From Sedimenticola sp. (GTDB lineage Bacteria > Pseudomonadota > Gammaproteobacteria > Chromatiales > Chromatiaceae): a stretch of DNA of 64,000 nt. The translations under genes were made by a program, and so were the position numbers. This document shows, one piece after another, positions 1-64,000 of this stretch. The stretch is from assembly GCA_002869585.1 (NCBI GenBank), contig PKUO01000042.1, forward strand, positions 1,261 through 65,260, given 5' to 3'. Within the stretch, counting starts at the first letter, position 1. The number at the start of each line of letters is the position of its first letter. The notes under the pieces were generated by a model. That model saw only the letters and a list, made by a program, of their open reading frames with translations, did no database searches and was not told the DNA's origin.

Positions 1-96
1 CAGATATCGTGATACTGGCTTATCAGAGTGCGAAACGTCGCGCAGGTTTTCTTTGTGCTAATCAGCAGCCACGTTGCTGTTTGCTCGATGTAACCT

Positions 97-2442
97 CTAT
101 TTGGTGAGACTGGCAAACAGTACCGGCAGCTGTTCCGGCAGACGGTCAACGTGATCGATAACGGTGTAGTTATTCTGCCCGAATATGCGTTTGACGTAGT
201 CGTCTGCATTTGGATCCAGTGTCAGACAGTAGGTCAGCACACCGGTCGAATAGAGTTCTTCCACCGCCTTTTTTGTGTCATGACGCAGATGCTGCGGATC
301 GCGTTCATCGATGTCCGCCGGTTCTCCGTCGGTGACCAGAAGAATCAGTTTACGCCGTTCCGGCTGCTTGAGTAGGTGCTGTCCGGCATGGCGCAGCGCG
401 GCCCCCATACGGGTCGAAAAGCTACCCTGCATTCCTGCGAGTCGTGCTTTGGCATCATCATAGAAATGCTGGTTGAAATCCTTGAAGCGAAAATACTGTA
501 CATCATGACGTCCATCTGAAGAGAAGCCATGCAGGGCGAAGGGGTCGCCGATGCCGTCGATTGCAGTTGAGACCAGCGTCGCTGCCTCGCGTGTCAACTG
601 CAGCACAGTCTTGTCTGAACCCTGCATGGATTCATTGGTAGACTCGGACAGGTCCATCAATACCACAACGGCAAGATCACGGCTCTTCAGTATATTGCGC
701 ATGGTGATGCGGGGATTGGGTTGCTCTCCCATGCGGATTGATATCATCGCATCGACTGCGGCGTTGATATCAATTTCGTCTCCATCTTCCAACCCGCGCT
801 GGCGTTGAACACCTTCCGGAGTTAAAAGATCGATGATCTGTTTGATGCGGTGAGTTACAGGGCGGTATTCAACCATGATGTCACGGATGTCTTCCGGATC
901 ACCCTTGGGTTGACGGCGTTCATAAACGGTCACCCAGTCGGGGCGATGTAATTGAATTTGGTAATCCCACTCCTGATAATGAAAGGGGTCCGAGATGGGT
1001 TCTTTACCCCACCAGTCATTGAAGCTTTTCTGATCCTCACTGAGATCATCCTCGTAGGGATACATTTCAGTAGAGCAGACCCATATCTCTTGTGCATCAT
1101 CGCCGGCCAGCTCACAATCCACCTCGTTGGCCATTTCAACGACACTGACGGTTTTGCGCACCTGGCGCTGGCTTGCTGACACATACTAATATTCTGTATT
1201 GAAATCGAACTCCTCGAATTCCCACACGTAACGGTTATCATCACGGTAAGGAATAGCGATTCGTTCCAGGATACGCAGGCTGGGTACTGCTTTGCGATCA
1301 GCAAACAGGTGGAATAGCTCCATACCCATGTGCCAGGAAAACTGGTTGTCATCCTGACGCGCCTGGATTTCATTGTGGAATTTTTTCACGAACGCGGTGA
1401 TTTGCTCATCGTCGATGGTCACGGTTTCGTCCATCAGCATATGAGCGATGTGCAGCAACACCGGCATGGTTTCATGCTCGGCCTTTTCCTGGTTCTCCTC
1501 GTCCATGGTAATCAGCGACATCCAAAGCTTTTTAAGCCCAGGAAATTCCATGCCCGCCTCGTACTCCACGCGCGCATCCTCCAGCATACCGATGAAGAAC
1601 ATCTGTGCAGGACTGAGCTGCTCTGCCGAGATAGGTGCAGTGCTATAACACATATGGGAGGCCATATGGCCTGCTGTGGCGCGATAAAGATCCAGACCAC
1701 TAACGTCTCCAACATTATCCACTGCATCTGGTACGTGCAATATTCGATGTTCGATGTAGGGACGGAAATCGGTGTAGTCGGCACCTGTCGGGCGTACGAA
1801 AAAGTCTCGACCCCAGAGTGCTCGAAGATAAAAGTTCAACTTACGCTGGATGCGTACGAACAGAACCCCGCGACGCTCTTTCTGCAACATCGCTTTTGAA
1901 TCGGCAGACTCCAGGTTGAAATAGGTTACCAGGTTATCAAAATCGCGGCGGTAAGCTTGGGCACCGAAGGTTGCCCAACGTCGCAGGCCACTCAGCGTCA
2001 GTTTCGTCAACAGTTGATCAATGTGATTCAACATTGGGCGCAGTCCACGCGCTGCTGTTGATGCGAACTGGTGAATGAAGGTCAGGTAACCTCGCAGTAA
2101 CTGTGCATCACCTAAGTTTCGAGCCGCCGAGGGTAGACTCTGGAACATCAGCATGATGACTTCACCTGATGTCATTGATGAGAGCTTCATCGCTGCGGTC
2201 AGACAATCTTCGATTATGTCTTCACCGCACTCCTTAACTACCAGTGGCATTTCCTGGAGGTAGGTAACCACCAAGTCGTTACCTCTCCCCAGGTTACACA
2301 GGGCTTTGGCTCCGTTCAGATAGTTTTCCAGCCCGGTGGGTGACATGGTACGCGCCGCTTCATGGAAGGTTCCCTCCAGTACGTCACGTATCGCAGGCAC
2401 ATCGGACAAAAAATCTTCGTAATCTTCGAGCTTTACTGACAT
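97..2442 (-). pseudogene. cbbO: cbbO (VWA-domain adaptor of the CbbQ Rubisco activase) interrupted by one in-frame TAG at 1186-1188
   Basis: Same-frame ORFs 1186..2454 and 97..1182 are separated only by TAG (..FNTEY*YVSASQ..). The C-terminal half has a VWA/MIDAS motif (VVVLMDLSESTN). It lies directly downstream of cbbQ, as in cbbLSQO operons. ATG 2442 is preceded by GAGG. The summed ~780 codons match full-length CbbO. Confidence 0.8.
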
Positions 2443-2589
2443 GTTTGACCTCAATTTTCGCTACCTGATACTGCGTAATAAGCAGATAGCCATATCACCT
2501 GATATCATCCTGAAATGTCGGTCCCACCGCCAATCCTTTGTGGTGTTAGGCACGCATCGTTTCGACAAACTGTCGTCGCTGTAAATGCT

Positions 2590-3405
2590 TTAGCTGAAGA
2601 ATGTCTGTACTGCTGCGTCCAGCGTATCCCGCATATCGGGGTCATCGGTCAATGGTGTCACCATGGTCATACTACAGGCTGCTAACGGATCAATACCTTT
2701 ACTGATTAATTGACCTGCATATACCAATAGACGGGTAGAGATGCCTTCATCGAGACCGTGGCCCTTGAGGTTACGTGCACGATGGGATATCTGCACCAGC
2801 TTGGCTGCAATATCCTTATCGACGCCAGATTCTTTGGCGACAATAGCAGTTTCGATGGATTCTTCTGGGTAATCGAAATCCAGACCACCAAAGCGCTGCT
2901 TGGTTGACTGTTTCAGATCTTTCATCAGTGACTGATAACCTGGGTTATATGAGATAACCAGTTGAAAATCCGGATGGGCTTCGATCAACTCCCCTTTTTT
3001 GTCCAGTGGCAGGGTGCGACGGTGGTCGGTTAGTGGATGAATGACAACGGTGGTATCCTGACGTGCTTCTACAACCTCGTCGAGATAACATATAGCACCG
3101 ATTCGCGCCGCATTTGCCAGTGGTCCGTCCTGCCATTTGGTGCCATCTTTATCCAGCAGGAATCGTCCAACCAGATCGGATGCCGTCATGTCTTCATTAC
3201 AGGCCACGGTAATCAATGGGCGACCCAGCTTGTATGCCATATATTCGACGAAACGGGATTTTCCGCATCCAGTGGGGCCTTTCAGCATCATTGGCATGCG
3301 TGCGTTATAGGCCGCTTCATACAGTGCAACCTCGTTGCCTACCGGCTCATAGTACGGTTCTTCTTTAACGAGGTACTGTTTGGAATCTACTGTAATATCT
3401 GACAT
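2590..3405 (-). CDS. cbbQ: CbbQ, MoxR-type AAA+ Rubisco activase subunit
   Basis: 271 aa with Walker A GPTGCGKS. Close resemblance to the CbbQ/NirQ/NorQ family. Located between cbbS and cbbO. Confidence 0.93.
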
Positions 3406-3433
3406 GACACACCTTTTGTCTTTTCAGTTAAAT

Positions 3434-3748
3434 TTAGTCTTCGTCATCGGTCTCGGCTTCACCACTCCAACCGGCAGCTTTAGCCCGCTCAATGGCTTCA
3501 TCATGGATTTGCCGATGACGTTGATACAATTCTGCAGGCAGGTTACTAACCAAGCAGCCGTACTTGTCCCACTCAGCATTGACTTTTTGCAGTAGTGAAT
3601 CAATCCCGGCCAGGTTCCAGCCTTCACAGGTTTGTGATTCTTCGATAATACCGAACACCCAAGCATCACGGATGATCTTACCAATCGTTGTCATACCACC
3701 ATTTATGTCATTGTGAATGCCAACGTATCGGTCGGGTTTGGTAGCCAT
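3434..3748 (-). CDS. small hypothetical protein (104 aa) embedded between cbbS and cbbQ
   Basis: Clean ATG ORF on the operon strand with an acidic C-terminal tail (GEAETDDED). No family recognised. Confidence 0.6.
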   Translation of the reverse strand: MATKPDRYVGIHNDINGGMTTIGKIIRDAWVFGIIEESQTCEGWNLAGIDSLLQKVNAEWDKYGCLVSNLPAELYQRHRQIHDEAIERAKAAGWSGEAETDDED

Positions 3749-3819
3749 TGATCGCCTTTAACATTTTTAATCCAAAAATACCTTTATTTGATGCATCCCT
3801 GTTTATTCAGACTGCCTCA

Positions 3820-3857
3820 AATAAAAAGCCCCTGCCCCATGAAGGAAGCAGGGGCTT
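3820..3857 (-). terminator. stem-loop plus U-tract after cbbS (probable intra-operon attenuator)
   Basis: On the minus strand, AGCCCCTGC..(12 nt loop)..GCAGGGGCT is followed by TTTTTATTT. Confidence 0.6.
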
Positions 3858-3879
3858 CGATGTCCGATCTAATTAGAGA

Positions 3880-4236
3880 TTAGACAGCTTTACCGCGGTA
3901 GATAACCATGGCTGCACCAGCGCATTGAGCAAAGTTATCCAGACCCAGCAGACGAACATGATTGTTCGGATGGGCTTTATGGCAAGCAGCACATTCGGCC
4001 AGGATAGCGTCTACATCGGTTTCACCGAACATAGGCAGCTTCCACATGTACCAGTAGGAACCGGTCGAATTTTCAGGCTCGGTGTGCTCGACGGACGGAT
4101 TCCAGCCTTTTGAAACAATAAATTCGATCTGTTTACGAATCTGGTCATCGCTCATTGAAGGCAGGTAAGAGAAAGTTTCAAACTTACGACTCGCAGTATC
4201 GCTCAAGCTTGATTGGTAATCTTGCATTCCACTCAT
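3880..4236 (-). CDS. cbbS: Rubisco small subunit, form I
   Basis: 118 aa with small-subunit signature ([12 protein letters not shown]). Immediately downstream of cbbL. Confidence 0.95.
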
Positions 4237-4323
4237 TGTGTTATACCTCTAAATATACATTTTCCAAAAGAATCAAGTTTGGTTTGCCGGTCAGATCAAC
4301 CCGATCTGACCGGTTTCAACACG

Positions 4324-5745
4324 TTACTTATGCTTCACGTCGAGCTTGTCGACGGTATCGAATTCAAACTTGATCTCTTTCCACGTCTCCATCGCAGCCT
4401 TCAGCTCTGGGCTGTTATTGGCAGCTTTGGTCAGAATATCTTTACCTTCTTTCTCAAGTTCACGACCTTCGTTACGTGCTTCTACACAAGCCTCAACCGC
4501 AACACGGTTTGCAGCAGCGCCAGCAGCGTTACCCCATGGGTGACCCAGCGTACCGCCACCGAACTGGAGTACAGAGTCATCACCGAAGATGTTGACCAGT
4601 GCAGGCATGTGCCATACGTGGATACCACCGGAAGCAACCGGCAGTACGCCTGGCATCGCACCCCAATCCTGATCGAAGAAGATACCGCGTGAACGGTCTT
4701 CTTTAACATAGCTGTCACGCATGATATCGATCCAGCCAAGTGTTGCGTCACGGTCGCCTTCCAGCTTACCCACAACAGTACCTGAGTGCAGGTGGTCACC
4801 ACCGGACAGACGCAGGATCTTGGTCAGTACGCGGAAGTGGATACCGTGGTGCGGGTTACGGTCGAGAACCGCGTGCATTGCACGGTGGATGTGCAGCAGC
4901 ATGCCGTTGTTCTGACACCACTGTGCCAGCTGGGTGTTAGCAGACCAGCCACCAGTTATGTAGTCATGCATGATGATCGGTGCGCCGATCTCTTTGGCAT
5001 ACTCGGCACGCCTCATCATTTCATCAGATGTCGGTGCAGTAACGTTCAGATAGTGACCTTTACGCTCACCAGTCTCGGCTTCGGCTTTATGGATTGCTTC
5101 CATAACAAAGTCAAAACGGTGTCTCCAGCGCATGAACGGCTGGGAGTTGACATTCTCGTCATCCTTGGTGAAATCGAGACCGCCACGAAGACCTTCATAA
5201 CAAGCGCGGCCGTAGTTTTTGGCTGAGAGACCCAGCTTTGGCTTGATGGTACAACCCAGCAGAGGACGACCATACTTGTTCAGCATATCGCGCTCTACCT
5301 GGATACCCTGCGGTGGTCCATTACAGGTCATTACGTAGGCGATTGGGAAGCGGATATCTTCCAGACGCAGGGCACGCAGCGCCTTGAATCCGAATACGTT
5401 ACCGACCAGTGAGGTCATGACGTTAACCACGGAACCCTCTTCAAACAGATCGATAGGGTAAGCAACGAAGGCATAGAAACAGGTGTCATCACCCGGTACG
5501 TCTTCAATCGCGTAGGCACGGCCCTTATAGTAATCCAGGTCGGTGAGCAGATCTGTCCAGACCGTTGTCCAGGTACCGGTGGATGATTCGGCAGCAACTG
5601 CCGCCGCGACTTCTTCACGAGGCACACCCGGTTGCGGGGTGACTTTGAAGCACGCCAGAATGTCAGTGTCCTTCGGAGTGTAATCGGGCATCCAATATGT
5701 TTCGCGGTACTCTTTTACGCCTGCATTGTAGCTCTTTACAGCCAT
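4324..5745 (-). CDS. cbbL: Rubisco large subunit, form IA
   Basis: 473 aa. N-terminus [18 protein letters not shown] and active-site region [30 protein letters not shown] upstream. Confidence 0.98.
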
Positions 5746-6311
5746 GTTAACTTTCCTCCTCGTTTGAGGTATTTAGAGAGAAACACACCAATTAACACTG
5801 TGTTTCACGGGTTAATCATCACGGTTGCCAAATTTAGTGGACAACAACGATAAATAAAAGTTAATATTTTTTATATTTTACATAAATAAATACTTATACA
5901 TGAAATCTCCCAATCAGCGGCCTCCTCCAGGTCAAGCGCCCGAAAAGGCCGTGGCATGCCATTTTTATTGTGAAAAAACCGGAAACGGATGGGTATTTCT
6001 TACTGTTCCGGACTGCACGTTGTTCAATGCCTGCCAGACTATATATTCGAGTGCAGGAGGCGTCTCGATCTCTCTTTGAATGAAATTTAGATTGAGGTAG
6101 ACAGTCCGCTTGGAATCGGAGTGGTGACGACGGCAAACTATGATACTGCCACATCTTTATGACGACTTTCTTCGACTTTACCCGGGTATTGAACCCTTGC
6201 ATTGAATAGGCTGCCGGTATACGCAAGACATTCGAGAAACTACGCTCATTTCTCAGAAAAAACCCCTCAATGCCTGGGCAATATTATCTACCCAGGCGTC
6301 AGATAATGCCA

Positions 6312-6659
6312 CTATTTATCAACGCGATCTCTATCCTGGATCTGGTCACGGTCGAGTACTGCATCTTCACTGGGCATCGCCTCACTCTGATCCCGACTCT
6401 GCATCTCTGCACGTTGCTGATATTGGGCATCTCCCTTTATCTGGTTGCGGTGACGTTGCTGGACCATTTCACCTACACCCGGAACGCCCACGCCCTGATA
6501 TGCTGCGGCGGTACCTGAACCACCGTCGGAGCCAGATCCTGCCCCAGCACCACCACCGCCTGCACCTCCGGCACCACCATCACCCGAGGCGATTGCAATG
6601 GCTGTCAACGTCGTAAACAAAAATGCAAATATCACTTGAAATAACCTTTTTGCTTTCAT
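6312..6659 (-). CDS. glycine-rich secreted small protein (hypothetical)
   Basis: N-terminal signal peptide (MKAKRLFQVIFAFLFTTLTAIAIA) followed by a G/A/S-rich tract and a Q/R/D-rich tail. Its start overlaps the stop of upstream ORF 6656..6889 (ATGA). Confidence 0.5.
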   Translation of the reverse strand: MKAKRLFQVIFAFLFTTLTAIAIASGDGGAGGAGGGGAGAGSGSDGGSGTAAAYQGVGVPGVGEMVQQRHRNQIKGDAQYQQRAEMQSRDQSEAMPSEDAVLDRDQIQDRDRVDK

Positions 6660-6923
6660 GACACACCTCGTCCGAATTCAGCTTGATGAGAAAACTTCTC
6701 TACTTCACCTGCAAAAAAGTCTATGCCAGAGATATAGTATCTGTGTTGCATAACCAAGGCTTTTTGTATCAGTGTGTTACAAGGATCAAGGTTATTGAAA
6801 CAAGCAGCCACGGCTGCAACATACTCCGAGGTTGATATTGAACAATCGTCAGGGTGAGCGTAGTGTTGCTCATACAACGAATCGCCCAACTGATTTCAGC
6901 GGATAAAACGCAGGATAAAAACC

Positions 6924-7298
6924 ATGTCGTCATCGAACGAAACAGCAACGACTGAATACACGGAACAGGAGATCAAATTCGCCTCGAATGCGGCACTGGC
7001 ATCCATCCTCAATCTCACCTTTCTTCCGGTTCTGGGTTTTATCTGGTTAGTGACACATTTGAACAAATCCTACCAGGAGAGCATTGGCCATTATCATGTC
7101 GTGCTAGGCATAAAGCTGAATATAATCGCCGCGTTTTCGCTGCTCGTGGTGAGCGGACTGATGATTGCGTTCGGCGGTTTCGACTCCCCCTGGACCTGGG
7201 TTTATGTCATTACCTATTTCACGCTGGTGCATACCATATTCATCGTGATTGCTGTCTGGGCGATGGTCAGATCATGGTCTGGAAACCGCCTCAGATAG
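6924..7298 (+). CDS. hypothetical membrane protein (3-4 TM)
   Basis: 124 aa with several hydrophobic helices. ATG with an AGGA upstream. Confidence 0.55.
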   Translation: MSSSNETATTEYTEQEIKFASNAALASILNLTFLPVLGFIWLVTHLNKSYQESIGHYHVVLGIKLNIIAAFSLLVVSGLMIAFGGFDSPWTWVYVITYFTLVHTIFIVIAVWAMVRSWSGNRLR

Positions 7299-7315
7299 AC
7301 GCACTGGAAATGCAA

Positions 7316-8659
7316 CTATTGTAAAACAGCAATATCCCCCTGGGGTTTACGCCCCAGGGTAACCACTGCGTCTGTGCCGCCACCCTGACGGCGTTGCAGT
7401 TGCACATCCCAACCGTAGGCCATCGCCAACTGCCTGACGATGGCAAGCCCCAGACCACTGCCACCGGTACTCTGATTCCGCGATTGCTCCAAACGGTAGA
7501 AGGGTCTGAAGACATTCTCCAGTTCCTCTTCCGGGATACCGGGACCCTGGTCACTCACAGAAATCACCATCCCTTTTCCCGAACAGCCACAGTTCACCGC
7601 AATCGGCGAGCCTTGCCCATAGCGCACCGCATTTTCCAGCAGATTGGAGACGATGCGGCTCAGCGCCATGGCATTCACCTCCTCACGGCACCCGGGACAG
7701 GGATGCCAGTCAATCTCGGCGCCACGCTCCCTGAACTGCTCAACCAGATCGTTCAGCAAAGACTCAATCAGCAGGTTCTCATGAGGACTCCCCTCCAGCC
7801 CCCTGCTGATATCCAGAAACATACCTATCAGACGATTGATCCGTTCCAGGTCGCGGCGAATACCGGCCATCAGCACGGGGTCCCCGCCCTCCTGCGGCAG
7901 CATCTCCAGGGCCAGTTGAATCTGCGTAATCGGTGTGCGCAGGTCATGGGAGATCCCCGCCAGCAGCGTGGTACGGTTGGCCAGAAGTTCCCGCACCTGG
8001 CCGGTCATACGATTGAAGCTCCTGGCCAGACCGGCCAACTCCTCGGGACAGGTTTCAGACACCGGTTCAGGCCACTCCCCTGCACCCAGGGTACGCACTG
8101 CCTTCGATAACGATTCCAGCGGTGATGACAGGCGTTTGACCAACACCCCCACCGTCAGCAAAGTGACGCCTATACCCACGGTCAGAACCAGCAGCAGAGC
8201 CGCAGGCGGGTGAACGCCGATACGCGAGCGGGGAAAGCCCACGCGCACCCTCTCCCCTTTCAATGGGATGTCGACCCAAAACCATTGCCCCCGCTGGCTG
8301 GTGTTATGTTCAAGCAGTTTGGCCGGTTCGCCGGTTCTGGTGGCGAGCGCCTTCTCAAGAAAAAAACGATAGGGAAGCCAGCTCTCGCTTACCGCGTATT
8401 GGGTATCATCATCGGTCAGGGTAATGTTATAGCGCTCCACGAAGCGTTGCTCCAACAACGGCCGTTCAGCAACAGCCACCTGCCACATCTCGGCGGACGA
8501 GATCATCAGTGCTGCCAGATCATCTGCGGAGCGTTGACCCAGCGGGATCAGCATCAGAGAGCCAACCACAATCAGGATAAAGAGCTGAAACCCGATAGAG
8601 ACCACGGCAATGGTATTCAGGGTTCTGCCGAACAGCGTACGCGGCTTGAAAATACTCAC
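7316..8659 (-). CDS. sensor histidine kinase (EnvZ-like: 2 TM, HAMP, HisKA, HATPase)
   Basis: H-box ISHDLRTPIT, plus N/G boxes (NLLENAVRY, DQGPGI, GGSGLGLAIV). GTG start 9 nt after the regulator stop. Confidence 0.9.
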   Translation of the reverse strand: MSIFKPRTLFGRTLNTIAVVSIGFQLFILIVVGSLMLIPLGQRSADDLAALMISSAEMWQVAVAERPLLEQRFVERYNITLTDDDTQYAVSESWLPYRFFLEKALATRTGEPAKLLEHNTSQRGQWFWVDIPLKGERVRVGFPRSRIGVHPPAALLLVLTVGIGVTLLTVGVLVKRLSSPLESLSKAVRTLGAGEWPEPVSETCPEELAGLARSFNRMTGQVRELLANRTTLLAGISHDLRTPITQIQLALEMLPQEGGDPVLMAGIRRDLERINRLIGMFLDISRGLEGSPHENLLIESLLNDLVEQFRERGAEIDWHPCPGCREEVNAMALSRIVSNLLENAVRYGQGSPIAVNCGCSGKGMVISVSDQGPGIPEEELENVFRPFYRLEQSRNQSTGGSGLGLAIVRQLAMAYGWDVQLQRRQGGGTDAVVTLGRKPQGDIAVLQ

Positions 8660-8668
8660 GGAGCGCCT

Positions 8669-9376
8669 TCAGGGATCAGGTGAAAAGAGGTAACCCGCAC
8701 CCCAGATGGTGCGCAGATAGACCGGCTCCGATGCATCCACCTCGATCTTGCGTCTCAGGCGGTTTACCCGCACGTCGATACTACGGTCGAAAGGTGAGCG
8801 CTCGTAACCCTTGGTCAGGTCCAGCAGACGGTCACGGCTCAACACGTTATTGGGGTTCTGCACAAAAATGCGCAGCAGTTCAAACTCCCCCAGGGTCAAG
8901 GGAATTTCAGCCTTCTCCCGGGTCAGCTTATGGCTGTAGAGATTGAGTTCGAATGGACCAAAGCGCACCATCTGCTCGGCGCTGCCATCAGCATGCGCCT
9001 TGTTTCGGCTGCGACGCAGCACGGCGCGCACCCGCGCCAGCAGTTCCCGTGGATTGAACGGCTTGGCCAGATAATCATCGGCGCCCACCTCCAGCCCGAC
9101 GATCTTATCAACCTCATCGCCACGCGCGGAGAGGATGATAATCGCCTGGTCACCCTGCTGGCGCAGGCGACGCGCCAGCGTCAGGCCATCATCTCCCGGC
9201 ATCATCAGATCGAGAATAATCAGATCGACACTGTTTTTCTTCAGATAGCGCTCCATCGCCGCGCCATCGGCAACCGCGTCCACGGTATAACCCTGCTCCT
9301 TGAGATAGCGTTTTAACAAGGCCCGCAATTCAGGCTCATCGTCTACCACAAGCAGGTGTTCATGTTGCTCAGTCAT
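8669..9376 (-). CDS. OmpR-family response regulator
   Basis: Receiver domain (LLVVDDEPELRALL, DLIILDLMMPG) plus winged-helix C-terminus (IWGAGYLF). Start moved to ATG 9376 (MTEQHEH). Confidence 0.92.
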   Translation of the reverse strand: MTEQHEHLLVVDDEPELRALLKRYLKEQGYTVDAVADGAAMERYLKKNSVDLIILDLMMPGDDGLTLARRLRQQGDQAIIILSARGDEVDKIVGLEVGADDYLAKPFNPRELLARVRAVLRRSRNKAHADGSAEQMVRFGPFELNLYSHKLTREKAEIPLTLGEFELLRIFVQNPNNVLSRDRLLDLTKGYERSPFDRSIDVRVNRLRRKIEVDASEPVYLRTIWGAGYLFSPDP

Positions 9377-9546
9377 GGTAATCCTGGCAGCGAATTTGTA
9401 ACAACACTGAAACAAGTTGATACAACATGTTACCTCACCGCAATCAAATCCCGATAAGTTTTCGACAATCTCAATACTACAAAAACAAGAACGCAACACA
9501 ATCCGTTTCGTAATTCATAGAAACCAATGCAAAGAGGTCAAACGCC

Positions 9547-10161
9547 ATGCAACCCACAATGAACACCATTAAAACCACCCTGAAGAAAGGTACCGTGCTG
9601 ATTGCAGCCATGGGCCTGTCCACCATCATCAATCTGACACATGCGCAGGATGCCGCGCCAGATATGCAGAAACTGCAGCAGATGATGAACAAGCAGATCA
9701 GCCTCATGAAACCGGAGCTGCAGGAAAAGGTCAAGGCGCTGTCACCACAAACCAAGAAACTGCTGCTTGGTATCTATGGCGCACACAGCCGCCACAGCGA
9801 CAAAGTCACCCTCCGCCAGGTGATGCACGAGGCGCAATCCGACTATCAAAGCATGCTGGTAGGTGTTTTGACGGACAACCAGGAACAGGCCGCTGACAGC
9901 GCCCGCCGCCTGGCCAATCACCGCATCCCCATCGGCGGCCTGCTTCCCTACCTGGATATCAAGTTCATCAATGACCAGGGTCTGAGCGCACTGGCTGGTT
10001 TCAACGATGCCGTCGAAGGTAATGCCCTTCGCCTGGCTGATGCCGCCGATCAGGGCGACATGATCAAGGCCTCCTCTCTGGTAGGCACCATCACCAACGG
10101 TTGTTTCAGTTGCCACGCCATGTTCCGTGGTGTTCCCGGAAAATCACAATTGCTGCGCTAA
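9547..10161 (+). CDS. periplasmic class II cytochrome c (cytochrome c-prime/c556-like)
   Basis: Signal peptide, predicted helical body and a single C-terminal CxxCH (CFSCHAMFRG), as in class II cytochromes. Longer than typical members. Confidence 0.65.
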   Translation: MQPTMNTIKTTLKKGTVLIAAMGLSTIINLTHAQDAAPDMQKLQQMMNKQISLMKPELQEKVKALSPQTKKLLLGIYGAHSRHSDKVTLRQVMHEAQSDYQSMLVGVLTDNQEQAADSARRLANHRIPIGGLLPYLDIKFINDQGLSALAGFNDAVEGNALRLADAADQGDMIKASSLVGTITNGCFSCHAMFRGVPGKSQLLR

Positions 10162-10213
10162 TAAAAAACAAACAGAAACACAGCAAATTAACCTTTAGTT
10201 GGAGGAGATTACC

Positions 10214-11362
10214 ATGCAAAAAACACTCACCCGTGTATCCATCGCGCTTGCGCTAGGCATGATTGGTTCGCAAGCATCCGCCACCAACGGCGACCAGATG
10301 CTGGGCGTTACTGCCATGCAGTGGGGCATGGCCGGCGCCTATACCGCGGCCCCCCAGGATGCCGCCACGGTATTGACCAATCCGGCCGGACTGGCCGATC
10401 TGTCCATGCAGGAGTTCCGCTCCGATTTCGGCTTCGGCTTTCTGAACCCGCCACGCAAGGTCAACGGTCAGGATAGCGACTCAGACCTCTATCTGATCCC
10501 CTCCGGCGCTCTCGCCTACCGCGCCAACGATCGGCTCACACTGGGCATGGGCATGGCCGGTCTCTCCGGCATGGGTGTGGATTTTCCTGACAGCGCCCCT
10601 GGCCTTGCCGGCAATCAGGCGATCGTCACCACCAAACAGTTCTTCAAGATCGCCCCTGGCTTTGGCTACAAGCTGAACGATAAGCTCTCTCTGGGCGCTG
10701 CGCTGAACATCGATTATCAGAGTCTGGCCCTCTACAACCCGATGTTTCAGCTGCCCCAGAACCAGGTCTATGGATTTGGCGCAACCTTTGGCCTGACCTT
10801 CAAACCCAGCGAACGCCTCTCGGTCGGGGCCTCCTACACCACCAAGCAGCAGATGGATGAGTTCAAGTGGAACACCCTGAACGGCACCTATGGTATGACC
10901 ATGGATGGCCCATCGATCCTGAGCCTGGGCGTCGCCATCAAACCAATGCCGGGATTGCTGGTTGAGGCCGATGTCAAACACATCGGCTTCAGTGATGTCC
11001 TCGATAGCATCGATTTCAAAACCCCGGCAGGCACCAGCAAGATGAAGTTCGGCTGGGACGACCAGACGGTATTTGCCATCGGCGTGCAGAAGCAGATCAA
11101 CCCCAAGACAACGGTTCGCATCGGCTATAACTACGGCGAGTCTCCGATCGGACCGGAGGATGTGGATAGCAATATCGGCTCACTGGCCATTACCGAGCAG
11201 CACCTGACTTTGGGCCTGACCCGTCAATTCGGCGATCGCCTGTTCACATCGCTCTCCTATGCCCACGCCTTCCACAACGAGGTCACTTCCAACAGCGGCA
11301 GTGGCAACACGATCGAGCTGGAACAGAACGTGGTCAACCTGCAGATGTCCTACCGTTTCTAA
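10214..11362 (+). CDS. outer-membrane channel, FadL/TodX (OmpP1) family
   Basis: Signal peptide MQKTLTRVSIALALGMIGSQASA, alternating beta-strand pattern and terminal ..QMSYRF. GGAGGA RBS before ATG 10214. Confidence 0.75.
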   Translation: MQKTLTRVSIALALGMIGSQASATNGDQMLGVTAMQWGMAGAYTAAPQDAATVLTNPAGLADLSMQEFRSDFGFGFLNPPRKVNGQDSDSDLYLIPSGALAYRANDRLTLGMGMAGLSGMGVDFPDSAPGLAGNQAIVTTKQFFKIAPGFGYKLNDKLSLGAALNIDYQSLALYNPMFQLPQNQVYGFGATFGLTFKPSERLSVGASYTTKQQMDEFKWNTLNGTYGMTMDGPSILSLGVAIKPMPGLLVEADVKHIGFSDVLDSIDFKTPAGTSKMKFGWDDQTVFAIGVQKQINPKTTVRIGYNYGESPIGPEDVDSNIGSLAITEQHLTLGLTRQFGDRLFTSLSYAHAFHNEVTSNSGSGNTIELEQNVVNLQMSYRF

Positions 11363-11390
11363 CGGCGACAACCGATAAGAGGAGAACGAG

Positions 11391-11594
11391 ATGACTGTAG
11401 ATCGCATCGTGCATCTGGTAGCCGGACTGATGGTGCTGCTGAGCATCGCCCTGGCACACTATGTCCACCCCTACTGGATTGGACTGGGCGTGTTTGTCGG
11501 TCTGAACCTGGCGCAAAGCGGCCTCACCAACTTCTGCCCGCTGGCGAGCATCCTGAAAAAACTGGGTGTGCCGGATGGCAGTTGTTGTTCCTGA
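11391..11594 (+). CDS. DUF2892 (YgaP-like) small membrane protein
   Basis: 67 aa with two TM segments and the motif GLNLAQSGLTNFCPL typical of DUF2892. RBS AAGAGGAG. Confidence 0.7.
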   Translation: MTVDRIVHLVAGLMVLLSIALAHYVHPYWIGLGVFVGLNLAQSGLTNFCPLASILKKLGVPDGSCCS

Positions 11595-11654
11595 CTCAAC
11601 CCCCTCCGTTGAGAAAAAAGCTAGAAGAAGTTAGCAGTAGTCATTGGTGAGTTT

Positions 11655-11687
11655 GAGCAGCGACACCCCGTCGCTGCTCATTTTTTT
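11655..11687 (+). terminator. rho-independent terminator
   Basis: GAGCAGCGAC-ACCCC-GTCGCTGCTC followed by TTTTTTT. Confidence 0.75.
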
Positions 11688-11723
11688 CGTCGCTCTCTCA
11701 ACCCAGCGCCCCGGTAAAACAGG

Positions 11724-13010
11724 CTAACGGCGTTCCATCAGCAGATAATCAGTGCTGTTATTGCCGGTATAGACCTGGCGTGGCCGGGCAATCATGCCAC
11801 CGGCCTCCTGGTTCTGCTCCCACCAGTGGGCAATCCAGCCTGGCAGCCGTCCGATGGCAAACATCACGGTAAACATGCTGGTCGGTATACCGATCGCACG
11901 CATGATGATGCCGCTGTAGAAATCGACATTGGGATAGAGTTTGCGCTCAACAAAATAGGGATCTTCCAGGGCGATCTCTTCCAGTTTGCGGGCGATATTC
12001 AGCAACGGGTCATTCTTGCCGCGATCACGCAGCAGGCGCTCAGCCACCTTGGCCAGCATCTTGGCGCGCGGGTCGAAGTTCTTGTAGACACGATGCCCAA
12101 AACCCATCAACCGAACCTTGCTCTCCTTGTCCTTGGCCATCGCCACGTACTCTTCGGGGGTGATCTGGCCTGCATGGATCTGCTCGAGCATGTGCAGGAC
12201 TTCGACATTGGCGCCGCCATGCCGCGGTCCCCACAGGGCGCAGACCCCGGCAGCACAGGAGGCAAACAGATTCGCCTGGCTCGAACCAACCATGCGCACC
12301 GTCGATGTCGAACAGTTCTGCTCGTGATCGGCATGCAGGATCAGCAACAGATTGACCGCATCGCGGACATCCTCGTCGCAGTAGTAGGGCTCATAGGGCT
12401 GGGAAAACATCATGTGAAGAAAATTCGGCACATAACGCAGGTTTGGGTCCGGATAGATATATGGCTTGCCAAGGGAGTGCCGGTAGGCATAGGCGGCGAT
12501 AGTGCGGATCTTACTGATCAGCCGGGCCGCGGCGCGGCGAAACTGGGTCTTGTCCTCCAGCTCCATCAACTCCGGATGAAAACAGGAAAGGCCATTGATC
12601 ATCGCCGACAGGATCGCCATCGGTGGTGCGCTGCGCGGGAATCCCTGGAAGATATGCTTCATGCTCTCATCCAGGTTCGCATGGGCATTCAGGTCATGGG
12701 CAAACTCGGTATATTCGCGCATCGTCGGCAGACGCCCGAAAATCAGCAGCCAGGAGACCTCGACAAAGTTGGGATGGGCGGCAAACTGCTCGATCGGTAT
12801 GCCCCGATAGTGCAGCAGCCCCTTCTCGCCGTCGATAAAGGTAATGGCACTTTCACAGCTGGCGGTATTGGCATACCCCGGATCCAGGGTGACATAGCCG
12901 GTGTTGTTGCGCAGCGTCTGAATATCGACTGCACGTTCACCCTCAGTACCAACGACCAGTGGCAGTTGATGCTCCTTGCCATCCAGTATCAGAGTGGCAG
13001 TATCGGTCAT
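11724..13010 (-). CDS. gltA: citrate synthase (type II)
   Basis: 428 aa with the conserved citrate synthase core (GPRHGGANVEVL, MGFGHRVYKNFDPR). Confidence 0.95.
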   Translation of the reverse strand: MTDTATLILDGKEHQLPLVVGTEGERAVDIQTLRNNTGYVTLDPGYANTASCESAITFIDGEKGLLHYRGIPIEQFAAHPNFVEVSWLLIFGRLPTMREYTEFAHDLNAHANLDESMKHIFQGFPRSAPPMAILSAMINGLSCFHPELMELEDKTQFRRAAARLISKIRTIAAYAYRHSLGKPYIYPDPNLRYVPNFLHMMFSQPYEPYYCDEDVRDAVNLLLILHADHEQNCSTSTVRMVGSSQANLFASCAAGVCALWGPRHGGANVEVLHMLEQIHAGQITPEEYVAMAKDKESKVRLMGFGHRVYKNFDPRAKMLAKVAERLLRDRGKNDPLLNIARKLEEIALEDPYFVERKLYPNVDFYSGIIMRAIGIPTSMFTVMFAIGRLPGWIAHWWEQNQEAGGMIARPRQVYTGNNSTDYLLMERR

Positions 13011-13044
13011 TCTCTAGTCTCCGAATAAATAACAGTTAGATAGA

Positions 13045-14523
13045 TCAGCGGCCACGTTGTTCCAGGCGCCGGACAAACTCTTCAATAATTCGCTGGTAAA
13101 GCCCTTCCCCGAGCACTGCATCCTCGACGCCGGCATCAAGATTGGGATTGTCATTCACCTCGATCACAATCAGTCCCTTGGTGGTCTGTTTTATATCGAC
13201 GCCATACAGACCATTACCCATTAACCGCGCGGCGCGTTTCGCCAGACTGACCACCTCCTCAGGCACCTGGTCCAGGGGCAGTGTCGAGTGGCGACCGGCA
13301 GTGGGACGCTTTCCGGCATGATTGACAATCTGCCAGTGGCCTGGCGCCATGCCATACTGGCAGACGAACAGCAATTCATCGTTGAGAATGCCCACCCGCC
13401 AGTCGAACTCGGTGGGAGCAAACTCCTGGGCCAGCACCAGCTCTGTATCACGAAACAGCCGCTGTATCTCCCTGACCAGCGAGGCGCGATTCTCCACCTT
13501 GATCACACCCCGGGAGAACGAACCGTCGGGAATTTTCAGCACCATGGGAAAACCCAGTTCATCGATCAGCCGATCGACGGCGTCGCGCTGCACGGTCAGG
13601 GTCTTGGGGGCAGGCAGACGCAACTGGGTCAAACGCTCGGCCAGATAGATCTTGTTGGTGCAGCGCAGGATGGAATCGGGATCATCGATCACCACCAGCC
13701 CTTCGCGCTGGGCCTTGCGTGCGAAGCGATAGGTGTAGTCGCTGACCGAGGTGGTTTCGCGTATGAACAGCGCATCGAACTCGGCGATACGCCCATAGTC
13801 GCTCGCGGTGATCAGCTCCGCGGCAACCCCCTGCTCCCGTGCCGCCTTGATAAACAGCTGCAGCGCCTTGCGATTGGAGGGCGGCAGTTCCTCGTCCGGA
13901 TTATGCAGAATCGCCAGGTCATAGCGCGCCTCGCGCTTTGAGCGCGGCTGATACCAGCGCCTGTTCAGGTGATGCTTGAGTCCCTCGATAAAGCGGGACA
14001 GATCCTCCTCGCTCAGATCAGCAGGCGAAACGATATGCACCGAGGATATGCGCCAGATCGAGTCATACTCCAAGACCACATGCAACAGCGGGGCGGGAAA
14101 TGCCTCGTACAGGGCCCTGCTGATCGCCGCCAGTTCATCGACCGGCGCCTGGCCAAATACCAGGATCAACTCCAGACGGGTGCTTGCCAGCTTAGAACGG
14201 CGGCGGTTCAACAGCCGCTTCATGCGCCGGTTGAGGCTGTCCAGATCCACCGGATAGCTCTCGCTGCCGGCCAGGTCGTTGATCGTGCGTACACTCGGCA
14301 GTACCTTGTGTCCTCGCGCCTCGGCCAACAAAGAGCAATAGTAACCGACATCCAGGTAGTCCCGATCACGGCACAGATTGATGGCCCGCAGACCTTTACG
14401 GCTGGCCCATACCGGGTCAGTCAGATAGTCACGCGCGGCAACCGGGGAGATGGGGAAATCCTTGCCCAGTTTTTCCTGGGGCCATTCACTGGGGTCTTCA
14501 AGCAGAAGTATATGATCAGTCAC
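13045..14523 (-). CDS. RimK-family ATP-grasp ligase with N-terminal extension
   Basis: 492 aa. The C-terminal half has an ATP-grasp/RimK-like pattern ([34 protein letters not shown]). The GTG start overlaps the upstream stop (GTGA). Confidence 0.8.
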
Positions 14524-15650
14524 TGTCCTGGCGCCTGTTTAATCAGCACGATGGCGCGCAGACCGCGTCTGCCATATCGTGCTATGTGATGGAATGTATC
14601 GATGCTGATCGGGATATTGATCGAGTCAATCTCGGTCTCGCCCAGTTCCACATCGACATAGGGATCGTTCAGATAAACGAAGTGGTCGTCAAAGCCGGAT
14701 ATCACCACCCAATGCGGCACCCGGCTCTCATAAATCTGCCAGGAGCTGATCAACGCGATCGGTATCGCCCCAGCATTGAAGTGCTCGCGCAGCTCATCCA
14801 CGTCCGGTGCCTGCTCGTGGATCGGTACCTTGAGTTCGGCCAGCTGCTCCTCCATATCCTCCTGGACCAGGGTCATCACCTCTTTCTTTTCATCGCTGCG
14901 AACCGAATCGATCAGGTGGATGCTGGTTTCCGAGACATAGACCGCCACATCGAAGCCGCGCCGCGCCGCGGCCAGCGCCAGACCGTACGGGCCGCAGCCG
15001 CCATGTCCCGCGGTCATGAAAATCGTGGTTGCCTCACGCCACAGACGCAGCTCCAGCTTGCGGCTCGGCACCAGGGTGGGATCGAGTGCCTGCATCGCCA
15101 TGATCAGGGCTGCAGGGCCGCAGGTAAACTCCAGGCTCTGGCGATAATAGGGGACGCGCACCGGCTGTGCGACGAAGTCCGGAGCCAGGGTTTTTTCATA
15201 GCGCCAGGCATCGGCATGATCCTCGTAGTAGTCGAGATACTGTCCGAAACGCCGGTAACCGAGGCCCTCGAACAGCTTGATCGATGCCGTGTTGTCCTTG
15301 CGCACTTCCAGACGAATCCAGGCGCGACCATGATCCCAGGCGTTGGTTTCCGCCGCCTCCACCAGGATTTGGCCCACCCCCATGCGGCGTGCCGCCTTGG
15401 ACACAGCAATCGAATAGAGACGCGCGGTGGAGGTGGCCCGGTTGAACAGCACCACCACATCTCCCAGCAACTGGCCATCCTGCTCGGCAATCAGAACAGC
15501 CGCATTGGCACGCGTCAGCAGGTGCAGAAACTGGCGTCGGCTGATCTGGTCTTCATCGAAGCTCTGCTGTTCAAGGGCTACCAGGGCAGACAGGTCAGAC
15601 TTGCTCGCCAGACGGCATTCGATCTGCCCCGGTTGTGTGGATATCAACAT
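14520..15650 (-). CDS. GNAT N-acetyltransferase fused to a C39-like cysteine peptidase domain
   Basis: GNAT motif ([20 protein letters not shown]) followed by a papain/C39-like region ([14 protein letters not shown]). Start set at ATG 15650; the ORF extends to 15767. Confidence 0.75.
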
Positions 15651-16058
15651 ATCGCCTGCACTCAATCTACGGACAGCAAAAAGATAATGTGTGAATCCCT
15701 GAACATGTCGATTCACCACTGATAATGATAGCGTGTAAATCCTGGATTGGTCCGTAAAAACGGCCATCGCAGCTCCCTACACAGCAGATTTCAGATAAAG
15801 AACGGCGCATTGATCAGGCAATCATCCAAATAGGTATTCCGACAGCGCTAGATACGCCGAAAGCACCGCACTGAATAGCGATATATTCTAATCGTCGCAA
15901 CAAAAAATGGTGGTTAAACACCGGCACCCCGCGGCGGGGGAAACCGCCTAATCCCCAGTGATCCTAAAGGTATTGTTAAATCGGCCGCAACCCTCCCTAC
16001 ACCAACAATAAAAACGCATTGAACAGGATCACCTGTACATTTGTGGAGGCATCGAAGA

Positions 16059-18440
16059 ATGGGTAAAGTTTTCCAGTCACTGAAAATCAGCCAGAAGATC
16101 TGGGCGGGATTCATCGCGATCCTGATCATTCTTGCCGCCATCTCCGGCGAAACCATGTGGAGCCTGGCCAAGGTCAAGAGCGTTATCGGCGCCCTGGTCA
16201 AGGAGAATCAGCCGACCGTGCTGATCTCCAAAAACCTGGAGACCAGCCTGCATGCGTCGGCAAATGCGCTGGGATTTTTTCTTTCCACAGAAGAGGAGAT
16301 CCATAAAACCAATTACCTCGACAGCATCCGGGAGGCAGAAACCCTGCTGGGCGATCTGAACCAGCGTGAGTCGATTCAATCCGCCCCGCAATCGGCTGAA
16401 TTGACCCAGGGCCTGGCTACTGACCTTGCCACATACAAGGCCCTGGGAGATCGCCTGATTCAGACCGCCACGGACAACGAGACCAATTTCCCCGGCATCG
16501 CCTTCGCCAACAGAGAGATCAATCCGCTCAGCCGTGAGTTGGCCCAGCTCACCTCACAGATGATCATCTCAGAGCAGGAGGAGGAGGCAAACGATGACAG
16601 AAAACGCCTGCTGACCCTGGTTGCCGATTTGCGCTATTACGGCAGCAACATCATGAACGGTATCCGTGGTTATCTCGCCTTCCGCTCCAAGGAGGCGCTC
16701 GCAGACCTGCATCTCTATTTCGACCAGCAGGACCGGCTGCTGGAAAAGCTGGCGGAGTATGAGGATATCCTGACCTTCGACCAGGAAGACTCGCTGATGC
16801 GCTTCAAGGAGAAGGTCGTCGCTTACCGTGCAAACATCAAGACAATGGAACAGATTCACGGCAGCGAGCAGTGGCGCACCGATGCCTGGCTGGTGCGCAG
16901 TGAGCTTACCCCGCTATTCGAAAGCATGGACAGCAAGCTTGGAACCCTGGTGACCATCCAGGAGCAGGCTATCGAACAGACCAGCGGCGATCTGGTCAGC
17001 ACCGCACAAGGCACCTCCAAGCTGGTGACGATCTTCCTGGTCGCCGGATTGCTGCTAGGCGCGCTGTTTGCCTGGCTGATCACACGCTCAGTCAACCGCC
17101 CGCTGACCCATATTGTGCAAGCCATGAATGATATCGCCGAGGGTGAAGGCGATCTGACCAAACGTCTGGAAATCAGGAGCAACGACGAGATCGGCCAGGT
17201 GGCACAGGCGTTCAACACCTTCATCAAGAAGATCCAGGAACTGGTGCGTCACACCGCCGACTCCACCGGCGAGGTGATCAGCGCCGTGGCCCAGACCACC
17301 GAAAGCGCCAACAAAATCACCCGCAAATCGGCACAACAGGCGCTGGAAACGGAACAGATCGTGCAGGCCGTATCCGATCTGACCGCGACCATCACCGAGG
17401 TGGCCAATAATGCCTTCAGCGCTGAAGATGCCACCAAGAGCGCGACCGCCGAGGCGCAGATCGGACACAAAACCGTGGCCGAGACCGCCGCGGCCATCCA
17501 GCAACTCAGCAACGATGTGCGCCATGCGGCGACGATTATCGTCCGTGTGGAGAAGAGCAGCGAGGAGATCGGCAGCGTACTCGACGTGATCAAGGCGATT
17601 GCCGAACAGACCAACCTGCTGGCCCTGAATGCGGCCATCGAGGCCGCCCGCGCCGGCGAACAGGGACGGGGGTTTGCCGTGGTCGCCGACGAGGTGCGCG
17701 GCCTGGCCACCCGCACTCAGGAATCCACCGGTGAGATCGAACAGATGATACGCCGGCTGCAGGGGGATACCCGCGAAGCGGTGCAGGCGATGGAGACGGG
17801 CAGCAGCCTGGCCCAGGAGAACGTCGAACAATCCACCCGCGCCAAGGCCTCGCTGGAGGCGATCAGCCGCTCAATCGAAACCATCAGCGCGATGAACTCC
17901 CAGATCGCCAGCGCGTCCGAACACCAGCGCAGCGTGGCCGATGGGATCAACGTCAACATCAACTCCATCAACCAGGGCAGTATCGATGTCGCTGCCTACT
18001 CCCGCGATACGGAAAGTGTCACCGAACACCTGGGCAAGCTCGCCTCGGACCTGCAGCAGGTAGTCTGCCAGTTCAAGCTCGCGGCAGACCAGGCCTTCGA
18101 TTTCCAGACCGCCAAGCAGGCGCATATCGCCTGGAAGGCGCGCCTGCGGGGATTCCTCGATGGCCGTCAGTCACTCAGCGACAAAGAGGCGGTCTCCCAT
18201 CACGACTGCATCCTCGGCAAGTGGTACTACTCCGAGGGCATGAAAAAATACGGTGGAATCGCCGAGATGCGCGAACTGGAGCCACCACACGAGCAGTTGC
18301 ATCAGATCATCAAGACCATCGTCGCCCTGAAAAAGGCCGGCAAGCTGGAACAGGCCGAACAGGAATACACCAAGATTGAGCCTCTGTCCCTGAAGATCAT
18401 CGGCCTGCTGAGCCGGGTGGAAAAACATGTCAAGTACTGA
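16059..18440 (+). CDS. methyl-accepting chemotaxis protein with large periplasmic sensor, HAMP and C-terminal CZB zinc-binding domain
   Basis: MA signalling hairpin ([34 protein letters not shown]). The C-terminal motif HIAW..x24..CILGKW..x21..HEQLH matches the CZB consensus. Confidence 0.9.
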
Positions 18441-18545
18441 TCAGTATCCGTCAGATCCCTGGCAATCCGGGGGTCTGCGCTTGCGCAGCGGCCTGAAAGC
18501 CTGTCATCATTCGCAGACTTTTCTGTCGCCACCGCTACCACCCTT

Positions 18546-19397
18546 ATGACAACCCTGTTTGTAAACGCCCTTACCGTCATTGACGCCTCCTATCTCCACC
18601 CGGTCCGTGGGCTGCTGGGGGCAAGCTGGCTGGTTGATATCGAACTGGACGGCACTCTCGATCATCAGGGGATGGTGCTCGATTTCAGCAGCGTGAAAAA
18701 GCAGGTGAAGCGCATCATCGACGAGAGCTTCGACCACAAACTGCTGCTGCCCGGCCAGTATCCCGGGCTGAATCTCGAACAGCAGGAGCACCGCTGTGAT
18801 CTCAGCTTCACCACAGAATCCGGAGAGACCTTCCGCCACAGTTCGCCGCTGAGCGCGGTCACCCTGATCGATAGCGGTGAAATTACCGGTGAGGCCCTCT
18901 CGGCCGCAATCATCCGGGAGGTGAAGCCTGCCCTGCCGGACAATGTGCAGGCGATTCGCCTTACCCTGCGTGACGAACAGATCGAGGGATCCCATTACCA
19001 GTACAGCCACGGGCTGAAGCACCATGACGGCAACTGCCAGCGCATCGCCCACGGCCACCGCTCGCGGATAGAGGTCTATCGGGATGGCGTCAGAAATCCA
19101 CAGCTTGAAACCAACTGGGCCGAGCGCTGGAGAGATATCTACATCGGCACCCGCACCGACCTGTTGGACAGCTTTGAGCAAGCGGGCATTCTCTATCACC
19201 GCTTTGGCTATACCGCCAACCAGGGGCTGTTTCAGCTCGAACTGCAGGCCGCGCGCGTCTATCTGATCGACACCGACTCCACCGTGGAGAACCTGGCGCA
19301 GCATATTGCCGACACCCTGAAAACGGAGCAGCCAACAGCCTCATTCCGGGTGCGTGCTTACGAGGGTGTCGACAAAGGGGCGATCGGCACCGCCTGA
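18546..19397 (+). CDS. 6-pyruvoyl-tetrahydropterin synthase / QueD-family protein (tandem-domain, 283 aa)
   Basis: PTPS-like segments (GMVLDFSSVKK; CQRIAHGHRSRIEV with Cys and HGH). About twice the length of QueD. Confidence 0.55.
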   Translation: MTTLFVNALTVIDASYLHPVRGLLGASWLVDIELDGTLDHQGMVLDFSSVKKQVKRIIDESFDHKLLLPGQYPGLNLEQQEHRCDLSFTTESGETFRHSSPLSAVTLIDSGEITGEALSAAIIREVKPALPDNVQAIRLTLRDEQIEGSHYQYSHGLKHHDGNCQRIAHGHRSRIEVYRDGVRNPQLETNWAERWRDIYIGTRTDLLDSFEQAGILYHRFGYTANQGLFQLELQAARVYLIDTDSTVENLAQHIADTLKTEQPTASFRVRAYEGVDKGAIGTA

Positions 19398-19415
19398 CCG
19401 CCTGCTGTCAACGCA

Positions 19416-20753
19416 TTAGCGATCGAAGGTCAGACGTACGCCCCGGGTCGACTCGTTGATACGGCCGTTGTAGTAGGCGAACTGGCCGTTCACCAGGGTG
19501 GCCACGATCCGTGAGCGCAGGCGCTCGCCCTCCAGCGGCGACCAGCCGCACTTGTAGAGCACATCACTGCGTTCGACCCGATAGGGACTGTCCAGATCGA
19601 CCAGGGTCAGATCCGCCCAGTAACCCTCGCGCAGGTAGCCGCGCTGCTGCACATTAAACAGGCGCGCCGGGGAGTGGCACACCTTCTCCACCACCTGCTC
19701 CAGGCTCAGCTGATGGTTGTGATAGAGCTCGAGCACCATCGGCAGCGCCCACTGCACCAGCGGCAGGCCGGCGGGCGCCTTGAAGTAACTACTCAGCTTC
19801 TCGTCCAGGGTATGCGGCGCATGATCGGTGCCGATCACATCGATACGGTTCTCGGTCAGCGCCTGGATGATCGCCAGTTTATCCTTCTCGCCCTTGATCG
19901 CCGGGTTGCATTTGATGAAGGTATCCTTCAGCTCATAGGCGCTCTCGTCGAAATAGAGATGATGCACGCAGGCCTCTGCAGTAATGCGCTTTTCATCCAG
20001 CGGCCTGGGCTCAAACAGGCTCAACTCCTTGGCCGTGGTGATATGCAGCACATGCAGCCGGGTACCGTGTTTTTTCGCCAGCCCGACCGCCATCGATGAG
20101 GAGAGATAGCAGGCCTCCTCGCTGCGGATCAGGGGGTGAAAACGAATCGGGATATCCTCGCCGTACTGCTCGCGGTAGTTCGCCTCGTTCCGCTCGATGG
20201 TCGGCGTATCTTCGCAGTGCGTGGCAAGCAGCACCGGCGCATCGCGAAAAATCGCCTCCAGCGCCTCCGCGTTATTGACCAGCATATTGCCGGTGGAGGC
20301 GCCCATGAACACCTTGATGCCACAAGTCTGCTGGGGCTTCAGCGCACGAATCTGGTCAATGTTGTCATTGGTCGCACCCAGGTAGAAGCTGTAGTTGGCC
20401 AGTGAGCGTTGCTGCGCCAGGGTGTACTTATCCTCCAGGGCCTCTATGGTGACGGTCTGGGGATTGGTGTTCGGCATGTCCATGAAACTGGTAATGCCGC
20501 CGGCCACCGCCGCGCGCGACTCGCTGTGCAGATCCGCCTTGTGGGTTGCGCCCGGCTCGCGAAAATGCACCTGGTCATCGATCATACCGGGCATCAGCAG
20601 CCGGCCCTCGGCATCCAGGACCTTGCAGTTGGCCGAGGCGCCGATCTCGGCGTCAATGCGGGCAATGCGGCCATCACTGACCAGCAGATCGCCCTCCTGG
20701 CGCTGCCCATCGTTGATCATCACTGCGTTCTTAATCAGAATATCGTTGGCCAT
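19416..20753 (-). CDS. pyrC: dihydroorotase (amidohydrolase superfamily, ~445 aa class)
   Basis: MPGMIDDQVHFREPG, GITSFMDMPNTNP and VIGTDHAPH motifs. Start set at ATG 20753 (MANDILIKN). Confidence 0.8.
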   Translation of the reverse strand: MANDILIKNAVMINDGQRQEGDLLVSDGRIARIDAEIGASANCKVLDAEGRLLMPGMIDDQVHFREPGATHKADLHSESRAAVAGGITSFMDMPNTNPQTVTIEALEDKYTLAQQRSLANYSFYLGATNDNIDQIRALKPQQTCGIKVFMGASTGNMLVNNAEALEAIFRDAPVLLATHCEDTPTIERNEANYREQYGEDIPIRFHPLIRSEEACYLSSSMAVGLAKKHGTRLHVLHITTAKELSLFEPRPLDEKRITAEACVHHLYFDESAYELKDTFIKCNPAIKGEKDKLAIIQALTENRIDVIGTDHAPHTLDEKLSSYFKAPAGLPLVQWALPMVLELYHNHQLSLEQVVEKVCHSPARLFNVQQRGYLREGYWADLTLVDLDSPYRVERSDVLYKCGWSPLEGERLRSRIVATLVNGQFAYYNGRINESTRGVRLTFDR

Positions 20754-20754
20754 A

Positions 20755-21540
20755 TCAATCGTACTCTTTGTCTTTCCAGGTTCGGATGGCGGTAAACACC
20801 CCAGCGCCATCAAGGTGTTTTTTTCCGCTGTATTTTTCCGCGGCGGCAATTACCCCGGCCACCCAGGTACGTAGAAAGGGATTGGTTTTCAGCTCCAACT
20901 CCAGCAGCGAAGGGACGGTGGACCGCCCCTGGGCGCGCAGTTGCGCAATCGTCTCGGCGCGCGCCAGCACATCCGGGTTGTCCGGTTCCACCCAGCGGGC
21001 AAAGCCGATATTCGCCTGGGTATACTCGTGGGCGCAATAGACTTTGGTGTCGCCAGGCAGCTGGGCAAAGCGCTGCAGCGAATGGTGCAGTTGCTGGTGG
21101 GTGCCGCTGAACACCCGGCCACATCCTGCGGCAAACAGGGTATCACCACAGAACAGCACACCCTCAGTGTAGTAGGCGATGTGGCCTTCGGTATGTCCGG
21201 GAACCTCCATCACCGTGAATTCGACATCCAGGAATGGCAGCGTGAGCAGATCACCCTCTTTGAGCGGATGGGTGACCACCCTGATCGGCTCGTGGGCAGG
21301 GCCATAGACGGGCAGATCCGGAAACGCCTGTTTCAGCCCCTCCACCCCGCCGGTGTGATCCCCATGCTTATGGGTCAGCAGGATCGCCGCCAGATCGAGA
21401 CCCTGGGCGCGCAATACCTCCAGCACCGGATCTTCATCGCCGGGATCAACCACCGCCACTGCCGCAGCACCCGGTTTGCGCAGCAACCAGATATAATTAT
21501 CCTCAAATGCCGGGACAGGTGTGATCTCGAGCATCAGCAA
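20755..21540 (-). CDS. gloB: hydroxyacylglutathione hydrolase (glyoxalase II)
   Basis: Metallo-beta-lactamase motif THKHGDHTGG and typical GloB N-terminus (PAFEDNYIWLL). Confidence 0.88.
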   Translation of the reverse strand: MLMLEITPVPAFEDNYIWLLRKPGAAAVAVVDPGDEDPVLEVLRAQGLDLAAILLTHKHGDHTGGVEGLKQAFPDLPVYGPAHEPIRVVTHPLKEGDLLTLPFLDVEFTVMEVPGHTEGHIAYYTEGVLFCGDTLFAAGCGRVFSGTHQQLHHSLQRFAQLPGDTKVYCAHEYTQANIGFARWVEPDNPDVLARAETIAQLRAQGRSTVPSLLELELKTNPFLRTWVAGVIAAAEKYSGKKHLDGAGVFTAIRTWKDKEYD

Positions 21541-21550
21541 ACCCCTCGGA

Positions 21551-21976
21551 TTACTTTCCGTAAAGCGTTTCCGGATCGATCAGCGGCTCGCTCACCACTT
21601 CAACCCGGTCGCCCCTTACCGCATTATAGAAGCAAGTGCGCCGTCCGGTATGACAGGCCGGCCCGGTCTGATCGACCAGCAGCAGAATTGTGTCGCCGTC
21701 GCAATCAAAGCGCATGTCCTTGAGCATCTGTACCTGGCCGGAGGATTCACCCTTGCGCCAGAGCTTCTGGCGGGATCTCGACCAGAAGCATACCCGCCCG
21801 GTCCGCAGGGTCTCATCCAGCGATTCACGGTTCATCCAGGCCATCATCAGCACCTCGCCGGTGTCATGCTGCTGGGCAATCGCCGGCACCAGTCCATCCG
21901 CGTTGTAGGGCAGGCCATCCAGCACCTGTTGCAGTGGAAGCCCCTCCCCCATTTTGAGTTTTTCTGTCTGTTTCAT
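21551..21976 (-). CDS. hisI: phosphoribosyl-AMP cyclohydrolase (monofunctional)
   Basis: GLVPAIAQQHDTGEVLMMAWMNRESL, WSRSRQKLWRKGESSG and CDGDTILL motifs. Start chosen at ATG 21976 with GAGGG 7 nt upstream. Confidence 0.85.
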   Translation of the reverse strand: MKQTEKLKMGEGLPLQQVLDGLPYNADGLVPAIAQQHDTGEVLMMAWMNRESLDETLRTGRVCFWSRSRQKLWRKGESSGQVQMLKDMRFDCDGDTILLLVDQTGPACHTGRRTCFYNAVRGDRVEVVSEPLIDPETLYGK

Positions 21977-22115
21977 TCTCATCACCCTCAATGCCAACTC
22001 TTGGAATGATAACACCCTTTGCGCCTCAGCCCTGCGTAGCCGATCGCTTTTTGTCGGCGCTCTGGTGTTATACTCGTTGAGAGACATTGAGCCCACGAGA
22101 AGAAGGAGTACGGCA

Positions 22116-22535
22116 GTGTCGGAAATTTCCCATAAACTCAAGGAAGCGGGGCTGAAAATCACCCTGCCGCGGATCAAGATTCTCGAGATACTGGAGAACA
22201 ACCGCGGCCAGCACGTCAGTGCCGAGGACATCTATAGGATGTTGTTGGAGAGGGGCGAAGAGATCGGCGTGGCAACGATTTACCGGGTACTGACACAATG
22301 CGAGCAGGCGAGCCTGGTCAGCCGGTTGCAGTTCGAGGGCGGGCGCTCGGTATTTGAAATTGCCGAGGATGATCACCATGATCATATTGTCTGCGTGCGC
22401 TGTGGGCATGTGGAGGAGTTTCATGACAAGGTGATTGAGCGCCGCCAACAGGAAGTGGCCGCCGAAGCGGGTTTCGAAATGGAAGATCACAGCATGGTCC
22501 TCTACGGGCTTTGCCGAAAATGTAAGAAGCAGTGA
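22116..22535 (+). CDS. fur: ferric uptake regulator
   Basis: 139 aa with LKITLPRIKILEIL, HHDHIVC..CG and a terminal CRKC. GTG 22116 is preceded by AAGGAG. Confidence 0.93.
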   Translation: MSEISHKLKEAGLKITLPRIKILEILENNRGQHVSAEDIYRMLLERGEEIGVATIYRVLTQCEQASLVSRLQFEGGRSVFEIAEDDHHDHIVCVRCGHVEEFHDKVIERRQQEVAAEAGFEMEDHSMVLYGLCRKCKKQ

Positions 22536-22551
22536 GGACCAGAGCACAACC

Positions 22552-22878
22552 ATGCGCATATTCAGAATCTCGTTCGTCAACCATGGTAAGATCTACCAGC
22601 TCTATGCCGAGAGTATTCGCCAAGCGGAGGTCTATGGTTTTGTCGAGATCGAAGGGCTGGTGTTTGGCGAATCATCAACCGTGGTAATCGACCCGGCTGA
22701 GGAGAAGCTGAAAAGCGAGTTCCACGGCGTCACCCGCACCATCGTGCCGATGCATGCGGTGATCCGTATTGACGAGGTCGAGAAACGCGGACCAAGCAAA
22801 ATTCTGGACATTGACCCTAACGCCAATGTCACCGCCTTCCCTGGCTCATTCTATTCCCCAAAAGGGTCTGACAAATAA
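22552..22878 (+). CDS. DUF1820-family protein
   Basis: MRIFRISFVNHGKIYQLYA...IPMHAVIRIDEVEKRG resembles DUF1820 proteins as I recall them. Confidence 0.7.
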   Translation: MRIFRISFVNHGKIYQLYAESIRQAEVYGFVEIEGLVFGESSTVVIDPAEEKLKSEFHGVTRTIVPMHAVIRIDEVEKRGPSKILDIDPNANVTAFPGSFYSPKGSDK

Positions 22879-22891
22879 CACGGCTGATACT

Positions 22892-23236
22892 ATGCATGAC
22901 CACCAAGCTATCCGCGAGCTGTTGCTCAAGCGTCGCGACGAACTGAACCGCCGAATTCATGAGATTACCCAGGATGTGCGCCATGCCGATGGACCCCTCT
23001 CCTCGGATTTTTCCGAGCAGGCGGTGGAGAGGGAACATGAAGAGGTCCTCGATGCCCTGGGAGAGGCCGGCCGTCGTGAACTCAGTCAGATCAACCGCAC
23101 CATCGCCCGGATCGATGCCGGCGAATACGGGATCTGCGCCGAATGCGGCATCGAGATCCCGGAAGCCCGTCTGAAGGTACTGCCCAACTCTGAGTACTGC
23201 GTGGCCTGTGCGGAAAAACTGGACAAACAGCACTGA
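22892..23236 (+). CDS. DksA/TraR-family C4 zinc-finger protein
   Basis: C-terminal CAECG..x17..CVAC finger preceded by a coiled-coil region. Confidence 0.8.
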   Translation: MHDHQAIRELLLKRRDELNRRIHEITQDVRHADGPLSSDFSEQAVEREHEEVLDALGEAGRRELSQINRTIARIDAGEYGICAECGIEIPEARLKVLPNSEYCVACAEKLDKQH

Positions 23237-23314
23237 AGATTGCGAATGATCATTGCCAGGAATCTGGCCTGAACCCGATGATCCGACTCTCGACACCATC
23301 TGCTGAGAGTCACC

Positions 23315-23890
23315 ATGAAGAATACACCCCTGGCCTGCCTGACACTGTTTCTTGCAGCACTCACCCTGGGCGCCTGCAGCAGCCCGGATGACCCGCTCAG
23401 CGGCGAGGATGGAGAGGTGCCGGCCCTGATCAACGCCGCAGAGTCGGGCGATCTGACCCAGGTCGCCGGGCTGCTGGATGCCCAGCAAAATGCCGATGTG
23501 CGCGATGCCTGTCACTGGACACCGCTGATGAAGGCCGCGCTCTATGGGCACACCGAGGTGGCCCGCAGGCTCCTGCAGGCAGGCGCTCAGACTGATCTGC
23601 AAGATAAGGGGGGTTACACCGCCCTGATGCTCGCCGCATCAAACAACCATCATCAGCTGGTGACACTGCTGCTGGAGTTCGGTGCCGAGGTAAACCGCAC
23701 CGAACAGACCAAGGGCTGGAGCGCCCTGATCTGGGCCGCCAAACAGGGGCATGTCGAGAGCGTGCAGGCCCTGTTGCAGGGTCAGGCTCGATCCGATATC
23801 AGGGACCTCGAGGGAAAAAGCGCACTCGACTGGGCACAGCAGAACAACCATCCGGCGGTAGTTGCCCTGCTCTCCGGCAATCAGGGATAG
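23315..23890 (+). CDS. ankyrin-repeat lipoprotein
   Basis: Lipobox LTLGAC after a signal peptide, followed by about four ANK repeats (TPLMKAALYGHTEVARRLLQAGA; TALMLAASNNHHQLVTLLLEFGA; SALIWAAKQGHVESVQALL; SALDWAQQNNH). Confidence 0.8.
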   Translation: MKNTPLACLTLFLAALTLGACSSPDDPLSGEDGEVPALINAAESGDLTQVAGLLDAQQNADVRDACHWTPLMKAALYGHTEVARRLLQAGAQTDLQDKGGYTALMLAASNNHHQLVTLLLEFGAEVNRTEQTKGWSALIWAAKQGHVESVQALLQGQARSDIRDLEGKSALDWAQQNNHPAVVALLSGNQG

Positions 23891-24043
23891 ACCCTTCGGC
23901 GCAATACCTCATAGTATCTTGATTGAATTGCAGCTTTTTACTTGACACAGGTCATCCCGGAACCACACTTCTATTCATAATATTAGTCAGAGCGAATATC
24001 TTAATGCTGTGACCCTCATCCAAGCTGCTGGGAGACATCTAAC

Positions 24044-24502
24044 ATGGGAAAAATCACCAACGATCAGGAACTACGCCTGGCACTCGATACCCTGACCACC
24101 GATCAACAACGTGCTCTAGGCGCCCTGTTCGCCCAAAGTGTTGCCGCACTCGGCAACAACCCCAGACTGAACAAGAACCTGGATATGGCCATGGCAGCGG
24201 ATGCGACCGAACACGACCGGGAAGATGCCTACCGAACGGCCAAGTCGATTGCAGTAAAGACCTATACCGCTTGCGGCCGGGATGCCGACTGGAGCGCCCA
24301 GGCGGAACATTTTGTCGCCGCCGCTTGCGCAGCTGCGCTTACCCCTGACGCCCTGATCACCGAAAAACAGAATCTCGCCTGGAAGGCGGCGATCCAGGCG
24401 CGCATGGCGCAAAACTGCATGATGATCGAAAACAGCGAGGGTGATGTGGAAAACGAGGCAGTGAAGCAGTACGAAATTACGGAAAAATACCTTTCTGCCT
24501 AA
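24044..24502 (+). CDS. hypothetical protein (152 aa, Ala-rich helical)
   Basis: Clean ATG ORF with no overlap. No family recognised. Confidence 0.5.
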   Translation: MGKITNDQELRLALDTLTTDQQRALGALFAQSVAALGNNPRLNKNLDMAMAADATEHDREDAYRTAKSIAVKTYTACGRDADWSAQAEHFVAAACAAALTPDALITEKQNLAWKAAIQARMAQNCMMIENSEGDVENEAVKQYEITEKYLSA

Positions 24503-24651
24503 CAGGTTACAATCCGGGCCGGACGCCACCGAACGGTTGTCAGGCCCGGGGTTAATGCCCTTTTCCACCGAATACCCCAAGTATTGCCTTTTTATTCTCC
24601 GGGTCAGGCAAATTAGTATGCACGGATACTAACCGACCCGAGGTCTGTGTG

Positions 24652-24960
24652 ATGATACGAGAACAGATTGAACAGCTATTGCGTGAAACCCTCACCCCGA
24701 TGCATCTTGAGGTAATCAACGAAAGTCACATGCACAATGTCCCGGAGGGCTCAGAGTCCCACTTCAAAGTGGTGATCGTCAGCAACAACTTCGAAGGTAA
24801 AGGGCTGGTGGCCCGTCACCGCGAGGTGAACAAACTCCTCGCAGACCATTTTCAGCAGGGGCTGCATGCCCTGGCGTTGCATACCATGACCCCTGAAGAG
24901 TGGTTTGCCAAGGGCGGCACTGCCCCCGAGTCACCCCAGTGCATGGGCGGCGGCAAGTAA
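24652..24960 (+). CDS. BolA-family protein
   Basis: ESHMHNVPEGSESHFKVVIVS..F.GK..V.RHR.V pattern typical of BolA. Confidence 0.85.
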   Translation: MIREQIEQLLRETLTPMHLEVINESHMHNVPEGSESHFKVVIVSNNFEGKGLVARHREVNKLLADHFQQGLHALALHTMTPEEWFAKGGTAPESPQCMGGGK

Positions 24961-24975
24961 CAGGAAGATGAACAT

Positions 24976-25329
24976 ATGAGTTTCTGGGATCAAATCGGCG
25001 GCATCACCGGCAAAAGCGACGGGGCAGAACCCCGTACCCCTGAAGAGCAACAGGCGGTAGATGCCGAATGCCGCCGGTTATCGCTCTACTATTACGCGGC
25101 CTGCCCGTTCTGCGCACGGGTGCGCAACGCCATCAGGCGCATGGGCCTGACCATCGAAGAGCGCAACACCCACCACTCACAGGCCTACGGCGATGAGCTG
25201 ATCCACGGCGGCGGCATGTCGCAAGTGCCCTGCCTGAGAATCGACCATGAAGATGGCACGACACAGTGGATGTACGAGTCGAACGACATCATCAACTACC
25301 TGAGAGAGCGCTTCCAGCCCCAGGGCTAG
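24976..25329 (+). CDS. glutaredoxin-family protein
   Basis: CPFC active site in a thioredoxin-fold context (LYYYAACPFCARV ... VPCL). Adjacent to bolA, a common pairing. Confidence 0.75.
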   Translation: MSFWDQIGGITGKSDGAEPRTPEEQQAVDAECRRLSLYYYAACPFCARVRNAIRRMGLTIEERNTHHSQAYGDELIHGGGMSQVPCLRIDHEDGTTQWMYESNDIINYLRERFQPQG

Positions 25330-25492
25330 GCCAAGGTGTGCGACGCAGCATTTTTACGTCAAATTCAAGCGCTTGCATGAACCATCGATATTCCATATTG
25401 TAACCAGTGAAATCACATTCGATTTCACCCAACAGACAGGCCAGTAAGAAAGCAAAGAGAAGCCTGCGGGGTTACCACGAAAGGAGGAATCG

Positions 25493-25858
25493 ATGTCTGT
25501 TTGTTCCAGAATCAAGGGCTTTACCCGCCATCACGAACACATTGCCGATCTGTTTTCACTGCTGGCCGTCGTGCTGCTGTTTGCCAGCATCTGGTTTGCG
25601 ATAGATTACCAGGGCGTCATTTTTCACTGGATGAAGGAAAACGTGATTATCAACGGCTCCCTGATGATTCTGGCCATCGTCGTTGTCGTCTTTATGATCT
25701 TCGCACTGCTCAATATCGGCTCGGCCCGCTTCAGCGAAGGGGATACAGACGCCTGTTTCGGCACCTTCAAGGGCCGCAGGCACGGCGGCACATCAATCGG
25801 CTCGGCGCTGAAAAACTGGGTCAACCACATCGAGCATGTGAACAAAAAGCACCGTTAG
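25493..25858 (+). CDS. hypothetical membrane protein (2 TM)
   Basis: AGGAGG RBS, two hydrophobic helices and a basic C-terminus. Confidence 0.5.
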   Translation: MSVCSRIKGFTRHHEHIADLFSLLAVVLLFASIWFAIDYQGVIFHWMKENVIINGSLMILAIVVVVFMIFALLNIGSARFSEGDTDACFGTFKGRRHGGTSIGSALKNWVNHIEHVNKKHR

Positions 25859-25883
25859 CCGAAGCCTGCAGACTACTGTCAGA

Positions 25884-26240
25884 TTGAAGCCAGAAATCAG
25901 CAACCTGTTACGCGATCTCCCGCCACTGGCGGGTGAAGAGATATTTGAGATCCTGCTGAGCTGCCGGAATCTTAAAATTGAACGCATTTCCAGTCCCGCC
26001 AACACCCGCTCTGAGTTGTTCATCCAGGAGCAGGACGAGTGGGTGGCGCTCCTTCAGGGCGAAGCAGAAATGCGCGTAGACCATTCGACTGTACACCTGC
26101 AGGCCGGCGATTTCCTGAGCATACCGGCGCAGACGCCCCACCAGGTGCTCACCACCTCAAGCGAGCCGCTCTGTGTCTGGCTGGCCATCCACCTCTTTCC
26201 CGCTGGGCTGGATCGCCGTCAATCCAATCAGCCAAGCTGA
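25884..26240 (+). CDS. cupin-domain protein
   Basis: EIFEILLSCRNLKIERISS ... GDFLSIPAQTPHQV pattern of small cupins. Apparent TTG start. Confidence 0.6.
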   Translation: MKPEISNLLRDLPPLAGEEIFEILLSCRNLKIERISSPANTRSELFIQEQDEWVALLQGEAEMRVDHSTVHLQAGDFLSIPAQTPHQVLTTSSEPLCVWLAIHLFPAGLDRRQSNQPS

Positions 26241-27163
26241 CCCTGACAAACACCACTCTCGATCAATTGCTGTTCGATGTAGTTTGACGGGCGCAGCTTC
26301 TCCCGGGTCCAGGCCGGCGCTATCAGCTCATCCCAGCGGCTGGCAACCGCGGCCAGACGCTGCACCGCGATATGCGGCGACAAATGCTGCAGGAACAGCA
26401 CCACCCGCCGGCTGTATTCTTCCAGCTCCAGCGGCTGAAACTCACCCTGTCGATAGAGGCTCTCCAAAGGGGTGTTCTTCAGCACATGCAGGTTGTGCAG
26501 CTTGACGTTGGATACCGGAAGACTGTTGACCATCCGCGCCGCCTCGATGATCTGCGCCTCGCTCTCCCCGGGCAGACCGCACATCAGATGGACGCCGATA
26601 TCCACCCCGGTCTCCTGATGTAACCGCTCGATCGCACGGACCGAGCAGGCAGCGTCATGCCCACGCTGCAGGAACAACAACTGATCGTCATTGAAGCTCT
26701 GCACCCCCAGTTCGACCATCACATAATCCCGCTCATGGGTCTCCCGCAGCAACGGCATCACTCTTGCCGGCAGGCAATCGGGACGGGTTCCGACCACCAA
26801 CCCGCACACACCCTCCTGGGCCAGAGCGATGTCGAAGCGTTCCTGCAACCGGGCAACCCGATCAAAGGTGTTGGTGTAGGACTGAAAATAGACCAGAAAC
26901 CTGTTGGCCCGGTAGCGCCTGGCAATCCTGTCACGATTGACGCGTATCTGGGTTTCCAGATCCCGGTCGCGTTCCAGATGATAGGCCGCCGAGCCCCACT
27001 CATCACAAAAGACGCAGGGCAGGAGCTTACCGTTCGGCTGCCGGTTGGGACAGCTCTCAGCGATGCTCACCGAGACCTTGTAGACCTTCTCCCCGAAACG
27101 CTCGCGATAATACCGGCTGATCGGGTAATAGCAGGCGGAGGGGGGTGACATGGGAAGGACCAT
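26228..27163 (-). CDS. yhcC: TIGR01212/YhcC-family radical SAM protein
   Basis: N-terminal KVYKVSVSIAESCPNR...CVFCDEWGS cluster motif. Length 311 aa. Confidence 0.85.
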   Translation of the reverse strand: MVLPMSPPSACYYPISRYYRERFGEKVYKVSVSIAESCPNRQPNGKLLPCVFCDEWGSAAYHLERDRDLETQIRVNRDRIARRYRANRFLVYFQSYTNTFDRVARLQERFDIALAQEGVCGLVVGTRPDCLPARVMPLLRETHERDYVMVELGVQSFNDDQLLFLQRGHDAACSVRAIERLHQETGVDIGVHLMCGLPGESEAQIIEAARMVNSLPVSNVKLHNLHVLKNTPLESLYRQGEFQPLELEEYSRRVVLFLQHLSPHIAVQRLAAVASRWDELIAPAWTREKLRPSNYIEQQLIESGVCQGQLG

Positions 27164-27366
27164 CAGCCCCTGAGGCTGCTGAAGTCTGTCCCTGGGTTCA
27201 AGCCGTAGTGCTGGTCGAGGGACAACTCACGGATCAGCCTGTCGACCGCCGACTGACCATGCTCGATCTGCACTTCGCTGAGAATCATGCGAACCGCGTT
27301 GCGGTTATAGCCGCTGGAAAACTGCAGCTGCACCTGGATCAACTCCCGGGCCCGATCCAATGTCAT
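27163..27366 (-). CDS. small hypothetical protein (67 aa) coupled to yhcC
   Basis: ATG 27366 with a GGAGG RBS. Its stop overlaps the yhcC start by 1 nt. Confidence 0.45.
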   Translation of the reverse strand: MTLDRARELIQVQLQFSSGYNRNAVRMILSEVQIEHGQSAVDRLIRELSLDQHYGLNPGTDFSSLRG

Positions 27367-27378
27367 AGTCACCTCCCA

Positions 27379-27415
27379 TAAAAAATGCCAGGGCCATACA
27401 CGACGGACCCTGGCA
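27379..27415 (-). terminator. rho-independent terminator of pckA
   Basis: On the minus strand, TGCCAGGGTCC..loop..GGCCCTGGCA is followed by TTTTTTAT. Confidence 0.65.
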
Positions 27416-27476
27416 CAGACCTTAGCCTGTCTCCCCGCGCCGGGCAAGCCGGCCGATTGTCAGGCGCTCGCCCTGC

Positions 27477-29078
27477 TCAGAGCTGCGGACCCGAGTCTTT
27501 CACCTCATCGGACACCAGCGCCTCGAACTCCTTGAAATTCTCCTGGAACAGCCGTGCCAGACCCTCTGCCTGCTGACGATAGGCGGCCTTGTCCTCCCAG
27601 GTGTTTTCCGGGCGCAACACCTCGCTGGGCACCCCGGGGCAGCTTTCCGGCACCATCACCCTGAAGATCGGGTCTTCGGTCATCGCGACGCCGTTCAGGG
27701 CGCCGGAGAGCGCCGCATCCAGCATAGCCCGGGTGTGGTTGATGTCCATGCGTCTACCGACACCATAAGGACCGCCAGTCCAGCCGGTATTGATCAGCCA
27801 GCAATCGGCGGCATGCTCCTGCATCTTTTGCATCAGCAGGTTACCGTAGACGCTGGGGTGCAGTGACATGAACGGCGCTCCGAAGCAGGTACTGAAGGTG
27901 GCGCGTGGCTCGGTCACGCCGGTCTCGGTGCCCGCCACCTTGGCGGTGTAGCCGGACAGGAAGTGGTACATCGCCTGGGCAGGCGTCAGCTTGGCGACCG
28001 GCGGCAACACCCCGAAGGCGTCGGCGGTCAACATCACGATATTCTTGGGATGCCCACCGATACCCGGGTACATCGCGTTGGGGATGTGAGTGATCGGATA
28101 GGCCGCACGGGTGTTCTCGGTGAGTCGGTCATCATCCAGATCGAGCTTGCGATGCCGGAAGTCCATGCCGACGTTTTCCAGAATGGTGCCAAACCGGCGG
28201 GTGGTCGCGTAGATCAGCGGCTCACGCGCCTTGTCGAGGCGGATCACCTTGGCGTAACAGCCCCCTTCCAGGTTGAAGATACCCGAATCACCCCAGCCAT
28301 GCTCGTCGTCGCCGATCAGTTGCCGATCCGGGTCCGCCGACAGGGTGGTCTTGCCGGTGCCGGAGAGGCCAAAAAAGACCGCCGTGTCGCCCTCGTCGCT
28401 GACATTGGCCGAGGCATGCATGGAGAGAACACCCTGTTGCGGCAGCATGTAGTTCATCACTGAAAAGATCGATTTCTTGATCTCGCCGGCATACTGGGTC
28501 CCGCCGATCAGCACCAGCCGCCGCCCGAAGTGGACGATGATAAAGGCCTCGGAGTTGGTGCCGTCGACCGCAGGCTGGGCATGGAAATGGGGTGCCTGCA
28601 AGACGGTGAACTGGGGCTCGTCGACGCCGATCTTGCGGTTGAAATTTTCCGGACGGATGAACATATTGCGGGCGAACAGGGAGTGCCAGGCCTTCTGGGT
28701 TATCACCCGGATCGGCATTTCGTACCGGGTATCCGCGCCCACCAGCAGATCCTGGACGAACAGCCCCTGCCCTTCGAGAAAATTGCAGACCTTCTTCAGC
28801 AGCTTGTCGAAATTCTCCTCAGAGAAGGGCCGGTTGACCTTGCCCCACCAGATCTTGTCGCGGCTGCCCGGCTCATCGACCACGAATTTGTCGTTCGGCG
28901 CACGGCCGGTAAAGCTGCCGGTACGGGTGACCAGTGGCCCGTGGTGGGCGAGGAACGCTTCACGCCGGCGAATCGAGGATTCATACAGCTGGGCCGTGGA
29001 GAGATTCCAGCGGATCGTATCCAGGTTCCTCAGGCCAATGCGTTTTTCCAGAACATCTTCCAGGGCTTCGATACCCAT
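27477..29078 (-). CDS. pckA: phosphoenolpyruvate carboxykinase (ATP)
   Basis: 533 aa with kinase-1a loop GLSGTGKTTLS and conserved PckA blocks. Confidence 0.95.
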   Translation of the reverse strand: MGIEALEDVLEKRIGLRNLDTIRWNLSTAQLYESSIRRREAFLAHHGPLVTRTGSFTGRAPNDKFVVDEPGSRDKIWWGKVNRPFSEENFDKLLKKVCNFLEGQGLFVQDLLVGADTRYEMPIRVITQKAWHSLFARNMFIRPENFNRKIGVDEPQFTVLQAPHFHAQPAVDGTNSEAFIIVHFGRRLVLIGGTQYAGEIKKSIFSVMNYMLPQQGVLSMHASANVSDEGDTAVFFGLSGTGKTTLSADPDRQLIGDDEHGWGDSGIFNLEGGCYAKVIRLDKAREPLIYATTRRFGTILENVGMDFRHRKLDLDDDRLTENTRAAYPITHIPNAMYPGIGGHPKNIVMLTADAFGVLPPVAKLTPAQAMYHFLSGYTAKVAGTETGVTEPRATFSTCFGAPFMSLHPSVYGNLLMQKMQEHAADCWLINTGWTGGPYGVGRRMDINHTRAMLDAALSGALNGVAMTEDPIFRVMVPESCPGVPSEVLRPENTWEDKAAYRQQAEGLARLFQENFKEFEALVSDEVKDSGPQL

Positions 29079-29129
29079 CTAACTCTCCCGGTCATGAAAT
29101 CAAGTAGGATTTGAAAAAATTGCCCAGGC

Positions 29130-29164
29130 AAAATAGAAAATGGAAATGCCGAACCGGCATTCCC
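29130..29164 (-). terminator. putative terminator after the deacetylase gene
   Basis: On the minus strand, AATGCCG-GTT-CGGCATT is followed by a T-rich run (CCATTTTCTATTTTG). Confidence 0.5.
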
Positions 29165-29258
29165 ATTTGCTATGAAGGCATTGGACAGATCAGCTGCACT
29201 TCAGATTCAGGGGTAATTATATACCCCTATAAATAATTTTAAAGGGCTATCTGACTGC

Positions 29259-30185
29259 TCAACGGTGACCCAGCAAGGCATCCAGGTGCGCCATCACGCT
29301 TCTGGCCAGGGCCCCAAGCACATACCCCCCTTCAAGCGCCGAGATGATCCGCCCCTCTGCGTACTTGTCAGCGATATCCTTAAGCTGGGTGGTGACCCAG
29401 TCGTAATCGGACTCCCTGAGGCGCAACTGCCCCATGTCATCCTCGGCATGGGCATCAAAACCGGCTGAAATCATCACCAGTTGCGGTTGAAAATGCTTCA
29501 GGGCCGGAAGCCAATGGGCCTCCACCTGCTTGCGGAATTCCGCGCCATCGGCGCCCGCATGCAGCGGAATATTGATGACATGGTCGGTTTCTGTCTCGTG
29601 GCCGGTAAAGGGATAGAAGGGGTGCTGAAAGCTGGAACAGAACATCACCCGCGGATCTTCCTGAAAGATATCTTCAGTACCATTGCCGTGGTGCACGTCA
29701 AAATCGATGATCGCCACCCGGTCCAGCCCATACACCTCGAGGGCGTGGGCCGCCCCGACGGCGATGTTGTTGAAATAGCAGAAACCCATGGCGCGATGCC
29801 GCTCGGCGTGGTGGCCGGGCGGGCGCACAGCGCAGAATGCCGCCTTGCACTGCCCGGTCATCACCAGATCAACCGCATGCACCACCGCTCCGGCGGCGCG
29901 CAACGCGGCATCCAGGGTTTTCGGCATCATGAAGGTGTCGGAGTCGATACGAAAGATGCCTTCGTAAGGCGCCTCGGTAAAGATTCCGGTGACATAGTCG
30001 GGATCGTGCACACGCTCGAGATGTTCGCGTTTTGCGACCGGCGCGTCGATTTGTTGTACCGCCAGCTCCATGCCGGTGCTGATCAACTGATCCTGGATGG
30101 CGCGCAACCGCGAAGGGTGCTCGGGATGATCTTGACCAACGTCATGTAGCAGGCAATCTGGGTGTGAAATGTAGGCAATAGGCAC
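29259..30185 (-). CDS. histone-deacetylase-family Zn amidohydrolase (HDAC/AcuC/LdaA-like)
   Basis: RPPGHHA, DFDVHHGNGT and SAGFDAH motifs. Confidence 0.88.
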   Translation of the reverse strand: MPIAYISHPDCLLHDVGQDHPEHPSRLRAIQDQLISTGMELAVQQIDAPVAKREHLERVHDPDYVTGIFTEAPYEGIFRIDSDTFMMPKTLDAALRAAGAVVHAVDLVMTGQCKAAFCAVRPPGHHAERHRAMGFCYFNNIAVGAAHALEVYGLDRVAIIDFDVHHGNGTEDIFQEDPRVMFCSSFQHPFYPFTGHETETDHVINIPLHAGADGAEFRKQVEAHWLPALKHFQPQLVMISAGFDAHAEDDMGQLRLRESDYDWVTTQLKDIADKYAEGRIISALEGGYVLGALARSVMAHLDALLGHR

Positions 30186-30266
30186 AGCTTATACCCCAAA
30201 AAAAGAGTAAAATGATTCGCTATACAGCTACTTTATTCTTTTCGTTAATATCAGGCAAAAAAAACC

Positions 30267-32948
30267 ATGGGCCCCCATCATCTAGATCCGCTTTTTTCAC
30301 CGAAAACCATCGCAGTTTTCGGCGCCGGCGAAAAAACCGAGAGCGTTGGCTACAGAGTATTCCGGAATCTCATTCAGGCAAAGTTCAAGGGTGAACTCTT
30401 CCCCATCAATCCGGAGTATGAAAAGGTTCAGGATCACAAGTGCTATGCGAAAATTGCCGACATCGACAGCAATATCGACCTGGCGGTAATCGCCACCCCG
30501 GCGAAAACCGTGGTCGGCATCATCCGCCAGTGTGGTGAGAAGGGGGTCAAGGCGGCTGTGGTGCTGACCGCAGGATTCCGCGAAATCGGACCGGCCGGAG
30601 CAAGGCTCGAACAGTCCCTCATGGAAACCGCCCAGCACTACAACATCCGCATCGTCGGCCCCAACTGCCTCGGCATCATGCGCCCCAGCGTCGGGCTCGA
30701 TGCCACCTTTCTCGATACCCCGGCACCCAGCGGCGGGCTGGCGCTGGTCTCCCAGTCCGGCGCGCTCTGCACCGCTATTCTGGATTGGGCGAAACCCCAC
30801 CAGCTGGGCTTCTCCACCGTGGTGTCGCTGGGCAATGCCACCGACATCGATTTCGGCGATGTGCTCGACTATCTGGCATCCGACTACAAAACCTCGGCCA
30901 TCCTGCTCTACATCGAAGGCATACACGACTCACGTGCCTTCATGAGCGGCCTGAGAACCGCCGCCCGCTCGAAACCTGTGATCGTCCTCAAGGTGGGCCG
31001 ACACGCCAAGGGCTCGCTGGCCGCCAGCACCCATACCGGCGCGATGATCGGTTCTGACGATGTCTTCGATGCGGCACTGGAACGGGCCGGCGTGGTGCGC
31101 GCGATGACCTTCGGACAGTTATTTGCCGCCGCGGAGATCCTCTCCAGCGGCAAAAAGGTGAAGGGCAACCGTCTGGCTATCGTCACCAATGGCGGCGGTC
31201 CTGGCGTGCTGGCCACCGACCGCGCTGAAGATCTGGGGGTAAGCATCGCCGAGCTGAGCCCTGACACCATCAAAATCCTGGATCAGACCCTGCCGCCCAA
31301 CTGGTCGCGCAACAATCCGATCGACATACTCGGCGACACCCCCCCGGAAAAGTACGGCGATGCGGTGCTAGCCTGCCTGAAAGATGCCAATGTCGACGGC
31401 GTGCTCACCCTGCTCACCCCCCAGGCCATGACCCACCCTCTGGAGGCGGCTCAGGCGGTAATCGAGGTGATGAAAAAGACCAAGGAGAAACCGGTGCTGG
31501 CCTGCTGGATGGGCGAGACCCGGGTCAGAGAGGCGCGTGAGCTGCTGTCCGCCAGTCATATCCCGAGCTTCATCACCCCGGAACGTGCCGTCGAGGCCTT
31601 CGCCTACCTGTCGCGCTACTCCCGCAACCAGCAGTTGCTGCAACAGACCCCCGGCCCCCTGACCGACCCGCGTGAGCCTGACATCCAAGGGGTGCGCATG
31701 ATCATCGAATCGGCACTCGCCGAAGGCCGGAACATGCTCTCCGACATGGAGTCGAAGGCGGTCCTCAGCGCCTTCCATATCCCCTGCACCAGAACCCTCG
31801 AGGCCAGAAGCCCCACCGAGGCACTGGTTGCCGCCGAGACCCTGGGATTTCCAATCGCCATGAAAATCAGCTCGCCGGACATCAGCCATAAGACCGATGT
31901 CGCCGGCGTGCGCATCAATATCAACAATGCGCCGGATGTGCGTTCGGCCTACAAATCCTTGGTTGAAGACGTGGCAAAACGCTGTCCCGGAGCGGATATC
32001 CGCGGCGTCACCATCGAACCGATGGCGAACAACGCCAACGCCCGCGAACTGATGGTCGGGGTGAAGCGCGACCCGATTTTCGGGCCGGTGATCGCCTTCG
32101 GCGCGGGTGGCACCACCGTCGAGATTCTGCGCGACAGCGCCGTGGCGCTGCCCCCGTTGAACCGGCTGTTGGCACAGCGGCTGATCAGTCGCACCCGCGT
32201 CGCCAAGCTCTTGGAGCCCTTCCGGCAGATGCCGGCGGTGGATAAGGAGTCGGTGGAAAGAGTGCTGCTGCGCATCTCGGAGATGGTGTGCGAACTGCCG
32301 CATATCAACGAACTGGATATCAATCCGCTGTTCGTCGACGACAAAGGTGTTATTGCCGCGGATGTGCGGATCAAGATCGACCGGCCGCCCACCCGGCCCG
32401 AGCCCTATGCCCACATGGCGATCCACCCCTATCCGAGCCATCTGGTCAGCCACCATCATCTGCCAGACGGCACGCATCTGACGATTCGTCCGATACGCCC
32501 GGAAGATGCCGATATCGAACAGGAGTTTGTACGCAATCTTTCACCTGAGGCGAAGTATTTCCGCTTCATGCAGACCCTTGATGAACTGACCCCGGAGATG
32601 CTGGTCCGCTTCACCCAACCGGATTACGACCGGGAAACCGCACTGATTGCGGTAATCACCGAGAACGGCAAACGCACCCAACTCGGCGTGGCCCGCTACA
32701 CGGTCAACCCGGATGGCAAGTCCTGTGAATTCGCCCTGGCGGTATCGGACAAGCGCAGGAACCAGGGAATAGGCTCACGCCTGATGGAGGCGCTAATGGA
32801 GGCGGCACGGAACCGGGGCATCCGGGTTATTGAAGGTGAGGTGCTGGCCGATAACCACTCCATGCTGTCGCTGATGAGACGCCTCGGCTTTGCGGTAAGA
32901 AATTCAGCGGATGATCCGGGAATCCGGGCAGTAGAACGCTGGTTGTAA
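30267..32948 (+). CDS. Pat/PatZ-type protein lysine acetyltransferase (ADP-forming acyl-CoA synthetase-like domains + C-terminal GNAT)
   Basis: 893 aa. N-terminal CoA-binding fold (KTIAVFGAGEK), an ATP-grasp middle section and a C-terminal GNAT (RRNQGIGSRLMEAL). Confidence 0.88.
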   Translation: MGPHHLDPLFSPKTIAVFGAGEKTESVGYRVFRNLIQAKFKGELFPINPEYEKVQDHKCYAKIADIDSNIDLAVIATPAKTVVGIIRQCGEKGVKAAVVLTAGFREIGPAGARLEQSLMETAQHYNIRIVGPNCLGIMRPSVGLDATFLDTPAPSGGLALVSQSGALCTAILDWAKPHQLGFSTVVSLGNATDIDFGDVLDYLASDYKTSAILLYIEGIHDSRAFMSGLRTAARSKPVIVLKVGRHAKGSLAASTHTGAMIGSDDVFDAALERAGVVRAMTFGQLFAAAEILSSGKKVKGNRLAIVTNGGGPGVLATDRAEDLGVSIAELSPDTIKILDQTLPPNWSRNNPIDILGDTPPEKYGDAVLACLKDANVDGVLTLLTPQAMTHPLEAAQAVIEVMKKTKEKPVLACWMGETRVREARELLSASHIPSFITPERAVEAFAYLSRYSRNQQLLQQTPGPLTDPREPDIQGVRMIIESALAEGRNMLSDMESKAVLSAFHIPCTRTLEARSPTEALVAAETLGFPIAMKISSPDISHKTDVAGVRININNAPDVRSAYKSLVEDVAKRCPGADIRGVTIEPMANNANARELMVGVKRDPIFGPVIAFGAGGTTVEILRDSAVALPPLNRLLAQRLISRTRVAKLLEPFRQMPAVDKESVERVLLRISEMVCELPHINELDINPLFVDDKGVIAADVRIKIDRPPTRPEPYAHMAIHPYPSHLVSHHHLPDGTHLTIRPIRPEDADIEQEFVRNLSPEAKYFRFMQTLDELTPEMLVRFTQPDYDRETALIAVITENGKRTQLGVARYTVNPDGKSCEFALAVSDKRRNQGIGSRLMEALMEAARNRGIRVIEGEVLADNHSMLSLMRRLGFAVRNSADDPGIRAVERWL

Positions 32949-33015
32949 CCGCACAGCCCCAGACGGCAAAAGGGCACCCGAGGGTGCCCTTTTGTTCAGG
33001 TTAGTGCTGATGGGG

Positions 33016-33912
33016 TCAGGCGGTAATTTCGTGTTTCTGTATACGATAGAGCAGCGTATCGCGACTGATGCCCAGCAGGCGCGCCGCGCGACTGCGATTG
33101 CCGCCGGTCATCTCCAGCGCCTGACGAATCACATCGCTCTCCAGTTCCGTCAGGTTGATGCCGCCTTTGGGCAGCACAAAACCGACACGCTTGGTCTGTT
33201 CGTAACCCCGGCAGATCTCGATGGGCAGATTCTCCGGCTGGACATTCTGGCCTGCCATCAGCACGACCATGCGTTCGCAGAAATTGCGCAGTTCACGCAG
33301 ATTGCCTGGCCATTGATAGCGTTTCAGCAGATTTTTGGCGGTGACCGAATAGACCGGCGCCTTGCGTCCGTGTTTGCGCGCCAACTCGCAGGTGAAGTGC
33401 TTCAGAAACAGCGCGATGTCGTCGGCGCGATCGCGCAACGACGGCACCTACAGCGGCACCACATAGAGACGGTAATAGAGGTCCTGACGGAATTCGCCGG
33501 CCTGGACCATGGCGTGCAGGTCATTACTGGTGGCTGCGATAATTCGCACATCCGCTTGTGAATGCCGGCCCGCCTCCTGCTGCTCCAGGAAAGCCATCAG
33601 CTGTCCCTGGGCCTCCTGCGACAGATCCGCCACCTCGTCCAGATAGAGGGTTCCCCCTTCCAGCCCCTGCCCGCCGACAGAAAGCCACTGCTGCAACTGA
33701 TGCTCGGCGCCCGCCGAGCAGGCCAGCATTGAGAACTGCTTTTCGCGCCGGTAACTGATGCGGTGAATCTCCCCCGCCAGGGCAGTCTTGCCGGTCCCTT
33801 TTTCACCGAGCAACAGGACGGTCGTATCGGTGACAGCAACCATTCTGACGGCATTGATCACCCGCATGAATTCTGCAGACTTGCCTATCAACTGTTGAGT
33901 ATTTTCATTCAT
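33016..33912 (-). pseudogene. sigma54-activator-type AAA+ / Fis-HTH regulator lacking receiver domain, interrupted by in-frame TAG at 33448-33450
   Basis: Same-frame ORFs abut at the TAG (YYRLYVVPL*VPSLRDRADDI). Walker A GEKGTGKT, WPGNLRELRN and a C-terminal HTH (RSRAARLLGISRDTLLYRI). No GAFTGA loop. Confidence 0.8.
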
Positions 33913-33949
33913 AGCGATAACCAGATTTACAAATCCATTCCCGGCTGTA

Positions 33950-34720
33950 TTACACACTGACTTCCAGCAACTCAGGAAACCACAGGGTCAAAAGACCAAA
34001 TAATATTATAGTAACCCCTACCGCCTCTTTGAGGTAAGGTTTTCGGGACAACTGATACAACCTTCCCGCCAGCAAACCGGTAGCCATCACGGAGGGCAGC
34101 GTCCCCAGCCCGAAGGCGGCCATGTACAGAGCGCCACTCACAGGGCCGGTTTTCGATGCCGTGGAAATCAGCATAGTATATACCAGCCCACAGGGCAACC
34201 AGCCCCAGAGCGCACCGTAAATCAATGCCTTTGGCATGCTCTTCACCGGCATCAGGCTGCGGCCAACAGGCTCCAGACGCCGCCACAAGGGCACGCCCAG
34301 ACGCTCAATCGAGGCCAGCCTCGGCAGCCAGCCGGCGACATGCAGGCCGATAAATACCATAAACAGGGCTGCCAGCCACTGCAGCCAGCGGTGCCCCTGA
34401 CCCTCGCCCAGCAATTCGAGCAGCTGCCCGCCAAGGGCGCCTAACAACCCGCCGGCAATGGCGTAGCTCACTATCCGTCCGAGATTGTAACTGACCAGAT
34501 AGAGCAGGTAGCGGGGGGTATCCTTGCGCAGTTCCGCCGGCAATCCATAGCTTAGCGCTCCCATGATGCCACCACACATTCCGATGCAGTGCACCGAGCT
34601 GAACAGACCTACAGTGAAAGCCAAAGGATAGGACAGATCCACTACTACACCCGATTGGAAATTAAGGGGGGCATCATACCCTGTCCCGCCGCCTGACACA
34701 CCGCGTGTCTCAGAGCGCAC
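33950..34720 (-). CDS. TauE/SafE- or DsbD_2-like polytopic membrane protein (HCxxMCGG motif)
   Basis: Multiple TM helices, plus the motif SSVHCIGMCGGIMGA seen in COG2836-type proteins. The exact start is uncertain. Confidence 0.5.
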   Translation of the reverse strand: MRSETRGVSGGGTGYDAPLNFQSGVVVDLSYPLAFTVGLFSSVHCIGMCGGIMGALSYGLPAELRKDTPRYLLYLVSYNLGRIVSYAIAGGLLGALGGQLLELLGEGQGHRWLQWLAALFMVFIGLHVAGWLPRLASIERLGVPLWRRLEPVGRSLMPVKSMPKALIYGALWGWLPCGLVYTMLISTASKTGPVSGALYMAAFGLGTLPSVMATGLLAGRLYQLSRKPYLKEAVGVTIILFGLLTLWFPELLEVSV

Positions 34721-34835
34721 CCTCTCTTTCGCTGACAGTTTGTCAATAAATTATCGCAAAAGAAGGATCTGCACATTGATCGAACTCAAGTGGATATAAT
34801 GGTCATTCCAACAAGGTCAACCCCACAGGTGAGAT

Positions 34836-35573
34836 ATGTCCGAATCGGATCAGTTGTTCAGCGCGGCGAGGCAACTCCTCTCCGGATCGTTCAGCGGCAT
34901 CCTCTCCACGCACAGCCTGGAAATGCCCGGTTATCCGTTCGGGTCGCTGCTGCCTTACTCCCTGGGGCCGGATGGCTGGCCGGTGCTGCTGATGAGCCAC
35001 CTCTCGAAACACACGAGGAATGTCGAAGCCGTCCCGCAATGCAGCCTGACTCTGGTTGAAAAGGGCGGCGGCGATATCCAGACCCTGATGCGACTCACCT
35101 GTCTTGGTGACCTGCGGGCGGCTGAGGTAATCGATCCGGCAGCGACAGAGCGCCATTTCAGATACTTTCCCGACAGCCGGGACTACTACCAGCAGTTGAA
35201 CTTCCGCTTCTACCAATTCCAACCCCAGCGGTTCTACTGTGTGGGAGGCTTTGGTGCGGCACGCTGGATGGGTGCCGACCGCCTGACGTACATAACACCC
35301 TTCAGACCCGACCAGGAACTGCTGCTGATCCGGGAAATGCACACACGCCACAACGACCCGCTCAGAGAGTACCTGAACCGGCAAAGCCAGATCCCGGCGC
35401 TGACTGAGACCATTGAAATAGCAGGCATCGACGGACTGGGCCTGGATATTCGGCTGTCCCGGGAACTGCTCCGGATCCCTTTCATCCGCCCCGTTACCAA
35501 AGCCGCGCAACTGGATCGGACCCTGGTCGAAACACTGGAAACAACCTCAACCAATCGGCAGAGTCCAGGATAA
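34836..35573 (+). CDS. PNPOx-like FMN-binding split-barrel / DUF2470 protein (HugZ-like)
   Basis: N-terminal GILSTHSLEMPGYPFGSLLPY pattern of the pyridoxamine-phosphate-oxidase-related fold. 245 aa. Confidence 0.5.
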   Translation: MSESDQLFSAARQLLSGSFSGILSTHSLEMPGYPFGSLLPYSLGPDGWPVLLMSHLSKHTRNVEAVPQCSLTLVEKGGGDIQTLMRLTCLGDLRAAEVIDPAATERHFRYFPDSRDYYQQLNFRFYQFQPQRFYCVGGFGAARWMGADRLTYITPFRPDQELLLIREMHTRHNDPLREYLNRQSQIPALTETIEIAGIDGLGLDIRLSRELLRIPFIRPVTKAAQLDRTLVETLETTSTNRQSPG

Positions 35574-35672
35574 CCTCTTATAATACAGGGTAGAAATACC
35601 TTGTAGTTATGATTAGAATCGCTCTAAAATTAACACAGTATTTTACTAAAGAATTATTTTGGAGTAACAAAC

Positions 35673-35972
35673 ATGAGTGTTGAATTACCTGCACGCGATG
35701 GTGATGGCTATCTCACCGACATGAATGCCTGGACCCCGGAAATCGCCAGGGCCATGGCCGAGGCCGACGGTTTTGATCTGAACGATGAAAAATGGACCCA
35801 GATCGTTCAGGCCCGTGAGTATTATGAAGAGCACTCCGTTGTACCGCCGATCCGTAAATTCGCCAAATACATCCAGGCCGACCAGAAAGAGATGTTCAAG
35901 CTCTGGCTGACCGGCCCGATGAAACCGATCACCAAATACGGCGGCCTGCCCAAGCCCACCGGCTGCGTCTGA
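35673..35972 (+). CDS. TusE/DsrC-family sulfur-relay protein (single C-terminal Cys)
   Basis: GYL.D...W and a C-terminal GGLPKPTGCV. The second Cys, 10-11 residues upstream in bona fide DsrC, is absent. Confidence 0.85.
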   Translation: MSVELPARDGDGYLTDMNAWTPEIARAMAEADGFDLNDEKWTQIVQAREYYEEHSVVPPIRKFAKYIQADQKEMFKLWLTGPMKPITKYGGLPKPTGCV

Positions 35973-36104
35973 TCAATCCTTGCGGGGGCGGCGTTCTATG
36001 CCGCTCCTGCAAACCATCCCCGTTGCCACCCCAATTGCCAGCCCAGTGCCATTCAGTGACCAAGGCTGGTAAAGTCCGGTTATTGCGTTCTCCGGACAGG
36101 CACG

Positions 36105-37646
36105 ATGAAAGAACAACACGACCTCGAACTGCTGCTCACCTCCCACACCCCGATTATCGTCATCGAGTCGATCGAAGAGATCAGAGCGGTGCAGCTGTTT
36201 GCGCGCCTCGGTCTCAAGCTCTCCAATCCGATCTTTCAGTGGGCCGTCACCGAGGGCCTTAAACGGCTGGAGATCGATTTTGGCGCCCAGGGATTTACCG
36301 CCGACCCGACCGAGGCGCTGAAGCACATCAAGGCGCTCTCCAAGCCCGGCTACTTCCTGCTGCTCGACTTTCACCCCTTCATCAATGACCCGGTGCATGT
36401 GCGACTGATCAAAGAGATCGCCCAGGAGTTCGAGACCATCCCCAGAACGCTGATCTTTCTCAGTTATTCATTCGACATACCCAGGGAAATCCGCCACCTG
36501 ACCGCCCGGTTCAACCTGCACCTGCCGGATAGCGCCGGGGTCAAGATGCTGATTCGTGACGAGGTCAACCGCTGGCAACAGAAGACGCGGAGAAAGGCCA
36601 CGGCCGATGGCGAAGCGCTGGAACATCTGGCCCGCCAGCTGACCGGCGTCACCGCTACGGATGCCAAGCGCCTGATCCGCTAGGCGATCGAGGATGATGG
36701 CGCGATCACACACGAGGATCTGCCCAGCGTGATGAAGGCCAAGTACGAACTGATTGGCCAGGACGGGGTGATCTCCTTCGAATACGATACCGCCAATTTC
36801 GGCGAGGTCGCCGGTCTCAGCCGGCTCAAGGAGTGGCTGAGCCACAGACACAAGGCCTTCACCGGCAAAGGAAGCAGCCTCGACCGCCCCAAGGGCATCC
36901 TGTTGCTAGGCGTGCAGGGCGGCGGCAAGAGCCTGGCGGCCAAGGCCGTGGCCGGTACATTCGGTGTGCCGCTGCTGCGGCTGGATTTCGGCGCCCTCTA
37001 TAACAAGTACTATGGCGAGACCGAGAAAAACCTGCGCCATGCCCTGGAGATCGCCGAGCTGATGGCCCCCTGCGTGGTGTGGATGGACGAGATCGAGAAG
37101 GGTATCGCCCACAGCGGCAACGACGAGGGGCTGTCGCAGCGGGTGCTCGGCACCCTGCTCACCTGGATGCAGGAGAACAGCGCCCATGTGTTCATCGTCG
37201 CCACCTCCAATGACATCGAGCGCCTGCCGCCGGAGTTGATGCGCAAGGGCCGCCTCGACGAGATCTTTTTCGTCGACCTGCCCAACGCCGAGGTGCGTGG
37301 GGAGATATTCGAAATACACCTGCGGCGACGCAATCTGGCGCCCAGCGGCTTTGACCTTGCCGCCCTGAGCGAGGCCAGCGAAGGTTTCACCGGCGCTGAA
37401 ATCGAGCAGGCGGTGGTTTCGTCGCTGTATGCGGCACATGCCCAGAACACCACCCTTGATGATCAACACCTGCTTGAGGAGCTGGCACGCACCCGGCCGC
37501 TGTCGGTAGTGATGGCGGAGAAGGTAAATTACCTGCGTGATTGGGCACGTCATCGCACCGTGGCCTCCGACTTATACGCCCAGGCTACATTATGGTTATT
37601 CCCCTTGTCTTCCCAGGTAATCATCCCCATCTCTATTAGTATCTGA
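36105..37646 (+). pseudogene. Ycf46-like AAA ATPase interrupted by in-frame TAG at 36681-36683
   Basis: ORFs 36105..36683 and 36729..37646 share a frame, with no other stop between them (..AKRLIR*AIEDDGAITHEDLPSVMKAKYELIG..). Walker A GVQGGGKS and Walker B VVWMDEIEK. Summed ~513 codons equal the normal family length. Confidence 0.8.
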
Positions 37647-37669
37647 AATATCAAGAGATTCCCAAAGCT

Positions 37670-38608
37670 ATGCAGTACAAGGACTATTACAAAATCCTTG
37701 GTGTGAAACGGGATGCCAGTGCCGAGGAGATCAAACGCGCCTACCGCAGGCTGGCGCATAAATACCACCCGGACGTCAGCAAGGAGGCCAATGCGGAAGC
37801 ACGCTTCAAGGAGATCAATGAGGCGGGCGAGGTGCTGCGCGACCAGGAGAAACGCGCCGCCTACGACCAGCTCGGCGCCAACTGGCGTGCCGGTCAGGAT
37901 TTCAGGCCTCCACCTGGTGCCCAGGGATCTGGCAGCCGCTTCAGCCATGATTTCGAAGGCGCCAATCTGGGTGGCTTCAGCGACTTTTTCGAATCCCTGT
38001 TCGGGCATGAGTTCCGTGCCGGCGGCGCACAGGGGTTTCAGTCGCCGGGCAGCGACCAGAGCGCGAAACTGATCATCAGCCTCGAGGACGCCTATCATGG
38101 TGCCAGCCGCACCATCCAACTGGACATTCCCGAACCGGACCATCATGGCGGCGTGGTCAACAAGCGGCGTCAGCTCAAGGTCCGCATTCCTGCCGGGATC
38201 AGCGAGGGTCAGAAGATCCGTCTGGCCGGCCAGTGGCTGCCGGGATTAGGTAGCGGCCCCAAGGGCGATCTCTATCTCGAAATCGAATTCATGCCCCACC
38301 CCTTCTACCAGGCGCAGGGGAAAGATATCTACATCGATCTACCCATCTCCCCCTGGGAGGCAGCGCTGGGCGGGAGCGTATCCGCGCCTACCCTTGCGGG
38401 TCCGGTCAGCCTGAAAGTGCCTCCAGGCACGCAATCCGGTAAAAAGATGCGACTCAAGGGGCGCGGACTGCCTGGCAAGCCTGCGGGGGATCAGTATGTG
38501 ATCTTCCAGATCCGGATTCCCCAGGCGTCGAATCCGCGCATCGAGGCGATCTACAAACAGCTGCAACAGGAGAGTCCGTTCAATCCCCGCGCCGAGCTGG
38601 GGGTGTGA
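37670..38608 (+). CDS. cbpA: curved-DNA-binding DnaJ-class protein
   Basis: J domain (DYYKILGV..HKYHPD) without a Zn-finger region, plus DnaJ C-terminal domains. 312 aa. Confidence 0.85.
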   Translation: MQYKDYYKILGVKRDASAEEIKRAYRRLAHKYHPDVSKEANAEARFKEINEAGEVLRDQEKRAAYDQLGANWRAGQDFRPPPGAQGSGSRFSHDFEGANLGGFSDFFESLFGHEFRAGGAQGFQSPGSDQSAKLIISLEDAYHGASRTIQLDIPEPDHHGGVVNKRRQLKVRIPAGISEGQKIRLAGQWLPGLGSGPKGDLYLEIEFMPHPFYQAQGKDIYIDLPISPWEAALGGSVSAPTLAGPVSLKVPPGTQSGKKMRLKGRGLPGKPAGDQYVIFQIRIPQASNPRIEAIYKQLQQESPFNPRAELGV

Positions 38609-38692
38609 TTCAACGACAACAGGAATTCGCCATCCCGGACACCTTCGGCTACTATTAGCGCCCATTTTTAGTTGTCAGTGTTAGGTGCCGGG

Positions 38693-39880
38693 ATGAACGA
38701 TCACAATTTGCTAGGGCAGCTGAGCAGCCTGCATGAAATGATGACCCAGCTGGTTCAGGGTCAGGCGGAGGCAGACTGCTACCGCAGCTACCACCCGGAG
38801 CTTGCGCCCCTGGCCTGGTACTTTGGCTATGCCATGTACCGCGAGACCCTTTGGGTCCGGGAGCTGATTCAGGGCGACCGGGATATGACCGAGCGGGTCC
38901 GGGATATCTTCCACGTGGAAGACCCGGGCCCTGAGCAGTGGCGGCAACTTCCCCCCAAGGATCACCTCCTGAACTGGGCGCTGGAACTGCAGGATGAGAA
39001 TCTGATGCGCCTGGCCAATCCCGGCGTCCTGCCCGACCACCCCCTGCTCCAGGAGCAGCGGCTGTTACCCATCATTCTCCAGGAGCAGGCCAAGATCTAT
39101 GAGCAGATGCTGGTCGTGGTCAACCAGCGCCAACTGCAACTGCCACACAACTACACGGTGAGTGAACCCCTGATCGCCACCCTGCCTGGCGCAGACTGCG
39201 TCAGCGTATCCCAGGGTCATTACCGGGTCGGGGCAAAGGGCGATCCGGCCGCTTTCGACAACGAACTGCCAACCCAGATCGTCGATCTCAGCAGTTTCCG
39301 TATCGATCGTCGCCCGACCAGTAATGCCCAATATCTGGCCTTTATGGAATCCGGGGGATATGCAAACCAGGCACTCTGGAACGAGGCGGGCTGGCAGTGG
39401 CTGCAGGGCACGGCCAAGCATCCCCACTACTGGCGTCAAGGTGGCGGCGGTAATTGGTATGCGATTGGATTAAACGGCCCTTTCGAGCTGAGCGCCGATG
39501 ACCCGGTGACGGGGGTCTCCCATTACGAGGCGATGGCCTACGCCAACTGGGTCAATAGTCTCGGCGGGGAACTGCAAGGGGCCGTACTGCAGCACGAATA
39601 TCAATGGGAGGCGGCGGTGCGCACACAGGTGATCCGGGAGTTCGGCCGCGTCTGGGAGTGGTGCTCAAACCCGTTCAAGCCCTACACCGGCTACATCCAC
39701 TCACCCTACAAGCAGGAGCGTACCCTGGATTTCAGCGACCAGCGCTTTTGCCTGCGCGGTGCCAGCCTGCATACCCAGCCCAGCCTGCGTCGACTGAGTC
39801 TGCGCAACCGCGCTGCGGCAGCGCAAAACTATCTGTTCACCGGCATCCGGCTGGTCTATCCACCGATCGAGGATGCCTGA
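38693..39880 (+). CDS. EgtB/SUMF1-family non-haem iron enzyme (DinB-like N-domain + FGE-sulfatase domain)
   Basis: The C-terminal half has FGE/EgtB-type motifs (VSHYEAMAYANW, WEWCSNPF, RGASLHT). The N-terminal part is a helical DinB-like region. Confidence 0.65.
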   Translation: MNDHNLLGQLSSLHEMMTQLVQGQAEADCYRSYHPELAPLAWYFGYAMYRETLWVRELIQGDRDMTERVRDIFHVEDPGPEQWRQLPPKDHLLNWALELQDENLMRLANPGVLPDHPLLQEQRLLPIILQEQAKIYEQMLVVVNQRQLQLPHNYTVSEPLIATLPGADCVSVSQGHYRVGAKGDPAAFDNELPTQIVDLSSFRIDRRPTSNAQYLAFMESGGYANQALWNEAGWQWLQGTAKHPHYWRQGGGGNWYAIGLNGPFELSADDPVTGVSHYEAMAYANWVNSLGGELQGAVLQHEYQWEAAVRTQVIREFGRVWEWCSNPFKPYTGYIHSPYKQERTLDFSDQRFCLRGASLHTQPSLRRLSLRNRAAAAQNYLFTGIRLVYPPIEDA

Positions 39881-39924
39881 GGGCAAACGCAGGACCGGCG
39901 CCCAGGCCGGTCCCGCTTGCACAT

Positions 39925-40635
39925 TTACTCGGCAGGCTGCTTCTCTTCTGCCTTTTTCTCTTCGAACGAGATCAGCTCAAGCTCGAAGATCAGGGTCTCA
40001 TTCGGCCCAATCGAGGCGCCAGCGCCACGTGGGCCATAGCCCAGCTCAGACGGGATAAAGACCTTCCACTTGGCACCGGGCTTCATCAGCTGCAACGCCT
40101 CGCTGAAGCCGGGAATCACACCCGTGACACCGAAAGTCGCCGGCTGGCCGCGCTTATGGGAGCTGTCGAACTCTTTACCGTCCAGCAGGGTGCCACGGTA
40201 GTGGACGGTGACTTCGCTGTTAGGAGTAGGACTCTCACCGGAACCGGCTTCGACAACCTGGTACTGCAGCCCGCTGGGAAGCACCACGACGCCTTCATTC
40301 TTCTTGTTCGCTTCTAGAAATTTGCGTCCCTCTTCGAGGACCATCGAGGCCTTTTCCTGCTTGGCCTTGGCGACCGCCTCGCGGCCGTCCTTCATCGCCT
40401 GCTCCATCTGCTCCTGGGTCAGTTGCGAGGTATTACCCTTGAATACATCATCAATCGCCGCACCAAACGCCGTACCATCGACCTGTACATCCTGTGCCAT
40501 GAACTGCTGGGCATAACGTGCACCCAGAGCGTAGCTGAATTTCTGTTCGGTTGTCTCCAGTTCGACCGCGGCAGCAGAAAGGGAGGCGCCTGCGACAGCC
40601 AGGGCGCAAAGAGTGCGTGCTATTGAAAAAGTCAT
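39925..40635 (-). CDS. fkpA: periplasmic FKBP-type peptidyl-prolyl isomerase (FkpA/Mip-like)
   Basis: Signal peptide, an N-terminal dimerisation helix region and a C-terminal FKBP domain (VTVHYRGTLLDGKEFDSS..LIFELELISF). Confidence 0.85.
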   Translation of the reverse strand: MTFSIARTLCALAVAGASLSAAAVELETTEQKFSYALGARYAQQFMAQDVQVDGTAFGAAIDDVFKGNTSQLTQEQMEQAMKDGREAVAKAKQEKASMVLEEGRKFLEANKKNEGVVVLPSGLQYQVVEAGSGESPTPNSEVTVHYRGTLLDGKEFDSSHKRGQPATFGVTGVIPGFSEALQLMKPGAKWKVFIPSELGYGPRGAGASIGPNETLIFELELISFEEKKAEEKQPAE

Positions 40636-40832
40636 GTAGTTTTCCTTCGGTTTTTGAATTGTCATTAGTGCTTCAAAAGTTTTTTGAACAGTAGCAAGTA
40701 TCTTCAATCATTGCGATTACGAATGGCGTTCGCCAAGTAATTGCAATTTGTCACATTTTTGACGTATCCTGCTTGGATTTCAACCGGATCGGACTATGAT
40801 TTTATCAAGACCATCCAGAACAGAAACTGATT

Positions 40833-41072
40833 ATGGCGATTACACCACTGTCACGCACGGCCCTGCAGGGCATACACCGGGGTATTCTGGGCATACGCCA
40901 GAACGCCGCGGAGATTGCCGGCGCGCAGCAGGCAGAGGGCACCATTCCCTCCAAGGATCTGGTCCGGTCAATGGTTGAACTGCACAGAAACGAGCAGGTT
41001 ACCGCCGCATCCGTCAAAGCATTCAAGACCGCTGATCAACTGATAGGTTCCCTGCTCGATATCAAAGCGTGA
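40833..41072 (+). CDS. hypothetical small protein (79 aa)
   Basis: ATG ORF with no overlapping better ORF. No family recognised. Confidence 0.4.
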   Translation: MAITPLSRTALQGIHRGILGIRQNAAEIAGAQQAEGTIPSKDLVRSMVELHRNEQVTAASVKAFKTADQLIGSLLDIKA

Positions 41073-41096
41073 TCCGGTTCCTGGGGCAGGAACCCG

Positions 41097-41936
41097 CTAG
41101 ACAAAACGCATCGACAGATCGATCGCCCTGACATCCTTGGTCAGCGCACCTACCGAGATATCATTCACCCCGGTTTCGGCGATCGCGCGAATGGTATCCA
41201 GCGAGACATTGCCGGAGGCCTCGAGACGGGCACGGCCATTCGCTGCCTGCACCGCCCCTTCCAGCATATCCAGCGAGAAGTTATCCAGAAGGATGCGTTG
41301 GGCGCCCGCCTGCAGCGCCTCCTGCAACTCCTCGAGCCCCTCCACCTCGACCTCCACCACCATATCCGGCGCGAAACGCAAGGCGGCCTGCAGCGCGGCG
41401 GTTATGGAACCCGCCGCCAGAATGTGATTCTCTTTGATCAGAATGGCATCGTACAGGCCGATACGGTGGTTGTGACAGCCACCACAGGCAACCGCGTATT
41501 TCTGTTGAATGCGCAGACCCGGCAAGGTCTTGCGGGTATCCAGAATTCTGACGCCGGTCCCCTTCACCGCATGGGCATAGCGGCGAGCCAGTGTCGCGGT
41601 GCCAGAGAGGGTCTGCAGGTAGTTCAATGCCGTTCGCTCGGCCGTCAACAACGCGCGGGTTTTACCACTGAACTGGCACAGTACCCGGCCCGGCGAGACC
41701 TGATCGCCATCCAGGGCCGACCAGTTGATATGCACTGCCGCGTCGAGCTGGCGAAATGCCTCGTCAAACCAGGCGGTGCCACACAGCACCGCCTCTTCAC
41801 GACACACCACCTGGACCGTCGAGACATCATCCTCGGGGATCAGCGCTGCCGTCCTGTCACCACTGCCCACATCCTCAGCCAGAGCAATGGCAACCTGCTC
41901 GCTGATCAGCTTGTCGGAGGGTAAATGCGGGGCCAA
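41097..41936 (-). CDS. nadC: nicotinate-nucleotide pyrophosphorylase (carboxylating)
   Basis: 279 aa with ERTALNYLQ.LSG.AT, DTRKT.PG.R and LLDNF motifs. Apparent TTG start. Confidence 0.93.
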   Translation of the reverse strand: MAPHLPSDKLISEQVAIALAEDVGSGDRTAALIPEDDVSTVQVVCREEAVLCGTAWFDEAFRQLDAAVHINWSALDGDQVSPGRVLCQFSGKTRALLTAERTALNYLQTLSGTATLARRYAHAVKGTGVRILDTRKTLPGLRIQQKYAVACGGCHNHRIGLYDAILIKENHILAAGSITAALQAALRFAPDMVVEVEVEGLEELQEALQAGAQRILLDNFSLDMLEGAVQAANGRARLEASGNVSLDTIRAIAETGVNDISVGALTKDVRAIDLSMRFV

Positions 41937-41937
41937 T

Positions 41938-42282
41938 TCAGAGAATCTCCAGCAGTTGAATCTCGAACACCAGGGTGGCGTTGGGCGGGATCACGCCACC
42001 GGCGCCAGCGGCGCCATAGCCCAGCTGCGGGGGAATGGTCAGCTTGCGCGTCCCACCGACCTTCATGCCCTGCACACCCTCGTCCAAGCCGCGGATCACC
42101 CTGCCACCACCGAGAGGAAAGACAAAGGGGTCGTCGCGATCCAGACTGGAGTCGAACTTGCTGCCATCGGTCAACCATCCGCTGTAGTGAACCTTGACTC
42201 GCTGTCCGGCCGCCGCGACCGCGCCATTGCCTTCAACCAGATCTTCATACTTCAAACCGGAGTCTGTCATTCTTTCACTCAT
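41938..42282 (-). CDS. FKBP-type peptidyl-prolyl isomerase (cytoplasmic, ~114 aa)
   Basis: [12 protein letters not shown]...[16 protein letters not shown]...[10 protein letters not shown]. Confidence 0.9.
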
Positions 42283-42439
42283 GGGAGCCTCTCGTTGTAT
42301 CGGGTTTATTCTCGAATGCGCCATTGTAAGGCAAGCCACTCCCCGGATGCCACGACTGGTTGCACAGCCACCCAGCAGCAGACCAAAAAAAGCCCTTGAC
42401 GGTGCAAGGGCTTGTCGATGTCGAGATACAGTATGGTGA

Positions 42440-44758
42440 TCAGGCGCTTGGACTTGCCTCGCCGCTGGTCTTGCGCAGGGCGCTTACCATGGCATCCAGC
42501 GCCCGGTCCATGAGCGGCTTATCCACCTCACCGAGGATAGTGGCCTTGCCTTCGCGTAACAGCATGGCCAGACCATCCGGGGTAAACTCAGCAACCTTCA
42601 GTCCCTTGCGATTGACAAACAGGCAGGCGCCGGTGACATTGCTGCGCCATGAGAGCTTGGCGCGGTACTTCTCGCCATCCTCCTGGGTCATCTCCAGCCA
42701 ACTGCCAGATTTAAGGGTCCGGGCCTGTTCGTCATAGGCGTCAGCCACTTTCGGGGTCTCTTCTTCGGTAGGCTCCACCGATTCAAGCACGATCTCTTCA
42801 CCCACCAATTGGCTTTTCCCGGAAGCAGGCTCACCCTCTTCTGCAGAGCTGGTCGATGCGGATTTATTCACGGAGGTCGGCGGTGTAACTGGATCAGTGC
42901 CGATTATAGGTGCGGTTTCCGCAGAAACGCCGCGCAGACACCTGACATGATAGGTCTGTAACTCTTTAAACAGACTGGTCAGCTGATGCTGGTTGTAGGA
43001 GATATTGTTCAATCCCTGGCGCAACCCCTTGAGCAGGCTCGGTATCAGTTTCAGCAGCTTCTGACGATCGGCGTAATCCGCTTTAGGCTCGACACTCCAG
43101 ATCAGATCATCGGCCAGCAACAAGGCATTTTTCCACTCAGGCGAGTCGGTGCCGCTCTTCAGGGAGACCAGCAACATCACATCCTTCCAACCCTCACGCA
43201 GAAACCCCCTGACCACTTCCGGAATCTGCCGATGCTGCGCGAGACGTTGATTGATCTCATCAAACACCATCTGCTTGGCCTGGTTTAACTGCTCCTTGCC
43301 CTGGGTGACCTGGGTCGCCCGGTTTTCAGCAATCTTTGCGCTCTTCTTTTCGGTCTCCAGAAAGGCACTGAATTGGTCATTGAGCTCTTCAAACAGGCTC
43401 AGGTCGCTTTCGAATTCATCGACTATGCGACGCACGATTTTGCTGACCCGGTCAAACACACCATCTTCCTCACGGCCATTCGCCTCGGTCCAGCCGACTG
43501 CGGCCTGGGCCAGATTGTTCAGCAGACGGCGCGCCGGATGGCCCTTGTTGCTAAAGAAGCGCTTATCGAGAATCGCCACTTTGAGCATGGGTATCTGCAG
43601 GCAGGCGAGCTGCGCCTTCATGGCCTCATGCAGATTCCGGTCTTCGAGGATAAATTCAAACAGCATGGAGATGACATCGATGGCGTCCTCATCCACCTGG
43701 TCGATACGATGTTTGTCATCCTTGGACTCGACAGCCTTGAGAGTGGTCTCCAGCCCGGTGCGGATGTCATACAGGGTCGCTCCGCTCCTGATGGTCTGAT
43801 CCAGAGGCTGGGTGTGCTGCAGGGAGGTCAGGGCATTGAGAACCTGAGCCGCCTCGAAAACCGGGACTGAAACCGACTGACGCTGAGCCCCGGCCGGCTG
43901 GCCACGACGCATATTCAGCAGATTCTGCAGGGTCGAAAACAATTCCGCCTGCACATCAGCATCGGTAATCGGCAGATTGGTGGGATCATAGTCCGGCTGT
44001 TGTGCGTCTGGCTGATAGTTCGAAGAGGCGCCACGCATCGCCGGTGACACCGGATTGCGTTTCGCGTGCCGGTGCAGTTTGGGTACGATTCCGGCATTGC
44101 CGAGCAGGTCATTCATCTGGTCATACATGCCCCCCAGATAGGCGATGACCTCTTGCTCGAACTGTTTGTAGATCACCAGCTTGACCGGCAGATCGATATC
44201 CGTGTTGCTGATTGCATCCTTGAAGCTGTAGGCGATCGCCGTGGGGGAAACCGGGTTGGAGCCATCCTCGACCTTGGCGCCATTGAGCATGTGACTGAAA
44301 CGCTGATCCAGTGCGTAGAGTTCACGGAAAAACAGGCTTTCGCCCTTGGCGATCATGTTATTGATCGCGAGAGACTCCTCCAGATCCTCATTGTCTATCA
44401 GGGAGAAGTCATCTTCCGTGAGAGAGAACACCGGCTCTTCGGTCAGATTCATGCCGGGCCCTTCGCGCCAGAACTGCTCATAACGCTTGATGATGCCGGT
44501 GTTGAAACTGTTCTCGATACTCTCGCGCGCTATACGCAGCTCGCGCATGGCATCGAAGTAGGAAGTCTGCTGGCTGTTGTTGGTGGCTTTGTCCGCCATG
44601 CGATAGAGGGTGTCATCCATTTTTTCAAACAGATACTCCACCACCTTGGGCAGATTTTTCAGCAAAACCTGTCGACATGCCTGGACAGCGTTCTTGTACT
44701 CATCCTTGAGTTCAACTGATTTAGCGCTTCCAAACGAGATGATATTGTTTAATGCCAT
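42440..44758 (-). CDS. DUF1631-family protein (772 aa)
   Basis: The N-terminal region ([33 protein letters not shown]) resembles DUF1631 proteins of gammaproteobacteria. Confidence 0.65.
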
Positions 44759-45024
44759 CGTCCTGTATCGCCTTACAATTAAACTGGAGCGCTCCGGAGT
44801 GGATTGCCCACGACTTACAATCTAGTGACATAACCCGCCAATCGTTGTGATTACATTCACAAATCGCTGAAAGTCGAATTTTTGACAACCAGAAACGTGA
44901 CCTGGTTCGTAAAGAGATAGATAATAACGCGCCAAATTACAAGAGCTAAGGAATTTTATTCGTTTTTTCGACCTATCTTATTCTCTGATTAACAACAAAC
45001 CGGTGCTCGTGTATCTTCCCTAGT

Positions 45025-45759
45025 ATGTATCAGTTAATCAGACACCTCTGGGGTTCATTAAAAGAGAGCATACGCGATCTTACACCGATTATCATCGTTA
45101 TCGCCTTTTTTCAGCTGGTCGTCCTGCAGCAGCCGATACCCGATCTGCTCGGCCTGGTGACGGGTACCGTGCTGGTGGTGGTCGGGCTGACCCTGTTTGT
45201 GCATGGATTGAAAATCGGGCTGTTTCCAATCGGTGAATCCATGGCCCATGATTTTGCCCGCAAAGGCAGTGTCTTCTGGCTGCTGACCTTTGCCTTTGCC
45301 CTGGGCTTCGGCACCACGGTGGCAGAGCCCGCGCTGATTGCCATCGCCAAGGAGGCGGCCAATATCGCCGCCACCGGCGGGATGATCGAGCAGAGCGACA
45401 GGGCAAGAAACGACTATGCAGACGGACTGCGCCTCACCGTGGCGCTCTCTGTAGGGGCGGCAATCGTGCTCGGGGTGCTGCGCATCATCAAGGGCTGGCC
45501 GGTGCAGTATCTGATCCTCGGCGGCTATATCGGGGTGGTGATCATGACCATGTTCGCCCCGCCCGAAATCATAGGCATTGCCTATGTCTCCGGCGGCGTG
45601 ACCACCTCGACCATCACCGTACCCCTGGTCACCGCCCTGGGCGTGGGCCTGGCCACCAGTATTCGCGGGCGCAACCCGATGACCGATGGCTTTGGCTTGA
45701 TTGCCTTTGCCTCGCTGACTCCGATGATTTTTGTCATGGGCTATGGAATGCTGTTGTGA
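45025..45759 (+). CDS. DUF1538-family integral membrane protein (paralogue A)
   Basis: Polytopic. Shares [10 protein letters not shown] and [17 protein letters not shown]....[15 protein letters not shown] blocks with the next gene. Confidence 0.75.
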
Positions 45760-46556
45760 TGGGTGGAATTACCAGCTTTCTGCAAACACTGCTTTCCACC
45801 GTTCAGGATGTGCTGCCGATCGCCACCATCCTGTTCGGCTTTCAGTTCATCGTACTGCGCAAAGGCATCAAAAACCCCGGACAGATTCTGCTGGGATTTG
45901 TTCTGGTCCTGTTCGGCCTGGCCTTTTTCCTGCAAGGACTGGAACAGGCGCTCTTCCCGCTGGGAAAACTGATGGCGGAACAGCTCACCGCGCCGGAATT
46001 TCTCGGCATCAGCGAAACGGCAAACACAGCCGGCGAAAACTGGCACCACTACCTCTGGGTCTACCTGTTCGCCTTCACAATCGGCTTTTCCACCACCATT
46101 GCCGAGCCTTCGCTGATCGCAGTGGCGATCAAGGCCAACCAGGTCTCCGGTGGCGCGGTCGGCATCTGGGGGCTGCGCATTGCCGTGGCGATTGGCGTGG
46201 CCTTCGGCATCGCACTGGGCGCCTACCGGATCGTCAGCGGCACCCCTCTGCATTACTACATCATCTCCGGTTACATCGTGGTGATCATTCAGACACTCTA
46301 CTGCCCGAAACAGATCATAGCCCTGGCCTATGACTCGGGAGGCGTCACCACCTCGACAGTCACGGTCCCGCTGGTTGCCGCCCTGGGACTCGGCCTGTCC
46401 AGTAATATTCCCGGTCGAAATCCGCTGCTGGACGGATTTGGCCTGATTGCCTTTGCCAGCCTTTTTCCTATCATGAGCGTCATGGGCTATGCGCAACTCA
46501 GTGAGTGGTTCGCCAAGAGACACTCCCACAAGCAAGCCCACCGGCCTGGAGAATAA
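45756..46556 (+). CDS. DUF1538-family integral membrane protein (paralogue B)
   Basis: Overlaps the previous gene by 4 nt and has the same conserved blocks ([10 protein letters not shown]; [21 protein letters not shown]). Confidence 0.75.
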
Positions 46557-46558
46557 AC

Positions 46559-46909
46559 ATGCACTTCAAACTGATTATTGCACTCATCGAAGATAGTAAG
46601 ACCAATGCAATCGTCGATGCCGCCCGCCAGGCCGGCGCCACGGGCTCCACGGTGATCAACCAGGCACGTGGCGAGGGGGTGAGCAAGAGCAAGACCTTTT
46701 TCGGCCTCAACCTGGAGGTCCAGAGAGATATGATTCTGATGCTGGTCGAAGAGCACCTCAGCCGCTCGATCCTGGAGACCATCGCCCGGGTGGGCGAGTT
46801 CGAGGAGAAACCCGGAACCGGCATTGCCTTTCAAATCGATGTCGAGGACGCCATCGGTGTCACTCACCAGATCCAGGAACTGACCCGCGTTGTCGAGGAG
46901 GAGCTGTGA
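46559..46909 (+). CDS. PII-like signal-transduction protein
   Basis: 116 aa. MHFKLIIALIEDSK...AGATGSTVINQARGEG fits the PII beta-alpha-beta pattern. Starts 3 nt after the DUF1538 B stop. Confidence 0.7.
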   Translation: MHFKLIIALIEDSKTNAIVDAARQAGATGSTVINQARGEGVSKSKTFFGLNLEVQRDMILMLVEEHLSRSILETIARVGEFEEKPGTGIAFQIDVEDAIGVTHQIQELTRVVEEEL

Positions 46910-47307
46910 ACGCTGGCACAATCATACGTGTTCGGGATGTTATGAAATCAAATTTTGACACCGTGGACGGCATGGACACAGTCGCTACCGCGCTGGATAA
47001 AATGGCCCATGTGGAAACCAAGTCACTGGTGGTCAGAAGGCGCGATGAGAAAGACGAATACGGCATCGTCATGCTCTCCGACATTGCCCGCAAGGTACTG
47101 GCCAAGGACCGACCGCCAGAACGGGTCAACATCTACGAGATCATGACCAAACCGGTGATATCCGTGGATCCCGAGATGGACATCCGTTACTGCGCGAGAC
47201 TCTTTTCTCGCCTCGACCTGTCACGGGCACCGGTGATCAAAAACCGCGAAATCGTCGGTATCGTCAGCTTCACCGACATGGTTATCAAGGGGCTGCGCAG
47301 CAAGTGA
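46906..47307 (+). CDS. CBS-pair domain protein
   Basis: Two CBS motifs (VRDVMKSNFDTV..; IYEIMTKPVISV..GIVSFTDMV). The GTG start overlaps the PII stop. Confidence 0.8.
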   Translation: MNAGTIIRVRDVMKSNFDTVDGMDTVATALDKMAHVETKSLVVRRRDEKDEYGIVMLSDIARKVLAKDRPPERVNIYEIMTKPVISVDPEMDIRYCARLFSRLDLSRAPVIKNREIVGIVSFTDMVIKGLRSK

Positions 47308-47867
47308 TCATCGACCCCCAGGGGATGCTCCCGGCGGCGCGCCAGTGCCCCTCGCCGAACCGCGATCTGCGGCCCGCAGGCTGTGACCCGGAACTGCTGA
47401 TCATCCACAACATCAGCCTCCCCCCCAACCAGTACGGTGGCCCCTGGATCGATCAGCTGTTTCTCAACTGCCTCGAAGCCGATCAGCACCCCTATTTTCA
47501 GGAGATCTGCCACCTGCAGGTCTCCTCGCACATTCTGATCCGGCGCGACGGGGAAATCGTGCAGTACGTGCCACTGGGCGAGCGCGCCTGGCACGCCGGA
47601 CAATCGGAATTTGAGGGACGCCCCCAGTGCAACGACTTCTCCATTGGCATTGAACTCGAGGGGTCGGATGATATCCCCTATACTGACAGTCAGTATCAAC
47701 GGCTGACTGAGGTTGCTGCGGCGATAATAGAGCGCTTTCCCGGGATCAGCGCGAAACGCATTACCGGCCACAGCGATGTGGCGCCTGGGCGAAAAACCGA
47801 TCCCGGACCGGCTTTTGACTGGGACAAATTCCACAAGCTATTGGCAGAGCGGTCGGCAGACCGATAA
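47304..47867 (+). CDS. ampD: 1,6-anhydro-N-acetylmuramyl-L-alanine amidase
   Basis: SPN...RP......LLIIHNISLPP, AWHAG.S and GHSDVAPGRKTDPGP.FDW motifs. Confidence 0.88.
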   Translation: MIIDPQGMLPAARQCPSPNRDLRPAGCDPELLIIHNISLPPNQYGGPWIDQLFLNCLEADQHPYFQEICHLQVSSHILIRRDGEIVQYVPLGERAWHAGQSEFEGRPQCNDFSIGIELEGSDDIPYTDSQYQRLTEVAAAIIERFPGISAKRITGHSDVAPGRKTDPGPAFDWDKFHKLLAERSADR

Positions 47868-47902
47868 AATCCATTTATTAAAGCAACCAACAGGCAATTC
47901 GC

Positions 47903-48757
47903 ATGGCCTTTTTATCCATAGTCATCAGTCTGCTCATCGACCGTTTCTTTCTTGAAAGCGACAGCTACCGCCAGCATCACTGGTTCAAGGACTACGCTGG
48001 TTGGGTGGCAAGGCGCACGTTTGCCGAGAACACCTATAGCCGCAACCTGGGGCTGCTGCTGATCCTGGCCCCCCTGCTGCTGATCGTCGCCTGGCTGCAG
48101 ACAAAGTTTGATTCGGGCCTGCTCGGCCTGGCATTCAACAGTGGCATGCTGTTGCTCTGCCTGGGGCCCATGGATCTGGATCGCCAGGTCAATGCCTTTC
48201 TAGATGCCGATGACAAACAGCAGGTGGAGCAAGGCCACTCCCTGGCCGGTGAGATCATCCATGGCCCGGTACCGGAAGATGAGACCCAGCTCAGCCGGGT
48301 GCTGGCGGAAAGCATCTTCATCCAGGCCTGCAGCCGTATCTTCGGTGTGCTGTTCTGGTTCCTCCTGCTCGGTCCGATGGGAGCGGTACTCTTCCGTCTC
48401 ACCCAGCAGTTGCTGAAACAGACAGACGATGTCGGCGCCATCCAGCATCTGCTGAACATTCTCAACTGGATACCCGCCCGCCTCAGCGCCCTGGCCTACG
48501 GCATCGGCGGCAGCTTCGACGATGCCCTGCATGGCTGGCGTCAGCACTACACCCTGATCAACCAGTATCCAGGTGACAGCAGCGCACCGATTCTTGCTGG
48601 CGCCGGGATGGGGGCGTTGAAACTGAACGAGAGCGATGACGGCGAGCTCCCCTCCCCGGCAATCGCCGCCGAATCGGCGCTCAACCTGGTCTGGCGGGCC
48701 AGCCTGATCTGGGTCGGTCTGCTCGGCTTCGCCTATCTGATCAACTGGATCAGCTGA
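47903..48757 (+). CDS. ampE: AmpE-like membrane protein
   Basis: Membrane protein directly after ampD. Its N-terminus resembles AmpE (..LLIDRFF..). Confidence 0.65.
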   Translation: MAFLSIVISLLIDRFFLESDSYRQHHWFKDYAGWVARRTFAENTYSRNLGLLLILAPLLLIVAWLQTKFDSGLLGLAFNSGMLLLCLGPMDLDRQVNAFLDADDKQQVEQGHSLAGEIIHGPVPEDETQLSRVLAESIFIQACSRIFGVLFWFLLLGPMGAVLFRLTQQLLKQTDDVGAIQHLLNILNWIPARLSALAYGIGGSFDDALHGWRQHYTLINQYPGDSSAPILAGAGMGALKLNESDDGELPSPAIAAESALNLVWRASLIWVGLLGFAYLINWIS

Positions 48758-49356
48758 TGACAGACAGCACCCTGATCGATCTGCTGCGTCACGGCACGCC
48801 AGAGGGAGGACGTCGCTACCGGGGACGGCAGGATGACCCACTGAGCGAAGAGGGCTGGCAGCAGATGTGGCACGCCGCATCCGGAGAAACGCCCTGGTCG
48901 CAGGTGATCAGCTCGCCATTATCACGCTGCCGAGCCTTTTCCGAACAGTTGGCCGACAAACTGTCACTACCGCTGACCATCGACGTTCGCTTTCAGGAAC
49001 TCGGTTATGGCGTTTGGGAGGGGAAATCCGCCGATCAGCTCAAGGCGGATGATCCGGACATTCTGAAACGCTTCTTCTATGATCCGCACACTCACCGGCC
49101 ACCCGACGCTGAGCCTGTGGTCGATTTCATGCAGCGCGTGGGAGAGGCCTACAGCGAGGCGGTGGCAAACCACGCTGGCCAGCATATACTGATCGTCGCC
49201 CATGCCTGTGTGATCCGCGCGATCATCGCCAAAGTGCTGAACGCGCCGCCCGAGGCGGTGTTTCGCATGCATGTGGAGACCGCGCACCTGAGTCGGATCA
49301 GGGAGAGCAGCGAGCGGCCGCCGACCCTGATGTTTCACGGCCAGGCGCGGCTCTAA
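48757..49356 (+). CDS. histidine phosphatase family protein (CobC/GpmB-like)
   Basis: RHG motif (LIDLLRHGTPEGG) and a later H (IVAHACVIR). Confidence 0.8.
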   Translation: MTDSTLIDLLRHGTPEGGRRYRGRQDDPLSEEGWQQMWHAASGETPWSQVISSPLSRCRAFSEQLADKLSLPLTIDVRFQELGYGVWEGKSADQLKADDPDILKRFFYDPHTHRPPDAEPVVDFMQRVGEAYSEAVANHAGQHILIVAHACVIRAIIAKVLNAPPEAVFRMHVETAHLSRIRESSERPPTLMFHGQARL

Positions 49357-49821
49357 CTAGGCATCCTGCCGATGAAACAGCATATCCAGCAGCATCAGCG
49401 CCACGCCGACCGAAATCGCTGAATCGGCCAGATTGAACGCGGGCCAGTGCCAGCCGGCGTAGTAGAAATCGAGAAAATCGATCACATGGCCGAACAACAG
49501 CCGATCGATCAGGTTGCCTATCGCACCGCCGATGATCAGCGCGAAGGCGATCGCCACCCATTTCTCATGCCGTTGCAGCTTACTGAGCCAGACCACCAGC
49601 AGCAGACTGACGCCCGCCGCAAGCGTGGCAAACAACCAGCGCTGCCAGCCACCCTGGTCACTGAGAAAGCTGAACGCCGCGCCCTCGTTATAGGCCAGGG
49701 TCAGATTGAAGTACGGCATAATCGGAATCGTCTCGTACACCAGCAGGCTGGACTCGACCAGCTGTTTACTGACCTGATCCAATCCTACAACCAGCACGGA
49801 TAGCCATAACCAGTTCAACAT
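49357..49821 (-). CDS. lspA: lipoprotein signal peptidase II
   Basis: 154 aa with four TM helices and motifs NEGAAFSFL and GGAIGNLIDR. Downstream of ileS, as in many bacteria. Confidence 0.92.
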   Translation of the reverse strand: MLNWLWLSVLVVGLDQVSKQLVESSLLVYETIPIMPYFNLTLAYNEGAAFSFLSDQGGWQRWLFATLAAGVSLLLVVWLSKLQRHEKWVAIAFALIIGGAIGNLIDRLLFGHVIDFLDFYYAGWHWPAFNLADSAISVGVALMLLDMLFHRQDA

Positions 49822-49836
49822 AGCCCTGTTTCCTTA

Positions 49837-52665
49837 TCAGGCATATTGGCGCTTTTCACCCTCGGTAGTGACATTCTCAACACAGCGACCGCAGAGCTCC
49901 GGATGCTCGGCGTGAGCGCCAACATCTTCACGGTGATGCCAGCAGCGGGCGCACTTGGGGTGCTGCGACGGCGTGATCAGCACAAACAGCCCGTCCGTCT
50001 CCGTTGCCACCGCCGATTCCGGCTTTTCCGCGAGCGGATGAATCCGCGCATAGGAGCTGATGAACACGAAACGCAGCTCGTCGGCAAGCTTCGACAGCTC
50101 ATTGTAGAGTTCATCGTCACAGTAGATATCGACCTCGGCATCCAGTGAGGAGCCGATGCTGCGCGCCGTGCGCAGCCGCTCAAACTCCCCGGAGATCGCC
50201 TCGCGCGCATCCCTTACCCTGTCCCAGAACTGGCGGTCAAATGCATCCCCCTGATCCAGCGCGAACAGTCCCTGATACCAGGTCTCGGTAAAAATGGTGG
50301 CGCTGCGCTTGCCGGGTATGAAGGGCCAGATCTCGTCGGCGGTAAAGCTCAGAATCGGCGCCAGCCAGCGGCTCATCGCCTCAACGATGTGATAGATAGC
50401 GGTCTGACAGGAGCGCCGCGCCAGACTGTCGGTCTGGGTGGTGTACTGGCGGTCCTTAATGATATCCAGATAAAAACCGCTCATCTCGTTGATGCAGAAG
50501 TTGAGGACCTTCTGATAGATCAGATGAAACTGGTACTCTTCATAGGCGGTGATAATCTCCTGCTGCAGCCGGTTGGCGCGATCCACCGCCCAGCGGTCCA
50601 GTTCGATCATCTGATCCGCCGGCAGCAGGTTCTCGGCCGGATCAAAGCCGTTCAGGTTGGCCAGCAGAAAGCGTGCGGTGTTGCGGATGCGCCGGTAGGC
50701 GTCCGCCGTACGCTTGAGAATCTCATCGGATACGTTCATCTCGCCGCGGTAATCGGTAGCCGCCACCCAGAGGCGAATGATATCGGCGCCCAGCACCTTC
50801 ATCACCTTCTGCGGGCTGACCACATTGCCCACCGATTTGGACATCTTGCGGCCATCGGCATCGACCGTGAAGCCGTGAGTCAGCACCCCTTTGTAGGGCG
50901 CGCACTCATTGATCGCCACCGAGATCATCAGCGAGGACTGAAACCAGCCACGGTGCTGATCCGAGCCTTCCAGATATAGATCGGCCGGAAACTGCAGATC
51001 ATCCCGGTGATTGAGCACGGCAAAGTGGGTGGCCCCGGAATCGAACCAGACGTCCAGAGTATCCGGCACCTTCTCGTACTGGTCCGCCTCGTCTCCCAGC
51101 AAGTCCTTCGGCTCAAGGGCGAACCAGGCCTCGATACCCTGCGCCTCGACCCGTTGGGCAACCGTCTCGATCAGCTCCGCGGTTCTGGGGTGCAGCTCGC
51201 CACTTTTCTTGTCGATAAACAACGCAATCGGCACGCCCCAGGTGCGCTGGCGGGAGATACACCAGTCCGGGCGGTTCGCCACCATGCCTTCGATACGCGC
51301 CTTGCCCCAATCGGGGGTAAATTTGACCTTCTGGATCTCGTCCAGCGCAGTCTGGCGCAGCCCTTTCTGATCCATACCGATGAACCACTGCGGGGTTGCG
51401 CGAAAAATGATCGGCGTCTTGTGCCGCCAGCAATGGGGGTAGCTATGCGCCAGGCGCTGCTCGTGCAGCAGGGCGCCACGCGCCTTGAGCACATCAATCA
51501 CCTTCTCATTGGCCTGAAACACATGCTCACCCTCGAACAGCGGCGTACCCGGCAGAAACCGGCCGTCGCCGCCCACCGGATTATCCACCTCCAGGTGATA
51601 ACGCTGACCGACAATATAATCATCCAGGCCATGTCCTGGCGCGGTATGCACGGCGCCGGTACCGGCCTCCAGGGTGACATGCTCGCCGAGAATAATCGGC
51701 ACTTCGCGCTTGTAGAAACAGTGGTTGAGCTTGAGCCCCTCGAAGGCATCACCGCGACCGTAGGCGATAACGCGATACTCCTCGATATTCCAGCGGTCCA
51801 TGGTCTCTTTCAGCAGACCCTCGGCGACCATCAGGCGCTCCTTGCCGCGCGCGCCATCGGCCTGCACCACGACATACTCCAGCCCCGGATTGAGCGCCAC
51901 CGCGCGGTTTGCCGGCAGGGTCCAGGGTGTCGTGGTCCAGATCACCACTGACAGGGGTCCCTCGCCATGACCATTGGGAATCGAGTGGCAGCTGGCCATA
52001 AAGGCCTCGTCTTCCACGGCCTCGAAGCGCACATCGATCGAGATTGACTCCTTATCCTTGTACTCCACCTCGGCCTCCGCCAGGGCGGAACCGCAGTCGG
52101 TACACCAGTGGACCGGCTTGTAGCCCTTGTGCACGTGGCCGTTTTCCACGATCCGCCCGAGCGCGCGGATGATATTGGCCTCGGTCTTGAAGTCCATGGT
52201 GAGATAAGGATTATCCCAGTCACCCAGCACCCCCAGGCGCTGAAAGTCGATGCGCTGCTTGTCGACCTGCTTGGCGGCATACTCACGACAGGCGACCCGA
52301 AATTCTGCCGCGCTCACCTTGGCGCCGGGCTTGCCCACCTTCTTCTCGACCTGCAATTCAATCGGCAGACCATGGCAGTCCCAACCCGGCACATAGGGAG
52401 CATCCTTACCGTCCAAAGTCTGGCTCTTGACGATGATATCCTTGATCACCTTGTTGACCGCATGGCCGATATGGATCTCGCCATTGGCATAGGGAGGACC
52501 GTCGTGCAGAACGAACTTGGGCCGCCCTGCGCTGGCCTCGCGGATCTGTTGATAGAGGTTTTTCTCCTCCCAGCGCTTGAGCATTTCCGGCTCGCGGTTG
52601 GCGAGATTTCCCTTCATCGGAAAACCGGTTTCTGGAAGATTTAGGGTACTCTTATAGTCAGTCAC
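49837..52665 (-). CDS. ileS: isoleucine--tRNA ligase
   Basis: HIGH ([11 protein letters not shown]) and KMSKS motifs, plus C-terminal Zn Cys pairs. The GTG start gives [17 protein letters not shown], matching the canonical N-terminus. Confidence 0.97.
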
Positions 52666-52739
52666 GGCCTGCTGCCTTTTTCGCGTCTGAAATTCATAAA
52701 ATGTGCAATCGGCGATTCGCCACCAATTGCCCTGCCATG

Positions 52740-53675
52740 TCAACCCGCCAGAAAATAATCCCTGGCCGCCGACGCGTCATGTTCTATTTGCTGGCGCAAT
52801 GCATCAAAGGATTCGAAGCGCCGTTCGTCACGTATCTTTTTACAAAACTCCACCTGCAGATGCTCGCCGTAGATGCTGCGGTTGAAATCAAACAGGTGCA
52901 CCTCCAGCAGGTAGCGGCTGTCACCCTCGATCGTGGGGCGATTGCCGATGTTCGCCACACCAGGCAACCAAGCCTCATCCGACAAGCCATACACCCGCAC
53001 CGCATAGACACCCTTCAGCGGGCTGACCTTTCGGTGCAGATTGATGTTCGCCGTGGGAAAGCCGATGGTCCGGCCCCGGGCATCCCCGTGGGCCACCCTG
53101 CCACAAATTCGGTATGGGCGCCCCAGATACTCCTGGGCAAGGGCCAGATCCCCACAAGCGAGCGCCTCACGAATCCGGGTGCTGCTGACCCGCTCCTCGG
53201 CAACCGCAAAGGTGTTCATGTTCTCTATGCCAAAGCTGTGCGCCAGCGCCACCTGTCTCAGCAGCTGGATATCGCCCTGGCGATCCCGCCCGAAACGGAA
53301 ATCATCGCCAACCAACAGGTAGCGCACATCCAACCCCTCAACCAGCAACTCCTGAACAAATGCCCCGGCCTCCATCCGCGCCAGCTTGGCATTGAATTCG
53401 AGAAGTACCACGCGATCGATCCCAGCCTCTTTCAGCGCCTGTAATTTCTCGCGCATGCGGGTCAGTCTGGCGGGTGCGCGATCAGGGACAAAAAACTCCT
53501 GGGGCTGGGGTTCGAAGGTCACCACCGTGGTCGGCAGACCCAGCTCTTGCGCCTTGTCATGCAGATGCCGAAACACCGCACGATGCCCGAGATGCACACC
53601 ATCAAAATTGCCGATGGTGGCCACACAGCCGCGGTGTTCTGCTCGCAGATTATGTAAGCCCCGGATTACCTGCAT
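52740..53675 (-). CDS. ribF: bifunctional riboflavin kinase / FMN adenylyltransferase
   Basis: [10 protein letters not shown], and a C-terminal RFK domain (GFPTANI..GVY). Confidence 0.93.
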
Positions 53676-53778
53676 AGATTTCGTCTAGTGATGCTGCCAA
53701 TCAAAAACCGTTGATTATATGTGAACTTTGGATTCAAGTCCCTGTTTTTCCATCGAAACTTGAACAGCAAACACCGAA

Positions 53779-55308
53779 TCATGTTTCGCTGCTACGAAAA
53801 TGTCCCGGGCGAATGCCGACGATCAATAATGCCGAAAAATAGACCAGTGCACCCACCAGAATCAAGCCCAGCAGGCGCCAGACACGCTCGACGCCCGGCA
53901 TCACCAACCAGCTCTGGATATCCTGCGCGCCCCACAGAAGCACCAACCCCATGACAAGGGCCGCCGCCCCGCCCTGCGCAAGGAGTTTGCCCCAGCCTGC
54001 GGCGGGCTGATAGACCCCCGCACGCCGCAACCCCCGATAGAGCAGAAAGGCATTGAGGGAGGCAGACAGGGTGGTCGCCAACGCCAGACCCGCATGGGCC
54101 AGAGGAAAGACCAAAGCAATATTCAGGGCCATGTTAGTCGCCATGGCGATCACCGCGTAGCGCACCGGGGTTTTCGTGTCCTGCCGTGCATAGTAACCCG
54201 GTGCAAGCACCTTGATCATGATAAAAGAGAGCAGACCCAGGGTATAGGCCATCAGACTGCGCTGGGACATCAGCACGTCATTCGCCTGGAAGGCATCCGA
54301 GTAGAACAGGGTAGCGATCATCGGTCCGGCCAGAAAAAACAGCCCCACAGCCGCTGGCAGTCCCAGCAGCAAGGTCCAGCGCAGACCCCAATCAATGGTT
54401 TGTGAGAACCCTTGGGGTGAATCGGTGGAGTGCTTGCGTGACAGGTGCGGCAGGATCACCGTCCCCAGGGCCACGCCCAGCACGCCCAGTGGAAATTCCA
54501 TCAGGCGATCAGAGTAATAGAGCCAGGAGATACTGCCTGTCACCAGAAATGACGCAATCAGCGTATCCAGGAGCAGATTCAACTGGGTCACCGAGACGCC
54601 GAACAGTGCCGGCACCATCAGCTTGAGAATGCGCATGACACCCGGATCCTTGGGGGCCAGACGGAAGCGCGGCAGCAATTTCAACTGCTGCAGAAACGGC
54701 AGCTGGAACAACAGCTGCAGCACTCCGGCCAGCAACACACCCCAGGCAAGCGCCATGATCGGCCGCTCCATGAGTGGCGCCAACCAGAGGGCGCAGCTGA
54801 TCAGGGCGACATTCAACAGCACCGGCGTAAAGGCGGGTACCCCGAAACGATTATGGGCATTGAGTATTCCCCCGGCAAAGGCCGTCAGGGAGATAAACAG
54901 CAGGTAGGGAAAGGTCAGGCGCAGCATGTCCGAAGCCAGCGCCAACTTGCCCTCATCCCCGTAAAAACCTGGCGCAAACACCATAACCAGCAAGGGCGAG
55001 GCTAGCACCCCGACGATGGTCACCGCCAGCAATACCGCCCCAAGCGTGCCCGCCACATGGTCGACGAACAGTTTCAGATCGGCGTAGCTGCGTTTTTCCT
55101 TGTACTCGGTGAGAACCGGCACAAAAGCGACCGAGAAGGCCCCTTCAGCAAACAGGCGACGGAGAAAATTGGGGATTTTGAATGCCACAAAGAAGGCGTC
55201 GGTTCCGGCGCTGGCTCCGAACACGTGTGCCAACACCAGATCCCGGACAAAGCCGAGAACGCGCGAGACCATGGTATTTGAGCCGACCTTGGCCAGAGAC
55301 TTGAACAT
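53779..55308 (-). CDS. murJ: lipid II flippase MurJ
   Basis: 509 aa, polytopic. N-terminus SRVLGFVRD...FGA....DAF.VAF.IPN.LRR.FAEGAFS. Confidence 0.92.
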   Translation of the reverse strand: MFKSLAKVGSNTMVSRVLGFVRDLVLAHVFGASAGTDAFFVAFKIPNFLRRLFAEGAFSVAFVPVLTEYKEKRSYADLKLFVDHVAGTLGAVLLAVTIVGVLASPLLVMVFAPGFYGDEGKLALASDMLRLTFPYLLFISLTAFAGGILNAHNRFGVPAFTPVLLNVALISCALWLAPLMERPIMALAWGVLLAGVLQLLFQLPFLQQLKLLPRFRLAPKDPGVMRILKLMVPALFGVSVTQLNLLLDTLIASFLVTGSISWLYYSDRLMEFPLGVLGVALGTVILPHLSRKHSTDSPQGFSQTIDWGLRWTLLLGLPAAVGLFFLAGPMIATLFYSDAFQANDVLMSQRSLMAYTLGLLSFIMIKVLAPGYYARQDTKTPVRYAVIAMATNMALNIALVFPLAHAGLALATTLSASLNAFLLYRGLRRAGVYQPAAGWGKLLAQGGAAALVMGLVLLWGAQDIQSWLVMPGVERVWRLLGLILVGALVYFSALLIVGIRPGHFRSSET

Positions 55309-55399
55309 AGACCGCCCTGAATTCCCGCAACTGGATCAAAAACAGGGTGCATTATAGACACTAAATAGCGTACACAGGCAATTGGCTGCACATCCTATG

Positions 55400-55428
55400 T
55401 TGACAAACTGAAAATATGTCATCAAAAT
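55400..55428 (+). promoter_or_regulatory. putative sigma70 promoter of rpsT
   Basis: TTGACA, a 17-nt spacer and CAAAAT, about 45 nt upstream of the start codon. Confidence 0.4.
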
Positions 55429-55473
55429 ACCGCGCTCTTTGAGCTTTAAACCGATTTATTTGGGAGACACACC

Positions 55474-55734
55474 TTGGCCAACTCTGCACAAGCCCTGAAA
55501 CGCGCACGTCAGGCTGAAAAGCATCGTCAAAACAATGCATCACGCCGCAGCATGATGCGCACCTACCTGAAGAAGGTACTCAGCGCGCTTGGAGCCGGCG
55601 ACAAGGAAGCAGCTACCGAAGCTTTCAAACAGGCTGTTCCGGTGATAGACCGTGCGGCGAACAATGGCCTTATCCACAAGAATAAGGCCGCTCGTCACAA
55701 GAGCCGTCTGAATGCGCGGATCAAAATGCTGTAA
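55474..55734 (+). CDS. rpsT: 30S ribosomal protein S20
   Basis: [18 protein letters not shown].. The TTG start matches the UUG start known for E. coli rpsT. Confidence 0.95.
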
Positions 55735-55754
55735 ACAACAGTTCCGCGTAGCTT

Positions 55755-55781
55755 AAAAACCGGCCACAAGCCGGTTTTTTT
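55755..55781. terminator. bidirectional rho-independent terminator
   Basis: AAAAA-CCGGC-CACAA-GCCGG-TTTTTTT. Confidence 0.75.
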
Positions 55782-55898
55782 ATGTCCGCAAATTCTCATC
55801 CACGAAGGCACATATTGCACGGGCGGCAGACACCAGCACTTGCAAAAAACCGCTATATATAAGATAATAAGGATATTCTTATATGTTTGTGGGTCACG

Positions 55899-56138
55899 AT
55901 GATGTTTAGCTGTAAAATCATGCGCATTGCACTGACCACCTCTGCCGGCCTATTGTTGACTGGCGTCGGGATGATTTACCTGGTCTCTTCAGTGGCCGCT
56001 GACTCGGGTGGAATTTCCTTGGTAATCAATACACTGGGAATACTCAGCCTGCTATCGGCGCCCATCCTGTTGTTGGCCATTCTGGTGCTCGCGCTGCTCC
56101 CGGGGACACGCAAATCCCTGTCGCTCTGTAATCATTGA
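55899..56138 (+). CDS. small hydrophobic membrane protein, paralogue 1 (79 aa)
   Basis: Two TM helices. Aligns along its length with 56303..56548 (LLTGVGMIYLVSS / LVTGVILLFLISS; NTLGILSLLSAPILL / NVLGIFCLLFAPLIL; LPGTRKSLSLCNH / LPKSRKKLENCDR). Confidence 0.5.
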   Translation: MMFSCKIMRIALTTSAGLLLTGVGMIYLVSSVAADSGGISLVINTLGILSLLSAPILLLAILVLALLPGTRKSLSLCNH

Positions 56139-56302
56139 ACAGCCAACCTGGTTCCATCCCCTGTCTGACATAAAGCGCAGAGGCCTCCCTTTCTCTGGTC
56201 AATGAGTATCCTGGTATTGTAAGCTTGCGGCTGTGGGTAAATAGCAAAGCAGTTACAGTCTCCACCTTGCACCGCCAAGATTATAAGCGAAGGGATGTCA
56301 TT

Positions 56303-56548
56303 ATGAGGTTTTTAAGTTGCGAAACCATGCGTGAAGGGGTGATTGTCTCTGCGTCATTCCTGGTGACCGGGGTGATACTGCTATTCCTTATCTCAAGCGG
56401 AATCATCCCGTCAGCCTTCTATCTGCCGCTGATTTTCAATGTCCTCGGGATATTCTGCCTGCTATTTGCCCCGCTGATACTCATTGGCACCTTCATCACC
56501 ACGGTACTACCCAAGTCGCGCAAGAAACTTGAGAATTGCGACCGCTAG
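56303..56548 (+). CDS. small hydrophobic membrane protein, paralogue 2 (81 aa)
   Basis: See paralogue 1. ATG 56303 is preceded by AAGGGA. Confidence 0.55.
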   Translation: MRFLSCETMREGVIVSASFLVTGVILLFLISSGIIPSAFYLPLIFNVLGIFCLLFAPLILIGTFITTVLPKSRKKLENCDR

Positions 56549-56584
56549 CCAGCAGGGGCTGAAACAGCACATCCACCGGCCAGC

Positions 56585-57217
56585 TTATTCACCACCCATC
56601 AGTCGTTCGGCGGCACCTGCCTCCAGACCGAACTCTTCCTCAATCATGCGATTCCAGGCATCCCGCTTGAAGGTCTTCTGATCCGGCACCTTCCTGTGCA
56701 CCAGATTGTAATGACATTCGATACAGCTCTTATTTTTGGCATCCTCTACATGGATGGCGTTGGTATGTAGACGTGATCCGTGGATGGCCTCCTGCTCGTG
56801 GCAACGTCGGCAGGTGGCTGAATCCTTGCGCAGGAACCACTCTCTGGCAGCAAAGGCCGCTTCCGGCAAATGCAACGCCGTGATTACCGGATCGTCATAA
56901 TCCGGCCCGAATATCTGTTTCCACAGATCCGAGACCCCCATGACGTGATCCAAGGTAGCGGCAAAAATTCCTTCAGAAACATGACAATCTCCGCAACTGG
57001 CCCGCACGCCAGAGACTGAGTTGAAGTGCGCGGACTGGCGGTAATCCTCGGCAGCGAAGCTCATCGAGTGGCAACTGGTGCAAAATGCCTCGGTACCCGT
57101 GTATTGATCGAACTCAATCAAAAACAGGATAAACAGGATCCCGCCGCAGCTGCCGATAATCAAGGCAAAGAGTACATGACGGGTGATATATTGCGATAAC
57201 CAGCTGGCCTTACTCAT
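56585..57217 (-). CDS. NapC/NirT-family membrane-anchored tetrahaem cytochrome c
   Basis: N-terminal TM helix and four CxxCH motifs (CTSCH, CGDCH, CRRCH, CIECH). Overlaps the upstream octahaem gene by 8 nt. Confidence 0.88.
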   Translation of the reverse strand: MSKASWLSQYITRHVLFALIIGSCGGILFILFLIEFDQYTGTEAFCTSCHSMSFAAEDYRQSAHFNSVSGVRASCGDCHVSEGIFAATLDHVMGVSDLWKQIFGPDYDDPVITALHLPEAAFAAREWFLRKDSATCRRCHEQEAIHGSRLHTNAIHVEDAKNKSCIECHYNLVHRKVPDQKTFKRDAWNRMIEEEFGLEAGAAERLMGGE

Positions 57218-58673
57218 CACGCCGCTCCCCGGTGGCGTCCGGGAGAGAACCCAGAACTGCACTCGCCTGATCGGGCTGGCCCAGCCAATTGTGAGCAGGC
57301 TGACTTAGGACATGTTGTTGAATCAGGTCAACAGCCCCAACACCGGCCACTGCCCGCACCTGGGGCAGAAACTCGCCATAGAAACTGCGTGCAACAGCAT
57401 ACATCCCGGCAAATGCACTATGGTCCGGACTGGCCATCGCCGCCCCGTGGCGCGCGGCGGCGCCATGCTCATGCCAAAGATCCCAGTAGATGAACTCGAT
57501 CGGCTCATCAAAGGGTGCCGGGGTCAGCAGCCCCTGCTGATACAGGCTCTGCATGATGGCCTGGGAAGGTGCGCCAAATTTTGTGTTGAACAACTCCACC
57601 AGTTGATCGAACTGGTCCATAAAACCATTGGCAAAGGACTTGCTGTGACACTCGCGGCAGACTGCACTCATCACCTGCCGTCTGCGATCGGGGGTAGCCA
57701 CAAACTTCACCGTGCCGGGATTGCCATCGAGCTTCTGCATTTCGGCGCCACGTTTGGGGGCATCCGCCGATACCGGCCACTCCCGTTTGTCACCGTCCTC
57801 GAACATCACCAGGTGCTGCCGTTCCGAGACTGGTCCGTACAGCCCCCAGGCGCTGCGCATGCCGACATCATGGGTCGCGGCAACCTTCCCTGCCGCCCCC
57901 ATATGACAGGTGACGCAGGTCGGGGCGGCAGAGTAGTCCTTCCCCGCACTCCAGCTATCGCTGTCAAGGTTCATATCACCGATATGCGCCTGATAGGCCA
58001 TACCGTGTTTCGAGCTGTCGAATACGGCCTGATCCGGGGATTTGGGACTGGCATGACAGCGGGCGCAGGCAATTGGTTGTCGCGCCTGCGCCTTGGAAAA
58101 ACGATGCCGGCCATGGCAGGCGGAACAGGACCCCTTTGAGCCGTCGGGATTGATACGGCCAATGCCAGAATTAGGCCAGGTTGCAGGATCCAGCGTGCCA
58201 TCACCCTTTACCTTGACGACAGATCCGTGACACTGATCACAGCCGCTCGTGGTCAGCGCCGGACCCGCCAGGTTATCTCCCAGTACCGACCGGTCTGCAT
58301 TGCCCAGGGCGACAGCTTCGGAGTGTACCGAGCCCTTATGCTCACTGAACTCCCGGTCATGGCAGCGGCCACAGTCCGTGGGTGAGACGATGGTGGCGAT
58401 AATCTGCCCCTCGTGCTCGAAGGCATCGATCTCTTCGGATTTGGCCTGATGGCAGTCCATACAGTTGACACCTGCCTCTGCATGAGCGCTTTGCTGCCAC
58501 TCCGTGACCACCCCCGCCGAGGCCTTTTTGTGGCAGCTGACGCACTCATCACCGCCGGAATGCCCCCAGTTGGAGGGATCTAGTTTGACTTTTTCGGCGA
58601 CAACCGGTGCGCTGAGAAACAGCAGCAGAAAGGCCCACCCCCATAGACAAGTAAAACCCAGCCTGGATTCCAT
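57210..58673 (-). CDS. octahaem cytochrome c, hydroxylamine-oxidoreductase (HAO) family
   Basis: Signal peptide and eight CxxCH motifs (CVSCH, CMDCH, CGRCH, CDQCH, CSACH, CARCH, CVTCH, CRECH). Size is consistent with HAO-like enzymes. GGAGGAG RBS. Confidence 0.85.
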   Translation of the reverse strand: MESRLGFTCLWGWAFLLLFLSAPVVAEKVKLDPSNWGHSGGDECVSCHKKASAGVVTEWQQSAHAEAGVNCMDCHQAKSEEIDAFEHEGQIIATIVSPTDCGRCHDREFSEHKGSVHSEAVALGNADRSVLGDNLAGPALTTSGCDQCHGSVVKVKGDGTLDPATWPNSGIGRINPDGSKGSCSACHGRHRFSKAQARQPIACARCHASPKSPDQAVFDSSKHGMAYQAHIGDMNLDSDSWSAGKDYSAAPTCVTCHMGAAGKVAATHDVGMRSAWGLYGPVSERQHLVMFEDGDKREWPVSADAPKRGAEMQKLDGNPGTVKFVATPDRRRQVMSAVCRECHSKSFANGFMDQFDQLVELFNTKFGAPSQAIMQSLYQQGLLTPAPFDEPIEFIYWDLWHEHGAAARHGAAMASPDHSAFAGMYAVARSFYGEFLPQVRAVAGVGAVDLIQQHVLSQPAHNWLGQPDQASAVLGSLPDATGERRDE

Positions 58674-58796
58674 CGACCCGACTCCTCCTCCAATTATTAT
58701 TTTCTTCGGAGCTAATACCAGATACTACACAGGTAACATCATCTCCAGCTTGTTTACAGCAACGTTTGAACGTATCTTACATTTTTTTAAGATACA

Positions 58797-58810
58797 TTGA
58801 GAATTATCAA
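58797..58810. promoter_or_regulatory. FNR/CRP-family box (TTGAGAATTATCAA)
   Basis: 9/10 match to TTGAT-N4-ATCAA. It lies in the divergent intergenic region between the HAO operon and the pentahaem gene. Confidence 0.45.
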
Positions 58811-58907
58811 TGTATTTTCAGAAAACCCGTGTACTGTTCTAAAACAATAAAACAATTATAAGTCCGGTCTTAGACCGGGCACGCCAAAGCTGATCTAGGA
58901 GGATCAT

Positions 58908-60206
58908 ATGAAAATGAGAGTGGCCCGTTCCTTTTCTCTGCTCGCTGCCGGTATTTTGTGACTAACTGGTATCGTTTTATCGGCATACGCAGCAGACACA
59001 CCCCTGCATCAAACCAGCGCAGACACCTGTCAAACCTGCCATAAGGACATCTACAAGCAGTGGCAAGGCTCAATGCATGCCAGCAGTTCCGCAATAAAAG
59101 ACCCGATCCATGCGACCTTCTATAAAAATGTCGCCGGTGATCCGACCCAGGAAGGTGTAGTGCTCAAGGCCTCGGGCAAGTACCCGGTCTGCCTGCAGTG
59201 TCATGCACCCAATGCGGCACGCGATAAAACCACCAAACTGGACGCCATGCCGGCCTATAGCGAAGGCGTTAATTGTATCGCCTGCCATACCCTGAAAAAA
59301 TTCAATGGACTGACCGGTGCAGATGGAAAAATGCAACTCGGGCTCAAATCCTACGAGATTTCCGACAAGATCCAAGCACCTACCGGTATGAATCGCGGTC
59401 TGTCGAAACTCTCCCAGGGCTCAGACATGTTTGGCGGCAGCGCCACGGATGATGAACAGAAACCCAACCCGCACCTGGGCGAAGCGGTCACAGTGGATGG
59501 TGTGGAGATTCCCTCACTGCCGATGGAAGGCAACCCCAAGCAACTGAAAACCAACGATGCCTGCATGGGTTGCCACGACAAGCGTAACAATCCCCACGGT
59601 GTGGCCCTCTGTCAAACCGGCGACGAGTACTCGCTGAGCAAAACCAATGTTAACTGCCTGTCCTGTCATATGCCGATCAACAACGGGGTTGCCGATCACT
59701 CCATGGGTGGCGGTCATGACCAGAGCATGCTCAAACGCTCCATCGTGTTTGATATGGAAGTCACGCCCAATGCCGGCAAATTGACTGCCAACCTGCTTCT
59801 GAAAAACCAGCAGCCTCACAGCCTGCCCACCGGCGCGCCTTTCCGCAATATCGTAGTTAAGGTCACGGCTTACAACGCAGCTGGCGAGACAATCTGGAGC
59901 AATGCGGCAGATCACCCGGCAAAGAGCGACCCGCAGGCCTACCTGGCCTATGGACTCACAGACAGCGAAGGCAAACCGGCCTCACCTCCGGAAGCGACCG
60001 CCCTGGGTGAAGACACCCGCCTGAAACCCTTCGAGGAGCGCACCCTGAGCTATGAAATCCCTGGCGAGGGCGTGGCACTGGTCCGCGGCGAGGTCTTCTA
60101 CAACCTGCTTTGGGACGGCTTGGTGAAGAAATTCAAGCACCTGCCGGCTGACCTGACCGCCCCGGTTCTGATTGCAGAATCAGAAAAGGATGTAACCGGT
60201 TCATAA
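58908..60206 (+). pseudogene. periplasmic pentahaem cytochrome c with in-frame TGA (58959-58961) inside its signal peptide
   Basis: AGGAGGA RBS and ATG 58908. Translation reads MKMRVARSFSLLAAGIL*LTGIVLSAYA-ADTPLHQTSADTCQTCH.., in frame with track ORF 59073..60206. Five CxxCH motifs in total (CQTCH, CLQCH, CIACH, CMGCH, CLSCH). Confidence 0.75.
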
Positions 60207-60232
60207 TCTGATCAGCCCTGACAACGGCTAAC

Positions 60233-60284
60233 AAAAAAGCCCAACCGGGAAACCCATTGCGGGAAACCAGGTTGGGCTTTTTTT
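60233..60284. terminator. bidirectional terminator between the cytochrome gene and proB
   Basis: AAAAAAGCCCAACC..loop..GGTTGGGCTTTTTTT. Confidence 0.75.
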
Positions 60285-60300
60285 CGGCTTGAGGAGGTGG

Positions 60301-61428
60301 CTACACCAGCACCAGGTTATCGCGGTGGATGAGCTCCTCCTCGTCGATATAGCCAAGAATCTGGTTGATTTGACTGGAGGGCATTCCGGCAATTCTGGCG
60401 GCATCCGCCGCACCGTAATTGACCAGACCGCGGGCCACTTCAATTCCCCGCTCATCCACACAGGAGACCACCTCGCCACGCGAGAAGTAGCCAGAAACCT
60501 GTTTCACTCCAACGGCGAGCAGGCTCTTGCCGGATTCGCGCAACACCCGGACCGCGCCCTGATCCAGCACCAGGCGCCCGCGCACCTTCATGTGCCCCGC
60601 CAACCAGCGTTTGCGTGACGCCTCGGGCCCCTGGGTCGGGAGCAACAGGGTTCCCAGAGATTCTCCCTGGGCAATACGTGTCAGCACCCCTTCACCCTTC
60701 CCCGGCGCGATAATGGTGGCCGTCCCGGAACGGGCAGCAAGACGTGCGGCCCGCACCTTGGTCTGCATACCGCCACGACCGAGTCCGCTGGCGCTGTCGC
60801 CTGCAACCTCATCCAAAAGCAGATTATCCACCCGGCTTTCCGTGATCAGTCGCGCCTGCGGATTGAAACGGGGATCGGCGTCATACAGCCCGTTCTGGTC
60901 GGTCAGCAACACCAGAAGATCGGCCTCAACCAGATTGGCGACCATCGCCGCCAGGGTATCGTTATCGCCAAAGCGCAACTCGTCGTTGGCGACCGTGTCG
61001 TTCTCATTGACCACCGGCACCACACCAAGCTGTATCAGGGTACGCAGGGTGCTGCGCGCATTCAGATAGCGCACCCGGTTGGTGAGATCGTCATGAGTCA
61101 GCAGCACCTGTGCGGTGTGCAGGCCACGCTTCTGAAAACAGGACTCATAGGCGCGGATCAGGCCCATCTGGCCGATTGCCGCTGCTGCCTGAAGCTCATG
61201 CAAGGTTGTCGGACGCTGCTGCCAGCCCATGCGGCTCATCCCTTCGGCGACTGCGCCGGAGGAGACCAGCACCAGCTGATTACCGGACAATACCAGGGAA
61301 GCCATCTGCTCAACCCAGGAGGAGAGCGCCTCGCGCGCCAGTCCCTTGCCATCTGCGGTCAGCAGGGCGCTGCCTATCTTCACCACCCAGCGCCGTGTTG
61401 CCGGCAATTTATCTCGCGACATGATCAT
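60301..61428 (-). CDS. proB: glutamate 5-kinase
   Basis: 375 aa. [10 protein letters not shown], and a C-terminal PUA domain. Confidence 0.95.
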
Positions 61429-61434
61429 GCACTA

Positions 61435-62532
<1,098 letters not shown>

Positions 62533-62557
62533 CTATATAAAATCATCGTTCCATAAC

Positions 62558-62586
62558 GCAAAAAGCCCCGTCAAAAGACGAGGCCC
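62558..62586 (-). terminator. stem-loop/attenuator between rpmA and obg
   Basis: On the minus strand, GGCCTCGTC-TTTT-GACGGGGCT is followed by TTTTTG. Confidence 0.5.
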
Positions 62587-62610
62587 TTGCGATACAGCTG
62601 TCTGGCGCGA

Positions 62611-62868
62611 TCAGGCCGGAACCACGCTCACAAACTTGCGGTTCTTGGGGCCTTTGACCTCAAACTTGACAACACCATCTGCCTTCGCGAACAGGGTATG
62701 GTCCTTGCCGCAGCCGACGTTGTTACCAACGTGGAAGCGGGTACCGCGCTGACGGATGATGATACTGCCGGCTGAAACGGTCTGACCACCGAACGCTTTT
62801 ACGCCAAGGCGTTTCGATTCTGAATCGCGGCCGTTACGAGTACTACCGCCTGCTTTCTTATGTGCCAT
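62611..62868 (-). CDS. rpmA: 50S ribosomal protein L27
   Basis: [24 protein letters not shown].. Confidence 0.97.
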
Positions 62869-62883
62869 GCTCTAACCTGCCTT

Positions 62884-63198
62884 TCAGCTAGCGCTGATTC
62901 CGGTAATCTCAAGCTCCGTGTACCACTGGCGGTGGCCCTGACGCTTCATGTGGTGCTTGCGTCTCCTGAACTTGATGATATTCACTTTATTGCCCCGGCC
63001 ATGCGACTTGACGGTAGCCGTTACCTTACCGCCGTCAACATAAGGGGTCCCAACTTTAATATCGTCACCGTTGGCGACCATTAAAACCTTGTCAAGCTCT
63101 ACAGAAGCGCCTTCATCGGCACCGAGCTTTTCGACCTTAAGGGTGTCACCTTCGGAAACCCGGTACTGCTTACCCCCGGTCTGAATTACGGCATACAT
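62884..63198 (-). CDS. rplU: 50S ribosomal protein L21
   Basis: [18 protein letters not shown].. Start set at ATG 63198. Confidence 0.96.
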
Positions 63199-63266
63199 AC
63201 CAAATCTCCGCATAAAATCTGCTATTTTTGACGCAAAACCCGATATGCGCCAACGAAAGAGGCGGA

Positions 63267-63295
63267 ATTCTACCTTCGAACCCCCTACAGGTCAA
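63267..63295 (-). promoter_or_regulatory. putative sigma70 promoter of rplU-rpmA
   Basis: On the minus strand, TTGACC, a 17-nt spacer and TAGAAT, about 60 nt upstream of the rplU ATG. Confidence 0.55.
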
Positions 63296-63356
63296 ACCTA
63301 ATTTGCAGAAAAAACGGCGGCCCGTTTCCCAAGAGGAGGATCGTACCGCCTCCCGC

Positions 63357-63385
63357 TTGACAGTTGCAAACAGCCCTCCTAGCAT
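63357..63385 (+). promoter_or_regulatory. putative sigma70 promoter of ispB
   Basis: TTGACA, a 17-nt spacer and TAGCAT, about 50 nt upstream of ATG 63437. Confidence 0.5.
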
Positions 63386-63436
63386 GCTCCATTCCTTGAC
63401 AATAACAACATCTGACCGGGGCTTACAGAGAAATCG

Positions 63437-64000
63437 ATGGATATCAATACTATCCGTGAACTGATCGCGGACGATATGAATAACGTCAATTCACTGATCA
63501 TCGATCGCCTCAGCTCGGATGTTGTCCTGATCAATCAGATTGGCCACTACATCGTCAACAGCGGCGGCAAGCGGCTGAGACCGATGATCGTGCTCCTCGC
63601 GGCCCGTGCGCTCGGCTACCAGGGCGACCGACACATCGACCTGGCGGCCGTCATCGAATTCATCCACACTGCCACCCTGCTGCATGACGACGTGGTCGAT
63701 GAATCCGATATGCGGCGCAGCCGCGACACCGCCAATGCCGTCTGGGGAAATGCCGCCAGCGTGCTGGTAGGCGACTTCCTCTACTCCCGCGCCTTCGAAA
63801 TGATGGTGGAAGTGAACATGATGAGGATCATGGAGATTCTCTCCCACGCCACCAACCGCATCGCCGAAGGCGAAGTGCTGCAACTGCTCAACTGCCACGA
63901 TGCGGACACCGATGAAAGCAAATACCGGGAAGTGATTCTGCGCAAAACCGCCACCCTGTTCGAGGCCGGCGCGCAACTTGGCGCTGTGCTGTGTCAGGGC
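63437..64000 (+). CDS. ispB: octaprenyl-diphosphate synthase (5' part, runs off the window)
   Basis: Open frame from ATG 63437 (not in the track because it has no stop). GGKRLRP and the first DDxxD motif (LLHDDVVDESDMRR). Divergent from rplU, as in other gammaproteobacteria. Confidence 0.9.
   Translation, partial: MDINTIRELIADDMNNVNSLIIDRLSSDVVLINQIGHYIVNSGGKRLRPMIVLLAARALGYQGDRHIDLAAVIEFIHTATLLHDDVVDESDMRRSRDTANAVWGNAASVLVGDFLYSRAFEMMVEVNMMRIMEILSHATNRIAEGEVLQLLNCHDADTDESKYREVILRKTATLFEAGAQLGAVLCQG

Follow-up and report, generated by a model that had tools for sequence, protein, structure and literature searches.

The substitution pattern described here has two close parallels, both involving 8-oxoguanine (8-oxoG). 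In the GO-system signature, known from bacterial mutY/mutM mutators, human MUTYH-associated polyposis and COSMIC SBS36, G:C>T:A transversions predominate, oxidation favours guanines in GG and GA steps, GAG and GAA codons are efficiently turned into the stops TAG and TAA, and A:T>C:G changes accompany the main class (PMC5478212). In the other, guanine is oxidised during library preparation, giving C>A/G>T errors that have had no exposure to selection and that were described at <20% allele fraction, with a bias by read orientation (G>T in read 1, C>A in read 2) and mostly as CCG>CAG (Costello et al. 2013, PMC3616734; COSMIC SBS45). In-frame TGA or TAG within otherwise intact conserved genes is also met in programmed recoding, and several conserved genes of a core chromosomal region may be interrupted in host-restricted symbionts. 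Symbiont decay leaves indels and lesions of mixed types, and members of a lineage have lesions in common.

The deposited sequence analysed here is an NCBI MAG labelled Sedimenticola sp., of which a 64-kb stretch (the window) was compared with near-identical public assemblies. Four of its genes each carry a single premature stop. The likeness to programmed recoding is superficial: these stops are unconserved, they replace ordinary ancestral sense codons, and the window is devoid of recoding elements and tRNAs. As in symbionts, several conserved genes of a core chromosomal region are affected, but the lesions belong to one substitution class, include no indels and occur in a single record. The window shares with the GO-system signature all the features listed above, although mutY and mutM lie outside it; here the likeness is known from the substitution pattern, and both a repair defect and an in-cell origin are putative. 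With the library-preparation artefact it shares 8-oxoG-type C>A/G>T change and the lack of exposure to selection, together with a comparable burst in the low-coverage assembly of a sister sample; its changes, however, were called in the consensus, and CCG is the context of just 1 of the 22.

Four split genes and their intact relatives

The window was covered fully by a JGI contig (assembly A) and at various sites by assemblies B (40x), C, D (the low-coverage sister assembly, SPAdes coverage 3.9–4.6), E1–E3 and F1, with identities of 99.4–99.98% and two to five such assemblies at each stop site. Zero indels were found over the 64 kb aligned with A, in agreement with an earlier note on this DNA, which had reported an absence of frameshifts. 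About 30 ordinary, mainly synonymous differences separate the window from the A/B/C clade, and 13 of these alleles are common to D, so the window represents a genuine distinct strain. The possibility that it was an edited copy of A was rejected on the basis of these 13 alleles and of the absence from the window of A's four private alleles.

The earlier note had claimed one in-frame stop in each of four conserved, otherwise intact genes, and all four stops were confirmed in frame and in place, each on the strand of its gene. Pfam matches support the four gene identities, and single products of 781, 298, 489 and 432 aa are called in near-identical contigs, which indicates that the splits are lesions and not chance pairs of open reading frames. 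The gene for the VWA-domain Rubisco activase partner, cbbO (97..2442, minus strand; Pfam VWA; intact at 781 aa in L081/L082), is interrupted by TAG at 1186..1188, where A and B read GAG (Glu419), the change being G>T on the coding strand. A sigma54-interaction AAA+ regulator with a Fis-type HTH (33016..33912, minus strand; 298 aa in relatives) has TAG at 33448..33450 in place of the GAG (Glu155) of A, C, D, E1 and E3; this position varies among distant orthologues, with sense codons in nine sigma54 orthologues. In the Ycf46-like AAA ATPase gene (36105..37646, plus strand; Pfam AAA), TAG at 36681..36683 replaces TCG (Ser193; C>A), which is retained in A, C, D, E2 and F1, and the position is a sense codon in all 81 distant orthologues among the matches listed. 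The multihaem c-type cytochrome gene (58908..60206, plus strand, with ATG at 58908; Pfam Cytochrome_C554; 432 aa in relatives) is disrupted inside its signal peptide by TGA at 58959..58961, where A, B and C have GGA (Gly18; G>T). The alignment of ancestral codons that the earlier note had proposed thus gives GAG, GAG, TCG and GGA, and one G:C>T:A transversion, private to the NCBI MAG record, turned each of these ordinary sense codons into a stop.

The earlier note's further claim that the genes lack second lesions did not hold. The AAA ATPase gene, which in relatives spans 36105–37574 and encodes 489 aa, has lost its natural stop at 37572..37574 on the plus strand (TGA>TTA, G>T), adding 24 codons (489 to 513) where orthologues end at about residue 489, and it additionally carries I422S. 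In cbbO, D661Y (C>A at 462) and K295E (1560) are likewise private changes.

Spectrum, context and effects of the private substitutions

Among the 39 private substitutions in the window, 22 are G:C>T:A and 6 are A:T>C:G, whereas the 100 polymorphisms common within the population comprise 83 transitions, 13 G/T or C/A differences and 4 others. The predominance of G:C>T:A among private changes (22/39 versus 13/100) is marked (Fisher p = 4.5e-7). A purine follows the changed guanine (5'-GR-3') in 21 of the 22, compared with 50% in the background (P = 6e-6), and the commonest trinucleotide contexts are TCA, TCG and CCA, with TCT and CCT also present. These 22 changes therefore fit oxidised guanine in both spectrum and context. 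They are isolated, at about one per 3 kb, each with perfect flanking sequence, unlike the clustered changes of assembly D. None of the 22 occurs between 18.4 and 32.4 kb, a gap that by a rough estimate is non-significant.

Their effects comprise 4 nonsense changes, 1 stop-loss, 11 missense changes (often radical), 5 synonymous changes and 1 intergenic change. Random G:C>T:A in 5'-GR-3' would yield nonsense in 9.4% of cases, or 2.1 expected against 4 observed (P = 0.15), and there is thus no sign of selection on the 22. The synonymous to non-synonymous ratio is 5:16 for this class versus 12:5 among private changes of other types (p = 0.008). The effect mix of the 22 is what is expected of unselected changes of the G:C>T:A type, while the remaining private changes (12 synonymous, 5 missense) look normally selected.

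Besides cbbO D661Y, the missense changes fall in cbbQ (T98N, 3113; all 11 other cluster members covering the site have Thr), a hypothetical 124-aa protein (D50Y, 7071), a histidine kinase (G204C, 8050), an outer-membrane Toluene_X protein (E156D, 10681), citrate synthase, gltA (R406M, 11794), a RimK-like protein (M452I, 13168), a chemotaxis receptor (MCP; Q790H, 18428), a DnaJ/CbpA-like protein (G189W, 38234), an FKBP-type isomerase (W66L, 42086; aromatic in 9/9 homologues found) and a NapC-like tetrahaem cytochrome (W89L, 56952; Trp in 5/5 other cluster members). The gltA residue was considered as a catalytic arginine and rejected, as it aligns with a Lys that lies shortly before the RPRQ motif in the citrate synthase of M. 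tuberculosis. Synonymous changes occur at 9861 (Val), 13840 (Ala), 32351 (Val), 34553 (Leu) and, in ileS, 50977 (Leu), and the intergenic change is at 47889.

None of the 22 alleles is present in the other assemblies examined, and the private missense protein variants of the window occur in the NCBI MAG record only, with none in JGI, ENA or Logan assemblies. Exact look-ups of the window's gltA, DUF1538 and DnaJ-like proteins returned no record because each carries a private missense change. Searched against GTDB genomes, the AAA protein gave, among the matches listed, relatives at ≤78% identity, which supplied orthologue residues and no ancestral codons; the PNPOx-like protein, searched against JGI metagenomes, found relatives at 35–39% only.

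Similar private changes were seen elsewhere. Assembly D has a private burst of 24 G:C>T:A (16 missense, 2 nonsense, 4 synonymous, 2 intergenic), its two nonsense changes being GAG>TAG and 12 bp apart, while its transitions comprise 60 synonymous, 11 missense and 1 nonsense. The JGI contig has three private G>T, all in GR context. No private G:C>T:A was found in the 40x assembly B or in assembly C.

Origin of the changes

The earlier note had offered read-through or suppression, relaxed selection, and base-call or assembly error as competing explanations. That the stops are decoded into full-length proteins, by a suppressor tRNA, programmed read-through, selenocysteine or pyrrolysine, is scarcely credible. 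Three of them lie at positions variable among orthologues, where an inserted residue might be tolerated; however, no relative, near or distant, conserves them, assemblies of the same population and distant orthologues have sense codons, and the ancestral residues are Glu, Glu, Ser and Gly. Within the 64-kb window neither a tRNA nor an Rfam family at gathering score was found, SECIS-type elements included. TAG and TGA terminate many genes of the window at their expected ends, in line with the earlier note's view that TAG is not globally reassigned, and the same G:C>T:A class has destroyed a natural stop in the AAA gene. Since the stops are private, G:C>T:A and unselected, read-through and recoding are unsupported. 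Ordinary pseudogenisation, in which the four genes would be decaying under relaxed selection (in a host-associated lifestyle, for instance), is also improbable, even though all four are plausibly dispensable under some conditions and the cbbO, sigma54 and AAA fragments have no protein records at NCBI, which is consistent with pseudogene annotation. Genomes 99.9% identical keep all four genes intact, the comparison with the JGI contig is free of the indels that decay would leave, and the five stop-related lesions belong to one mutation class in one sequence context of one record. Moreover, G:C>T:A also causes radical missense changes in many other genes, which points to mutation or a technical source as the cause rather than to gene-specific relaxation, and the other private changes are normally selected; relaxed selection is thus not the driver. 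The four stops, then, do not signal recoding and are not carried by the population. Base-call or assembly error survives together with very recent mutation, and the two come down to one mechanism, namely oxidised-guanine G:C>T:A change that was never exposed to selection.

Where that change arose is a closer question, and we lean towards a technical origin of the 22 changes, outside the cell. The main competing possibility, which we hold more tentatively, is that the changes are real and belong to a clone of a sister strain whose guanines were oxidised in vivo, with GO repair (MutY/MutM, perhaps MutT) defective or under strong oxidative stress. The burst would then be too recent for nonsense and radical missense changes to have been purged, and the four genes would be truly knocked out in the clone. 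Several observations suit this possibility. The changes sit in a 65.7-kb consensus contig, isolated, perfectly flanked and free of indels, in what is a genuine distinct strain; their contexts resemble the MUTYH/8-oxoG signature and differ from CCG>CAG (PMC5478212, PMC3616734); and the six accompanying A:T>C:G changes are a MutT-type signature. The three private G>T of the JGI contig share the GR context and could point to an in-vivo mutational bias. Non-synonymous G>T are absent from ileS, obg, murJ, ribF, lspA and ribosomal protein genes, a weak, post hoc observation (P ~0.09, rough estimate). An environmental clone of this kind would have to have dominated the sample with unselected G:C>T:A at ~3.4e-4 per bp and ~6% of genes bearing nonsense or stop-loss changes, a state of affairs that we regard as possible but doubtful. 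Extrapolated genome-wide, it implies >1,000 unselected mutations and a few hundred nonsense alleles, one of them in an autotroph's Rubisco activase partner, and yet the 22 alleles recur in no other assembly. The similar unselected burst in low-coverage D, set against none in 40x B, indicates that the pattern follows depth and not lineage. Transcription-strand bias was non-significant (coding-strand G>T 15:6, p = 0.12), and G>T and C>A were balanced on the plus strand (11:11).

Under the technical origin that we favour, 8-oxoG would have mispaired with A, altering the 5' G of GG and GA steps, in template DNA that was damaged or in reads miscalled between G and T, in both cases outside the cell, and low local depth may have let the changes persist in the consensus of one assembly. 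Classical shearing artefacts, with their low allele fraction and CCG>CAG preference (PMC3616734), fit less well with consensus changes such as these. The MAG contig also equals the JGI contig in length (65,738 bp), which suggests that depth was reasonable and that read errors should have been outvoted in the consensus.

Meaning for the record and the organism

Single in-frame stops clustered in the conserved genes of a MAG can mimic recoding or symbiont-style decay, and caution is warranted in reading them. Near-identical public assemblies, with private substitutions sorted by type, context and coding effect, quickly separated these readings here. If the changes are technical, cbbO, the sigma54 regulator and the AAA ATPase are wrongly called as pseudogenes in the record, as probably is the cytochrome, and ~16 amino-acid differences in the window are spurious too; the organism itself would have all four genes intact, with normal termination. 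If they are real, the record would instead capture a rare environmental hypermutator driven by oxidative damage, a phenomenon of known kind and of moderate interest for the evolution of mutation rates.

In-frame stops and the genes that carry them

All four in-frame stops reported in the earlier note were found in the window sequence: TAG at 1186-1188 (- strand) in cbbO, TAG at 33448-33450 (-) in a sigma54-interaction AAA+ regulator, TAG at 36681-36683 (+) in a Ycf46-like AAA ATPase, and TGA at 58959-58961 (+) in a multihaem cytochrome, 17 codons into the gene (ATG at 58908). Once the stop was masked, Pfam agreed with the proposed identity of each product (VWA for cbbO; Sigma54_activat, AAA_lid_14 and HTH_8 for the regulator; AAA and AAA_lid_3 for the ATPase; Cytochrome_C554 for the cytochrome). 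The claim that these genes carry no second lesions proved wrong. The natural terminator of the AAA ATPase has been lost through a G>T change (TGA>TTA, 37572-37574), extending the ORF from 489 to 513 codons (24 extra codons, new end 37646), and the same gene carries a further private missense change, I422S, while cbbO carries D661Y and K295E; private here denotes a window base unlike all other available sequences, which agree among themselves. With this correction, the observation is real for the deposited record. Simple gene calling gave a map of ~67 genes, many of which are closed by TAG where an end is expected, in keeping with its ordinary use as a terminator. No tRNA genes, and no Rfam families at gathering score, were found within the 64-kb window.

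Several features of the surrounding loci were also recorded. A form I RuBisCO cluster at 2590-5745 (-) has the order cbbL-cbbS-(104-aa ORF)-cbbQ-cbbO, with no carboxysome genes visible in the window; its 104-aa ORF (3434-3748) is kept in near-identical contigs and has no Pfam match or family on record. The sigma54 regulator opens directly with its AAA+ module, with no sensory domain ahead of it at the N-terminus. It adjoins a DsbD_2 membrane protein, a PNPOx/DUF2470 protein and a DsrC-like protein; this region (33016-35972) may act as a small unit of sulfur or redox regulation. Three c-type cytochrome genes are grouped at 56585-60206, encoding a 210-aa NapC/NirT-like tetrahaem protein, a multihaem protein of 487 aa and, transcribed divergently, the multihaem protein of 432 aa; private G:C>T:A changes fall in two of the three, as W89L in the tetrahaem protein and as the premature TGA. 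An ORF of 260 aa at 20941-21723 (+), with a low coding score and no Pfam match, lies antisense to gloB and hisI as called in relatives, and is therefore almost certainly spurious.

Close relatives and the deposited record

Relatives were located by exact-protein look-ups, which yielded near-identical metagenome contigs that span the whole window, with a per-locus identity to it of 99.0-99.9%. These were A (JGI 3300007102, contig Ga0102541_1441049, 65,738 bp, whose coordinates minus 1260 give window positions), B (ENA ERZ794998, NODE_239, coverage 40), C (Logan SRR5894287_674), D (ENA ERZ794997 (L086), SPAdes coverage 3.9-4.6), and the shorter contigs E and F (from SRR117298xx/SRR11729901 and JGI 3300036762-65). 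When scanned against GTDB representatives, the locus fell within Sedimenticolaceae, with protein identity of at most 78% among the matches listed. In all related assemblies, each of the four genes is called as one product (781, 298, 489 and 432 aa). Alignment with the closest orthologues, which the earlier note had suggested, gave ordinary sense codons as the ancestral state throughout: GAG (Glu) in cbbO (A and B), GAG (Glu) in the sigma54 regulator (A, C, D, E1 and E3), TCG (Ser) in the AAA ATPase (A, C, D, E2 and F1) and GGA (Gly) in the cytochrome (A, B and C). Distant orthologues likewise have sense codons at the AAA (n=81) and sigma54 (n=9) stop sites. The absence of frameshifts was borne out, with zero indels between the window and A across all 64,000 bases.

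The protein variants of the window match the NCBI record 'MAG: ... [Sedimenticola sp.]' (proteins PLY15376-PLY15428, locus tag C0631_). The cut-off cbbO, sigma54 and AAA fragments were not found in the protein collection by exact look-up, and the accessions from gltA (PLY15384) to a DnaJ-like gene (PLY15409) fit exactly 24 intact genes between them, so the split genes were presumably annotated as pseudogenes. The NCBI contig and JGI contig A are both 65,738 bp long, yet differ at ~60 positions with no indel; this could mean that sister samples went through the same pipeline, or that the consensus was re-called. The window represents a true sister strain, as it has 13 alleles in common with D against A, B and C, and lacks the private alleles of A. 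The shared sites lie within 8344-11323 and 27906-30447, interleaved with D-only alleles, which implies that at least three haplotypes coexist in the population.

Type, context and coding effects of the private substitutions

The window contains 39 private substitutions, 22 of them G:C>T:A, including all four stops and the stop-loss; A:T>C:G changes account for 6 and transitions for 7. By contrast, polymorphisms of the population (each allele required in at least two assemblies) comprise 83 transitions, 13 G/T or C/A differences and 4 others (Fisher p = 4.5e-7 for private versus shared spectra). The direction of the 22 changes is secure, with outgroup strains deciding 15 sites and function or conservation setting most others (the stops, the stop-loss, G189 and W66). 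At 21 of the 22, the mutated C is preceded by a pyrimidine, which puts the altered guanine at the 5' position in a GG or GA step (background 50%, P = 6e-6). Guanine oxidation favours the 5' G of such steps, and the GAG/GAA to TAG/TAA changes of MUTYH-defective cells arise in this same GG/GA context (PMC5478212).

By coding effect, the 22 G:C>T:A changes divide into 11 missense, 5 synonymous, 4 nonsense and 1 stop-loss change, plus one that is intergenic. The missense changes include two W>L and two D>Y, together with G>W, G>C and R>M, and a T>N in CbbQ at a Thr that is invariant across the 11 other cluster members covering the site. When every possible G:C>T:A was enumerated over the coding sequence of the window, the observed context gave 50% missense, 32% synonymous and 9.4% nonsense, or 2.1 expected nonsense changes per 22 against the 4 found (P(>=4) = 0.15); over all contexts, nonsense is expected at 5.8% (P(>=4) = 0.036). 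Of the remaining 17 private changes, 12 are synonymous and 5 missense (synonymous:non-synonymous ratio versus G:C>T:A, p = 0.008); they lie partly in tracts resembling ordinary strain polymorphism or recombination (30965-30999 and 45587-46858, mostly synonymous). The G:C>T:A class thus bears no sign of selection, and the four stops are just the nonsense changes to be expected when an oxidised-guanine-type burst, at ~3.4e-4 per bp, has escaped selection.

Origin of the stops

These data do not support the option that the stops are decoded, whether by read-through, suppression, selenocysteine or pyrrolysine. The stops are not conserved, they replace ordinary sense codons, the window holds no tRNA or recoding element, and a natural stop codon was lost to the same class of mutation; the stops thus do not indicate unusual decoding. 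There is likewise no support for gene-specific pseudogenisation through relaxed selection (a host-associated lifestyle, for example): indels are absent, the lesions are of a single class and private to one record, and that class also hits many further genes.

For the G:C>T:A burst itself, we lean slightly towards a technical origin. The low-coverage sister assembly D has 24 private G:C>T:A changes of its own in 33 kb, of which 16 are missense, 4 synonymous, 2 nonsense and 2 intergenic; its transitions, in contrast, are mostly synonymous (60, against 11 missense and 1 nonsense). Both nonsense G:C>T:A changes are GAG>TAG, 12 bp apart in a chemotaxis receptor gene (window positions 18279 and 18291) that is called in D as 740 + 47 aa. 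The presence of an unselected burst in D, and the lack of any private G:C>T:A in C or in 40x B, count for a technical origin. A real clone, either a GO-type (8-oxoG repair) mutator or one under oxidative stress, is possible but somewhat doubtful. It would fit the changes being consensus calls in a contig of 65.7 kb that represents a genuine sister strain, and their isolated spacing, as opposed to D, where they fall partly in tight clusters (e.g. 20924-20936 and 29686-29714). The classical shearing artefact is low-fraction and typically in CCG>CAG context (PMC3616734), a context seen at only 1 of the 22 window sites. Moreover, three of the four private differences of A from the window and B/C are G>T (window 1678, 44951 and 46475), all with the changed G followed by a purine. 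Conversely, extrapolation to a few-Mb genome would give such a clone an estimated load of >1,000 mutations, with nonsense alleles numbering a few hundred, and none of the 22 alleles was seen in another assembly or in JGI, ENA or Logan proteins. Strand counts were 15 versus 6 for coding-strand G>T (p = 0.12) and 11 each for G>T and C>A on the + strand.

In practice, these results call for caution over the pseudogene calls and amino-acid variants of this MAG, and the approach doubles as a quick diagnostic recipe for similar cases. The organism itself most likely does not have these stops; if real, they would reflect an already known phenomenon, an 8-oxoG hypermutator spectrum.

Follow-up and report, generated by a model that had tools for sequence, protein, structure and literature searches.

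In Sedimenticola sp. (GCA_002869585.1, contig PKUO01000042.1, forward-strand positions 1,261-65,260; this 64,000-nt stretch is the window analysed here), four tightly packed genes probably encode a UmpAB-type antiporter, exchanging monovalent cations (Na+, Li+, or K+) for H+, together with two dedicated regulators, a PII-like protein and a CBS-pair protein. The antiport function of UmpAB is already known. What is new is the linkage of the DUF1538 genes that encode UmpAB with PII-like and CBS genes, of which we found no description in the indexed literature.

The four genes lie on the forward strand. The umpA-like gene (45025-45759) encodes DUF1538 membrane subunit A of 244 aa (Pfam PF07556 and NCBIfam NF041627), and the umpB-like gene (45756-46556) encodes DUF1538 membrane subunit B, of 266 aa if translation begins at the GTG at 45756, or of 265 aa from the ATG at 45759, where the sequence TGATG would leave a 1-nt overlap with umpA. 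They are followed by the gene for the PII-like protein (46559-46909; 116 aa; Pfam P-II), with an ATG start 3' of a GGAG Shine-Dalgarno site, and by a gene for a stand-alone CBS pair, or Bateman module (46906-47307; 133 aa; two Pfam CBS matches), whose GTG start is preceded by GAGGAGGAG. Inspection of the junctions shows a 4-nt (or 1-nt) overlap between umpA and umpB, a 2-nt gap between umpB and the PII-like gene, and a 4-nt overlap between the PII-like and CBS genes, so that the open reading frames and the junctions agree with the first-pass annotation, which had described four packed genes at 45025-47307 with an overlap, a gap, and an overlap; translation is coupled across the junctions. The operon's presumed promoter region (44759-45024, forward strand) is an AT-rich intergenic stretch of 266 nt, common to the divergent DUF1631 gene, in which the GC content falls to about 0.50 and sigma-70-like sites, by consensus match only, occur at 44897-44925 and 44989-45017. 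Terminator-like sites are about as frequent as expected by chance (5 found, 4.0 expected). The overlaps, the internal Shine-Dalgarno sites, and the absence of credible terminators suggest that the four genes form one operon.

The next gene, ampD (47304-47867, forward strand), encodes 1,6-anhydro-N-acetylmuramyl-L-alanine amidase (NCBIfam NF008758, 282 bits, cut-off 143). Its GTG start overlaps the CBS stop by 4 nt (GTGA, by sequence inspection), and the transcription unit therefore probably continues past 47307. In our gene-order survey of 126 DUF1538 loci from other genomes, ampD lies 3' of the cassette in only 23, mostly in the Sedimenticolaceae and a few other lineages, and on this ground we reject it as a functional partner; its translation is coupled to that of the CBS gene, but it is probably no more than a neighbour by position.

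Both membrane proteins match PF07556 (DUF1538) over its full length (model positions 1-211), with 227.4 bits for A and 226.8 bits for B against a cut-off of 22.6. They are 47% identical to each other and share the motif AEPxLIA and two longer blocks of 21 and 17 residues, as expected of the paralogous pair recognized at first pass. They also match the UmpA (NF041627, 383.8 bits) and UmpB (NF041628, 358.9 bits) models of NCBIfam over their full length, at scores below the equivalog cut-offs of 490 and 500, which leaves orthology to the Halomonas proteins uncertified. The window scores are nevertheless typical of the UmpA matches at E <= 1e-100 (340-408 bits) seen in 96 of 400 Gammaproteobacteria genomes. 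The UmpA cut-off was passed by none of these 400 genomes and by none of 301 genomes sampled within the order to which an Aestuariirhabdus MAG belongs, and the best score for this model among the roughly 700 genomes sampled was 420 bits. The two equivalog models are thus very narrow, since none of the sampled genomes passes their cut-offs. As stand-ins for a Halomonas genome passing the cut-off, we took the genome with the top score (420 bits) and that of Halomonas sp. SpR1, which carries the fused type.

The UmpAB proteins of Halomonas zhaodongensis have been characterized by experiment: they form a two-component Na+(Li+, K+)/H+ antiporter, a heterodimer for which antiport with all three cations was measured in everted vesicles and which relieved sensitivity to salt and alkali (PMC5484666). 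The first-pass annotation had known of no assigned function for DUF1538 and had itself named a documented one as evidence against its reading; such a function exists, and this part of the annotation was wrong. The window genes resemble umpAB in being adjacent, overlapping, and paralogous (about 250 and 270 aa), in their full-length matches to both models, and in their conserved motifs. They differ in their scores (384 and 359 bits, under the equivalog cut-offs) and in having PII-like and CBS genes directly 3', as do nearly all their relatives; the published study cloned umpAB alone and nowhere mentions these two genes (PMC5484666).

DUF1538 showed no sequence match to solved structures and no Foldseek match below E 0.01; the weak top matches (EAAT, INDY, MATE, CLC, and YdaH) had TM-scores below 0.25 and were set aside as non-informative. 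For a naturally fused UmpA-UmpB protein the AlphaFold2 model is confident (pTM 0.84), its second half resting on 39 fused sequences, as MAFFT stacked the split UmpB sequences onto the first half. In such fusions the halves are joined by a short, hydrophilic, disordered linker. Among 107 UmpA and 99 UmpB sequences, the mean number of K+R residues is 2.76 in UmpA and 0.61 in UmpB at the N-terminus, 0.34 and 2.84 in the first loop, and 0.02 and 4.54 in the C-terminal tail. The window proteins follow the same pattern: the UmpA-like protein has a K+R-rich N-terminus and no C-terminal tail, whereas the first loop and C-terminal tail of the UmpB-like protein are positively charged. This opposite charge bias indicates, at the level of sequence, that the two halves are antiparallel. 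SMR and Fluc/CrcB pairs are antiparallel small transporters, evolutionary precursors of the inverted-repeat transporters. DUF1538 is like them in its adjacent homologous genes with opposite positive-charge bias and in the natural fusion of its halves in other lineages, and unlike them in that each half has about 7 helices, not 4; the topology considered here is a predicted one.

Across the 126 loci, DUF1538 genes occur as pairs or fusions, and in 115 the next gene is PII-like. The order UmpA-UmpB-PII-CBS was scored in 87 loci, fused UmpAB-PII-CBS in 4-6, and PII only in about 20, with the window gene order found again in about 90 of the 126. In 96 loci the PII gene is in turn followed by a CBS gene, with a 4-nt overlap between them in 74. 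The four-gene layout is far beyond chance, and the proposal that DUF1538 pairs are co-conserved with PII and CBS genes has held. Both stand-in genomes conform: the one closest to the Halomonas UmpA model has PII and CBS genes downstream, and in Halomonas sp. SpR1 a fused DUF1538 gene is followed by PII-like and then CBS genes. The DUF1538 family is present in about 24% of the sampled Gammaproteobacteria and in 38% of a Pseudomonadota sample. Carriers of the cassette are mainly marine, halophilic, and alkaliphilic (Vibrio, Colwellia, Thalassotalea, Halomonas, and Marinobacter), and they also include methanotrophs. DUF1538 has been listed in a table of key pH-adaptation gene families, beside Mrp, Kdp, and Trk (PMC13255231).

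The main objection to a cation/proton antiporter is that the pair may move another physiological substrate (K+ or NH4+ taken up or released, an anion, or an organic osmolyte) and that the Na+/H+ exchange recorded in E. coli may be a side activity, with the PII-like and CBS proteins still gating the transporter. We know of no dedicated PII-type regulator for Na+/H+ antiporters; those known to us belong to nutrient transporters (AmtB and SbtA). The fold has no solved relative by which the mechanism could be fixed, and some loci adjoin osmolyte or anion transporters, namely BCCT in Halomonas, and SulP/STAS together with Usp in Marinospirillum. The functional evidence for the whole family comes from a single heterologous study in E. 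coli KNabc. The physiological substrate could differ, because the same laboratory has used this assay to credit several unrelated families with Na+/H+ antiport (PMC5996927, PMC6055358, and PMC6440370). On the other side, antiport with three cations was measured directly in vesicles and accompanied by rescue from salt and alkali (PMC5484666), the habitats of the carriers suit salt and pH homeostasis, and in the 126 loci no neighbouring gene was found that recurs across lineages and points to another substrate. We therefore regard a different substrate as unlikely, though it is the strongest of the competing explanations.

It is less probable still, and in our opinion improbable, that the PII-like and CBS proteins are co-transcribed passengers acting on soluble targets and not on the transporter. 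A clone carrying umpAB but no PII or CBS gene shows activity in E. coli (PMC5484666), the CBS-CP12 protein of Microcystis aeruginosa acts on a soluble enzyme, phosphoribulokinase (PMC6142219), and in three loci (L100, L110, and L112) the DUF1538 pair has no PII gene beside it. Against this, the adjacent PII gene persists whether DUF1538 is split or fused, and among types so divergent that their mutual identity is only 23-33%; in genomes carrying two DUF1538 systems (loci L124 and L133), each system has its own PII and CBS copy; and the genes are translationally coupled to one another.

AmtB-GlnK and SbtA-SbtB are the natural models for such a partnership. In both, a co-encoded PII-family protein gates the transporter, its T-loop plugging the cytoplasmic face (bioRxiv 10.1101/2023.08.10.552651). 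The DUF1538 cassette shares with them a small PII-fold protein encoded directly beside a membrane transporter, a linkage kept across a wide phylogenetic distance, and a T-loop that is the most conserved segment of the surface. It differs in that DUF1538 is an unrelated transporter family, that the CBS pair joins it as a second sensor, and that the pairing is here one of gene linkage. By analogy with these two systems, it is very probable that the PII-like and CBS proteins serve the membrane pair as dedicated regulators. The resemblance to PII-controlled transporters noted at first pass is thus strongly supported by the conserved gene linkage: the idea of a tightly coupled module stands, the unassigned function was wrong, and carbon uptake is unsupported.

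That the third protein has the PII fold, as first read from the sequence, is confirmed by Pfam P-II (52.8 bits, cut-off 25; no NCBIfam model matched) and by an AlphaFold2 model (pLDDT 84.7) with the ferredoxin-like beta-alpha-beta-beta-alpha-beta arrangement and a C-terminal helix at residues 102-115. In Foldseek searches with this model, GlnK, GlnB, SbtB, and CPII all scored about 1e-6, with probability 1.00 and TM 0.6-0.7 for GlnK/GlnB. It is the third PII protein of the genome, the others being GlnB and an amtB-linked GlnK, and we aligned it to these two to examine the canonical site residues (Q39, K58, G87-D88-G89-K90, R101, R103, and Tyr51 of the T-loop). It has V41/S42 for R38/Q39, T89 for D88, I91 for K90, and G/T for R101/R103, and of the canonical ATP/2-oxoglutarate site it keeps only G88, G90, and the basic residue R56. 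Its T-loop has no Tyr, so that the Tyr51 modification site is gone, and is about 5-8 residues shorter than the canonical one; PII-like relatives conserve the glycines of this loop and a KTFFGL segment, in the pattern ARGEG....KTFFGL. The losses also set the protein apart from GlnK and SbtB as transporter partners. Together with the gene linkage, they place it in a divergent subfamily very probably dedicated to DUF1538 transporters. Without the canonical phosphate-binding basic residues, the protein may bind another ligand, or none.

Foldseek scores do not separate GlnK, SbtB, CPII, and PstA, and the protein lacks the defining features of each. As a canonical GlnB/GlnK it has the fold and not the ATP/2-oxoglutarate residues or Tyr51. 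SbtB is rejected by the missing C-terminal CGPxGC redox loop (the protein ends in RVVEEEL and contains no cysteine) and by a genome without a match to Sbt_1, and CPII by a genome without DabA or BMC shell genes. A PstA/DarA identity, with c-di-AMP as the ligand, is rejected on a genome search for the DAC domain (diadenylate cyclase), which found none here and was positive in 11 of 14 control genomes.

The fourth protein was likewise correctly read as a CBS pair, with two tandem domains (Pfam CBS, two stretches, 68.9 bits). Its closest solved relative is the CBS pair of Microcystis CBS-CP12 (PDB 5nmu, E 1.6e-25), alignable over residues 6-128, which binds AMP at sub-micromolar affinity (PMC6142219). 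The second CBS domain of the window protein keeps the motif G-h-h-S-x-x-D (GIVSFTD). We take this to be the ribose-binding motif. The first domain differs from those of CBS-CP12 and of stand-alone CBS-pair proteins such as plant CBSX in reading GIVMLSD, with Met for Thr/Ser. In contrast to CBS-CP12, there is no CP12 domain, so that neither a hexamer nor regulation of phosphoribulokinase is expected, and in contrast to both relatives the gene belongs to the operon of a membrane transporter.

The first-pass annotation had suggested, as one possibility, energy-gated uptake of inorganic carbon (bicarbonate) for Rubisco, in the manner of SbtA-SbtB, which we now consider highly improbable: the genome does encode Rubisco (window positions 4381-5307), it does lack DabA and SbtA, the PII-like model is as similar to SbtB and to CPII, which binds bicarbonate, as to GlnK, and the CBS pair finds its closest solved relative in a regulator of the Calvin cycle, but Rubisco is 40 kb away from a cassette that sits between DUF1631 and ampD, the cassette is common in non-autotrophs (the Vibrio, Colwellia, Thalassotalea, Halomonas, Marinobacter, and methanotroph carriers), a bicarbonate pool is of little use in a genome without carboxysome shell genes, the SbtB redox loop is missing, and the activity measured for the family is cation/H+ exchange. 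Beyond the missing DabA and SbtA, the proposal has gained nothing.

Returning to the regulated antiporter, we can propose how it might work. UmpA and UmpB would be homologous 7-helix subunits that insert in opposite orientations and together form one inverted-repeat unit, in which the AEP and SGGVTTST motifs, lying at helix breaks, may contribute to the ion site; the ion carried in Sedimenticola sp. would presumably be that of UmpAB. Docked at the cytoplasmic face, the PII-like protein would gate transport through its short, highly conserved T-loop, much as GlnK plugs AmtB and SbtB plugs SbtA, and the CBS pair would add an adenine-nucleotide energy signal, probably of the AMP type. Both would act post-translationally, given that UmpAB needs neither for its activity in E. 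coli. A point against docking is stoichiometric: a PII protein is usually trimeric, but UmpAB was reported to be a heterodimer.

Few signal processors are as widespread as the PII proteins, and to our knowledge AmtB and SbtA have so far been the only transporter families gated by them. Our data point to a further family with its own PII-type partner. More tentatively, and with somewhat less confidence than in the antiporter itself, we suggest that DUF1538 is a structurally new class of secondary transporter, built of antiparallel 7-helix halves that Sedimenticola sp. still encodes in separate genes, with its own non-canonical PII-like subunit, devoid of the ATP/2-oxoglutarate site, and, in a large clade, a CBS co-sensor. 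If this is true, it would be the third natural PII-transporter system, present in roughly a quarter of the Gammaproteobacteria, and DUF1538 would provide a living case of an inverted-repeat transporter that is still split, in a fold for which no structure has been solved. The cassette of Sedimenticola sp. is an ordinary member of this widespread module, which removes the basis for a special story of carbon uptake. Ion and pH homeostasis (or the handling of another solute) would then be tied to a metabolic signal, and the regulated cassette would couple salt and pH homeostasis to the energy or metabolite status of the cell.

The cassette comprises four genes on the + strand (45025-47307): a umpA-like ORF (45025-45759, 244 aa) and a umpB-like ORF (45756-46556, 266 aa), both of the DUF1538 family, a PII-like ORF (46559-46909, 116 aa from an ATG preceded by a GGAG Shine-Dalgarno sequence), and a CBS-pair ORF (46906-47307, 133 aa). 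The first-pass annotation described them as tightly packed, with a 4-nt overlap, a 2-nt gap, and a 4-nt overlap, and direct reading of the junctions confirms this. The umpA/umpB junction is GTGATG (a 4-nt overlap if GTG is the start codon, 1 nt if ATG), the umpB/PII-like junction is TAA-AC-ATG, which leaves the 2-nt gap, and GTGA follows GAGGAGGAG at the PII-like/CBS junction, giving the second 4-nt overlap. The proposed composition, a paralogous DUF1538 pair with conserved motifs followed by a PII and a CBS-pair protein, is likewise borne out: Pfam finds DUF1538 in both membrane proteins (227 bits each), P-II in the third protein (52.8 bits), and two CBS domains in the fourth, and the membrane proteins, which are 47% identical, both contain the quoted motifs. 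This is the only DUF1538 pair in the source genome. The upstream spacer of 266 nt is AT-rich, with promoter matches at the consensus level only, and a terminator scan gave no excess over chance. Because the GTG start of ampD overlaps the CBS-gene stop by 4 nt (GTGA), the transcription unit probably extends beyond the cassette.

The cassette appears to be an insertion, with a DUF1631 gene on one side and ampD-ampE on the other. The DUF1631 gene is divergent and lies upstream (42440-44758, - strand, 772 aa, 735 bits), as it also does in Sedimenticolaceae and Thiodiazotropha loci; its product scores 301 bits against the NCBIfam PacR family model, far under the 1200-bit cut-off. The ampD-ampE-phosphatase stretch occupies 47304-48757, where ampE begins 35 nt after ampD and a CobC-like histidine phosphatase gene overlaps ampE by 1 nt. 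Among the 126 loci described below, ampD follows the cassette in 23, mainly in Sedimenticolaceae, Methylophaga, and a few others, and its translational coupling to the cassette in this lineage looks positional rather than functional.

It had been supposed that DUF1538 has no assigned function, a premise now out of date, since both a published study and the NCBIfam models document one. The umpAB genes of Halomonas zhaodongensis were cloned through complementation of Escherichia coli KNabc, their products form a membrane heterodimer as judged by co-immunoprecipitation, and pH-dependent Na+(Li+,K+)/H+ antiport was measured in everted vesicles (PMC5484666). The NCBIfam UmpA and UmpB profiles are equivalog models for these antiporter subunits. 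Our two proteins align with them from end to end, scoring 383.8 and 358.9 bits (under the cut-offs of 490 and 500), and each does far better on its own model than on that of the other subunit. These cut-offs are set very tightly: not one of 400 Gammaproteobacteria genomes passes them, nor does any of 301 genomes drawn as a sample from the order to which an Aestuariirhabdus MAG belongs. A UmpA match at E <= 1e-100 is present in 96 of the 400, at 340-408 bits, and the window score falls in the middle of this range. The main caveat on the antiporter reading is that the functional evidence for the whole family is one heterologous study, and a different physiological substrate, handled under the same regulatory logic, is conceivable but rather unlikely.

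To examine the four-gene layout, every ORF of 126 DUF1538 loci (80 from named genomes, 34 from an even phylum sample, and 12 further) was scored against the window proteins. The PII-like gene lies directly downstream of DUF1538 in 115 loci, with the CBS gene next in 96, so the co-conservation on which the first-pass annotation hinged is found. The order UmpA-UmpB-PII-CBS occurs in 87 loci (ampD comes next in 22 of these), a fused UmpAB of about 495 aa followed by PII and CBS in 4-6, a split pair with PII only in about 10, and a divergent fused protein (520-610 aa) with PII only in nine. Among the 11 PII-less loci, two (L035 and L079) stop at a contig edge and a third (L075) has just 666 nt downstream. 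The intergenic gaps are operon-like: mostly -4 or -1 nt from A to B, a median of 8 nt from B to PII, and -4 nt from PII to CBS in 74 of 96 loci. The genome nearest to the Halomonas model (420 bits; locus L124, genome G834) encodes PII-UmpA-UmpB-PII-CBS, the extra PII-like gene sitting upstream, and then another DUF1538 system, this one fused, with PII and CBS genes of its own. Halomonas sp. SpR1 has a fused DUF1538 gene with PII-like and CBS genes, and Marinospirillum alkaliphilum has split and fused systems in tandem, with PII-like and CBS partners for each. Linkage this consistent is difficult to account for without the PII-like protein acting together with the transporter, joined in a large clade by the CBS protein. 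The clone in the UmpAB paper stopped after umpB (PMC5484666), and our literature search found no paper linking PII or CBS genes to DUF1538/UmpAB.

Several loci are noted separately. In M. alkaliphilum, an additional P-II gene lies behind the second CBS gene, adjoining Usp and a SulP/STAS transporter. Three loci (L013, L016, and L058, from Ca. Parabeggiatoa, Thiomargarita, and an uncultured gammaproteobacterium) have a lone umpA followed by several kb of unrelated sequence, and tblastn found no umpB, PII, or CBS within them; these large sulfur bacteria may have broken up the operon, or the loci may be assembly artefacts. A Gynuella MAG encodes a 610-aa fused DUF1538 protein and, downstream of it, an ORF of about 380 aa (L127:888-2036, - strand) in which several stretches weakly resemble PII-like proteins and which may encode a PII protein of multiple repeats. 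A MAG labelled Candidatus Bathyarchaeota (L055) has the cassette in full gammaproteobacterial order, with a UmpA 77% identical to that of the window, and mis-binning of the contig seems likelier here than a cassette in an archaeon.

A PDB search found no sequence relative of DUF1538. A naturally fused UmpA-UmpB protein (L086), which shares 97% identity with a Halomonas sp. SpR1 protein, was modelled (pLDDT 85.1, pTM 0.84), and a PDB structure search with the model returned no relative at E <= 0.001, the best TM-scores being below 0.25. Helix breaks in the model coincide with the invariant AEP and SGGVTTST motifs, which suggests, on the analogy of other transporters, a role in an ion site. Across 107 UmpA and 99 UmpB sequences, the mean K+R count is 2.76 against 0.61 at the N-terminus, 0.34 against 2.84 in the first loop, and 0.02 against 4.54 in the C-terminal tail, and acidic loops also alternate between the subunits. 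This opposite charge bias, the seven helices predicted per subunit (PMC5484666), and the short, hydrophilic, disordered linker of natural fusions together speak for antiparallel halves and hence for a putative inverted-repeat transporter, here still split into two genes.

The PII-like protein had no match in an NCBIfam search, and its closest solved PII relatives by sequence are remote (E about 0.03). Its AF2 model (pLDDT 84.7, from an alignment of 77 sequences) has a PII fold to which a C-terminal helix (residues 102-115) is added, and in Foldseek GlnK, GlnB, SbtB, and CPII score equally, all near 1e-6, which places it in no described PII subfamily. The same genome also encodes canonical GlnB, and GlnK adjoining amtB. 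Aligned with these two, the protein keeps the GxxGxT strand, the T-loop base glycines, a basic R56 near the K58 position, and both B-loop glycines; it has lost R38/Q39 (V/S), D88 (T), K90 (I), R101/R103 (G/T), and Tyr51. These losses indicate that the canonical MgATP/2-oxoglutarate site is not intact. The T-loop is about 5-8 residues shorter than the canonical one, yet highly conserved (ARGEG....KTFFGL). The genome encodes no diadenylate cyclase, which excludes cyclic di-AMP as a ligand. In Halomonas sp. SpR1, no Pfam hit is on record for the 116-aa product of the gene that follows fused DUF1538 (L132:7485-7835), and its near equivalent from a related genome (L086:5413-5763) is about 30% identical to the PII-like protein of the window; annotation pipelines thus probably miss this branch.

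The CBS protein is a stand-alone Bateman module. The ribose-binding motif of CBS domains, G-h-h-S/T-x-x-D, is kept in the second domain (GIVSFTD), and the first reads GIVMLSD. Among solved structures, the protein comes closest to the CBS pair of Microcystis CBS-CP12 (5nmu; E 1.6e-25, residues 6-128), a protein that binds AMP specifically with sub-micromolar affinity (PMC6142219). An adenosine-type ligand may reasonably be inferred.

The suggestion that the cassette takes up inorganic carbon started from the lack of carboxysome and known carbon-transporter genes in view, which proves true genome-wide: DabA, SbtA, and carboxysome (BMC) shell genes are all absent from a genome with one Rubisco large-subunit gene (4381-5307, - strand), and the organism looks like an autotroph without a recognisable carbon-concentrating mechanism. 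Known carbon pumps are indeed missing, but their absence gives no reason to single out the cassette, which lies 40 kb from Rubisco in a genome without shell genes and is common to many non-autotrophs (Vibrio, Colwellia, Thalassotalea, Halioglobus, Halomonas, Marinobacter, Methylophaga, and methanotrophs), so that we regard this role as very improbable. Most copies occur in marine, halophilic, and alkaliphilic organisms, and DUF1538 is among the key pH-adaptation gene families tabulated, beside Mrp, Kdp, and Trk, in a machine-learning study (PMC13255231).

What survives of the original proposal is the idea of a PII-controlled transporter, resting on the conserved linkage; its carbon-uptake part finds no support. 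The transporter type is already known. For its pairing with regulators, the non-canonical PII subfamily, and the probable antiparallel architecture, no description seems to exist in the searchable literature. On balance, we consider it probable that the cassette encodes a UmpAB-type monovalent cation/H+ antiporter whose activity a dedicated PII-like protein and a CBS-pair nucleotide sensor would adjust after translation.
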